Assembly (NCBI GenBank): GCA_964016885.1
Contig: OZ024744.1
Span: 121,210,001-121,274,000, forward strand
DNA from: Eledone cirrhosa
Lineage: Eukaryota
Length of the DNA stretch: 64,000 bases
Direction: 5' to 3'
The position numbers and the translations under genes are program-made. Shown piece after piece: positions 1-64,000 of this stretch. The notes under the pieces were generated by a model that ran no database searches, was not told the DNA's origin, and saw only the letters and a list, made by a program, of their open reading frames with translations. How positions within the stretch are numbered: the first letter of the stretch is position 1; each line of letters starts with the position of its first letter.

Positions 1-3000
1 TGTGTTGAGGAAGGATAAAAGTGACTGGGTGAGAGGAATATAGGTAGAGATAGATGTTGTGAAGAGAGATAGTGTGAGATGGTTGAGTCATGTGTTGAGG
101 AAGGATAAAAGTGACTGGGTGAGAGGAATAGTGGTAGTGATGGATGTTGTAAAGGGAGATAGTGTGAGATGGTTGGGTCATGTGTTGAGGAAGTATGAAA
201 GTGACTGGGTGAGAGGAATAGAGGTAGTGATGGATGTTGTGAAGAGAGATAGTGTGAGATGGTTGGGTCATATGTTGAGGAAGGATAAAAGTGACTGGGT
301 GAGAGGAATAGGGGTAGTGATGGATGTTGTGAAGAGAGATAGTGTGAGATGGTTGGGTCATGTGTTGAGGAGGGATAAAATTGATTGTGTGAGAGGAATA
401 GAGGTAGTGATGGATGTTGTGAAGAGAGATAGTGTGGGACGGTGGGTCATGTGTTGAGGAAGTATGAAAGTGACTGGGTGAGAGGAATAGAGGTAGTGAT
501 GGATGTTGTGAAGAGAGGTAGTGTGGGACGGTGGGTCATGTGTTGAGGAAGTATGAAAGTGACTGGGTGAGAGGAATCACAGGTAGTGATGGATGTTGTG
601 AAGAGAGATAGTGTGAGATGGTTGGGTCATGTGTTGAGGAAGGATAAAAGTGACTGGGTAAGAGGAATAGATGTAGTGATGGATGTCGTGAAGAGAGATA
701 GTGTGAGATGGTTGGGTCATGTGTTGAGGAAGGATACAAGTGAGTGGGAGAGAGGAATAGAGGTAGTGATAGATGTTGTGAAGAGAGATAGTGTGAGATG
801 GTTGGGTCATGTGTTGAGGAAGTATGAAAGTGACTGGGTGAGAGGAATAGAGGTAGAGATGGATGTTGTGAAGAGAGATAGTGTGAGATGGTTGGGTCAT
901 GTGTTGAGGAAGGATAAAAGTGACTGGGTGAGAGGAATAGAGGTAGTGATGGATGTTGTGAAGAGACATAGTGTGAGATGGTTGGTTCATATGTTGAGGA
1001 AGGATAAAAGTGAGTGGGTGAGAGGAATAGAGGTAGTGATAGATGTTGTGAAGAGAGATAGTGTGAGATGGTTGGGTCATGTGTTGAGGAAGTATGAAAG
1101 TGACTGGGTGAGAGGAATAGTGGTAGAGATGGATGTTGTGAAGAGAGATAGTGTGAGATGGTTGGGTCATGTGTTGAGGAAGTATGAAGGTGACTGGGTG
1201 AGCGAATAGAGGTAGTGATGGATGTTGTGAAGAGAGATAGTGTGAGATGGTTGGGTCATGTGTTGAGGAGGGATAAAATTGATTGGGTGAGAGGAATAGA
1301 GGTCGTGATGGATGTTGTGAAGAGAGATAGTGTGAGATGGTTGGGTCATGTGTTGAGGAAGGATTAAAGTGACTGGGTGAGAGGAATAGAGGTAGTGATG
1401 GATGTTGTGAAGAGAGATAGTGTGAGATGGTTGGGTCATGTGTTGAGGAAGGTTAAAAGTGACTGGGTGAGTGGAATAGAGGTAGTGATGGATGTTGTGA
1501 AGAGAGATAGTGTGAGATGGTTGGGTCATGTGTTGAGGAAGGATAAAAGTGAGTGGGTGAGAGGAATAGAGGTAGTGATGGATGTTGTGAAGAGAGATAG
1601 TGTGAGATGGTTGGGTCATGTGTTGAGGAAGGTTGAATGTGAATGGGTGAGAGGAACAGAGGTAGTGATGGATGTTGCGAAGAGAGATAGTGTGAGATGG
1701 TTGGGTCATGTGTTGAGGAAGGATAAAAGTGACTGGGTGAGAGGAATAGAGGTTTTGATGGATGTTGTGAAGAGAGATAGTGTGAGATGGTTGGGTCATA
1801 TGTTGAGGAAGGATAAAAGTGACTGGGTGAGAGGAATAGAGGTAGTGATGGATGTTGCGAAGAGAGATAGTGTGAGATGGTTGGGTCATGTGTTGAGGAA
1901 GTATGAAAGTGACTGGGTGAGAGGAATAGAGGTAGAGATGGATGTTGTGAAGAGAGATAGTGTGAGATGGTTGGGTCATGTGTTGAGGAAGGATAAAATT
2001 GACTGGGTGAGAGGAATAGTGGTAGTAATGGATGTTGTAAAGGGAGATAGTGTGAGATGGTTGGGTCATGTGTTGAGGAAGTATGAAAGTGACTGGGTGA
2101 GAGGAATAGAAGTAGTGATAGATGTTGTGAAGAGAGATAGTGTGAGATGGTTGGGTCATGTGTTGAGGAAGTATGAAATGACTGGGTGAGAGGAATAGAG
2201 GTAGAGATGGATGTTGTGAAGAGAGATAGTGTGAGATGGTTGGGTGATGTGTTGAGGAAGTATGAAAGTGACTGGGTGAGCGAATAGAGGTAGTGATGGA
2301 TGTTGTGAAGAGAGATAGTGTGAGATGGTTGGGTCATGTGTTGATGAGGGATAAAATTGATTGGGTGAGAGGAATAGAGGTAGTGATGGATGTTGTGAAG
2401 AGAGATAGTGTGAGATGTTTGGGTCATGTGTTGAGGAAGGATTAAAGTGACTGGGTGAGAGGAATAGAGGTAGTGATGGATGTTGTGAAGAGAGATAGTG
2501 TGAGATGGTTGGGTCATGTGTTGAGGAAGGATAAAAGTGACTGGGTGAGAGGAATAGTGGTAGAGATGGATGTTGTAAAGGGAGATAGTGTGAGATGGTT
2601 GGGTCATGTGTTGAGGAAGTATAAAAGTGACTGGGTGAGAGGAATAGAGGTAGTGATGGATGTTGTGAAGAGAGATAGTGTGAGATGGTTGGGTCATGTG
2701 TTGAGGAAAGTTAAAAGTGACTCGGTGAGTGGAATAGAGGTAGTGATGGATGTTGTGAGGAGAGATAGCGTGGGACGGTTGGGTCATGTGTTGAGGAAGT
2801 ATGAAAGTGACTGGGTGAGAGGAATCAGAGGTAGTGATGGATGTTGTGAAGAGAGATAGTGTGAGATGGTTGGGTCATGTGTTGAGGAAGGATAAAAGTT
2901 ACTGGGTGAGAGGAATAGAGGTAGTGATGGATGTTGTGAAGAGAGATAGTGTGAGATGGTTGGGTCATGTGTTGAGTAAGGATAAAAGTGACTGGGTGAG

Positions 3001-5160
3001 AGGAATAGAGGTAGTGATGGATGTTGTGAAGAGAGATAGTGTGAGATGGTTGGGTCATGTGTTGAGGAGGGATAAAAGTGAGTGGGTGAGAGGAATAGAG
3101 GTAGTGATGGATGTTGGGAAGAGAGATAGTGTGAGATGGTTGGGTCATGTGTTGAGGAAGGATAAAAGTAACTGGGTGAGTGGAATAGAGGTAGTGATGG
3201 ATGTTGCGAAGAGAGATAGTGTGAGATGGTTGGGTCATGTGTTGAGGAAGTATGAAAGTGACTGGGTGAGAGGAATAGAGGTAGAGATGGATGTTGTGAA
3301 GAGAGATAGAGTGAGATGGTTGGGTCATGTGTTGAGGAAGTATGAAAGTGACTGGGTGAGAGAAATAGAGGTAGTGATGGATGTTGTGAAGAGAGATAGT
3401 GTGAGATGGTTGGGTCATGTGTTGAGGAACGATAAAAGTGAGTGGGTGAGAGGAATAGTGGTATTGATGGATGTTGTGAAGAGAGATAGAGTGAGATGGT
3501 TGGGTCATGTGTTGAGGAAGGATAAAAGTGACTGGGTGAGAGGAATAGAGGTAGAGATGGATGTTGTGAAGAGAGATAGTGTGAGATGGTTGGGTCATGT
3601 GTTGAGGAAGTATGAAAGTGACTGGGTGAGAGGAATAGAGGTAGTGATAGATGTTGTGAAGACAGATTGTGTGAGATGGTTGGGTCATGTGTTGAGGAAG
3701 GATAAAAGTGACTGGGTGAGAGGAATAGAGGTAGAGATAGATGTTGTGAAGAGAGATAGTGTGAGATGGTTGAGTCATGTGTTGAGGAAGGATAAAAGTG
3801 ACTGGGTGAGAGGAATAGTGGTAGTGATGGATGTTGTAAAGGGAGATAGTGTGAGATGGTTGGGTCATGTGTTGAGGAAGTATGAAAGTGACTGGGTGAG
3901 AGGAATAGAGGTAGTGATGGATGTTGTGAAGAGAGATAGTGTGAGATGGTTGGGTCATATGTTGAGGAAGGATAAAAGTGACTGGGTGAGAGGAATAGGG
4001 GTAGTGATGGATGTTGTGAAGAGAGATAGTGTGAGATGGTTGGGTCATGTGTTGAGGAGGGATAAAATTGATTGTGTGAGAGGAATAGAGGTAGTGATGG
4101 ATGTTGTGAAGAGAGATAGTGTGGGACGGTGGGTCATGTGTTGAGGAAGTATGAAAGTGACTGGGTGAGAGGAATAGAGGTAGTGATGGATGTTGTGAAG
4201 AGAGGTAGTGTGGGACGGTGGGTCATGTGTTGAGGAAGTATGAAAGTGACTGGGTGAGAGGAATCACAGGTAGTGATGGATGTTGTGAAGAGAGATAGTG
4301 TGAGATGGTTGGGTCATGTGTTGAGGAAGGATAAAAGTGACTGGGTAAGAGGAATAGATGTAGTGATGGATGTCGTGAAGAGAGATAGTGTGAGATGGTT
4401 GGGTCATGTGTTGAGGAAGGATACAAGTGAGTGGGAGAGAGGAATAGAGGTAGTGATAGATGTTGTGAAGAGAGATAGTGTGAGATGGTTGGGTCATGTG
4501 TTGAGGAAGTATGAAAGTGACTGGGTGAGAGGAATAGAGGTAGAGATGGATGTTGTGAAGAGAGATAGTGTGAGATGGTTGGGTCATGTGTTGAGGAAGG
4601 ATAAAAGTGACTGGGTGAGAGGAATAGAGGTAGTGATGGATGTTGTGAAGAGACATAGTGTGAGATGGTTGGTTCATATGTTGAGGAAGGATAAAAGTGA
4701 GTGGGTGAGAGGAATAGAGGTAGTGATAGATGTTGTGAAGAGAGATAGTGTGAGATGGTTGGGTCATGTGTTGAGGAAGTATGAAAGTGACTGGGTGAGA
4801 GGAATAGTGGTAGAGATGGATGTTGTGAAGAGAGATAGTGTGAGATGGTTGGGTCATGTGTTGAGGAAGTATGAAGGTGACTGGGTGAGCGAATAGAGGT
4901 AGTGATGGATGTTGTGAAGAGAGATAGTGTGAGATGGTTGGGTCATGTGTTGAGGAGGGATAAAATTGATTGGGTGAGAGGAATAGAGGTCGTGATGGAT
5001 GTTGTGAAGAGAGATAGTGTGAGATGGTTGGGTCATGTGTTGAGGAAGGATTAAAGTGACTGGGTGAGAGGAATAGAGGTAGTGATGGATGTTGTGAAGA
5101 GAGATAGTGTGAGATGGTTGGGTCATGTGTTGAGGAAGGTTAAAAGTGACTGGGTGAGTG
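1..5160 (+). repeat. Duplicated block, offset 3687 bp (41 monomers): ~1-1470 repeated at ~3688-5160
   Basis: Identical ORFs 536..739/4223..4426 and 586..1209/4273..4896; shared rare alleles 'ggacggtggg' twice, 'gaatcacagg', 'gatacaag...gggagaga', 'agacatagtg'. Confidence 0.9.
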
Positions 5161-8100
5161 GAGTAGAGGTAGTGATGGATGTTGTGAAGAGAGATAGTGT
5201 GAGATGGTTGGGTCATATGTTGAGGAAGGATTAAAGTGACTGGGTGAGAGGAATAGTGGTAGTGATGGATGTTGTAAAGGGAGATAGTGTGAGATGATTG
5301 GGTCATGTGTTGAGGAAGTATGAAAGTGACTGGGTGAGAGGAATAGAGGTAGTGATAGATGTTGTGAAGAGAGATAGTGTGAGATGGTTGGGTCATGTGT
5401 TGAGGAAGTATGAAAGTGACTGGGTGAGAGGAATAGAGGTAGAGATGGATGTTGTGAAGAGAGATAGAGTGAGATGGTTGGGTCATGTGTTGAGGAAGTA
5501 TGAAAATGACTGGGTGAGGGAATAGAGGTAGTGATGGATGTTGTGAAGAGAGATAGTGTGAGATGGTTGGGTCATGTGTTGAGGAGGGATAAAATTGATT
5601 GGGTGAGAGGAATAGAGGTAGTGTTGGATGTTGTGAAGAGAGATAGTGTGAGATGGTTGGGTCATGTGTTCAGGAAGGATAAAAGTGAGTGGGTGAGAGG
5701 AATAGAGGTAGTGATGGATGTTGTGAAGAGAGATAGTGTGAGATGGTTGGGTCATGTGTTGAGGAAGGTTGAATGTGAATGGGTGAGAGGAACAGAGGTA
5801 GTGATGGATGTTGCGAAGAGAGATAGTGTGAGATGGCTGGGTCATGTGTTGAGGAAGGATAAAAGTGACTGGGTGAGAGGTATAGAGGTTTTGATGGATG
5901 TTGTAAAGGGAGATAGTGTGAGATGGTTGGGTCATGTGTTGAGGAAGTATGAATGTGACTGGGTGAGAGGAATAGAGGTAGTGATGGATGTTGTGAAGAG
6001 AGATAGTGTGAGATGGTTGGGTCATATGTTGAGGAAGGATAAAAGTGACTGGGTGAGAGGAATAGGGGTAGTGATGGATGTTGTGAGGAGAGATAGTGTG
6101 AGATGGTTGGGTCATGTGTTGAGAAAGTATGAAAGTGACTGGGTGAGAGGAATAGAGGTAGTGATGGATGTTGTGAAGAGAGATAGTGTGAGATGGTTGG
6201 GTCATGTGTTGAGGAGGGATAAAATTGATTGTGTGAGAGGAATAGAGGTAGTGATGGATGTTGTGAAGAGAGATAGTGTGAGATGGTTGGGTCATGTGTT
6301 GAGGTGGGATGAAAGTGACTGGGTGAAAGGAATAGAGGTAGTGATGGATGTTGTGAGGAGAGATAGTGTGAGATGGTTGGGTCATGTGTTGAGGAAGTAT
6401 GAAAGTGACTGGGTGAGAGGAATAGAGGTAGTGATGGATGTTGTGAAGAGATATAGTGTGAGATGGTTGGGTCATGGGTTTAGGAAGTATGAATGTGACT
6501 GGGTGAGAGGAATATAGGTAGTTATGGATGTTGTGAAGAGAGATAGTGTGAGATGGTTGGGTCATGTGTTGAGGAAGGATAAAAGTGACTGGGTGAGAGG
6601 AATAGAGGTAGTGATGGATGTTGTGAAGAGAGATAGTGTGAGATGGTTGGTTCATATGTTGAGGAAGGATAAAAGTGAGTGGGTGAGAGGAATAGAGGTA
6701 GTGATAGATGTTGTGAAGAGAGATAGTGTGAGATGGTTGGGTCATGTGTTGAGGAAGTATGAAAGTGACTGGGTGAGAGGAATAGAGGTAGAGATGGATG
6801 TTGTGAAGAGAGATAGTGTGAGATGGTTGGGTCATGTGTTGAGGAAGGATTAAAGTGACTGGGTGAGAGGAATAGAGGTAGTGATGGATGTTGTGAAGAG
6901 ACATAGTGTGAGATGGTTGGTTCATATGTTGAGGAAGGATAAAAGTGAGTGGGTGAGAGGAATAGAGGTAGTGATAGATGTTGTGAAGAGAGATAGTGTG
7001 AGATGGTTGGGTCATGTGTTGAGGAAGTATGAAAGTGACTGGGTGAGAGGAATAGTGGTAGAGATGGATGTTGTGAAGAGAGATAGTGTGAGATGGTTGG
7101 GTCATGTGTTGAGGAAGTATGAAGGTGACTGGGTGAGCGAATAGAGGTAGTGATGGATGTTGTGAAGAGAGATAGTGTGAGATGGTTGGGTCATGTGTTG
7201 AGGAGGGATAAAATTGATTGGGTGAGAGGAATAGAGGTCGTGATGGATGTTGTGAAGAGAGATAGTGTGAGATGGTTGGGTCATGTGTTGAGGAAGGATT
7301 AAAGTGACTGGGTGAGAGGAATAGAGGTAGTGATGGATGTTGTGAAGAGAGATAGTGTGAGATGGTTGGGTCATGTGTTGAGGAAGGTTAAAAGTGACTG
7401 GGTGAGTGGAATAGAGGTAGTGATGGATGTTGTGAAGAGAGATAGTGTGAGATGGTTGGGTCATGTGTTGAGGAAGGATAAAAGTGAGTGGGTGAGAGGA
7501 ATAGAGGTAGTGATGGATGTTGTGAAGAGAGATAGTGTGAGATGGTTGGGTCATGTGTTGAGGAAGGTTGAATGTGAATGGGTGAGAGGAACAGAGGTAG
7601 TGATGGATGTTGCGAAGAGAGATAGTGTGAGATGGTTGGGTCATGTGTTGAGGAAGTATGAAAGTGACTGGGTGAGAGGAATAGTGGTAGAGATGGATGT
7701 TGTGAAGAGAGATAGTGTGAGATGGTTGGGTCATGTGTTGAGGAAGTATGAAGGTGACTGGGTGAGCGAATAGAGGTAGTGATGGATGTTGTGAAGAGAG
7801 ATAGTGTGAGATGGTTGGGTCATGTGTTGAGGAGGGATAAAATTGATTGGGTGAGAGGAATAGAGGTCGTGATGGATGTTGTGAAGAGAGATAGTGTGAG
7901 ATGGTTGGGTCATGTGTTGAGGAAGGATTAAAGTGACTGGGTGAGAGGAATAGAGGTAGTGATGGATGTTGTGAAGAGAGATAGTGTGAGATGGTTGGGT
8001 CATGTGTTGAGGAAGGTTAAAAGTGACTGGGTGAGTGGAGTAGAGGTAGTGATGGATGTTGTGAAGAGAGATAGTGTGAGATGGTTGGGTCATATGTTGA

Positions 8101-10520
8101 GGAAGGATTAAAGTGACTGGGTGAGAGGAATAGTGGTAGTGATGGATGTTGTAAAGGGAGATAGTGTGAGATGATTGGGTCATGTGTTGAGGAAGTATGA
8201 AAGTGACTGGGTGAGAGGAATAGAGGTAGTGATAGATGTTGTGAAGAGAGATAGTGTGAGATGGTTGGGTCATGTGTTGAGGAAGTATGAAAGTGACTGG
8301 GTGAGAGGAATAGAGGTAGAGATGGATGTTGTGAAGAGAGATAGAGTGAGATGGTTGGGTCATGTGTTGAGGAAGTATGAAAATGACTGGGTGAGGGAAT
8401 AGAGGTAGTGATGGATGTTGTGAAGAGAGATAGTGTGAGATGGTTGGGTCATGTGTTGAGGAGGGATAAAATTGATTGGGTGAGAGGAATAGAGGTAGTG
8501 TTGGATGTTGTGAAGAGAGATAGTGTGAGATGGTTGGGTCATGTGTTCAGGAAGGATAAAAGTGAGTGGGTGAGAGGAATAGAGGTAGTGATGGATGTTG
8601 TGAAGAGAGATAGTGTGAGATGGTTGGGTCATGTGTTGAGGAAGGTTGAATGTGAATGGGTGAGAGGAACAGAGGTAGTGATGGATGTTGCGAAGAGAGA
8701 TAGTGTGAGATGGCTGGGTCATGTGTTGAGGAAGGATAAAAGTGACTGGGTGAGAGGTATAGAGGTTTTGATGGATGTTGTAAAGGGAGATAGTGTGAGA
8801 TGGTTGGGTCATGTGTTGAGGAAGTATGAATGTGACTGGGTGAGAGGAATAGAGGTAGTGATGGATGTTGTGAAGAGAGATAGTGTGAGATGGTTGGGTC
8901 ATATGTTGAGGAAGGATAAAAGTGACTGGGTGAGAGGAATAGGGGTAGTGATGGATGTTGTGAGGAGAGATAGTGTGAGATGGTTGGGTCATGTGTTGAG
9001 AAAGTATGAAAGTGACTGGGTGAGAGGAATAGAGGTAGTGATGGATGTTGTGAAGAGAGATAGTGTGAGATGGTTGGGTCATGTGTTGAGGAGGGATAAA
9101 ATTGATTGTGTGAGAGGAATAGAGGTAGTGATGGATGTTGTGAAGAGAGATAGTGTGAGATGGTTGGGTCATGTGTTGAGGTGGGATGAAAGTGACTGGG
9201 TGAAAGGAATAGAGGTAGTGATGGATGTTGTGAGGAGAGATAGTGTGAGATGGTTGGGTCATGTGTTGAGGAAGTATGAAAGTGACTGGGTGAGAGGAAT
9301 AGAGGTAGTGATGGATGTTGTGAAGAGATATAGTGTGAGATGGTTGGGTCATGGGTTTAGGAAGTATGAATGTGACTGGGTGAGAGGAATATAGGTAGTT
9401 ATGGATGTTGTGAAGAGAGATAGTGTGAGATGGTTGGGTCATGTGTTGAGGAAGGATAAAAGTGACTGGGTGAGAGGAATAGAGGTAGTGATGGATGTTG
9501 TGAAGAGAGATAGTGTGAGATGGTTGGTTCATATGTTGAGGAAGGATAAAAGTGAGTGGGTGAGAGGAATAGAGGTAGTGATAGATGTTGTGAAGAGAGA
9601 TAGTGTGAGATGGTTGGGTCATGTGTTGAGGAAGTATGAAAGTGACTGGGTGAGAGGAATAGAGGTAGAGATGGATGTTGTGAAGAGAGATAGTGTGAGA
9701 TGGTTGGGTCATGTGTTGAGGAAGGATAAAAGTGACTGGGTGAGAGGAATAGAGGTAGTGATGGATGTTGTGAAGAGACATAGTGTGAGATGGTTGGTTC
9801 ATATGTTGAGGAAGGATAAAAGTGAGTGGGTGAGAGGAATAGAGGTAGTGATAGATGTTGTGAAGAGAGATAGTGTGAGATGGTTGGGTCATGTGTTGAG
9901 GAAGTATGAAAGTGACTGGGTGAGAGGAATAGTGGTAGAGATGGATGTTGTGAAGAGAGATAGTGTGAGATGGTTGGGTCATGTGTTGAGGAAGTATGAA
10001 GGTGACTGGGTGAGCGAATAGAGGTAGTGATGGATGTTGTGAAGAGAGATAGTGTGAGATGGTTGGGTCATGTGTTGAGGAGGGATAAAATTGATTGGGT
10101 GAGAGGAATAGAGGTCGTGATGGATGTTGTGAAGAGAGATAGTGTGAGATGGTTGGGTCATGTGTTGAGGAAGGATTAAAGTGACTGGGTGAGAGGAATA
10201 GAGGTAGTGATGGATGTTGTGAAGAGAGATAGTGTGAGATGGTTGGGTCATGTGTTGAGGAAGGTTAAAAGTGACTGGGTGAGTGGAATAGAGGTAGTGA
10301 TGGATGTTGTGAAGAGAGATAGTGTGAGATGGTTGGGTCATGTGTTGAGGAAGGATAAAAGTGAGTGGGTGAGAGGAATAGAGGTAGTGATGGATGTTGT
10401 GAAGAGAGATAGTGTGAGATGGTTGGGTCATGTGTTGAGGAAGGTTGAATGTGAATGGGTGAGAGGAACAGAGGTAGTGATGGATGTTGCGAAGAGAGAT
10501 AGTGTGAGATGGTTGGGTCA
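4780..10520 (+). repeat. Tandem higher-order duplication, period 2877 bp (32 monomers)
   Basis: ORF pairs 4854/7731, 5298/8175, 5483/8360, 5531/8408, 6524/9401, 7102/9979 are all offset by 2877; shared alleles 'gtgttcagg', 'atggctggg', 'gggtttagg'. Confidence 0.9.
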
Positions 10521-13500
10521 TGTGTTGAGGAAGGATAAAAGTGACTGGGTGAGAGGAATAGAGGTTTTGATGGATGTTGTGAAGAGAGATAGTGTGAGAT
10601 GGTTGGGTCATATGTTGAGGAAGGATAAAAGTGACTGGGTGAGAGGAATAGAGGTAGTGATGGATGTTGCGAAGAGAGATAGTGTGAGATGGTTGGGTCA
10701 TGTGTTGAGGAAGTATGAAAGTGACTGGGTGAGAGGAATAGAGGTAGAGATGGATGTTGTGAAGAGAGATAGTGTGAGATGGTTGGGTCATGTGTTGAGG
10801 AAGGATAAAATTGACTGGGTGAGAGGAATAGTGGTAGTAATGGATGTTGTAAAGGGAGATAGTGTGAGATGGTTGGGTCATGTGTTGAGGAAGTATGAAA
10901 GTGACTGGGTGAGAGGAATAGAAGTAGTGATAGATGTTGTGAAGAGAGATAGTGTGAGATGGTTGGGTCATGTGTTGAGGAAGTATGAAATGACTGGGTG
11001 AGAGGAATAGAGGTAGAGATGGATGTTGTGAAGAGAGATAGTGTGAGATGGTTGGGTGATGTGTTGAGGAAGTATGAAAGTGACTGGGTGAGCGAATAGA
11101 GGTAGTGATGGATGTTGTGAAGAGAGATAGTGTGAGATGGTTGGGTCATGTGTTGATGAGGGATAAAATTGATTGGGTGAGAGGAATAGAGGTAGTGATG
11201 GATGTTGTGAAGAGAGATAGTGTGAGATGTTTGGGTCATGTGTTGAGGAAGGATTAAAGTGACTGGGTGAGAGGAATAGAGGTAGTGATGGATGTTGTGA
11301 AGAGAGATAGTGTGAGATGGTTGGGTCATGTGTTGAGGAAGTATGAAAGTGACTGGGTGAGAGGAATAGTGGTAGAGATGGATGTTGTGAAGAGAGATAG
11401 TGTGAGATGGTTGGGTCATGTGTTGAGGAAGTATGAAGGTGACTGGGTGAGCGAATAGAGGTAGTGATGGATGTTGTGAAGAGAGATAGTGTGAGATGGT
11501 TGGGTCATGTGTTGAGGAGGGATAAAATTGATTGGGTGAGAGGAATAGAGGTCGTGATGGATGTTGTGAAGAGAGATAGTGTGAGATGGTTGGGTCATGT
11601 GTTGAGGAAGGATTAAAGTGACTGGGTGAGAGGAATAGAGGTAGTGATGGATGTTGTGAAGAGAGATAGTGTGAGATGGTTGGGTCATGTGTTGAGGAAG
11701 GTTAAAAGTGACTGGGTGAGTGGAGTAGAGGTAGTGATGGATGTTGTGAAGAGAGATAGTGTGAGATGGTTGGGTCATATGTTGAGGAAGGATTAAAGTG
11801 ACTGGGTGAGAGGAATAGTGGTAGTGATGGATGTTGTAAAGGGAGATAGTGTGAGATGATTGGGTCATGTGTTGAGGAAGTATGAAAGTGACTGGGTGAG
11901 AGGAATAGAGGTAGTGATAGATGTTGTGAAGAGAGATAGTGTGAGATGGTTGGGTCATGTGTTGAGGAAGTATGAAAGTGACTGGGTGAGAGGAATAGAG
12001 GTAGAGATGGATGTTGTGAAGAGAGATAGAGTGAGATGGTTGGGTCATGTGTTGAGGAAGTATGAAAATGACTGGGTGAGGGAATAGAGGTAGTGATGGA
12101 TGTTGTGAAGAGAGATAGTGTGAGATGGTTGGGTCATGTGTTGAGGAGGGATAAAATTGATTGGGTGAGAGGAATAGAGGTAGTGTTGGATGTTGTGAAG
12201 AGAGATAGTGTGAGATGGTTGGGTCATGTGTTCAGGAAGGATAAAAGTGAGTGGGTGAGAGGAATAGAGGTAGTGATGGATGTTGTGAAGAGAGATAGTG
12301 TGAGATGGTTGGGTCATGTGTTGAGGAAGGTTGAATGTGAATGGGTGAGAGGAACAGAGGTAGTGATGGATGTTGCGAAGAGAGATAGTGTGAGATGGCT
12401 GGGTCATGTGTTGAGGAAGGATAAAAGTGACTGGGTGAGAGGTATAGAGGTTTTGATGGATGTTGTAAAGGGAGATAGTGTGAGATGGTTGGGTCATGTG
12501 TTGAGGAAGTATGAATGTGACTGGGTGAGAGGAATAGAGGTAGTGATGGATGTTGTGAAGAGAGATAGTGTGAGATGGTTGGGTCATATGTTGAGGAAGG
12601 ATAAAAGTGACTGGGTGAGAGGAATAGGGGTAGTGATGGATGTTGTGAGGAGAGATAGTGTGAGATGGTTGGGTCATGTGTTGAGAAAGTATGAAAGTGA
12701 CTGGGTGAGAGGAATAGAGGTAGTGATGGATGTTGTGAAGAGAGATAGTGTGAGATGGTTGGGTCATGTGTTGAGGAGGGATAAAATTGATTGTGTGAGA
12801 GGAATAGAGGTAGTGATGGATGTTGTGAAGAGAGATAGTGTGAGATGGTTGGGTCATGTGTTGAGGTGGGATGAAAGTGACTGGGTGAAAGGAATAGAGG
12901 TAGTGATGGATGTTGTGAGGAGAGATAGTGTGAGATGGTTGGGTCATGTGTTGAGGAAGTATGAAAGTGACTGGGTGAGAGGAATAGAGGTAGTGATGGA
13001 TGTTGTGAAGAGATATAGTGTGAGATGGTTGGGTCATGGGTTTAGGAAGTATGAATGTGACTGGGTGAGAGGAATATAGGTAGTTATGGATGTTGTGAAG
13101 AGAGATAGTGTGAGATGGTTGGGTCATGTGTTGAGGAAGGATAAAAGTGACTGGGTGAGAGGAATAGAGGTAGTGATGGATGTTGTGAAGAGAGATAGTG
13201 TGAGATGGTTGGTTCATATGTTGAGGAAGGATAAAAGTGAGTGGGTGAGAGGAATAGAGGTAGTGATAGATGTTGTGAAGAGAGATAGTGTGAGATGGTT
13301 GGGTCATGTGTTGAGGAAGTATGAAAGTGACTGGGTGAGAGGAATAGAGGTAGAGATGGATGTTGTGAAGAGAGATAGTGTGAGATGGTTGGGTCATGTG
13401 TTGAGGAAGGATTAAAGTGACTGGGTGAGAGGAATAGAGGTAGTGATGGATGTTGTGAAGAGACATAGTGTGAGATGGTTGGTTCATATGTTGAGGAAGG

Positions 13501-15010
13501 ATAAAAGTGAGTGGGTGAGAGGAATAGAGGTAGTGATAGATGTTGTGAAGAGAGATAGTGTGAGATGGTTGGGTCATGTGTTGAGGAAGTATGAAAGTGA
13601 CTGGGTGAGAGGAATAGTGGTAGAGATGGATGTTGTGAAGAGAGATAGTGTGAGATGGTTGGGTCATGTGTTGAGGAAGTATGAAGGTGACTGGGTGAGC
13701 GAATAGAGGTAGTGATGGATGTTGTGAAGAGAGATAGTGTGAGATGGTTGGGTCATGTGTTGAGGAGGGATAAAATTGATTGGGTGAGAGGAATAGAGGT
13801 CGTGATGGATGTTGTGAAGAGAGATAGTGTGAGATGGTTGGGTCATGTGTTGAGGAAGGATTAAAGTGACTGGGTGAGAGGAATAGAGGTAGTGATGGAT
13901 GTTGTGAAGAGAGATAGTGTGAGATGGTTGGGTCATGTGTTGAGGAAGGTTAAAAGTGACTGGGTGAGTGGAATAGAGGTAGTGATGGATGTTGTGAAGA
14001 GAGATAGTGTGAGATGGTTGGGTCATGTGTTGAGGAAGGATAAAAGTGAGTGGGTGAGAGGAATAGAGGTAGTGATGGATGTTGTGAAGAGAGATAGTGT
14101 GAGATGGTTGGGTCATGTGTTGAGGAAGGTTGAATGTGAATGGGTGAGAGGAACAGAGGTAGTGATGGATGTTGCGAAGAGAGATAGTGTGAGATGGTTG
14201 GGTCATGTGTTGAGGAAGGATAAAAGTGACTGGGTGAGAGGAATAGAGGTTTTGATGGATGTTGTGAAGAGAGATAGTGTGAGATGGTTGGGTCATATGT
14301 TGAGGAAGGATAAAAGTGACTGGGTGAGAGGAATAGAGGTAGTGATGGATGTTGCGAAGAGAGATAGTGTGAGATGGTTGGGTCATGTGTTGAGGAAGTA
14401 TGAAAGTGACTGGGTGAGAGGAATAGAGGTAGAGATGGATGTTGTGAAGAGAGATAGTGTGAGATGGTTGGGTCATGTGTTGAGGAAGGATAAAATTGAC
14501 TGGGTGAGAGGAATAGTGGTAGTAATGGATGTTGTAAAGGGAGATAGTGTGAGATGGTTGGGTCATGTGTTGAGGAAGTATGAAAGTGACTGGGTGAGAG
14601 GAATAGAAGTAGTGATAGATGTTGTGAAGAGAGATAGTGTGAGATGGTTGGGTCATGTGTTGAGGAAGTATGAAATGACTGGGTGAGAGGAATAGAGGTA
14701 GAGATGGATGTTGTGAAGAGAGATAGTGTGAGATGGTTGGGTGATGTGTTGAGGAAGTATGAAAGTGACTGGGTGAGCGAATAGAGGTAGTGATGGATGT
14801 TGTGAAGAGAGATAGTGTGAGATGGTTGGGTCATGTGTTGATGAGGGATAAAATTGATTGGGTGAGAGGAATAGAGGTAGTGATGGATGTTGTGAAGAGA
14901 GATAGTGTGAGATGTTTGGGTCATGTGTTGAGGAAGGATTAAAGTGACTGGGTGAGAGGAATAGAGGTAGTGATGGATGTTGTGAAGAGAGATAGTGTGA
15001 GATGGTTGGG
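7640..15010 (+). repeat. Tandem higher-order duplication, period 3685 bp (41 monomers)
   Basis: ORF pairs 7731/11416, 8175/11860, 8360/12045, 9979/13664, 10189/13874, 11267/14952 are all offset by 3685. Confidence 0.9.
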
Positions 15011-18000
15011 TCATGTGTTGAGGAAGGATAAAAGTGACTGGGTGAGAGGAATAGTGGTAGAGATGGATGTTGTAAAGGGAGATAGTGTGAGATGGTTGGG
15101 TCATGTGTTGAGGAAGTATAAAAGTGACTGGGTGAGAGGAATAGAGGTAGTGATGGATGTTGTGAAGAGAGATAGTGTGAGATGGTTGGGTCATGTGTTG
15201 AGGAAAGTTAAAAGTGACTCGGTGAGTGGAATAGAGGTAGTGATGGATGTTGTGAGGAGAGATAGCGTGGGACGGTTGGGTCATGTGTTGAGGAAGTATG
15301 AAAGTGACTGGGTGAGAGGAATCAGAGGTAGTGATGGATGTTGTGAAGAGAGATAGTGTGAGATGGTTGGGTCATGTGTTGAGGAAGGATAAAAGTTACT
15401 GGGTGAGAGGAATAGAGGTAGTGATGGATGTTGTGAAGAGAGATAGTGTGAGATGGTTGGGTCATGTGTTGAGTAAGGATAAAAGTGACTGGGTGAGAGG
15501 AATAGAGGTAGTGATGGATGTTGTGAAGAGAGATAGTGTGAGATGGTTGGGTCATGTGTTGAGGAGGGATAAAAGTGAGTGGGTGAGAGGAATAGAGGTA
15601 GTGATGGATGTTGGGAAGAGAGATAGTGTGAGATGGTTGGGTCATGTGTTGAGGAAGGATAAAAGTAACTGGGTGAGTGGAATAGAGGTAGTGATGGATG
15701 TTGCGAAGAGAGATAGTGTGAGATGGTTGGGTCATGTGTTGAGGAAGTATGAAAGTGACTGGGTGAGAGGAATAGAGGTAGAGATGGATGTTGTGAAGAG
15801 AGATAGAGTGAGATGGTTGGGTCATGTGTTGAGGAAGTATGAAAGTGACTGGGTAAGAGAAATAGAGGTAGTGATGGATGTTGTGAAGAGAGATAGTGTG
15901 AGATGGTTGGGTCATGTGTTGAGGAACGATAAAAGTGAGTGGGTGAGAGGAATAGTGGTATTGATGGATGTTGTGAAGAGAGATAGAGTGAGATGGTTGG
16001 GTCATGTGTTGAGGAAGGATAAAAGTGACTGGGTGAGAGGAATAGAGGTAGAGATGGATGTTGTGAAGAGAGATAGTGTGAGATGGTTGGGTCATGTGTT
16101 GAGGAAGTATGAAAGTGACTGGGTGAGAGGAATAGAGGTAGTGATAGATGTTGTGAAGACAGATTGTGTGAGATGGTTGGGTCATGTGTTGAGGAAGGAT
16201 AAAAGTGACTGGGTGAGAGGAATATAGGTAGAGATAGATGTTGTGAAGAGAGATAGTGTGAGATGGTTGAGTCATGTGTTGAGGAAGGATAAAAGTGACT
16301 GGGTGAGAGGAATAGTGGTAGTGATGGATGTTGTAAAGGGAGATAGTGTGAGATGGTTGGGTCATGTGTTGAGGAAGTATGAAAGTGACTGGGTGAGAGG
16401 AATAGAGGTAGTGATGGATGTTGTGAAGAGAGATAGTGTGAGATGGTTGGGTCATATGTTGAGGAAGGATAAAAGTGACTGGGTGAGAGGAATAGGGGTA
16501 GTGATGGATGTTGTGAAGAGAGATAGTGTGAGATGGTTGGGTCATGTGTTGAGGAGGGATAAAATTGATTGTGTGAGAGGAATAGAGGTAGTGATGGATG
16601 TTGTGAAGAGAGATAGTGTGGGACGGTGGGTCATGTGTTGAGGAAGTATGAAAGTGACTGGGTGAGAGGAATAGAGGTAGTGATGGATGTTGTGAAGAGA
16701 GGTAGTGTGGGACGGTGGGTCATGTGTTGAGGAAGTATGAAAGTGACTGGGTGAGAGGAATCACAGGTAGTGATGGATGTTGTGAAGAGAGATAGTGTGA
16801 GATGGTTGGGTCATGTGTTGAGGAAGGATAAAAGTGACTGGGTAAGAGGAATAGATGTAGTGATGGATGTCGTGAAGAGAGATAGTGTGAGATGGTTGGG
16901 TCATGTGTTGAGGAAGGATACAAGTGAGTGGGAGAGAGGAATAGAGGTAGTGATAGATGTTGTGAAGAGAGATAGTGTGAGATGGTTGGGTCATGTGTTG
17001 AGGAAGTATGAAAGTGACTGAGTGAGAGGAATAGAGGTAGAGATGGATGTTGTGAAGAGAGATAGTGTGAGATGGTTGGGTCATGTGTTGAGGAAGGATA
17101 AAAGTGACTGGGTGAGAGGAATAGAGGTAGTGATGGATGTTGTGAAGAGACATAGTGTGAGATGGTTGGTTCATATGTTGAGGAAGGATAAAAGTGAGTG
17201 GGTGAGAGGAATAGAGGTAGTGATAGATGTTGTGAAGAGAGATAGTGTGAGATGGTTGGGTCATGTGTTGAGGAAGTATGAAAGTGACTGGGTGAGAGGA
17301 ATAGTGGTAGAGATGGATGTTGTGAAGAGAGATAGTGTGAGATGGTTGGGTCATGTGTTGAGGAAGTATGAAGGTGACTGGGTGAGCGAATAGAGGTAGT
17401 GATGGATGTTGTGAAGAGAGATAGTGTGAGATGGTTGGGTCATGTGTTGAGGAGGGATAAAATTGATTGGGTGAGAGGAATAGAGGTCGTGATGGATGTT
17501 GTGAAGAGAGATAGTGTGAGATGGTTGGGTCATGTGTTGAGGAAGGATTAAAGTGACTGGGTGAGAGGAATAGAGGTAGTGATGGATGTTGTGAAGAGAG
17601 ATAGTGTGAGATGGTTGGGTCATGTGTTGAGGAAGGTTAAAAGTGACTGGGTGAGTGGAGTAGAGGTAGTGATGGATGTTGTGAAGAGAGATAGTGTGAG
17701 ATGGTTGGGTCATATGTTGAGGAAGGATTAAAGTGACTGGGTGAGAGGAATAGTGGTAGTGATGGATGTTGTAAAGGGAGATAGTGTGAGATGATTGGGT
17801 CATGTGTTGAGGAAGTATGAAAGTGACTGGGTGAGAGGAATAGAGGTAGTGATAGATGTTGTGAAGAGAGATAGTGTGAGATGGTTGGGTCATGTGTTGA
17901 GGAAGTATGAAAGTGACTGGGTGAGAGGAATAGAGGTAGAGATGGATGTTGTGAAGAGAGATAGAGTGAGATGGTTGGGTCATGTGTTGAGGAAGTATGA

Positions 18001-19340
18001 AAATGACTGGGTGAGGGAATAGAGGTAGTGATGGATGTTGTGAAGAGAGATAGTGTGAGATGGTTGGGTCATGTGTTGAGGAGGGATAAAATTGATTGGG
18101 TGAGAGGAATAGAGGTAGTGTTGGATGTTGTGAAGAGAGATAGTGTGAGATGGTTGGGTCATGTGTTCAGGAAGGATAAAAGTGAGTGGGTGAGAGGAAT
18201 AGAGGTAGTGATGGATGTTGTGAAGAGAGATAGTGTGAGATGGTTGGGTCATGTGTTGAGGAAGGTTGAATGTGAATGGGTGAGAGGAACAGAGGTAGTG
18301 ATGGATGTTGCGAAGAGAGATAGTGTGAGATGGCTGGGTCATGTGTTGAGGAAGGATAAAAGTGACTGGGTGAGAGGTATAGAGGTTTTGATGGATGTTG
18401 TAAAGGGAGATAGTGTGAGATGGTTGGGTCATGTGTTGAGGAAGTATGAATGTGACTGGGTGAGAGGAATAGAGGTAGTGATGGATGTTGTGAAGAGAGA
18501 TAGTGTGAGATGGTTGGGTCATATGTTGAGGAAGGATAAAAGTGACTGGGTGAGAGGAATAGGGGTAGTGATGGATGTTGTGAGGAGAGATAGTGTGAGA
18601 TGGTTGGGTCATGTGTTGTGAAAGTATGAAAGTGACTGGGTGAGAGGAATAGAGGTAGTGATGGATGTTGTGAAGAGAGATAGTGTGAGATGGTTGGGTC
18701 ATGTGTTGAGGAGGGATAAAATTGATTGTGTGAGAGGAATAGAGGTAGTGATGGATGTTGTGAAGAGAGATAGTGTGAGATGGTTGGGTCATGTGTTGAG
18801 GTGGGATGAAAGTGACTGGGTGAAAGGAATAGAGGTAGTGATGGATGTTGTGAGGAGAGATAGTGTGAGATGGTTGGGTCATGTGTTGAGGAAGTATGAA
18901 AGTGACTGGGTGAGAGGAATAGAGGTAGTGATGGATGTTGTGAAGAGATATAGTGTGAGATGGTTGGGTCATGGGTTTAGGAAGTATGAATGTGACTGGG
19001 TGAGAGGAATATAGGTAGTTATGGATGTTGTGAAGAGAGATAGTGTGAGATGGTTGGGTCATGTGTTGAGGAAGGATAAAAGTGACTGGGTGAGAGGAAT
19101 AGAGGTAGTGATGGATGTTGTGAAGAGAGATAGTGTGAGATGGTTGGTTCATATGTTGAGGAAGGATAAAAGTGAGTGGGTGAGAGGAATAGAGGTAGTG
19201 ATAGATGTTGTGAAGAGAGATAGTGTGAGATGGTTGGGTCATGTGTTGAGGAAGTATGAAAGTGACTGGGTGAGAGGAATAGAGGTAGAGATGGATGTTG
19301 TGAAGAGAGATAGTGTGAGATGGTTGGGTCATGTGTTGAG
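13270..19340 (+). repeat. ~6-kb block duplicating ~770-6845 (offset 12497 bp, 139 monomers)
   Basis: ORF pairs 1167/13664, 1377/13874, 2455/14952, 2834/15331, 4273/16770, 5298/17795, 5531/18028, 6524/19021 are all offset by 12497; a few SNPs distinguish the copies (e.g. ~15855, ~16226, 17021, ~18619). Confidence 0.9.
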
Positions 19341-22300
19341 GAAGTATGAAGGTGACTGGGTGAGCGAATAGAGGTAGTGATGGATGTTGTGAAGAGAGAT
19401 AGTGTGAGATGGTTGGGTCATGTGTTGAGGAGGGATAAAATTGATTGGGTGAGAGGAATAGAGGTAGTGATGGATGTTGTGAAGAGAGATAGTGTGAGAT
19501 GGTTGGGTCATGTGTTGAGGAAGGATTAAAGTGACTGGGTGAGAGGAATAGAGGTAGTGATGGATGTTGTGAAGAGAGATAGTGTGAGATGGTTGGGTCA
19601 TGTGTTGAGGAAGGTTAAAAGTGACTGGGTGAGTGGAATAGAGGTAGTGATGGATGTTGTGAAGAGAGATAGTGTGGGACGGTTGGGTCATGTGTTGAGG
19701 AAGTATGAAAGTGACTGGGTGAGAGGAATCAGAGGTAGTGATGGATGTTGTGAAGAGAGATAGTGTGAGATGGTTGGGTCATGTGTTGAGCAAGTATGAA
19801 AGTGACTGGGTGAGAGGAATAGAGGTAGTGATAGATGTTGTGAAGACAGATAGTGTGAGATGGTTGGGTCATGTGTTGAGGAAGGATAAAAGTGACTGGG
19901 TGAGAGAAATAGAGGTAGAGATTGATGTTGTGAAGAGAGATAGTGTGAGATGGTTGGGTCATGTGTTGAGGAAGTATGAAAGTGACTGGGTGAGAGGAAT
20001 AGAGGTAGTGATAGATGTTGTGAAGACAGATAGTGTGAGATGGTTGGGTCATGTGTTGAGGAAGGATAAAAGTGACTGGGTGAGAGAAATAGAGGTAGAG
20101 ATTGATGTTGTGAAGAGAGATAGTGTGAGATGGTTGGGTCATGTGTTGAGGAAGTATGAAAGTGACTGGGGTGAGAGGAGTAGAGGTAGTGATGGATGTT
20201 GTGAAGAGAGATAGTGTGAGATGGTTGGGTCATATGTTGAGGAAGGATAAAAGTGACTGGGTGAGAGGAATAGTGGTAGTGATGGATGTTGTAAAGGGAG
20301 ATAGTGTGAGATGATTGGGTCATGTGTTGAGGAAGTATGAAAGTGACTGGGTGAGAGAAATAGAGGTAGTGATAGATGTTGTGAAGAGAGATAGTGTGAG
20401 ATGGTTGGGTCATGTGTTGAGGAAGTATGAAAGTGACTGGGTGAGAGGAATAGAGGTAGAGATGGATGTTGTGAAGAGAGATAGAGTGAGATGGTTGGGT
20501 CATGTGTTGAGGAAGTATGAAAATGACTGGGTGAGGGAATAGAGGTAGTGATGGATGTTGTGAAGAGAGATAGTGTGAGATGGTTGGGTCATGTGTTGAG
20601 GAGGGATAAAATTGATTGGGTGAGAGGAATAGAGGTAGTGATATATGTTGTGAAGAGAGATAGTGTGAGATGGTTGGGTCATGTGTTGAGGAAGGATAAA
20701 AGTGAGTGGGTGAGAGGAATAGAGGTAGTGATGGATGTTGTGAGGAGAGATAGTGTGAGATGGTTGGGTCATGTGTTGAGAAAGTATGAAAGTGACTGGG
20801 TGAGAGGAATAGAGGTAGTGATGGATGTTGTGAAGAGAGATAGTGTGAGATGGTTGGGTCATGTGTTGAGGAGGGATAAAATTGATTGTGTGAGAGGAAT
20901 AGAGGTAGTGATGGATGTTGTGAAGAGAGATAGTGTGAGATGGTTGGGTCATGTGTTGAGGTGGGATGAAAGTGACTGGGTGAAAGGAATAGAGGTAGTG
21001 ATGGATGTTGTGAGGAGAGATAGTGTGAGATGGTTGGGTCATGTGTTGAGGAAGTATGAAAGTGACTGAGTGAGAGGAATAGAGGTAGAGATGGATGTTG
21101 TGAAGAGAGATAGTGTGAGATGGTTGGGTCATGTGTTGAGGAAGGATAAAAGTGACTGGGTGAGAGGAATAGAGGTAGTGATGGATGTTGTGAAGAGACA
21201 TAGTGTGAGATGGTTGGTTCATATGTTGAGGAAGGATAAAAGTGAGTGGGTGAGAGGAATAGAGGTAGTGATAGATGTTGTGAAGAGAGATAGTGTGAGA
21301 TGGTTGGGTCATGTGTTGAGGAAGTATGAAAGTGACTGGGTGAGAGGAATAGTGGTAGAGATGGATGTTGTGAAGAGAGATAGTGTGAGATGGTTGGGTC
21401 ATGTGTTGAGGAAGTATGAAGGTGACTGGGTGAGCGAATAGAGGTAGTGATGGATGTTGTGAAGAGAGATAGTGTGAGATGGTTGGGTCATGTGTTGAGG
21501 AGGGATAAAATTGATTGGGTGAGAGGAATAGAGGTCGTGATGGATGTTGTGAAGAGAGATAGTGTGAGATGGTTGGGTCATGTGTTGAGGAAGGATTAAA
21601 GTGACTGGGTGAGAGGAATAGAGGTAGTGATGGATGTTGTGAAGAGAGATAGTGTGAGATGGTTGGGTCATGTGTTGAGGAAGGTTAAAAGTGACTGGGT
21701 GAGTGGAGTAGAGGTAGTGATGGATGTTGTGAAGAGAGATAGTGTGAGATGGTTGGGTCATATGTTGAGGAAGGATTAAAGTGACTGGGTGAGAGGAATA
21801 GTGGTAGTGATGGATGTTGTAAAGGGAGATAGTGTGAGATGATTGGGTCATGTGTTGAGGAAGTATGAAAGTGACTGGGTGAGAGGAATAGAGGTAGTGA
21901 TAGATGTTGTGAAGAGAGATAGTGTGAGATGGTTGGGTCATGTGTTGAGGAAGTATGAAAGTGACTGGGTGAGAGGAATAGAGGTAGAGATGGATGTTGT
22001 GAAGAGAGATAGAGTGAGATGGTTGGGTCATGTGTTGAGGAAGTATGAAAATGACTGGGTGAGGGAATAGAGGTAGTGATGGATGTTGTGAAGAGAGATA
22101 GTGTGAGATGGTTGGGTCATGTGTTGAGGAGGGATAAAATTGATTGGGTGAGAGGAATAGAGGTAGTGTTGGATGTTGTGAAGAGAGATAGTGTGAGATG
22201 GTTGGGTCATGTGTTCAGGAAGGATAAAAGTGAGTGGGTGAGAGGAATAGAGGTAGTGATGGATGTTGTGAAGAGAGATAGTGTGAGATGGTTGGGTCAT

Positions 22301-25100
22301 GTGTTGAGGAAGGTTGAATGTGAATGGGTGAGAGGAACAGAGGTAGTGATGGATGTTGCGAAGAGAGATAGTGTGAGATGGCTGGGTCATGTGTTGAGGA
22401 AGGATAAAAGTGACTGGGTGAGAGGTATAGAGGTTTTGATGGATGTTGTAAAGGGAGATAGTGTGAGATGGTTGGGTCATGTGTTGAGGAAGTATGAATG
22501 TGACTGGGTGAGAGGAATAGAGGTAGTGATGGATGTTGTGAAGAGAGATAGTGTGAGATGGTTGGGTCATATGTTGAGGAAGGATAAAAGTGACTGGGTG
22601 AGAGGAATAGGGGTAGTGATGGATGTTGTGAGGAGAGATAGTGTGAGATGGTTGGGTCATGTGTTGTGAAAGTATGAAAGTGACTGGGTGAGAGGAATAG
22701 AGGTAGTGATGGATGTTGTGAAGAGAGATAGTGTGAGATGGTTGGGTCATGTGTTGAGGAGGGATAAAATTGATTGTGTGAGAGGAATAGAGGTAGTGAT
22801 GGATGTTGTGAAGAGAGATAGTGTGAGATGGTTGGGTCATGTGTTGAGGTGGGATGAAAGTGACTGGGTGAAAGGAATAGAGGTAGTGATGGATGTTGTG
22901 AGGAGAGATAGTGTGAGATGGTTGGGTCATGTGTTGAGGAAGTATGAAAGTGACTGGGTGAGAGGAATAGAGGTAGTGATGGATGTTGTGAAGAGATATA
23001 GTGTGAGATGGTTGGGTCATGGGTTTAGGAAGTATGAATGTGACTGGGTGAGAGGAATATAGGTAGTTATGGATGTTGTGAAGAGAGATAGTGTGAGATG
23101 GTTGGGTCATGTGTTGAGGAAGGATAAAAGTGACTGGGTGAGAGGAATAGAGGTAGTGATGGATGTTGTGAAGAGAGATAGTGTGAGATGGTTGGTTCAT
23201 ATGTTGAGGAAGGATAAAAGTGAGTGGGTGAGAGGAATAGAGGTAGTGATAGATGTTGTGAAGAGAGATAGTGTGAGATGGTTGGGTCATGTGTTGAGGA
23301 AGTATGAAAGTGACTGGGTGAGAGGAATAGAGGTAGAGATGGATGTTGTGAAGAGAGATAGTGTGAGATGGTTGGGTCATGTGTTGAGGAAGTATGAAGG
23401 TGACTGGGTGAGCGAATAGAGGTAGTGATGGATGTTGTGAAGAGAGATAGTGTGAGATGGTTGGGTCATGTGTTGAGGAGGGATAAAATTGATTGGGTGA
23501 GAGGAATAGAGGTAGTGATGGATGTTGTGAAGAGAGATAGTGTGAGATGGTTGGGTCATGTGTTGAGGAAGGATTAAAGTGACTGGGTGAGAGGAATAGA
23601 GGTAGTGATGGATGTTGTGAAGAGAGATAGTGTGAGATGGTTGGGTCATGTGTTGAGGAAGGTTAAAAGTGACTGGGTGAGTGGAATAGAGGTAGTGATG
23701 GATGTTGTGAAGAGAGATAGTGTGGGACGGTTGGGTCATGTGTTGAGGAAGTATGAAAGTGACTGGGTGAGAGGAATCAGAGGTAGTGATGGATGTTGTG
23801 AAGAGAGATAGTGTGAGATGGTTGGGTCATGTGTTGAGCAAGTATGAAAGTGACTGGGTGAGAGGAATAGAGGTAGTGATAGATGTTGTGAAGACAGATA
23901 GTGTGAGATGGTTGGGTCATGTGTTGAGGAAGGATAAAAGTGACTGGGTGAGAGAAATAGAGGTAGAGATTGATGTTGTGAAGAGAGATAGTGTGAGATG
24001 GTTGGGTCATGTGTTGAGGAAGTATGAAAGTGACTGGGTGAGAGGAATAGAGGTAGTGATAGATGTTGTGAAGACAGATAGTGTGAGATGGTTGGGTCAT
24101 GTGTTGAGGAAGGATAAAAGTGACTGGGTGAGAGAAATAGAGGTAGAGATTGATGTTGTGAAGAGAGATAGTGTGAGATGGTTGGGTCATGTGTTGAGGA
24201 AGTATGAAAGTGACTGGGGTGAGAGGAGTAGAGGTAGTGATGGATGTTGTGAAGAGAGATAGTGTGAGATGGTTGGGTCATATGTTGAGGAAGGATAAAA
24301 GTGACTGGGTGAGAGGAATAGTGGTAGTGATGGATGTTGTAAAGGGAGATAGTGTGAGATGATTGGGTCATGTGTTGAGGAAGTATGAAAGTGACTGGGT
24401 GAGAGAAATAGAGGTAGTGATAGATGTTGTGAAGAGAGATAGTGTGAGATGGTTGGGTCATGTGTTGAGGAAGTATGAAAGTGACTGGGTGAGAGGAATA
24501 GAGGTAGAGATGGATGTTGTGAAGAGAGATAGAGTGAGATGGTTGGGTCATGTGTTGAGGAAGTATGAAAATGACTGGGTGAGGGAATAGAGGTAGTGAT
24601 GGATGTTGTGAAGAGAGATAGTGTGAGATGGTTGGGTCATGTGTTGAGGAGGGATAAAATTGATTGGGTGAGAGGAATAGAGGTAGTGATATATGTTGTG
24701 AAGAGAGATAGTGTGAGATGGTTGGGTCATGTGTTGAGGAAGGATAAAAGTGAGTGGGTGAGAGGAATAGAGGTAGTGATGGATGTTGTGAGGAGAGATA
24801 GTGTGAGATGGTTGGGTCATGTGTTGAGAAAGTATGAAAGTGACTGGGTGAGAGGAATAGAGGTAGTGATGGATGTTGTGAAGAGAGATAGTGTGAGATG
24901 GTTGGGTCATGTGTTGAGGAGGGATAAAATTGATTGTGTGAGAGGAATAGAGGTAGTGATGGATGTTGTGAAGAGAGATAGTGTGAGATGGTTGGGTCAT
25001 GTGTTGAGGTGGGATGAAAGTGACTGGGTGAAAGGAATAGAGGTAGTGATGGATGTTGTGAGGAGAGATAGTGTGAGATGGTTGGGTCATGTGTTGAGGA
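16990..25100 (+). repeat. Near-perfect tandem duplication, period 4048 bp (45 monomers)
   Basis: ORF pairs 17022/21070, 17795/21843, 18028/22076, 19021/23069, 19539/23587, 19738/23786, 20315/24363, 20548/24596 are all offset by 4048 with matching translations; the rare allele 'gtgttgtgaaag' is at ~18613 and ~22661. Confidence 0.92.
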
Positions 25101-28100
25101 AGTATGAAAGTGACTGGGTGAGAGGAATAGAGGTAGTGATGGATGTTGTGAAGAGAGATAGTGTGGGACGGTGGGTCATGTGTTGAGGAAGTATGAAAGT
25201 GACTGGGTGAGAGGAATCACAGGTAGTGATGGATGTTGTGAAGAGAGATATTGTGAGATGGTTGGGTCATGTGTTGAGGAAGGATAAAAGTGACTGGGTA
25301 AGAGGAATAGATGTAGTGATGGATGTCGTGAAGAGAGATAGTGTGAGATGGTTGGGTCATGGGTTAAGGAAGTATGAATGTGACTGGGTGAGAGGAATAT
25401 AGGTAGTTATGGATGTTGTGAAGCAAGATAGTGTGAGATGGTTGGGTCATGTGTTGAGGAAGGATAAAAGTGACTGGGTGAGAGGAATAGAGGTAGTGAT
25501 GGATGTTGTGAAGAGAGATAGTGTGAGATGGTTGGTTCATATGTTGAGGAAGGATAAATGTGAGTGGGTGAGAGGAATAGAGGTAGTGATAGATGTTGTG
25601 AAGAGAGATAGTGTGAGATGGTTGGGTCATGTGTTGAGGAAGTATGAAAGTGACTGGGTGAGAGGAATAGAGGTAGAGATGGATGTTGTGAAGAGAGATA
25701 GTGTGAGATGGTTGGGTCATGTGTTGAGGAAGTATGAAGGTGACTGGGTGAGCGAATAGAGGTAGTGATGGATGTTGTGAAGAGAGATATTGTGAGATGG
25801 TTGCGTCATGTGTTGAGGAGGGATAACATTGATTGGGTGAGAGGAATAGAGGTAGTGATGGATGTTGTGAAGAGAGATAGTGTGAGATGGTTGGGTCATG
25901 TGTTAGGGAAGATTAAAAGTGACTGGGTGAGTGGAATAGAGGTAGTGATGGATGTTGTGAAGAGAGATATGTGGGACGGTTGGGTCATGTGTTGAGGAAG
26001 TATGAAAGTGACTGGGTGAGAGGAATCAGAGGTAGTGATGGATGTTGTGAAGAGAGATAGTGTGAGATGGTTGGGTCATGTGTTGATGAAGGATAAAAGT
26101 GACTGGGTGAGAGAAATAGAGGTAGAGATTGATGTTGTGAAGAGAGATAGTGTGAGATGGTTGGGTCATGTGTTGAGGAAGTATGAAAGTGACTGGGTGA
26201 GAGGAATAGAGGTAGTGATAGATGTTGTGAAGACAGATAGTGTGAGATGGTTGGGTCATGTGTTGAGGAAGGATAAAAGTGACTGGGTGAGAGAAATAGA
26301 GGTAGAGATTGATGTTGTGAAGAGAGATAGTGTGAGATGGTTGGGTCATGTGTTGAGGAAGTATGAAAGTGACTGGGGTGAGAGGAGTAGAGGTAGTGAT
26401 GGATGTTGTGAAGAGAGATAGTGTGAGATGGTTGGGTCATGTGTTGAGGAAGTATGAAAGTGACTGGGTGAGAGGAATAGAGGTAGTGATGGATGTTGTG
26501 AAGAGAGATAGTGTGAGATGTTTGGGTCATATGTTGAGGAAGGATAAAAGTGACTGGGTGAGAGGAATAGGGGTAGTGATGGATGTTGTGAAGAGAGATA
26601 GTGTGAGATGGTTGGGTCATGTGCTGAGGAAGTATGAAAGTCACTGGGTGAGAGGAATAGAAGTAGTGATGGATGTTGTGAAGAGAGATAGTGTGAGATG
26701 GTTGGGTCATGTGTTGAGGAAGGATAAAAGTCAGTGGGTGAGAGGAATAGAGGTTGTGATGGATGTTGTGAAGAGAGATAGTGTGAGATGGTTGGGTCAT
26801 GTGTTGAGGAAGGATAAAAGTGACTGGGTGAGAGGAATAGAGGTAGTGATGGATGTTGTGAAGAGAGATAGTATGAGATGGTTGGGTCATGTGTTGAGGT
26901 GGGATAAAAGTAACTGGGTGAGAGCAATATAGGTAGTGATGGATGTTGTGAGGAGAGATAGTGTGAGATGGTTGGGTCATGTGTTGAGGAAGTATGAAAG
27001 TGACTGGGTGAGAGGAATAGAGGTAGTGATGGATGTTGTGAAGAGAGATAGTGTGGGACGGTGGGTCATGTGTTGAGGAAGTATGAAAGTGACTGGGTGA
27101 GAGGAATCACAGGTAGTGATGGATGTTGTGAAGAGAGATAGTGTGAGATGGTTGGGTCATGTGTTGAGGAAGGATAAAAGTGAGTGGGTGAAAGGAATAG
27201 AGGTAGTGATGGATGTTGTGAAGAGAGATAGTGTGGGACGGTTGGGTCATGTGTTGAGGAAGTATGAAAGTGACTGGGTGAGAGGAATCAGAGGTAGTGA
27301 TGGATGTTGTGAAGAGAGATAGTGTGAGATGGTTGGGTCATGTGTTGAGGAAGGATAAAAGTTACTGGGTGAGAGGAATAGAGGTAGTGATGGATGTTGT
27401 GAAGAGAGATAGTGTGAGATGGTTGGGTCATGTGTTGAGAAAGGATAAAAGTGACTGGGTGAGAGGAATAGAGGTAGTGATGGATGTTGTGAAGAGAGAT
27501 AGTGTGAGATGGTTGGGTCATGTGTTGAGGAAGGATAAAAGTGAGTGGGTGAGAGGAATAGAGGTAGTGATGGATGTTGTGAAGAGAGATAGTGTGAGAT
27601 GGTTGGGTCATGTGTTGAGGAAGGTTGAATGTGAATGGGTGAGAGGAACAGAGGGAGTTATAGATGTTGCGAAGAGAGATAGTGTGAGATGGTTGGGTCA
27701 TGTGTTGAGGAAGGATAAAATGACTGGGTGAGAGGAATAGAGGTAGAGATGGATGTTGTGAAGAGAGATAGAGTGAGATGGTTGGGTCATGTGTTGAGGA
27801 AGTATGAAAGTGACTGGGTGAGAAGAATAGAGGTAGAGATGGATGTTGTGAAGAGAGATAGAGTGAGATGGTTGGGTCATGTGTTGAGGAGGGATAAAAT
27901 TGATTGGGTGAGAGGAATAGAGGTAGTGATGGATGTTGTGAAGAGAGGTAGTGTGAGATGGTTGGGTCATGTGTGAGGAGGGATAAAATTGATTGGGTGA
28001 GAAGAATAGAGGTAGTGATGGATGTTGTGAAGAGAGATAGTGTGAGATGGTTGGGTCATGTGTTGAGGAAGGATAAAAGTGAGTGGGTGAGAGGAATATA

Positions 28101-31100
28101 GGTAGTGATGGATGTTGTGAAGAGAGATAGAGTGAGATGGTTGGGTCATGTGTTGAGGAAGGTTGAATGTGAATGGGTGAGAGGAACAGAGGTAGTGATG
28201 GATGTTGCGAAGAGAGATAGTGTGAGATGGTTGGGTCATGTGTTGAGGAAGGATAAAAGTGACTGGGTGAGAGGAATAGAGGTAGTGATGGATGTTGCGA
28301 AGAGAGATAGTGTGAGATGGTTGGGTCATGTGTTGAGGAAGTATGAAAGCGACTGGGTGAGAGGAATAGAGGTAGTGATAGATGTTGTGAAGACAGATTG
28401 TGTGAGATGGTTGGGTCATGTGTTGAGGAAGGATAAAAGTAACTGGGTGAGAGGAATAGAGGTAGAGATGGATGTTGTGAAGAGAGATAGTGTGAGATGG
28501 TTGGGTCATGTGTTGAGGAAGTATGAAAGTGACTGGGTGAGAGGAATAGAGGTAGTGATGGATGTTGTGAAGAGAGATAGTGTGAGATGGTTGGGTCATA
28601 TGTTGAGGAAGGATAAAAGTGACTGGGTGAGAGGAATAGCGGTAGTGATGGATGTTGTGAAGAGAGATAGTGTGAGATGGTTGGGTCATCTGTTGAGAAA
28701 GGATTAAAGTGACTGGGTGAGAGGAATAGAGGTAGTGATGGATGTTGTGAAGAGAGATAGTGTGAGATGGTTGGGTCATGTGTTGAGGAAGGATAAAAGT
28801 CAGTGGGTGAGAGGAATAGAGGTTGTGATGGATGTTGTGAAGAGAGATAGTGTGAGATGGTTGGGTCATGTGTTGAGGAAGGATAAAAGTGACTGGGTGA
28901 GAGGAATAGAGGTAGTGATGGATGTTATGAAGAGAGATAGTATGAGATGGTTGGGTCATGTGTTGAGGTGGGATAAAAGTGACTGGGTGAGAGCAATATA
29001 GGTAGTGATGGATGTTGTGAGGAGAGATAGTGTGAGATGGTTGGGTCATGTGTTGAGGAAGTATGAAAGTGACTGGGTGAGAGGAATAGAGGTAGTGATG
29101 GATGTTGTGAAGAGAGATAGTGTGGGACGGTGGGTCATGTGTTGAGGAAGTATGAAAGTGACTGGGTGAGAGGAATCACAGGTAGTGATGGATGTTCTGG
29201 AGAGAGATAGTGTGAGATGTTTGGGTCATGTGTTGAGGAAGGATTAAAGTGACTGGGTGAGAGGAATAGAGGTAGTGATGAATGTTGTGAAGAGAGATAG
29301 TGTGAGATGGTTGGGTCATGTGTTGAGGAAGAATAAAAGTGACTGGGTGAGAGGAATAGTGGTAGTGATGGATGTTGTAAAGGGAGATAGTGTGAGATGG
29401 TTGGGTCATGTGTTGAGAAAGGATAAAAGTGACTGGGTGAGAGGAATAGAGGTAGTGATGGATGTTGTGAAGAGAGATAGTGTGAGATGGTTGGGTCATG
29501 TGTTGAGGAAGGATAAAAGTCAGTGGGTGAGAGGAATAGAGGTTGTGATGGATGTTGTGAAGAGAGATAGTGTGAGATGGTTGGGTCATGTGTTGAGGAA
29601 GGATAAAAGTGACTGGGTGAGAGGAATAGAGGTAGTGATGTATGTTGTGAAGAGAGATAGTATGAGATGGTTGGGTCATGTGTTGAGGTGGGATAAAAGT
29701 AACTGGGTGAGAGCAATATAGGTAGTGATGGATGTTGTGAGGAGAGATAGTGTGAGATGGTTGGGTCATGTGTTGAGGAAGTATGAAAGTGACTGGGTGA
29801 GAGGAATAGAGGTAGTGATGGATGTTGTGAAGAGAGATAGTGTGGGACGGTGGGTCATCTGTTGAGGAAGGTTAAAAGTGACTGGGTGAGTGGAATAGAG
29901 GTAGTGATGGATGTTGTGAAGAGAGATAGTGTGGGTCGGTTGGGTCATGTGTTGAGGAAGTATGAAAGTGACTGGGTGAGAGGAATCAGAGGTAGTGATG
30001 GATGTTGTGAAGAGAGATAGTGTGAGATGGTTGGGTCATGTGTTGAGGAAGGATAAAAGTTACTGGGTGAGAGGAATAGAGGTAGTGATGGATGTTGTGA
30101 AGAGAGATAGTGTGAGATGGTTGGGTCATGTGTTGAGAAAGGATAAAAGTGACTGGGTGAGAGGAATAGAGGTAGTGATGGATGTTGTGAAGAGAGATAG
30201 TGTGAGATGGTTGGGTCATGTGTTGAGGAAGGATAAAAGTGAGTGGGTGAGAGGAATAGAGGTAGTGATGGATGTTGTGAAGAGAGATAGAGTGAGATGG
30301 TTGGGTCATGTGTTGAGGAAGTATGAAAGTGACTGGGTGAGAGGAATAGAGGTAGAGATGGATGTTGTGAAGAGAGATAGAGTGAGAAGGTTGGGTCATG
30401 TGTTGTGGAGGGATAAAATTGATTGGGTGAGAGGAATAGAGGTAGTGATGGATGTTGTGAAGAGAGATAGTGTGAGATGGTTGGGTCATGTGTTGAGGAA
30501 GGATAAAAGTGACTGGGTGAGAGGAATAGTGGTAGTGATGGATGTTGTAAAGAGAGATAGTGTGAGATGGTTGGGTCATGTGTTGAGGAAGTATGAAAGT
30601 GACTGGGTGAGAGGAATAGAGGTAGTGATAGATGTTGTGAAGAGAGATAGTGTGAGATGGTTGAGTCATGTGTTGAGGAAGTATGAAAGTGACTGGGTGA
30701 GCGAATAGAGGTAGTGATGGATGTTGTGAAGAGAGATAGTGTGAGATGGTTGGGTCATGTGTTGAGAAAGGATTAAAATGACTGGGTGAGAGGAATTGAG
30801 GTAGTGATGGATGTTGTGAAGAGAGATAGTGTGAGATGGTTGGTTCATGTGTTGAGGAAGGATAAAAGTGACTGGGTGAGAGGAATAGAGGTAGTGATGG
30901 ATGTTGTGAAGAGAGATAGTGTGGGACGGTTGGGTCATGTGTTGAGGAAGTATGAAAGTGACTGGGTGAGAGGAATCAGAGGTAGTGATGGATGTTGTGA
31001 AGAGAGATAGTGTGAGATGGTTGGGTCATGTGTTGAGGAAGGATAAAAGTGACTGGGTGAGAGGAATAGAGGTAGTGATGGATGTTGTGAAGAGAGATAG

Positions 31101-34100
31101 TGTGAGATGGTTGGGTCATGTGTTGAGTAAGGATAAAATTGACTTGGTGAGAGGAATAGAGGTAGTGACGGATGTTGTGAAGAGAGATAGTGTGAGATGG
31201 TTGGGTCATGTGTTGAGGAAGGATAAAGGTGACTGGGTGAGAGGAATAGAGGTAGTGATGGATGTTGTGAAGAGAGATAGTGTGAGATGGTTGGGTCATG
31301 TGTTGAGGAAGGATAAAAGTGAGTGGGTGAGAGGAATAGAGGTAGTGATGGATGTTGTGAAGAGAGATAGTGTGAGATGGTTGGGTCATGTGTTGTGGAA
31401 GGATAAAAGTGAGTGGGTGAGAGGAATAGAGGTAGTGATGGATGTTGTGAAGAGAGATAGTGTGAGCTGGTGGAGTCATGTGTTGAGGAAGGTTGAATGT
31501 GAATGGGTGAGAGGAACAGAGGTAGTGATGGATGTTGCGAAGAGAGATAGTGTGAGATGGTTTGGGTCATGTCTTGAGGAAGGATAAAAGTGACTGTGTG
31601 AGAGGAATAGAGGTTTTGATGGATGTTGTGAAGAGAGATAGTGTGAGATGGTTTGGTCATGTGTTGAGGAAGGATAAAAGTGACTGGGTGAGAGGAATAG
31701 AGGTAGTGATGGATGTTGCGAAGAGAGATAGTGTGAGATGGTTGGGTCATGTGTTGAGGAAGGATAAAAGTGACTGGGTGAGAGGAATAGAGGTTGTGAT
31801 GGATGTTGTGAAGAGAGATAGTATGAGATGGTTGAGTCATGTGTTGAGGAAGTATGAAAGTGACTGGGTGAGAGGAATAGAGGTAGTGATAGATGTTGTG
31901 AAGACAGATAGTGTGAGATGGTTGGGTCATGTGTTGAGGAAGGATAAAAGTGACTGGGTGAGAGGAATAGAGGTGGAGATGGATGTTGTGAAGAGAGATA
32001 GTGTGAGATGGTTGGGTCATGTGTTGAGGAAGTATGAAAGTGACTGGGTGAGAGGAATAGAGGTAGTGATGGATGTTGTGAAGAGAGATAGTGTGAGATG
32101 GTTGGGTCATGTGTTGAGGAAGGATAAAAGTGACTGGGTGAGAGTAATAGAGGTAGTGATGGATGTTGTGAAGAGAGATAGTGTGAGATGGTTGGGTCAT
32201 GTGTTGAGAAAGGATTAAAGTGACTGGGTGAGAGGAATAGAGGTAGTGATGGATGTTGTGAAGAGAGATAGTGTGAGATGGTTGGGTCATGTGTTGAGAA
32301 AGGATTAAAGTGACTGGGTGAGAGGAATAGAGGTAGGGATGGATGTTGTGAAGAGAGATAGTGTGAGTTGGTTGGGTCATGTGTTGAGGAAGGATAAAAG
32401 TTACTTGTTGAGAGGAATAGAGGTAGTGATGGATGTTGTGAAGAGAGATAGTGTGAGATGGTTGGGTCATGTGTTGAGAAAGGATAAAAGTGACTGGGTG
32501 AGAGGAATAGAGGTAGTGATGGATGTTGTGAAGAGAGATAGTGTGAGATGGTTGGGTCATGTGTTGAGGAAGGATAAAAGTGAGTGGGTGAGAGGAATAG
32601 AGGTAGTGATGGATGTTGTGAAGAGAGATAGTGTGAGATGGTTGGGTCATGTGTTGAGGAAGGTTGAATGTGAATGGGTGAGAGGAACAGAGGTAGTTAT
32701 GGATGTTGCGAAGAGAGATAGTGTGAGATGGTTGGGTCATGTGTTGAGGAAGGATAAAATGACTGGGTGAGAGGAATAGAGGTAGAGATAGATGTTGTGA
32801 AGAGAGATAGAGTGAGATGGTTGGGTCATGTGTTGAGGAAGTATGAAATTGACTGGGTGAGAGGAATAGAGGTAGAGATGGATGTTGTGAAGAGAGATAG
32901 AGTGAGATGGTTGGGTCATGTGTTGAGGAGGGATAAAATTGATTGGGTGAGAGGAATAGAGGTAGTGATGGATGTTGTGAAGAGAGGTAGTGTGAGATGG
33001 TTGGATCATGTGTGAGGAGGGATAAAATTGATTGGGTGAGAAAAATAGAGGTAGTGATGGATGTTGTGAAGAGAGATAGTGTGAGATGGTTGGGTCATGT
33101 GTTGAGGAAGGATAAAAGTGAGTGGGTGAGAGGAATAGAGGTAGTGATGGATGTTGTGAAGAGAGATAGAGTGAGATGGTTGGGTCATGTGTTGAGGAAG
33201 GTTGAATGTGAATGGGTGAGAGGAACAGAGGTAGTGATGGATGTTGCGAAGAGAGATAGTGTGAGATGGTTGGGTCATGTGTTGAGGAAGGATAAAAGTG
33301 ACTGGGTGAGAGGAATAGAGGTAGTGATCGATGTTGCGCAGAGAGATAGTGTGAGATGGTTGGGTCATGTGTTGAGGAAGTATGAAAGCGACTGGGTGAG
33401 AGGAATAGAGGTAGTGATAGATGTTGTGAAGACAGATTGTGTGAGATGGTTGGGTCATGTGTTGAGGAAGGATAAAAGTAACTGGGTGAGAGGAATAGAG
33501 GTAGAGATGGATGTTGTGAAGAGAGATAGTGTGAGATGGTTGGGTCATGTGTTGAGGAAGTATGAAAGTGACTGGCTGAGAGGAATAGAGGTAGTGATGG
33601 ATGTTGTGAAGAGAGATAGTGTGAGATGGTTGGGTCATGTGTTGAGGAAGGATAAAAGTGACTGGGTGAGAGGAATAGTGGTAGTGATGGATGTTGTAAA
33701 GAGAGATAGTGTGAGATGGTTGGGTCATGTGTTGAGGAAATATGAAAGTGACTGGGTGAGAGGAATAGAGGTAGTGATAGATGTTGTGAAGAGAGATAGT
33801 GTGAGATGGTTGAGTCATGTGTTGAGGAAGTATGAAAGTGACTGGGTGAGCGAATAGAGGTAGTGATGGATGTTGTGAAGAGAGATAGTGTGAGATGGTT
33901 GTGTCATGTGTTGAGGAGGGATAAAATTGATTGGGTGAGAGGAATAGAGGTAGTGATGGATGTTGTGAAGAGAGATAGTGTGAGATGGTTGGGTCATGTG
34001 TTGAGAAAGGATTAAAGTGACTGGGTGAGAGGAATTGAGGTAGTGATGGATGTTGTGAAGAGAGATAGTGTGGGACGGTTGGGTCATGTGTTGAGGAAGT

Positions 34101-37100
34101 ATGAAAGTGACTGGGTGAGAGGAATCAGAGGTAGTGATGGATGTTGTGAAGAGAGATAGTGTGAGATGGTTGGGTCATGTGTTGAGGAAGGATAAAAGTG
34201 AGTGGGTGAGAGGAATAGAGGTAGTGATGGATGTTGTGAAGAGAGATAGTGTGAGATGGTTGGGTCATGTGTTGAGGAAGGATAAAAGTGAGTGGGTGAG
34301 AGGAATAGAGGTAGTGATGGATGTTGTGAAGAGAGATAGTGTGAGATGGTTGGGTCATGTGTTGAGGAAGGTTGAATGTGAATGGGTGAGAGGAACAGAG
34401 GTTTTGATGGATGTTGTGAAGAGAGATAGTGTGAGATGGTTGGGTCATGTGTTGAGGAAGGATAAAAGTGACTGGGTGAGAGGAATAGAGGTAGTGATGG
34501 ATGTTGTGAAGAGAGATAGTGTGAGATGGTTGGGTCATGTGTTGAGGAAGGATAAAAGTGAGTGGGTGAGAGGAATCAGAGGTAGTGATGGATTTTGCGA
34601 AGAGAGATAGTGTGAGATGGTTTGGGTCATGTCTTGAGGAAGGATAATAGTGACTGTGTGAGAGGAATAGAGGTTTTGATGGATGTTGTGAAGAGAGATA
34701 GTGTGAGATGGTTGGGTCATGTGTTGAGGAAGGATAAAAGTGACTGGGTGAGAGGAATAGAGGTAGTGATGGATGTTGCGAAGAGAGATAGTGTGAGATG
34801 GTTGGGTCATGTGTTGAGGAAGGATAAAAGTGACTGGGTGAGAGGAATAGAGGTTTTGATGGATGTTGTGAAGAGAGATAGTGTGAGATGGTTAGCTCAT
34901 GTGTTGAGGAAGGATAAAAGTGACTGGGTGAGAGGAATAGAGGTTGTGATGGATGTTGTGAAGAGAGATAGTATGAGATGGTTGAGTCATGTGTTGAGGA
35001 AGTATGAAAGTGACTGGGTGAGAGGAATAGAGGTAGTGATAGATGTTGTGAAGACAGATAGTGTGAGATGGTTGGGTCATGTGTTGAGGAAGGATAAAAG
35101 TGACTGGGTGAGAGGAATAGAGGTGGAGATGGATGTTGTGAAGAGAGATAGTGTGAGATGGTTGGGTCATGTGTTGAGGAAGTATGAAAGTGACTGGGTG
35201 AGAGGAATAGAGGTAGTGATGGATGTTGTGAAGAGAGATAGTGTGAGATGGTTGGGTCATGTGTTGAGGAAGGATAAAAGTGACTGGGTGAGAGGAATAG
35301 TGGTAGTGATGGATGTTGTGAAGAGAGATAGTGTGAGATGGTTGGGTCATGTGTTGAGAAAGGATTAAAGTGACTGGGTGAGAGGAATAGAGGTAGTGAT
35401 GGATGTTGTGAAGAGAGATAGTGTGAGATGGTTGGGTCATGTGTTGAGAAAGGATTAAAGTGACTGGGTGAGAGGAATAGAGGTAGGGATGGATGTTGTG
35501 AAGAGAGATAGTGTGAGTTGGTTGGGTCATGTGTTGAGGAAGGATAAAAGTGACTGGGTGAGAGGAACAGAGGTAGTGATGGATGTTGTGAAGAGAGATA
35601 GTGTGAGATGGTTGGGTCATGTGTTGAGGAAGGATAAAAGTGACTGGGTGAGAGGAATAGTGGCAGTGATGGATGTTGTAAAGGGAGATAGTGTGAGATG
35701 ATTGGGTCATGTGTTGAGGAAGTATGAAAGTGACTGGGTGAGAGGAATAGAGGTAGAGATGGATGTTGTGAAGAGAGATAGAGTGAGATGGTTGGGTCAT
35801 GTATTGAGGAAGTATGAAAGTGACTGGGTGAGGGAATAGAGGTAGTGATGGATGTTGTGAAGAGAGATAGTGTGAGATGTTTGGGTCATGTGTTGAGGAA
35901 GGTTAAAAGTGACTGGGTGAGTGGAATAGAGGTAGTGATGGATGTTGTGAAGAGAGATAGCGTGGGACGGTTGGGTCATGTGTTGAGGAAGTATGAAAGT
36001 GACTGGGTGAGAGGAATCAGAGGTAGTGATGGATGTTGTGAAGAGAGATAGTGTGAGATGGTTGGGTCATGTGTTGAGGAAGGATAAAAGTTACTGGGTG
36101 AGAGGAATAGAGGTAGTGATGGATGTTGTGAAGAGAGATAGTGTGAGATGGTTGGTTCATGTGTTGAGAAAGGATAAAAGTGACTGGGTGAGAGGAATAG
36201 AGGTAGTGATGGATGTTGTGAAGAGAGATAGTGTGAGATGGTTGGGTCATGTGTTGAGGAAGGATAAAAGTGAGTGGGTGAGAGGAATAGAGGTAGTGAT
36301 GGATGTTGTGAAGAGAGATAGTGTGAGATGGTTGAGTCATGTGTTGAGGAAGGTTGAATGTGAATGGGTGAGAGGAACAGAGGTAGTTATGGATGTTGCG
36401 AAGAGAGATAGTGTGAGATGGTTGGGTCATGTGTTGAGGAAGAATAAAATGACTGTGTGAGAGGAATAGAGGTTTTGATGGATGTTGTGAAGAGAGATAG
36501 TGTGAGATGGTTGGGTCATGTGTTGAGGAAGTATGAAAGTGACTGGGTGAGAGGAATAGAGGTAGAGATGGATGTTGTGAAGAGAGATAGAGTGAGATGG
36601 TTGGGTCATGTGTTGAGGAAGTATGAAAGTGACTGGGTGAGGGAATAGAGGTAGTGATGGATGTTGTGAAGAGAGGTAGTGTGAGATGGTTGTGTTATGT
36701 GTTGAGGAGGGATAAAATTGATTGGGTGAGAGGAATAGAGGTAGTGATGGATGTTGTGAAGAGAGATAGTGTGAGATGGTTGGGTCATGTGTTGAGGAAG
36801 GTTGAATGTGAATGGGTGAGAGGAACAGAGGTAGTGATGGATGTTGCGAAGAGAGATAGTGTGAGATGGTTGGGTCATGTGTTGAGGAAGGATAAAAGTG
36901 ACTGGGTGAGAGGAATAGAGGTAGTGATGGATGTTGTGAAGAGAGATAGTGTGAGATGGTTGGGTCATGTGTTGAGGAAGGATAAAAGTGACTGGGTGAG
37001 AGGAATAGTGGTAGTGATGGATGTTGTAAAGGGAGATAGTGTGAGATGGTTGGGTCATGTGTTGAGGAAGTATGAAAGTGACTGGGTGAGAGGAATAGAG

Positions 37101-39269
37101 GTAGAGATGAATGTTGTGAAGAGAGATAGTGTGAGATGGTTGAGTCATGTGTTGAGGAAGTATGAAAGTGACTGGGTGAGCGAATAGAGGTAGTGATGGA
37201 TGTTGTGAAGAGAGATAGTGTGAGATGGTTGGGTCATGTGTTGAGGAGGGATAAAATTGATTGGGTGAGAGGAATAGCGGTAGTGATGGATGTTGTGAAG
37301 AGAGATAGTGTGAGATGGTTGGGTCATCTGTTGAGAAAGGATTAAAGTGACTGGGTGAGAGGAATAGAGGTAGTGATGAATGTTGTGAAGAGAGATAGTG
37401 TGGGACGGTTGGGTCATGTGTTGAGGAAGTATGAAAGTGACTGGGTGAGAGGAATCAGAGGTAGTGATGGATGTTGTGAAGAGAGATAGTGTGAGATGGT
37501 TGGGTCATGTGTTGAGGAAGGATAAAAGTGACTGGGTGAGAGGAATAGAGGTAGTGATGGATGTTGTGAAGAGAGATAGTGTGAGATGGTTGGGTCATGT
37601 GTTGAGTAAGGATAAAAGTGACTGGGTGAGAGGAATAGATGTAGTGACGGATGTTGTGAAGCGAGATAGTGTGAGATGGTTGGGTCATGTGTTGAGGACG
37701 GAAAAAGGTGACTGGGTGAGAGGAATAGAGGTAGTGATGGATGTTGTGAAGAGAGATAGTGTGAGATGGTTGGGTCATGTGTTGAGGAAGGATAAAAGTG
37801 AGTGGGTGAGAGGAATAGAGGTAGTGATGGATGTTGTGAAGAGAGATAGTGTGAGATGGTTGGGTCATGTCTTGAGGAAGGATAAAAGTGACTGTGTGAG
37901 AGGAATAGAGGTTTTGATGGATGTTGTGAAGAGAGATAGTGTGAGATGGTTGGGTCATGTGTTGAGGAAGGATAAAAGTGACTGGGTGAGAGGAATAGAG
38001 GTAGTGATGGATGTTGCGAAGAGAGATAGTGTGAGATGGTTGGGACATGTGTTGAGGAAGGATAAAAGTGACTGGGTGAGAGGAATAGAGGTTTTGATGG
38101 ATGTAGTGAAGAGAGATAGTGTGAGATGGTTAGCTCATGTGTTGAGGAAGGATAAAAGTGACTGGGTGAGAGGAATAGAGGTTGTGATGGATGTTGTGAA
38201 GAGAGATAGAGTGAGATGGTTGGGTCATGTGTTGAGGAAGGTTGAATGTGAATGGGTGAGAGGAACAGAGGTAGTGATGGATGTTGCGAAGAGAGATAGT
38301 GTGAGATGGTTGGGTCATGTGTTGAGGAAGAATAAAATGACTGTGTGAGAGGAATAGAGGTTTTGATGGATGTTGTGAAGAGAGATAGTGTGAGATGGCT
38401 GGGTCATGTGTTGAGGAAGTATGAAAGTGACTGGGTGAGAGGAATAGAGGTAGAGATGGATGTTGTGAAGAGAGATAGAGTGAGATGGTTGGGTCATGTG
38501 TTGAGGAAGTATGAAAGTGACTGGGTGAGGGAATAGAGGTAGTGATGGATGTTGTGAAGAGAGGTAGTGTGAGATGGTTGTGTCATCTGTTGAGGAGGGA
38601 TAAAATTGATTGGGTGAGAGGAATAGATGTAGTTATGGATGTTGTGAAGAGAGATAGTGTGAGATGGTTGGGTCATGTGTTGAGGAAGGATAAAAGTGAG
38701 TGGGTGAGAGGAATAGAGGTAGTGATGGATGTTGTGAAGAGAGATAGAGTGAGATGGTTGGGTCATGTGTTGAGGAAGGTTGAATGTGAATGGGTGAGAG
38801 GAACAGAGGTAGTGATGGATGTTGCGAAGAGAGATAGTGTGAGATGGTTGGGTCATGTGTTGAGGAAGGATAAAAGTGACTGGGTGAGAGGAATAGAGGT
38901 AGTGATGGATGTTGTGAAGAGAGATAGTGTGAGATGGTTGGGTCATGTGTTGAGGAAGGATAAAAGTGACTGGGTGAGAGGAATAGTGGTAGTGATGGAT
39001 GTTGTAAAGGAAGATAGTGTGAGATGGTTGGGTCATGTGTTGAGGAAGTATGAAAGTGACTGGGTGAGAGGAATAGAGGTAGAGATGAATGTTGTGAAGA
39101 GAGATAGTGTGAGATGGTTGAGTCATGTGTTGAGGAAGTATGAAAGTGACTGGGTGAGCGAATAGAGGTAGTGATGGATGTTGTGAAGAGAGATAGTGTG
39201 AGATGGTTGGGTCATGTGTTGAGGAGGGATAAAATTGATTGGGTGAGAGGAATAGAGGTAGTGATGGAT

Positions 39270-42200
39270 GTTGTGAAGAGAGATAGTGTGAGATGGTTGG
39301 GTCATCTGTTGAGAAAGGATTAAAGTGACTGGGTGAGAGGAATAGAGGTAGTGATGAATGTTGTGAAGAGAGATAGTGTGGGACGGTTGGGTCATGTGTT
39401 GAGAAAGTATGAAAGTGACTGGGTGAGAGGAATCAGAGGTAGTGATGGATGTTGTGAAGAGAGATAGTGTGAGATGGTTGGGTCATGTGTTGAGGAAGGA
39501 TAAAAGTGACTGGGTGAGAGGAATAGAGGTAGTGATGGATGTTGTGAAGAGAGACAGTGTGAGATGGTTGGGTCATGTGTTGAGTAAGGATAAAAGTGAC
39601 TGGGTGAGAGGAATAGAGGTAGTGACGGATGTTGTGAAGCGAGATAGTGTGAGATGGTTGGGTCATGTGTTGAGGACGGAAAAAGGTGACTGGGTGAGAG
39701 GAATAGAGGTAGTGATGGATGTTGTGAAGAGAGATAGTGTGAGATGGTTGGGTCATGTGTTGAGGAAGGATAAAAGTGAGTGGGTGAGAGGAATAGAGGT
39801 AGTGATGGATGTTGTGAAGAGAGATAGTGTGAGATGGTTGGGTCATGTGTTGAGGAAGGATAAAAGTGAGTGGGTGAGAGGAATAGAGGTAGTGATGGAT
39901 GTTGTGAAGAGAGATAGTGTGAGATGGTTGGGTCATGTGTTGAGGAAGGTTGAATGTGAATGGGTGAGAGGAACAGAGGTAGTGATGGATGTTGCGAAGA
40001 GAGATAGTGTGAGATGGTTGGGTCATGTCTTGAGGAAGGATAAAAGTGACTGTGTGAGAGGAATAGAGGTTTTGATGGATGTTGTGAAGAGAGATAGTGT
40101 GAGATGGTTGGGTCATGTGTTGAGGAAGGATAAAAGTGACTGGGTGAGAGGAATAGAGGTAGTGATGGATGTTGCGAAGAGAGATAGTGTGAGATGGTTG
40201 GGACATGTGTTGAGGAAGGATAAAAGTGACTGGGTGAGAGGAATAGAGGTTTTGATGGATGTTGTGAAGAGAGATAGTGTGAGATGGTTAGCTCATGTGT
40301 TGAGGAAGGATAAAAGTGACTGGGTGAGAGGAATAGAGGTTGTGATGGATGTTGTGAAGAGAGATAGTATGAGATGGTTGAGTCATGTGTTGAGGAAGTA
40401 TGAAAGTGACTGGGTGAGAGGAATAGAGGTAGTGATAGATGTTGTGAAGACAGATAGTGTGAGATGGATGGGTCATGTGTTAAGGAAGGATAAAAGTGAC
40501 TGGGTGAGAGGAATAGAGGTGGAGATGGATGTTGTGAAGAGAGATAGTGTGAGATGGTTGGGTCATGTGTTGAGGAAGTATGAAAGTGACTGGGTGAGAG
40601 GAATAGAGGTAGTGATGGATGTTGTGAAGAGAGATAGTGTGAGATGGTTGGGTCATGTGTTGAGAAAGGATTAAAGTGACTGGGTGAGAGGAATAGAGGT
40701 AGTGATGGATGTTGTGAAGAGAGATAGTGTGAGATGGTTGGGTCATGTGTTGAGAAAGGATTAAAGTGACTGGGTGAGAGGAATAGAGGTAGTGATGGAT
40801 GTTGTGAAGAGAGATAGTATGAGATGGTTGGGTCATGTGTTGAGGAAGGATAAAAGTGACTGGGTGAGAGGAATAGTGGTAGTGATGGATGTTGTAAAGG
40901 GAGATAGTGTGAGATGGTTGGGTCTTGTGTTGAGGAAGTATAAAAGTGACTGGGTGAGAGGAATAGAGGTAGTGATGGATGTTGTGAAGAGAGATAGTGT
41001 GAGATGGTTGGGTCCTGTGTTGAGGAAGGATGAAAGTGACTAGGTGAGAGGAACAGAGGTAGTGATGGATGTTGTGAAGAGAGATAGTGTGAGATGGTTG
41101 GATCATGTGTTGAAGAAGGTTAAAAGTGACTGGGTGAGTGGAATAGAGGTAGTGATGAATGTTGTGAAGAGAGATAGTGTGGGACGGTTGGGTCATGTGT
41201 TGAGGAAGTATGAAAGTGACTGGGTGAGAGGAATCAGAGGTAGTGATGGATGTTGTGAAGAGAGATAGTGTGAGATGGTTGGGTCATGTGTTGAGGAAGG
41301 ATAAAAGTGACTGGGTGAGAGGAATAGAGGTAGTGATGGATGTTGTGAAGAGAGATAGTGTGAGATGGTTGGGTCATGTGTTCAGTAAGGATAAAAGTGA
41401 CTGGGTGAGAGGAATAGAGGTAGTGACGGATGTTGTGAAGAGAGATAGTGTGAGATGGTTGGGTCATGTGTTGAGGAAGGATAAAGGTGACTGGGTGAGA
41501 GGAATAGAGGTAGTGATGGATGTTGTGAAGAGAGATAGTGTGAGATGGTTGGGTCATGTGTTGAGGAAGGATAAAAGTGAGTGGGTGAGAGGAATAGAGG
41601 TAGTGATAGATGTTGTGAAGAGATAGTGTGAGATGGTTGGGTCATGTGTTGAGGAAGGATAAAAGTGAGTGGATGAGAGGAATAGAGGTAGTGATGGATG
41701 TTGTGAAGAGAGATAGTGTGAGATGGTTGGGTCATGTGTTGAGGAAGGTTGAATGTGAATGGGTGAGAGGAACAGAGGTAGTGATGGATGTTGCGAAGAG
41801 AGATAGTGTGAGATGGTTGGGTCATGTCTTGAGGAAGGATAAAAGTGACTGGGTGAGAGGAATAGAGGTTTTGATGGATGTTGTGAAGAGAGATAGTATG
41901 AGATGGTTGGGTCATGTGTTGAGGAAGTATGAAAGTGACTGAGTGAGAGGAATAGAGGTAGTGATAGATGTTGTGAAGACAGATAGTGTGAGATGGTTGG
42001 GTCATGTGTTGAGGAAGGATAAAAGTGACTGGGTGAGAGGAATAGAGATGGACATGGATGTTGTGAAGAGAGATAGTGTGAGATGGTTGGGTCATGTGTT
42101 GAGGAAGTAAGAAAGTGACTGGGTGAGAGGAATAGAGGTAGTGATGGATGTTGTGAAGAGAGATAGTGTGAGATCGTTGGGTCATGTGTTGAGGAAGGTT

Positions 42201-45200
42201 GAATGTGAATGGGTGAGAGGAATAGAGGTTTTGATGGATGTTGTGAAGAGAGATAGTGTGAGATGGTTAGCTCATGTGTTGAGGAAGGATAAAAGTGACT
42301 GGGTGAGAGGAATAGAGGTAGTGATGGATGTTGCGAAGAGAGATAGTGTGAGACGGTTGGGTCATGTGTTGAGGAAGGATAAAAGTGACTGGGTGAGAGG
42401 AATAGAGGTTTTGATGGATGTTGTGAAGAGAGATAGTGTGAGATGGTTAGCTCATGTGTTGAGGAAGGATAAAAGTGACTGGGTGAGAGGAATAGAGGTA
42501 GTGATGGATGTTGCGAAGAGAGATAGTTTGAGATGGTTGGGTCATGTGTTGAGGAAGGATAAAAGTGACTGGGTGAGAGGAATAGAGGTTTTGATGGATG
42601 TTGTGAAGAGAGATAGTGTGAGATGGTTAGCTCATGTGTTGAGGAAGGATAAAAGTGACTGGGTGAGAGGAATAGAGGTTGTGATGGATGTTGTGAAGAG
42701 AGATAGTATGAGATGGTTGGGTCATGTGTTGAGGAATTATGAAAGTGACTGGGTGAGAGGAATAGAGGTGGAGATGGATGTTGTGAAGAGAGATAGTGTG
42801 AGATGGTTGGGTCATGTGTTGAGGAAGTATGAAAGTGACTGGGTGAGAGGAATAGAGGTAGTGATTGATGTTGTGAAGAGAGATAGTGTGAGATGGTTGG
42901 GTCATGTGTTGAGGAAGGATAAAAGTGACTGGGTGAGAGGAATAGAGGTGGAGATGGATGTTGTGAAGACAGATAGTGTGAGATGGTTGGGTCATGTGTT
43001 GAGGAAGTATGAAAGTGACTGGGTGAGAGGAATAGAGGTAGTGATGGATGTTGTGAAGAGAGATAGTGTGAGATGGTTGGGTCATGTGTTGAGAAAGGAT
43101 TAAAGTGACTGTGTGAGAGGAATAGAAGTAGTGATGGATGTTGTGAAGAGAGATAGTGTGAGATGGTTGGGTCATCTGTTGAGAAAGGATTAAAGTGACT
43201 GGGTGAGAGGAATAGAGGTAGTGATGAATGTTGTGAAGAGAGATAGTGTGGGACGGTTGGGTCATGTGTTGAGAAAGTATGAAAGTGACTGGGTGAGAGG
43301 AATCAGAGGTAGTGATGGATGTTGTGAAGAGAGATAGTGTGAGATGGTTGGGTCATGTGTTGAGGAAGGATAAAAGTGACTGGGTGAGAGGAATAGAGGT
43401 AGTGATGGATGTTGTGAAGAGAGACAGTGTGAGATGGTTGGGTCATGTGTTGAGTAAGGATAAAAGTGACTGGGTGAGAGGAATAGAGGTAGTGACGGAT
43501 GTTGTGAAGCGAGATAGTGTGAGATGGTTGGGTCATGTGTTGAGGACGGAAAAAGGTGACTGGGTGAGAGGAATAGAGGTAGTGATGGATGTTGTGAAGA
43601 GAGATAGTGTGAGATGGTTGGGTCATGTGTTGAGGAAGGATAAAAGTGAGTGGGTGAGAGGAATAGAGGTAGTGATGGATGTTGTGAAGAGAGATAGTGT
43701 GAGATGGTTGGGTCATGTGTTGAGGAAGGATAAAAGTGAGTGGGTGAGAGGAATAGAGGTAGTGATGGATGTTGTGAAGAGAGATAGTGTGAGATGGTTG
43801 GGTCATGTGTTGAGGAAGGTTGAATGTGAATGGGTGAGAGGAACAGAGGTAGTGATGGATGTTGCGAAGAGAGATAGTGTGAGATGGTTGGGTCATGTCT
43901 TGAGGAAGGATAAAAGTGACTGTGTGAGAGGAATAGAGGTTTTGATGGATGTTGTGAAGAGAGATAGTGTGAGATGGTTGGGTCATGTGTTGAGGAAGGA
44001 TAAAAGTGACTGGGTGAGAGGAATAGAGGTAGTGATGGATGTTGCGAAGAGAGATAGTGTGAGATGGTTGGGACATGTGTTGAGGAAGGATAAAAGTGAC
44101 TGGGTGAGAGGAATAGAGGTTTTGATGGATGTTGTGAAGAGAGATAGTGTGAGATGGTTAGCTCATGTGTTGAGGAAGGATAAAAGTGACTGGGTGAGAG
44201 GAATAGAGGTTGTGATGGATGTTGTGAAGAGAGATAGTATGAGATGGTTGAGTCATGTGTTGAGGAAGTATGAAAGTGACTGGGTGAGAGGAATAGAGGT
44301 AGTGATAGATGTTGTGAAGACAGATAGTGTGAGATGGATGGGTCATGTGTTAAGGAAGGATAAAAGTGACTGGGTGAGAGGAATAGAGGTGGAGATGGAT
44401 GTTGTGAAGAGAGATAGTGTGAGATGGTTGGGTCATGTGTTGAGGAAGTATGAAAGTGACTGGGTGAGAGGAATAGAGGTAGTGATGGATGTTGTGAAGA
44501 GAGATAGTGTGAGATGGTTGGGTCATGTGTTGAGAAAGGATTAAAGTGACTGGGTGAGAGGAATAGAGGTAGTGATGGATGTTGTGAAGAGAGATAGTGT
44601 GAGATGGTTGGGTCATGTGTTGAGAAAGGATTAAAGTGACTGGGTGAGAGGAATAGAGGTAGTGATGGATGTTGTGAAGAGAGATAGTATGAGATGGTTG
44701 GGTCATGTGTTGAGGAAGGATAAAAGTGACTGGGTGAGAGGAATAGTGGTAGTGATGGATGTTGTAAAGGGAGATAGTGTGAGATGGTTGGGTCTTGTGT
44801 TGAGGAAGTATAAAAGTGACTGGGTGAGAGGAATAGAGGTAGTGATGGATGTTGTGAAGAGAGATAGTGTGAGATGGTTGGGTCCTGTGTTGAGGAAGGA
44901 TGAAAGTGACTAGGTGAGAGGAACAGAGGTAGTGATGGATGTTGTGAAGAGAGATAGTGTGAGATGGTTGGATCATGTGTTGAAGAAGGTTAAAAGTGAC
45001 TGGGTGAGTGGAATAGAGGTAGTGATGAATGTTGTGAAGAGAGATAGTGTGGGACGGTTGGGTCATGTGTTGAGGAAGTATGAAAGTGACTGGGTGAGAG
45101 GAATCAGAGGTAGTGATGGATGTTGTGAAGAGAGATAGTGTGAGATGGTTGGGTCATGTGTTGAGGAAGGATAAAAGTGACTGGGTGAGAGGAATAGAGG

Positions 45201-47030
45201 TAGTGATGAATGTTGTGAAGAGAGATAGTGTGAGATGGTTGGGTCATGTGTTCAGTAAGGATAAAAGTGACTGGGTGAGAGGAATAGAGGTAGTGACGGA
45301 TGTTGTGAAGAGAGATAGTGTGAGATGGTTGGGTCATGTGTTGAGGAAGGATAAAGGTGACTGGGTGAGAGGAATAGAGGTAGTGATGGATGTTGTGAAG
45401 AGAGATAGTGTGAGATGGTTGGGTCATGTGTTGAGGAAGGATAAAAGTGAGTGGGTGAGAGGAATAGAGGTAGTGATAGATGTTGTGAAGAGAGATAGTG
45501 TGAGATGGTTGGGTCATGTGTTGAGGAAGGATAAAAGTGAGTGGATGAGAGGAATAGAGGTAGTGTTGGATGTTGTGAAGAGAGATAGTGTGAGATGGTT
45601 GGGTCATGTGTTGAGGAAGGTTGAATGTAAATGGGTGAGAGGAACAGAGGTAGTGATGGATGTTGCGAAGAGAGATAGTGTGAGATGGTTGGGTCATGTC
45701 TTGAGGAAGGATAAAAGTGACTGGGTGAGAGGAATAGAGGTTTTGATGGATGTTGTGAAGAGAGATAGTATGAGATGGTTGGGTCATGTGTTGAGGAAGT
45801 ATGAAAGTGACTGAGTGAGAGGAATAGAGGTAGTGATAGATGTTGTGAAGACAGATAGTGTGAGATGGTTGGGTCATGTGTTGAGGAAGGATAAAAGTGA
45901 CTGGGTGAGAGGAATAGAGATGGACATGGATGTTGTGAAGAGAGATAGTGTGAGATGGTTGGGTCATGTGTTGAGGAAGTAAGAAAGTGACTGGGTGAGA
46001 GGAATAGAGGTAGTGATGGATGTTGTGAAGAGAGATAGTGTGAGATCGTTGGGTCATGTGTTGAGGAAGGTTGAATGTGAATGGGTGAGAGGAATAGAGG
46101 TTTTGATGGATGTTGTGAAGAGAGATAGTGTGAGATGGTTAGCTCATGTGTTGAGGAAGGATAAAAGTGACTGGGTGAGAGGAATAGAGGTAGTGATGGA
46201 TGTTGCGAAGAGAGATAGTGTGAGACGGTTGGGTCATGTGTTGAGGAAGGATAAAAGTGACTGGGTGAGAGGAATAGAGGTTTTGATGGATGTTGTGAAG
46301 AGAGATAGTGTGAGATGGTTAGCTCATGTGTTGAGGAAGGATAAAAGTGACTGGGTGAGAGGAATAGAGGTAGTGATGGATGTTGCGAAGAGAGATAGTT
46401 TGAGATGGTTGGGTCATGTGTTGAGGAAGGATAAAAGTGACTGGGTGAGAGGAATAGAGGTTTTGATGGATGTTGTGAAGAGAGATAGTGTGAGATGGTT
46501 AGCTCATGTGTTGAGGAAGGATAAAAGTGACTGGGTGAGAGGAATAGAGGTTGTGATGGATGTTGTGAAGAGAGATAGTATGAGATGGTTGGGTCATGTG
46601 TTGAGGAATTATGAAAGTGACTGGGTGAGAGGAATAGAGGTGGAGATGGATGTTGTGAAGAGAGATAGTGTGAGATGGTTGGGTCATGTGTTGAGGAAGT
46701 ATGAAAGTGACTGGGTGAGAGGAATAGAGGTAGTGATGGATGTTGTGAAGAGAGATAGTGTGAGATGGTTGGGTAATGTGTTGAGGAAGGATAAAAGTGA
46801 CTGGGTGAGAGGAATAGAGGTGGAGATGGATGTTGTGAAGACAGATAGTGTGAGATGGTTGGGTCATGTGTTGAGGAAGTATGAAAGTGACTGGGTGAGA
46901 GGAATAGAGGTAGTGATGGATGTTGTGAAGAGAGATAGTGTGAGATGGTTGGGTCATGTGTTGAGAAAGGATTAAAGTGACTGTGTGAGAGGAATAGAAG
47001 TAGTGATGGATGTTGTGAAGAGAGATAGTG
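39270..47030 (+). repeat. Tandem higher-order duplication, period 3870-3872 bp (43 monomers)
   Basis: ORF pairs 39442/43312, 40774/44644, 41044/44914, 41243/45113 (offset 3870) and 42123/45995 (3872, after a 2-nt deletion at ~41620 in the first copy); shared rare alleles 'gagacagtgt', 'agatggacatgg', 'agatcgttgg'. Confidence 0.92.
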
Positions 47031-48200
47031 TGAGATGGTTGGGTCATGTGTTGAGAAAGGATTAAAGTGACTGGGTGAGAGGAATAGAGGTAGTGATGGA
47101 TGTTGTGAAGAGAGATAGTATGAGATGGTTGGGTCATGTGTTGAGGAAGGATAAAAGTGACTGGGTGAGAGGAATAGTGGTAGTGATGGATGTTGTAAAG
47201 GGAGATAGTGTGAGATGGTTGGGTCTTGTGTTGAGGAAGTATAAAAGTGACTGGGTGAGAGGAATAGAGGTAGTGATGGATGTTGTGAAGAGAGATAGTG
47301 TGAGATGGTTGGGTCCTGTGTTGAGGAAGGATGAAAGTGACTAGGTGAGAGGAACAGAGGTAGTGATGGATGTTGTGAAGAGAGATAGTGTGAGATGGTT
47401 GGATCATGTGTTGAAGAAGGTTAAAAGTGACTGGGTGAGTGGAATAGAGGTAGTGATGAATGTTGTGAAGAGAGATAGTGTGGGACGGTTGGGTCATGTG
47501 TTGAGGAAGTATGAAAGTGACTGGGTGAGAGGAATCAGAGGTAGTGATGGATGTTGTGAAGAGAGATAGTGTGAGATGGTTGGGTCATGTGTTGAGGAAG
47601 GATAAAAGTGACTGGGTGAGAGGAATAGAGGTAGTGATGGATGTTGTGAAGAGAGATAGTGTGAGATGGTTGGGTCATGTGTTCAGTGAGGATAAAAGTG
47701 ACTGGGTGAGAGGAATAGAGGTAGTGACGGATGTTGTGAAGAGAGATAGTGTGAGATGGTTGGGTCATGTGTTGAGGAAGGATAAAGGTGACTGGGTGAG
47801 AGGAATAGAGGTAGTGATGGATGTTGTGAAGTGAGATAGTGTGAGATGGTTGGGTCATGTGTTGAGGAAGGATAAAAGTGAGTGGGTGAGAGGAATAGAG
47901 GTAGTGATAGATGTTGTGAAGAGAGATAGTGTGAGATGGTTGGGTCATGTGTTGAGGAAGGATAAAAGTGAGTGGATGAGAGGAATAGAGGTAGTGATGG
48001 ATGTTGTGAAGAGAGATAGTGTGAGATGGTTGGGTCATGTGTTGAGGAAGGTTGAATGTGAATGGGTGTGAGGAACAGAGGTAGTGATGGATGTTGCGAA
48101 GAGAGATAGTGTGAGATGGTTGGGTCATGTCTTGAGGAAGGATAAAAGTGACTGGGTGAGAGGAATAGAGGTTTTGATGGATGTTGTGAAGAGAGATAGT
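47030..48200 (+). repeat. Partial third copy of the ~40730-41900 / ~44600-45770 segment (offset 2431 bp from the second copy)
   Basis: ORF pairs 44644/47075, 44914/47345, 45113/47544 are offset by 2431; shared alleles 'ggtcttgtg', 'gactaggtg', 'gttcagt'. Confidence 0.85.
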
Positions 48201-51200
48201 GTGAGATGGTTAGCTCATGTGTTGAGGAAGGATAAAAGTGACTGGGTGAGAGGAATAGAGGTTGTGATGGATGTTGTGAAGAGAGATAGTGTGAGATGGT
48301 TGGGTCATGTGTTGAGGAAGGATAAAAGTGACTGGGTGAGAGGAATAGAGGTAGTGATGGATGTTGTGAAGAGAGATAGTGTGAGATGGTTGGGTCATGT
48401 GTTGAGGCAGGATAAACGTGAGTGGATGAGAGGAATAGTGGTAGTGATGGATGTTGTAAAGGGAGATAGTGTGAGATGGTTGGGTCATGTGTTGAGGAAG
48501 GATAAAAGTGACTGGCTGAGAGGAATGGAGGTAGTGATGGATGTTGTGAAGAGAGATACTGTGGGATGGTTGGGTCATGTGTTGAGGAAGTATGACAATG
48601 ACTGGGTGAGGGAATAGAGGTAGTGATGGATGTTGTGAAGAGAGATAGTGTGAGATGATTGGGTCATGTGTTGAGGAAGGTTAAAAGTGACTGGGTGAGA
48701 GGAATAGAGGTAGTGATGGATGTTGTGAAGAGAGATAGTGTGAGATGGTTGGGTCATGTGTTGAGGAAGGTTAAAAGTGACTGGGTGAGAGGAACAGAGG
48801 TAGTGATGGATGTTGTGAAGAGAGATAGTGTGAGATGGTTGGGTCATGTGTTGAGGAAGTATGAAAGTGACTGGGTGAGAGGAATAGAGGTAGTGATGGA
48901 TGTTGTGAAGAGAGATAGTGTGAGATGGTTGGGTCATGTGTTGAGGAAGTATGAAAGTGACTGGGTGAGAGGAATAGAGCTAGTGATGGATGTTGTGAAG
49001 AGAGATAGTTTGAGATGGTTGGGTCATGTGTTGAGGAAGGATAAAAGTGAGTGGGTGAGAGGAATAGAGGTAATGATGGATGTTGTGAAGAGAGATAGTG
49101 TGGGATGGTTGGGTCATGTGTTGAGGAAGGTTAAATGTGAATGGGTGAGAGGAACAGAGGTAGTGATCGATGTTGCGAAGAGAGATAGTGTGAGATGGTT
49201 GGGTCATGTGTTGAGGAATGTTAAAAGCGACTGGGTGAGAGGAATAGAGTTAGTGATGGATGTTGCGAAGAGAGATAGTGTGAGATGGTTGGGTCATGTG
49301 TTGAGGAAGTATGAAAGCGACTGGGTGAGAGGAATAGAGGTAGTGATGGATGTTGTGAAGAGAGATAGTGTGAGATGGTTGGGTCATGTGTTGAGGAAGT
49401 ATGAAAGTGACTGGGTGAGAGGAATAGAGGTAGTGATGGATGTTGTGAAGAGAGATAGTGTGAGATGGTTGGGTCATGTGTTGAGGAAGGATAAAAGTGA
49501 CTGGGTGAGAGGAATAGTGGTAGTGATGGATGTTGTGAAGAGAGATAGTGTGAGATGGTTGGGTCATGTGTTGAGGAAGGTTGAATGTGAATGGGTGAGA
49601 GGAACAGAGGTAGTGATCGATGTTGCGAAGAGAGATAGTGTGAGATGGTTGGGTCATGTGTTGAGGAATGTTAAAAGCGACTGGGTGAGAGGAATAGAGT
49701 TAGTGATGGATGTTGCGTAGAGAGATAGTGTGAGATGGTTGGGTCATGTGTTGAGGAAGGATAAAAGTGAGTGGGTGAGAGGAATAGAGGTAATGATGGA
49801 TGTTGTGAAGAGAGATAGTGTGAGATGGTTGGGTCATGTGTTGAGGAAGGTTGAATGTGAATGGGTGAGAGGAACAGAGGTAGTGATCGATGTTGCGAAG
49901 AGAGATAGTGTGAGATGGTTGGGTCATGTGTTGAGGAATGTTAAAAGCGACTGGGTGAGAGGAATAGAGTTAGTGATGGATGTTGCGAAGAGAGATAGTG
50001 TGAGATGGTTGGGTCATGTGTTGAGGAAGTATGAAAGCGACTGGGTGAGAGGAATAGAGGTAGTGATAGATGTTGTGAAGACAGATTGTGTGAGATGGTT
50101 GGGTCACGTGTTGAGGAAGGATAAAAGTGACTGGGTGAGAGGAATAGAGGTAGAGATGGATGTTGTGAAGAGAGATAGTGTGAGATGGTTGGGTCATGTG
50201 TTGAGGAAGTATGAAAGTGACTGGGTGAGAGGAATAGAGGTAGTGATGGATGTTGTGAAGAGAGATAGTGTGAGATGGTTGGGTCATGTGTTGAGGAAGG
50301 ATAAAAGTGACTGGGTGAGAGGAATAGTGGTAGTGATGGATGTTGTAAAGGGAGATAGTGTGAGATGGTTGGGTCATGTGTTGAGGAAGTATGAAAGTGA
50401 CTGGGTGAGAGGAATAGAGGTAGTGATAGATGTTGTGAAGAGAGATAGTTTGAGATGGTTGGGTCATGTGTTGAGGAAGTATGAAAGTGACTGGGTGAGA
50501 GGAATAGTGGTAGAGATGGATGTTGTGAAGAGAGATAGTGTGAGATGGTTCGGTCATGTGTTGAGGAGGGATAAAATTGATTGGGTGAGAGGAATAAAGG
50601 TAGTGATGGATGTTGTGAAGAGAGATAGTGTGAGATGGTTGGGTCATGTGTTGAGAAAGGAATAAAGTGACTGGGTGAGAGGAATAGAGGTAGTAATGGA
50701 TGTTGTGAAGAGAGATAGTGTGAGATGGTTGGGTCATGTGTTGTGGAAGGATAAAAGTGACTGGGTGAGAGGAATAGTGGTAGTGATGGATGTTGTAAAG
50801 GTAGATAGTGTGAGATGGTTTGGTCATGTGTTGAGGAAGTATAAAAGTGACTGGGTGAGAGGAATAGAGGTAGTGATGGATGTTGTGAAGAGAGATAGTG
50901 TGAGATGGTTGGGTCCTGTGTTGAGGAAGGATGAAAGTGACTGGGTGAGAGGAACAGAGGTAGTGATGGATGTTGTGAAGAGAGATAGTGTGAGATGGTT
51001 GGGTCATGTGTTGAAGAAGGTTAAAAGTGACTGGGTGAGTGGAATAGAGGTAGTGATGGATGTTGTGAAGAGAGATAGTGTGGGACGGTAGGGTCATGTG
51101 TTGAGGAAGTATGAAAGTGACTGGGTGAGAGGAATCAGAGGTAGTGATGGATGTTGTGAAGAGAGATAGTGTGAGATGGTTGGGTCATGTGTTGAGGAAG

Positions 51201-54200
51201 GATAAAAGTGACTGGGTGAGAGGAATAGAGGTAGTGATGGATGTTGTGAAGAGAGATAGTGTGAGATGGTTGGGTCATGTGTTAAGGAATGATAAAAGTG
51301 GCTGGGTGAGAGGAATAGAGGTAGTGATGGATGTTGTGAAGAGAGATAGTGTGAGATGGTTGGGTCATGTGTTGAGGAGGGATAAAATTGATTGGGTGAG
51401 AGGAATAGAGGTAGTGATGGATGTTGTGAAGGGAGATAGTGTGAGATGGTTGGGTCAGGTGTTGAGGAAGGATAAAAGTGAGTGGGTGAGAGGAATAGAG
51501 GTAATGATGGATGTTGTGAAGAGAGATAGTGTGAGATGGTTGGGTCATGAGTTGAGGAAGGTTGAATGTGAATGGGTGAGAGGAACAGAGGTAGTGATCG
51601 ATGTTGCGAAGAGAGATAGTGTGAGATGGTTGGGTCATGTGTTGAGGAATGTTAAAAGCGACTGGGTGAGAGGAATAGAGTTAGTGATGGATGTTGCGAA
51701 AAGAGATAGTGTGAGATGGTTGGGTCATGTGTTGAGGAAGTATGAAAGTGACTGGGTGAGAGGAATAGAGGTAGTGATGGATGTTGTGAAGAGAGATAGT
51801 GTGAGATGGTTGGGTCATGTGTTGAGGAAGGATTAAAGTGACTGGGTGAGAGCAATAGAGGTAGTGATGGATGTTGTGAAGTGAGATAGTGTGAGATGGT
51901 TGGGTCATGTGTTGAGGAAGGATAAAAGTGACTGGGTGAGAGGAATAGTGGTAGTGATGGATGTTGTAAAGGGAGATAGTGTGAGATGGTTGGGTCATGT
52001 GTTGAGGAAGGACGAAAGTGACTGGGTGAGAGGAATAGAGGTAGAGATGGATGTTGTGAAGAGAGATAGTGTGAGATGGTTGAGTCATGTGTTGAGGAAG
52101 TATGAAAGTGACTGGGCGAGCGAATAGAGGTAGTGATGGATGTTGTGAAGAGAGATAGTGTGAGATGGTTCGGTCATGTGTTGAGGAGGGATAAAATTGA
52201 TTGGGTGAGAGGAATAAAGGTAGTGATGGATGTTGTGAAGAGAGATAGTGTGAGATGGTTGGGTCATGTGTTGAGAAAGGAATAAAGTGACTGGGTGAGA
52301 GGAATAGAGGTAGTGATGGATGTTGTGAAGAGAGATAGTGTGAGATGGTTGGGTCATGTGTTGAGGAAGGATAAAAGTGACTGGGTGAGAGGAATAGTGG
52401 TAGTGATGGATGTTGTAAAGGGAGATAGTGTGAGATGGTTGGGTCATGTGTTGAGGAAGTATAAAAGTGACTGGGTGAGAGGAATAGAGGTAGTGATGGA
52501 TGTTGTGAAGAGAGATAGTGTGAGATGGTTGGGTCCTGTGTTGAGGAAGGATGAAAGTGACTGGGTGAGAAGAACAGAGGTAGTGATGGATGTTGTGAAG
52601 AGAGATAGTGTGAGATGGTTGGATCATGTGTTGAAGAAGGTTAAAAGTGACTGGGTGAGTCGAATAGAGGTAGTGATGAATGTTGTGAAGAGAGATAGTG
52701 TGGGACGGTTGGGTCATGTGTTGAGGAAGGATAAAAGTGACTGGGTGAGAGGAATAGAGGTAGTGATGGATGTTGTGAAGAGAGATAGTGTGAGATGGTT
52801 GGATCATGTGTTGAGGAAGGTTGAATGTGAATGGGTGAGAGGAACAGAGGTAGTGATGGATGTTGCGAAGAGAGATAGTGTGAGATGGTTGGGTCATGTG
52901 TTGAGGAAGGTTGAATGTGAATGGGTGAGAGGAACAGAGGTAGTGATGGATGTTGTGAAGAGAGATAGTGTGAGATGGTTGGGTCATGTGTTGAGGAAGG
53001 TTGAATGTGAATTAGGTGAGAGGAACAGAGGTAGTGATGGATGTTGTGAAGAGAGATAGTGTGAGATGGTTGGGTCATGTGTTGAGGAAGGTTGAATGTG
53101 AATGGGTGAGAGGAACAGAGGTAGTGATGGATGTTGCGAAGAGAGATAGTGTGAGATGGTTGGGTCATGTGTTGAGGAAGGATAAAAGTGACTGGGTGAG
53201 AGGAATAGAGGTAGTGATGGATGTTGCGAAGAGAGATAGTGTGAGATGGTTGGGTCATGTGTTGAGGAAGGATAAAAGTGACTGGGTGAGAGGAATAGAG
53301 GTTGTGATGGATGTTGTGAAGAGAGATAGTGTGAGATGGTTGGGTCATGTGTTGAGGAAGTATGAAAGTGACTGGGTGAGAGGAATAGAGGTACTGATAG
53401 ATGTTGTGAAGACAGATAGTGTGAGATGGTTGGGTCATGTGTTGAGGAAGGATAAAAGTGACTGGGTTAGAGGAATAGAGGTGGAGATGGATGTTGTGAA
53501 GAGAGATAGTGTGAGATGGTTGGGTCATGTGTTGTTGAAGTATGAAAGTGACTGGGTGAGGGAATAGAGGTAGTGATGGTTGTTGTGAAGAGAGATAGGG
53601 TGAGATGGTTAGGTCATGTGTTGAGGAGGGATAAAATTGATTGGGTGAGAGGAATAGAGGTAGTTATGGATGTTGTGAAGAGAGATAGTGTGAGATGGTT
53701 GGGTCATGTGTTGAGGAAGGATAAAAGTGAGTGGGTGAGAGGAATAGAGGTAGTGATGGATGTTGTGAAGACAGATAGTGTGAGATGGTTGGGTCATGTG
53801 TTGAGGAAGGTTGAATGTGAATGGGTGAGAAGAATAGAGGTTTTGATGGATGTTGTGAAGAGAGATAGTGTGAGATGGTTAGCTCATGTGTTGAGGAAGG
53901 ATAAAAGTGACTGGGTGAGAGGAATAGAGGTTGTGATGGATGTTGTGAAGCAAGATAGTGTGAGATGGTTGGGTCATGTGTTGAGGAATTATGAAAGTGA
54001 CTGGGTGAGAGGAATAGAGGTAGTGATAGATGTTGTGAAGACAGATAGTGTGAGATGGTTGTGTCATGTGTTGAGGAAGTATGAAAGTGACTGGGTGAGA
54101 GGAATAGAGGTAGTGATGGATGTTGTGAAGAGAGATAGTGTGAGATGGTTGGGTCATGTGTTGAGGAAGGATAAAAGTGACTGGGTGAGAGGAATAGTGG

Positions 54201-55259
54201 TAGTGATGGATGTTGTAAAGGGAGATAGTGTGAGATAGTTGGGTCATGTGTTGAGGAAGTATAAAAGTGACTGGGTGAGAGGAATAGAGGTAGTGATGGA
54301 TGTTGTGAAGAGAGATAGTGTGAGATGGTTGGGTCCTGTGTTGAGGAAGGATGAAAGTGACTGGGTGACAAGAACAGAGGTAGTGATGGATGTTGTGAAG
54401 AGAGATAGTGTGAGATGGTTGGATCATGTGTTGAAGAAGGTTAAAAGTGACTGGGTGAGTGGAATAGAGGTAGTGATGAATGTTGTCAAGAGAGATAGTG
54501 TGGGACGGTTGGGTCATGTGTTGAGGAAGGATAAAAGTGACTGGGTGAGAGGAATAGAGGTAGTGATGGATGTTGTGAAGAGAGATAGTGTGAGATGGTT
54601 GGGTCATGTGTTGAGGAAGGTTGAATGTGAATGGGTGAGAGGAACAGAGGTAGTGATGGATGTTGTGAAGAGAGATAGTGTGAGATGGTTGGGTCATGTG
54701 TTGAGGAAGGTTGAATGTGAATGGGTGAGAGGAACAGAGGTAGTGATGGATGTTGCGAAGAGAGATAGTGTGAGATGGTTGGGTCATGTGTTGACGAAGG
54801 ATAAAAGTGACTGGGTGAGAGGAATAGAGGTAGTGATGGATGTTGCGAAGAGAGATAGTGTGAGATGGTTGGGTCATGTGTTGAGGAAGGATAAAAGTGA
54901 CTGGGTGAGAGGAATAGAGGTTTTGATGGATGTTGTGAAGAGAGATAGTGTGAGATGGTTGTGTCATGTGTTGAGGAAGTATGAAAGTGACTGGGTGAGA
55001 GGAATAGAGGTAGTGATGGATGTTGTGAAGAGATATAGTGTGAGATGGTTGGGTCATGTGTTGAGGAAGGATAAAAGAGACTGGGTGAGAGGAATAGAGG
55101 TAGTGATGGATGTTGTAATGGTAGATAGTGTGAGATGGTTGGGTCATGTGTTGAGGAAGGTTAAAAGTGACTGGGTGAGTGGAATAGAGGTAGTGATGGA
55201 TGTTGTAAAGAGAGATAGTGTGGGACGGTAGGGTCATGTGTTGAGGAAGTATGAATGTG

Positions 55260-58200
55260 ACTGGGTGAGAGGAATCAGAGGTAGTGATGGATGTTGTGAT
55301 GAGAGATAGTGTGAGATGGTTGGGTCATGTGTTGAGGAAGGATAAAACTGACTGGGTGAGAGGAATAGAGGTAGTGATGGATGTTGTGAAGAGAGATAGT
55401 GTGAGATGGTTGGGTCATGTGTTAAGGAAGGATAAAAGTGGCTGGGTGAGAGGAATAGAGGTAGTGATGCATGTTGTGAAGAGAGATAGTGTGAGATGGT
55501 TGGGTCATGTGTTAAGGAAGTATGAATGTGACTGGGTGAGACGAATAGAGGTAGTGATGGATGTTGTGAAGAGAGATAGTGTGAGATGGTTGGGTCATGT
55601 GTTGAGGAAGGATTAAAGTGACTGGGTGAGAGCAATAGAGGTAGTGATGGATGTTGTGAAGAGAGATAGTGTGAGATGGTTGGGTCATGTGTTGAGGAAG
55701 TATGAAATTGACTGGGTGAGAGGAATAGAGGTAGTGATGGATGTTGTGAAGAGAGATAGTGTGAGATGGTTGGGTCATGTGTTGAGGAAGGATAAAAGTG
55801 ACTGGGTGAGAGGAATAGTGGTAGTGATGGATGTTGTAAAGGGAGATAGTGTGAGATGGTTGGGTCATGTGTTGAGGAAGTATGAAAGTGACTGGGTGAG
55901 AGGAATAGAGGTAGTGATAGATGTTGTGAAGAGAGATAGTGTGAGATGGTTGGGTCATGTGTTGAGGAAGTATGAAAGTGACTGGGTGAGAGGAATAGAG
56001 GTAGAGATGGATGTTGTGAAGAGAGATAGTGTGAGATGGTTGAGTCATGTGTTGAGGAAGTATGAAAGTGACTGAGCGAGCGAATAGAGGTAGTGATGGA
56101 TGTTGTGAAGAGAGATAGTGTGAGATGGTTCGGTCATGTGTTGAGGAGGGATAAAATTGATTGGGTGAGAGGAATAAAGGTAGTGATGGATGTTGTGAAG
56201 AGAGATAGTGTGAGATGGTTGGGTCATGTGTTGAGAAAGGAATAAAGTGACTGGGTGAGAGGAATAGAGGTAGTGATGGATGTTGTGAAGAGAGATAGTG
56301 TGAGATGGTTGGGTCATGTGTTGTGGAAGGATAAAAGTGACTGGGTGAGAGGAATAGTGGTAGTGATGGATGTTGTAAAGGGAGATAGTGTGAGATGGTT
56401 GGGTCATGTGTTGAGGAAATATAAAAGTGACTGGGTGAGAGGAATAGAGGTAGTGATGGATGTTGTGAAGAGAGATAGTGTGAGATGGTTGGGTCCTGTG
56501 TTGAGGAAGGATGAAAGTGACTGGGTGAGAAGAACAGAGGTAGTGATGGATGTTGTGAAGAGAGATAGTGTGAGATGGTTGGATCATGTGTTGAAGAAGG
56601 TTAAAAGTGACTGGGTGAGTGGAATAGAGGTAGTGATGAATGTTGTGAAGAGAGATAGTGTGGGACGGTTGGGTCATGTGTTGAGGAAGGATAAAAGTGA
56701 CTGGGTGAGAGAAATAGAGGTAGTGATGGATGTTGTGAAGAGAGATAGTGTGAGATGGTTGGATCATGTGTTGAGGAAGGTTGAATGTGAATGGGTGAGA
56801 GGAACAGAGGTAGTGATGGATGTTGCGAAGAGAGATAGTGTGAGATGGTTGGGTCATGTGTTGAGGAAGGTTGAATGTGAATGGGTGAGAGGAACAGAGG
56901 TAGTGATGGATGTTGTGAAGAGAGATAGTGTGAGATGGTTGGGTCATGTGTTGAGGAAGGTTGAAGGTGAATGGGTGAGAGGAACAGAGGTAGTGATGGA
57001 TGTTGTGAAGAGAGATAGTGTGAGATGGTTGGGTCATGTGTTGAGGAAGGTTGAATGTGAATGGGTGAGAGGAACAGAGGTAGTGATGGATGTTGCGAAG
57101 AGAGATAGTGTGAGATGGTTGGGTCATGTGTTGAGGAAGGATAAAAGTGACTGGGTGAGAGGAATAGAGGTAGTGATGGATGTTGCGAAGAGAGATAGTG
57201 TGAGATGGTTGGGTCATGTGTTGAGGAAGGATAAAAGTGACTGGGTGAGAGGAATAGAGGTTGTTATGGATGTTGTGAAGAGAGATAGTGTGAGATGGTT
57301 GGGTCATGTGTTGAGGAAGTATGAAAGTGACTGGGTGAGAGGAATAGAGGTACTGATAGATGTTGTGAAGACAGATAGTGTGAGATGGTTGCGTCATGTG
57401 TTGAGGAAGGATAAAAGTGACTGGGTGAGAGGAATCAGAGGTAGTGATGGATGTTGTGATGAGAGATAGTGTGAGATGGTTGGGTCATGTGTTGAGGAAG
57501 GATAAAACTGACTGGGTGAGAGGAATAGAGGTAGTGATGGATGTTGTGAAGAGAGATAGTGTGAGATGGTTGGGTCATGTGTTAAGGAAGGATAAAAGTG
57601 GCTGGGTGAGAGGAATAGAGGTAGTGATGCATGTTGTGAAGAGAGATAGTGTGAGATGGTTGGGTCATGTGTTAAGGAAGTATGAATGTGACTGGGTGAG
57701 ACGAATAGAGGTAGTGATGGATGTTGTGAAGAGAGATAGTGTGAGATGGTTGGGTCATGTGTTGAGGAAGGATTAAAGTGACTGGGTGAGAGCAATAGAG
57801 GTAGTGATGGATGTTGTGAAGAGAGATAGTGTGAGATGGTTGGGTCATGTGTTGAGGAAGTATGAAATTGACTGGGTGAGAGGAATAGAGGTAGTGATGG
57901 ATGTTGTGAAGAGAGATAGTGTGAGATGGTTGGGTCATGTGTTGAGGAAGGATAAAAGTGACTGGGTGAGAGGAATAGTGGTAGTGAGGATGTTGTAAAG
58001 GGAGATAGTGTGAGATGGTTGGGTCATGTGTTGAGGAAGTATGAAAGTGACTGGGTGAGAGGAATAGAGGTAGTGATAGATGTTGTGAAGAGAGATAGTG
58101 TGAGATGGTTGGGTCATGTGTTGAGGAAGTATGAAAGTGACTGGGTGAGAGGAATAGAGGTAGAGATGGATGTTGTGAAGAGAGATAGTGTGAGATGGTT

Positions 58201-59590
58201 GAGTCATGTGTTGAGGAAGTATGAAAGTGACTGAGCGAGCGAATAGAGGTAGTGATGGATGTTGTGAAGAGAGATAGTGTGAGATGGTTCGGTCATGTGT
58301 TGAGGAGGGATAAAATTGATTGGGTGAGAGGAATAAAGGTAGTGATGGATGTTGTGAAGAGAGATAGTGTGAGATGGTTGGGTCATGTGTTGAGAAAGGA
58401 ATAAAGTGACTGGGTGAGAGGAATAGAGGTAGTGATGGATGTTGTGAAGAGAGATACTGTGAGATGGTTGGGTCATGTGTTGAGGAAGGATAAAAGTGAC
58501 TGGGTGAGAGGAATAGTGGTAGTGATGGATGTTGTAAAGGGAGATAGTGTGAGATGGTTGGGTCATGTGTTGAGGAAATATAAAAGTGACTGGGTGAGAG
58601 GAATAGAGGTAGTGATGGATGTTGTGAAGAGAGATAGTGTGAGATGGTTGGGTCCTGTGTTGAGGAAGGATGAAAGTGACTGGGTGAGAAGAACAGAGGT
58701 AGTGATGGATGTTGTGAAGAGAGATAGTGTGAGATGGTTGGATCATGTGTTGAAGAAGGTTAAAAGTGACTGGGTGAGTGGAATAGAGGTAGTGATGAAT
58801 GTTGTGAAGAGAGATAGTGTGGGACGGTTGGGTCATGTGTTGAGGAAGGATAAAAGTGACTGGGTGAGAGAAATAGAGGTAGTGATGGATGTTGTGAAGA
58901 GAGATAGTGTGAGATGGTTGGATCATGTGTTGAGGAAGGTTGAATGTGAATGGGTGAGAGGAACAGAGGTAGTGATGGATGTTGCGAAGAGAGATAGTGT
59001 GAGATGGTTGGGTCATGTGTTGAGGAAGGTTGAATGTGAATGGGTGAGAGGAACAGAGGTAGTGATGGATGTTGTGAAGAGAGATAGTGTGAGATGGTTG
59101 GGTCATGTGTTGAGGAAGGTTGAAGGTGAATGGGTGAGAGGAACAGAGGTAGTGATGGATGTTGTGAAGAGAGATAGTGTGAGATGGTTGGGTCATGTGT
59201 TGAGGAAGGTTGAATGTGAATGGGTGAGAGGAACAGAGGTAGTGATGGATGTTGCGAAGAGAGATAGTGTGAGATGGTTGGGTCATGTGTTGAGGAAGGA
59301 TAAAAGTGACTGGGTGAGAGGAATAGAGGTAGTGATGGATGTTGCGAAGAGAGATAGTGTGAGATGGTTGGGTCATGTGTTGAGGAAGGATAAAAGTGAC
59401 TGGGTGAGAGGAATAGAGGTTGTGATGGATGTTGTGAAGAGAGATAGTGTGAGATGGTTCGGTCATGTGTTGAGGAAGTATGAAAGTGACTGGGTGAGAG
59501 GAATAGAGGTACTGATAGATGTTGTGAAGACAGATAGTGTGAGATGGTTGCGTCATGTGTTGAGGAAGGATAAAAGTGACTGGGTGAGAG
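55260..59590 (+). repeat. Tandem higher-order duplication, period 2159-2160 bp (24 monomers)
   Basis: ORF pairs 55284/57444, 55626/57786 (2160) and 56045/58204, 56255/58414 (2159, after a 1-nt deletion at ~57988); shared rare alleles 'gataaaactg', 'gatgcatg', 'actgagcgagcg', 'ttgaaggtgaa'. Confidence 0.9.
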
Positions 59591-60039
59591 GAATAGAGGT
59601 GGAGATGGATGTTGAGAAGAGAGATAGTGTGAGATGGTTGGGTCATGTGTTGTTGAAGTATGAAAGTGACTGGGTGACGGAATAGAGGTAGTGATGGATG
59701 TTGTGAAGAGAGATAGGGTGAGATGGTTAGGTCATGTGTTGAGGAGGGATAAAATTGATTAGGTGAGAGGAATAGAGGTAGTTATGGATGTTGTGAAGAG
59801 AGATAGTGTGAGATGGATGGGTCATGTGTTGAGGAAGGATAAAAGTGACTGGGTGAGAGGAATAGAGGTAGTGATGGATGTTGTGAAGACAGATAGTGTG
59901 AGATGGTTGGGTCATGTGTTGAGGAAGGTTGAATGTGAATGGGTGAGAAGAATAGAGGTTTTGATGGATGTTGTGAAGAGAGATAGTGTGAGATGGTTAG
60001 CTCATGTGTTGAGGAAGGATAAAAGTGACTGGGTGAGAG

Positions 60040-63000
60040 GAATAGAGGTTGTGATGGATGTTGTGAAGCAAGATAGTGTGAGATGGTTGGGTCATGTGTT
60101 GAGGAATTATGAAAGTGACCGGGTGAGAGGAATAGAGTAGTGATAGATGTTGTGAAGACAGATAGTGTGAGATGGTTGTGTCATGTGTTGAGGAAGTATG
60201 AAAGTGACTGGGTGAGAGGAATAGAGGTAGTGATGGATGTTGTGAAGAGAGATAGTGTGAGATGGTTGGGTCATGTGTTGAGGAAGGATAAAAGTGACTG
60301 GGTGAGAGGAATAGTGGTAGTGATGGATGTTGTAAAGGGAGATAGTGTGAGATAGTTGGGTCATGTGTTGAGGAAGTATAAAAGTGACTGGGTGAGAGGA
60401 ATAGAGGTAGTGATGGATGTTGTGAAGAGAGATAGTGTGAGATGGTTGGGTCCTGTGTTGAGGAAGGATGAAAGTGACTGGGTGACAAGAACAGAGGTAG
60501 TGATGGATGTTGTGAAGAGAGATAGTGTGAGATGGTTGGATCATGTGTTGAAGAAGGTTAAAAGTGACTGGGTGAGTGGAATAGAGGTAGTAATGAATGT
60601 TGTGAAGAGAGATAGTGTGGGACGGTTGGGTCATGTGTTGAGGAAGGATAAAAGTGACTGGGTGAGAGGAATAGAGGTAGTGATGGATGTTGTGAAGAGA
60701 GATAGTGTGAGATGGTTGGGTCATGTGTTGAGGAAGGTTGAATGTGAATGGGTGAGAGGAACAGAGGTAGTGATGGATGTTGTGAAGAGAGATAGTGTGA
60801 GATGGTTGGGTCATGTGTTGAGGAAGGTTGAATGTGAATGGGTGAGAGGAACAGAAGTAGTGATGGATGTTGCGAAGAGAGATAGTGTGAGATGGTTGGG
60901 TCATGTGTTGAGGAAGGATAAAAGTGACTGGGTGAGAGGAATAGAGGTAGTGATGGATGTTGCGAAGAGAGATAGTGTGAGATGGTTGGGTCATGTGTTG
61001 AGGAAGGATAAAAGTGACTGGGTGAGAGGAATAGAGGTTTTGATGGATGTTGTGAAGAGAGATAGTGTGAGATGGTTAGCTAATGTGTTGAGGAAGGATA
61101 AAAGTGACTGGGTGAGAGGAATAGAGGTTGTGATGGATGTTGTGAAGAGAGATAGTGTGAGATGGTTGGGTCATGTGTTGAGGAAGTATGAAAGTGACTG
61201 GGTGAGAGGAATAGAGGTACTGATAGATGTTGTGAAGACAGATAGTGTGAGATGGTTGGGTCATGTGTTGAGGAAGGATAAAAGTGACTGGGTGAGAGGA
61301 ATAGAGGTTGTGATGGATGTTGTGAAGCAAGATAGTGTGAGATGGTTGGGTCATGTGTTGAGGAATTATGAAAGTGACTGGGTGAGAGGAATAGAGGTAG
61401 TGATAGATGTTGTGAAGACAGATAGTGTGAGATGGTTGTGTCATGTGTTGAGGAAGTATGAAAGTGACTGGGTGAGAGGAATAGAGGTAGTGATGGATGT
61501 TGTGAAGAGAGATAGTGTGAGATGGTTGGGTCATGTGTTGAGGAAGGATAAAAGTGACTGGGTGAGAGGAATAGTGGTAGTGATGGATGTTGTAAAGGGA
61601 GATAGTGTGAGATAGTTGGGTCATGTGTTGAGGAAGTATAAAAGTGACTGGGTGAGAGGAATAGAGGTAGTGATGGATGTTGTGAAGAGAGATAGTGTGA
61701 GATGGTTGGGTCCTGTGTTGAGGAAGGATGAAAGTGACTGGGTGACAAGAACAGAGGTAGTGATGGATGTTGTGAAGAGAGATAGTGTGAGATGGTTGGA
61801 TCATGTGTTGAAGAAGGTTAAAAGTGACTGGGTGAGTGGAATAGAGGTAGTAATGAATGTTGTGAAGAGAGATAGTGTGGGACGGTTGGGTCATGTGTTG
61901 AGGAAGGATAAAAGTGACTGGGTGAGAGGAATAGAGGTAGTGATGGATGTTGTGAAGAGAGATAGTGTGAGATGGTTGGGTCATGTGTTGAGGAAGGTTG
62001 AATGTGAATGGGTGAGAGGAACAGAGGTAGTGATGGATGTTGTGAAGAGAGATAGTGTGAGATGGTTGGGTCATGTGTTGAGGAAGGTTGAATGTGAATG
62101 GGTGAGAGGAACAGAGGTAGTGATGGATGTTGCGAAGAGAGATAGTGTGAGATGGTTGGGTCATGTGTTGAGGAAGGATAAAAGTGACTGGGTGAGAGGA
62201 ATAGAGGTAGTGATGGATGTTGCGAAGAGAGATAGTGTGAGATGGTTGGGTCATGTGTTGAGGAAGGATAAAAGTGACTGGGTGAGAGGAATAGAGGTTG
62301 TGATGGATGTTGTGAAGAGAGATAGTGTGAGATGGTTGGGTCATGTGTTGAGGAAGTATGAAAGTGACTGGGTGAGAGGAATAGAGGTACTGATAGATGT
62401 TGTGAAGACAGATAGTGTGAGATGGTTGGGTCATGTGTTGAGGAAGGATAAAAGTGACTGGGTTAGAGGAATAGAGGTGGAGATGGATGTTGTGAAGAGA
62501 GATAGTGTGAGATGGTTGGGTCATGTGTTGAGGAAGGATAAAAGTGACTGGGTGAGAGGAATAGAGGTTTTGATGGATGTTGTGAAGAGAGATAGTGTGA
62601 GATGGTTAGCTAATGTGTTGAGGAAGGATAAAAGTGACTGGGTGAGAGGAATAGAGGTTGTGATGGATGTTGTGAAGAGAGATAGTGTGAGATGGTTGGG
62701 TCATGTGTTGAGGAAGTATGAAAGTGACTGGGTGAGAGGAATAGAGGTACTGATAGATGTTGTGAAGACAGATAGTGTGAGATGGTTGGGTCATGTGTTG
62801 AGGAAGGATAAAAGTGACTGGGTGAGAGGAATAGAGGTTGTGATGGATGTTGTGAAGCAAGATAGTGTGAGATGGTTGGGTCATGTGTTGAGGAATTATG
62901 AAAGTGACTGGGTGAGAGGAATAGAGGTAGTGATAGATGTTGTGAAGACAGATAGTGTGAGATGGTTGTGTCATGTGTTGAGGAAGTATGAAAGTGACTG

Positions 63001-64000
63001 GGTGAGAGGAATAGAGGTAGTGATGGATGTTGTGAAGAGAGATAGTGTGAGATGGTTGGGTCATGTGTTGAGGAAGGATAAAAGTGACTGGGTGAGAGGA
63101 ATAGTGGTAGTGATGGATGTTGTAAAGGGAGATAGTGTGAGATAGTTGGGTCATGTGTTGAGGAAGTATAAAAGTGACTGGGTGAGAGGAATAGAGGTAG
63201 TGATGGATGTTGTGAAGAGAGATAGTGTGAGATGGTTGGGTCCTGTGTTGAGGAAGGATGAAAGTGACTGGGTGACAAGAACAGAGGTAGTGATGGATGT
63301 TGTGAAGAGAGATAGTGTGAGATGGTTGGATCATGTGTTGAAGAAGGTTAAAAGTGACTGGGTGAGTGGAATAGAGGTAGTAATGAATGTTGTGAAGAGA
63401 GATAGTGTGGGACGGTTGGGTCATGTGTTGAGGAAGGATAAAAGTGACTGGGTGAGAGGAATAGAGGTAGTGATGGATGTTGTGAAGAGAGATAGTGTGA
63501 GATGGTTGGGTCATGTGTTGAGGAAGGTTGAATGTGAATGGGTGAGAGGAACAGAGGTAGTGATGGATGTTGTGAAGAGAGATAGTGTGAGATGGTTGGG
63601 TCATGTGTTGAGGAAGGTTGAATGTGAATGGGTGAGAGGAACAGAGGTAGTGATGGATGTTGCGAAGAGAGATAGTGTGAGATGGTTGGGTCATGTGTTG
63701 AGGAAGGATAAAAGTGACTGGGTGAGAGGAATAGAGGTAGTGATGGATGTTGCGAAGAGAGATAGTGTGAGATGGTTGGGTCATGTGTTGAGGAAGGATA
63801 AAAGTGACTGGGTGAGAGGAATAGAGGTTTTGATGGATGTTGTGAAGAGAGATAGTGTGAGATGGTTAGCTAATGTGTTGAGGAAGGATAAAAGTGACTG
63901 GGTGAGAGGAATAGAGGTTGTGATGGATGTTGTGAAGAGAGATAGTGTGAGATGGTTGGGTCATGTGTTGAGGAAGTATGAAAGTGACTGGGTGAGAGGA
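60040..64000 (+). repeat. Young higher-order repeat of 14-17 monomers (offsets 1260 and 1530 bp), ~3 copies, related to ~53900-54950
   Basis: Marker set 'gaagcaagatag', 'gagatagttggg', 'ggtgacaagaacag' recurs at ~60070/60350/60480, ~61325/61610/61740, ~62855/63140/63270 and earlier at ~53950/54235/54365; ORF offsets 60356/61616 = 1260 and 61076/62606 = 1530. Confidence 0.88.

What the first reader, a model, noticed from the sequence alone, without database searches (positions are those of the whole stretch)
1..64000. A >=64-kb satellite apparently built from 90 bp of a LINE (RTE-like) coding sequence
Seen: the + frame of the monomer is stop-free in consensus and reads (R)GIEVVMDVVKRDSVRWLGHVLRKDKSDWV. 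Known: RTE-type non-LTR retrotransposons carry, C-terminal to the RT domain, a conserved block like 'I...I..RRLRWxGHVxR......K......G.R.RGRP..RW'. The monomer matches the WxGHVxR core, the upstream hydrophobic spacing and a downstream 'D..DWV' that I recall from invertebrate members. It stops just before the RGRP motif and restarts at 'GI'. Inference: an internal 90-bp segment of a LINE ORF was tandemly duplicated and amplified into a major satellite. TE-derived satellites are known in general, but one made from an exact in-frame piece of a conserved LINE coding motif at this scale may be an undescribed family.
Basis: partly seen in the sequence, partly recalled or inferred. Interest (0 to 1): 0.8.

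Follow-up and report, generated by a model that had tools for sequence, protein, structure and literature searches.

The report
Megabase satellite from a LINE gene
A 90-letter piece from the end of a decayed jumping gene is repeated head-to-tail roughly 10,000 times on one chromosome; many scattered old copies of that element carry the same small duplication, which likely arose when its reverse transcriptase stuttered during insertion.

Summary
Confirmed and extended. The window is one 90-bp satellite (711 copies), part of two opposed arrays of about 415 and 524 kb on contig C28. The unit is residues 978-1007 of a 1060-aa endonuclease/RT LINE protein (24/30 identical) and 82/90 nt identical to a decayed LINE family of the host. 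It is non-coding: all 8 changes are non-synonymous, and stops and frameshifts are common. New: this segment is a duplication hotspot of the parent family. 8 of 36 copies chosen by flanks or protein carry it in tandem; 40 of 45 back-jumps land at the unit start. Units of 2-3-copy seeds differ as much as unrelated copies (19% vs 17%), so seeds are about as old as the insertions, likely from reverse-transcriptase slippage (inferred). Intermediate seeds lie on C28. The neighbouring 64-bp and second 90-bp satellites come from the same motif of two other LINE families. Against generality: a young family showed 0 of 30 duplications. RTE-clade membership, host and function are untested.

The parts
1..64000 (+). 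90-bp satellite array, about 711 head-to-tail copies; interior of the + array G000:C28:121,048,814-121,464,024 (about 415 kb)
   Evidence: interior probes
844..933 (+). One monomer in the LINE reading frame (30 codons), matching residues 978-1007 of LINE protein P0021
931..936 (+). Monomer junction (933|934) at a 3-nt GGA microhomology shared by the two Gly codons that bound the unit in the parent LINE
886..909 (+). RWLGHVLR core; the homologous motif also lies inside the units of the two neighbouring satellites
61616..63142 (+). Longest + strand stop-free stretch (509 codons); a by-product of a stop-free unit, not a gene

Best explanation
The window is a non-coding satellite whose 90-bp unit is a piece of the C-terminal coding region of a decayed RTE-like LINE, likely seeded by reverse-transcriptase slippage during insertion and likely expanded much later by DNA-level recombination. 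Step 1 (shown): the parent family has a duplication hotspot with a nearly fixed 5' boundary at the unit start and variable 3' boundaries. Step 2 (timing shown, mechanism inferred): the enzyme would pause at that boundary and either stop, giving 5' truncation, or re-anneal 64-107 nt back on the RNA at short imperfect homologies (most often 90 or 99 nt) and recopy, giving 2-5 units at insertion. Step 3 (inferred from intermediates): one decayed seed on C28 gained 7 fixed changes and grew by unequal exchange of multi-monomer blocks into two opposed arrays of about 10,400 units. No function is shown; neutral heterochromatic DNA is the default.
For: Origin. Hotspot: 8 of 36 loci chosen by flanking motif or protein (32 reach the unit start) are duplicated there; 40 of 45 distinct back-jumps in 65 loci land at -15..+20, with take-off at 64-101. 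Timing: in 15 arrays of 2-3 units, first and last units differ at 19.2% of sites with 1.3% shared derived changes, against 16.8% and 0.9% for pairs of 35 unrelated single copies. Mixed junctions inside one locus (L101: 73, 85, 90, 80 nt; L102: 99, 76; L104: 64 plus a partial 90) and at least three crossover points on the 90-nt diagonal. Duplicated copies begin at the unit start in 15 of 23 cases, single copies in 7 of 27 (p 0.01, window chosen after seeing the data). No subfamily signal among 11 loci of the 90-nt class or in 184 site tests (best p 0.005). Intermediates: LINE-flanked seeds at C28:115.08 and 118.81 Mb end in a unit with part of the satellite's changes; the 5' end of the minus array starts with LINE-type units. 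Expansion: 62% of 5-monomer blocks have a near-identical twin at lags such as 17-184 monomers, with no single higher-order period. Non-coding: 8 of 8 substitutions are non-synonymous; 11 of 14 possible stop changes are seen against 33 of 52 synonymous; 87 of 620 full-length monomers have a stop; 89 of 710 shift the frame.
Against: A young related family shows no duplication at the homologous site: 0 of 30 fetched loci and no clusters among 100 listed of 4263 matches, so stuttering is not general to these LINEs. The two commonest periods (90 in 14 and 99 in 5 of 25 loci) are in frame, which a master element with an in-frame duplication would also give. The perfect microhomology for 90 is only 3 nt, and equally good imperfect repeats elsewhere in the 500-nt reference are not duplicated. 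No stable RNA structure at the supposed pause stood out (one fold, -17.7 kcal/mol over 190 nt, no shuffle control). The parent family is old (copies 10-20% from their majority), so junctions are blurred and no fresh insertion was seen. Target-site duplications were not examined. No big-array end runs on into downstream LINE sequence.
Confidence: 0.58

Rival explanations
1. A few active master elements carried an in-frame 90- or 99-bp duplication and spread it by ordinary retrotransposition; the satellite grew from one such copy.
For: 90 and 99 nt, both in frame, are the commonest periods (14 and 5 of 25 loci). Independent divergence of units is also expected. Many loci share the 90-to-1 junction.
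Against: No excess of shared changes among 90-class loci (0.011 vs 0.008 per site in the unit, 0.027 vs 0.021 in the flank). 16 different periods, many out of frame, and mixed junctions within single loci. In-frame offsets are favoured anyway: 51 of the 100 best self-similarity windows are in frame.
Confidence: 0.2
2. The seeds are DNA-level events (replication slippage or microhomology repair) in a purine-rich stretch, made during or soon after integration, with no role for the RNA template.
For: The 90- and 99-nt diagonals rank at the top for imperfect homology around the landing site (15 and 14 of 29). Longer seeds (L054, L113, L115, L164) are homogeneous, so DNA-level expansion clearly happens.
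Against: Events spread over time would leave shared derived changes in two-unit seeds; these are near background. A fixed landing site with variable take-off, and its coincidence with 5' ends, are not expected.
Confidence: 0.19
3. The array encodes a selected 30-aa repeat protein.
For: Stop-free stretches of up to 509 codons in the window.
Against: No deficit of stops, frameshifts or amino-acid changes; minus-strand open frames are longer (722 codons).
Confidence: 0.02
4. The likeness to a LINE is chance from a G/A/T-rich unit.
For: Biased composition (2.6% C); no meaningful Pfam hit for the unit.
Against: 82/90 nt identity to collinear LINE copies; 0 of 2000 shuffles reach the score.
Confidence: 0.01

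Closest known systems
Ogre LTR-retrotransposon-derived satellites of Lathyrus sativus (PMC7004042; abstract seen)
   Same: Short tandem arrays inside dispersed retroelements, with occasional expansion into long arrays at few loci.
   Different: Here the element is a non-LTR LINE, the unit is conserved coding sequence, and the short arrays appear to arise anew in separate insertions.
LINE-related satellites: chicken HinfI (CR1 3' UTR plus part of ORF2), Phodopus PROsat (L1 ORF2), common cetacean satellite (L1 3' end) (PMC9659126; passages and parts of Table 1 seen)
   Same: Satellite monomers that hold LINE sequence, in two cases ORF2.
   Different: As described there, the LINE part is a piece of a larger monomer or is the 3' end. 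Here the whole monomer is one internal ORF segment, with parent, seeds and intermediates in one genome. 'RTE' does not occur in that review's main text.
Two-stage model and listed mechanisms of TE-to-satellite conversion (PMC12628747; passages and section 6 part 1 of 2 read)
   Same: Seed of a few copies, then expansion by unequal exchange; microhomology is invoked.
   Different: The part read lists DNA-level, rolling-circle and double-insertion routes; 'reverse transcript' occurs 0 times in the main text.
Template jumping and 3'-tail slippage of non-LTR reverse transcriptases (R2; RTE/CR1/L2 tails) - recalled, from no call
   Same: Nascent cDNA re-anneals on an intact RNA template through short homology.
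   Different: Here the jump would be internal, 64-107 nt long and repeated at one site.

Membership tests
satellite DNA | Long head-to-tail array (hundreds of kb) | tested here: met
   415 and 524 kb by end mapping; all 18 interior 1-kb probes are satellite
satellite DNA | Homogenised, non-coding monomers | tested here: met
   96% mean identity to consensus, 276 distinct of 710; no coding constraint
satellite DNA | Heterochromatic or centromeric location | not testable with these tools
   Needs CENP-A/H3K9me3 or methylation data; the region is a mosaic of satellites
APE-type non-LTR retrotransposon (parent) | AP endonuclease plus RT in one ORF that contains the unit | tested here: met
   P0021: PF03372 58-270, PF00078 584-788, unit 978-1007; best solved relatives L1 ORF2p and R2
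APE-type non-LTR retrotransposon (parent) | Dispersed, 5'-truncated copies in the host, collinear with the unit | tested here: met
RTE clade | RT-domain phylogeny within RTE | not tested
   No named reference set on hand; the RTE label rests on recalled motifs and on a 'CFDP2-like' name in the cluster (its link to RTE is recalled)
RTE clade | Single ORF, no ORF1 | tested here: inconclusive
   1060-aa EN+RT protein; DNA upstream of it not seen. PMC9115989 (passages) gives a single ORF for octopus RTEs and calls a zinc finger after RT rare; a PHD-like finger is present here, below Pfam's cut-off
RTE clade | No RNase H domain, short C-terminus | tested here: met
   No RNase H hit at E 0.01; the ORF ends 53 aa after the unit
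RTE clade | 3' end of short tandem repeats, target-site duplications | not tested
   Tails and TSDs of the old copies were not analysed
TE-internal arrays that expand (Ogre-type route) | Short arrays in dispersed elements, long arrays at few loci | tested here: met
   25 of 65 loci with seeds, a sample partly enriched for arrays; junction 29-mer first listed on C28, none on C1-C27

The most novel reading that the evidence does not exclude
A LINE's reverse transcriptase stutters at a fixed internal site and writes minisatellite seeds into about a fifth of its insertions, making the conserved RWxGHVxR coding motif of RTE-like LINEs a recurrent satellite factory: three families gave three adjacent satellites (about 0.94, at least 1.3 and 0.11 Mb) plus arrays on other chromosomes in one genome.
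Probability: 0.45. Interest if true: 0.78.

Novelty: new variant of a known kind. Interest (0 to 1): 0.6.

Why it matters
How the first few tandem copies of a satellite arise is rarely visible. Here parent, dated seeds, mid-sized arrays, intermediates and the megabase array lie in one assembly, and the seed step is a countable hotspot. If retrotransposition itself makes the seeds, that adds an RNA-level route to the DNA-level routes in the review section read and can be tested with a near-intact relative (P0021). It also warns that repeat annotation may count megabases of such satellites as LINE insertions.

Tried and rejected
Pfam on the repeat: 5 weak, unrelated hits, none above cut-off. Protein search of the genome with one unit: all 150 scored hits were the satellite. 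Looking for collinear LINE at the four big-array ends: none runs into downstream LINE; only the minus array's 5' end has ancestral-type units. Sequencing runs: no RNA holder listed; search on 4 words only. Runs X1, X3, X8, X9 (four organism codes) hold a circular 90-mer contig at low depth with little else; X16 none; X13 one partial contig. These may be traces or the source of this DNA, so they were not used as evidence of spread across species. X10 (1191 contigs) and X12 (109) hold the parent-type LINE; X10 lists many go-back joints of mixed size, taken as a lead only (likeness 85). Host identification through a family-B protein gave only distant marine invertebrate names (43-47%); host not established. 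A single higher-order repeat: not found. RNA structure as pause signal: nothing clear. Earlier findings near this place: none. Rows left out: L095 (other family) and two duplicates of L059 and L062 from the counts; L113, L116, L117, L118 from the jump analysis; L156 and L097 (partial second unit) from the dating table; only 28 distinct loci of the 386 matches were fetched.

Full report
Observation. The window is a single tandem array: period 90, 711.4 copies, 93% matches, 41.5% G and 2.6% C. Split into 710 monomers, it averages 96% identity to its consensus, with 276 distinct sequences. The window is G000:C28:121,210,001-121,274,000 of a 3.0-Gb assembly. The + array runs from 121,048,814 to 121,464,024 and an opposite-strand array from 121,801,281 to 122,325,276; all 18 interior 1-kb probes are satellite, though the interiors were sampled, not read through. 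Together that is about 10,400 units. A junction 29-mer has 1149 + 2090 exact matches, listed from C28 onward with none on C1-C27, near what the two arrays predict (about 1070 and 2480).

LINE origin. A 40-aa window stretch finds 10 proteins among 16 candidates, one with an RT domain. A full-length cluster member, P0021, has an AP endonuclease, RT and a PHD-like finger; the unit is its residues 978-1007, 24/30 identical, 12 codons before RGRP and 53 before the C-terminus. An independent profile of 100 distant proteins scores the unit at 26.0 bits, reached by 0 of 2000 shuffles. The host holds a decayed family ('A'): 11 of the top 12 hits to P0006 are 55-65% identical and all 11 have stops, while most of the other 139 hits are a more distant, largely intact family ('B', about 46%). 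The satellite matches the family-A majority at 82/90 nt, about the divergence of an ordinary old copy (9.5%), so an already decayed unit was amplified. The RTE label is likely but rests on domain layout and recall, not on a tree.

Not a gene. All 8 differences from the LINE change the amino acid. Within the array 65% of possible non-synonymous, 63% of synonymous and 79% of stop-making changes are present; 87 of 620 90-bp monomers have a stop and 89 of 710 shift the frame.

A duplication hotspot. Of 36 family-A loci chosen by a downstream motif (21), an upstream motif (6) or protein score (11; two duplicates removed), 8 carry a tandem duplication of this segment and 2 show a back-jump elsewhere. 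Adding 29 loci chosen by the core, which favours arrays, 40 of 45 distinct back-jumps land at -15..+20 of the unit start and leave from 64-101. Periods run from 64 to about 107, with 90 in 14 and 99 in 5 of 25 loci. These two offsets are among the best imperfect self-matches around the landing site, but equally good ones exist elsewhere in the reference: homology seems to choose the period, not the site.

Timing and mechanism. In 15 seeds of 2-3 units, first and last units are as different as unrelated copies (19.2% vs 16.8%; shared derived 1.3% vs 0.9%), so the duplications are about as old as the insertions. Several loci mix junctions (L101 has four periods). Duplicated copies start at the unit boundary more often than single ones (15 of 23 vs 7 of 27, p 0.01, post hoc). 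No subfamily signal marks the 90-nt class. I infer that the RT paused at the unit's 5' boundary and either ended or slipped back on the RNA. Against: the young family B shows 0 of 30 such duplications (p 0.006 against 8 of 36), the main periods are in frame as a master-element origin would predict, and no pause signal was found.

From seed to satellite. Longer seeds are homogeneous (L113, 28.7 copies, 95%; L116, about 31), showing later DNA-level growth. Two LINE-flanked seeds on C28 (115.08 and 118.81 Mb) end in a unit that, read by eye, has 4 of the satellite's 7 fixed changes; gene conversion from the satellite is not excluded. The minus array begins with LINE-type units split by an inverted family-B fragment, and the first units of the + array keep single LINE letters. 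Inside the window 62% of 5-monomer blocks have a near-identical twin at lags such as 24, 41, 43, 45 and 139 monomers, with no fixed higher-order unit.

Neighbours. A 64-bp satellite (from at least 119,700,001 to 121,006,317; ten interior or edge probes) runs at its right end into the upstream part of a third LINE family, 'C'. A 65-bp sister on C1 runs into the downstream part; the core has 21,035 exact matches. A second 90-bp satellite (121,478,566-121,591,938) derives from a B-type family; its junction has 2160 matches, with arrays on C9, C12 and C18 among the first 100 listed, and the C9 array runs on into LINE sequence. Both units beat 2000 shuffles on the independent profile (26.5 and 12.9 bits) and contain the same motif. 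For B and C frequent seeds were not shown, and the bias of truncated LINEs toward their 3' ends may explain part of the convergence; this was not tested.

Known and new. TE-derived satellites, including ones with LINE ORF2 pieces, are known (PMC9659126, passages; PMC7004042, abstract; PMC12628747, passages and section 6 part 1 of 2). Searches listed no paper on a satellite made wholly of an RTE ORF segment or on RT slippage as a seed; the library lacks most subscription journals, Dfam and Repbase were not on hand, and no supplements were opened (a repeat library could already hold these units). My impression that the host is an octopus is recalled from its interspersed repeats and comes from no call. 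On that guess I read passages of PMC13282606 ('satellite' 0 times), PMC9115989 and PMC10925132; passages of PMC10257491 and PMC13295347 were not relevant.

Verdict. A real, likely undescribed satellite: LINE origin about 0.99, seeds made at or near insertion about 0.8, RT slippage about 0.55-0.6. New variant of a known kind; interest 0.6.

Noticed in passing
G000:C28:119,700,001-121,006,317 (L152, L131, L011-L017, L031); C1:2.887 Mb onward (L204-L224): 64-bp and 65-bp satellites from the same motif of LINE family C, each with one end running into LINE ORF sequence.
   Followed up: partly
G000:C28:121,478,566-121,591,938 (L041-L050, L146-L148); C9:308.5 kb (L180); C12 (L186); C18:5.36 Mb (L189): Second 90-bp satellite (with an 83-bp variant) from a family-B LINE; the C9 array of 10 copies keeps its LINE 3' flank.
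   Followed up: partly
L032 8431-10000, L033, L117 1-3722, L119: 48-bp satellite that resembles the 48/49-bp repeat behind the ORF of family-B elements (L180), a possible fourth LINE-derived satellite.
   Followed up: no
G000:C28:122,333,811 to beyond 122,401,000 (L139-L145): 42-bp satellite (126-bp higher period) beside the minus array; further arrays of 40, 82 and shorter periods nearby. Origin not examined.
   Followed up: no
contig C28: 136.5 Mb but numbered after C6 (102.6 Mb), so out of size order; it may be a sex chromosome (inference). Coleoid Z chromosomes are reported as LINE-rich (PMC10925132, passages), relevant only if the host is a coleoid.
   Followed up: no
P0008 cluster: The closest intact relatives of the host's decayed family A cluster with a hagfish (Myxine glutinosa) entry; possible horizontal transfer if the host is an invertebrate.
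   Followed up: no
G000:C28:121.05-122.33 Mb: The two arrays point toward each other around a 337-kb spacer that holds the second 90-bp satellite.
   Followed up: no
L164 (C6:70.756 Mb): 14-copy array of a family-A unit with the standard junction but an internal deletion of about 38 nt.
   Followed up: no
window, monomer positions 70 and 73: Two common variants (227 and 284 of 710 monomers); position 73 keeps the LINE letter in 40%, and position 70 is about twice as frequent in the minus array.
   Followed up: partly
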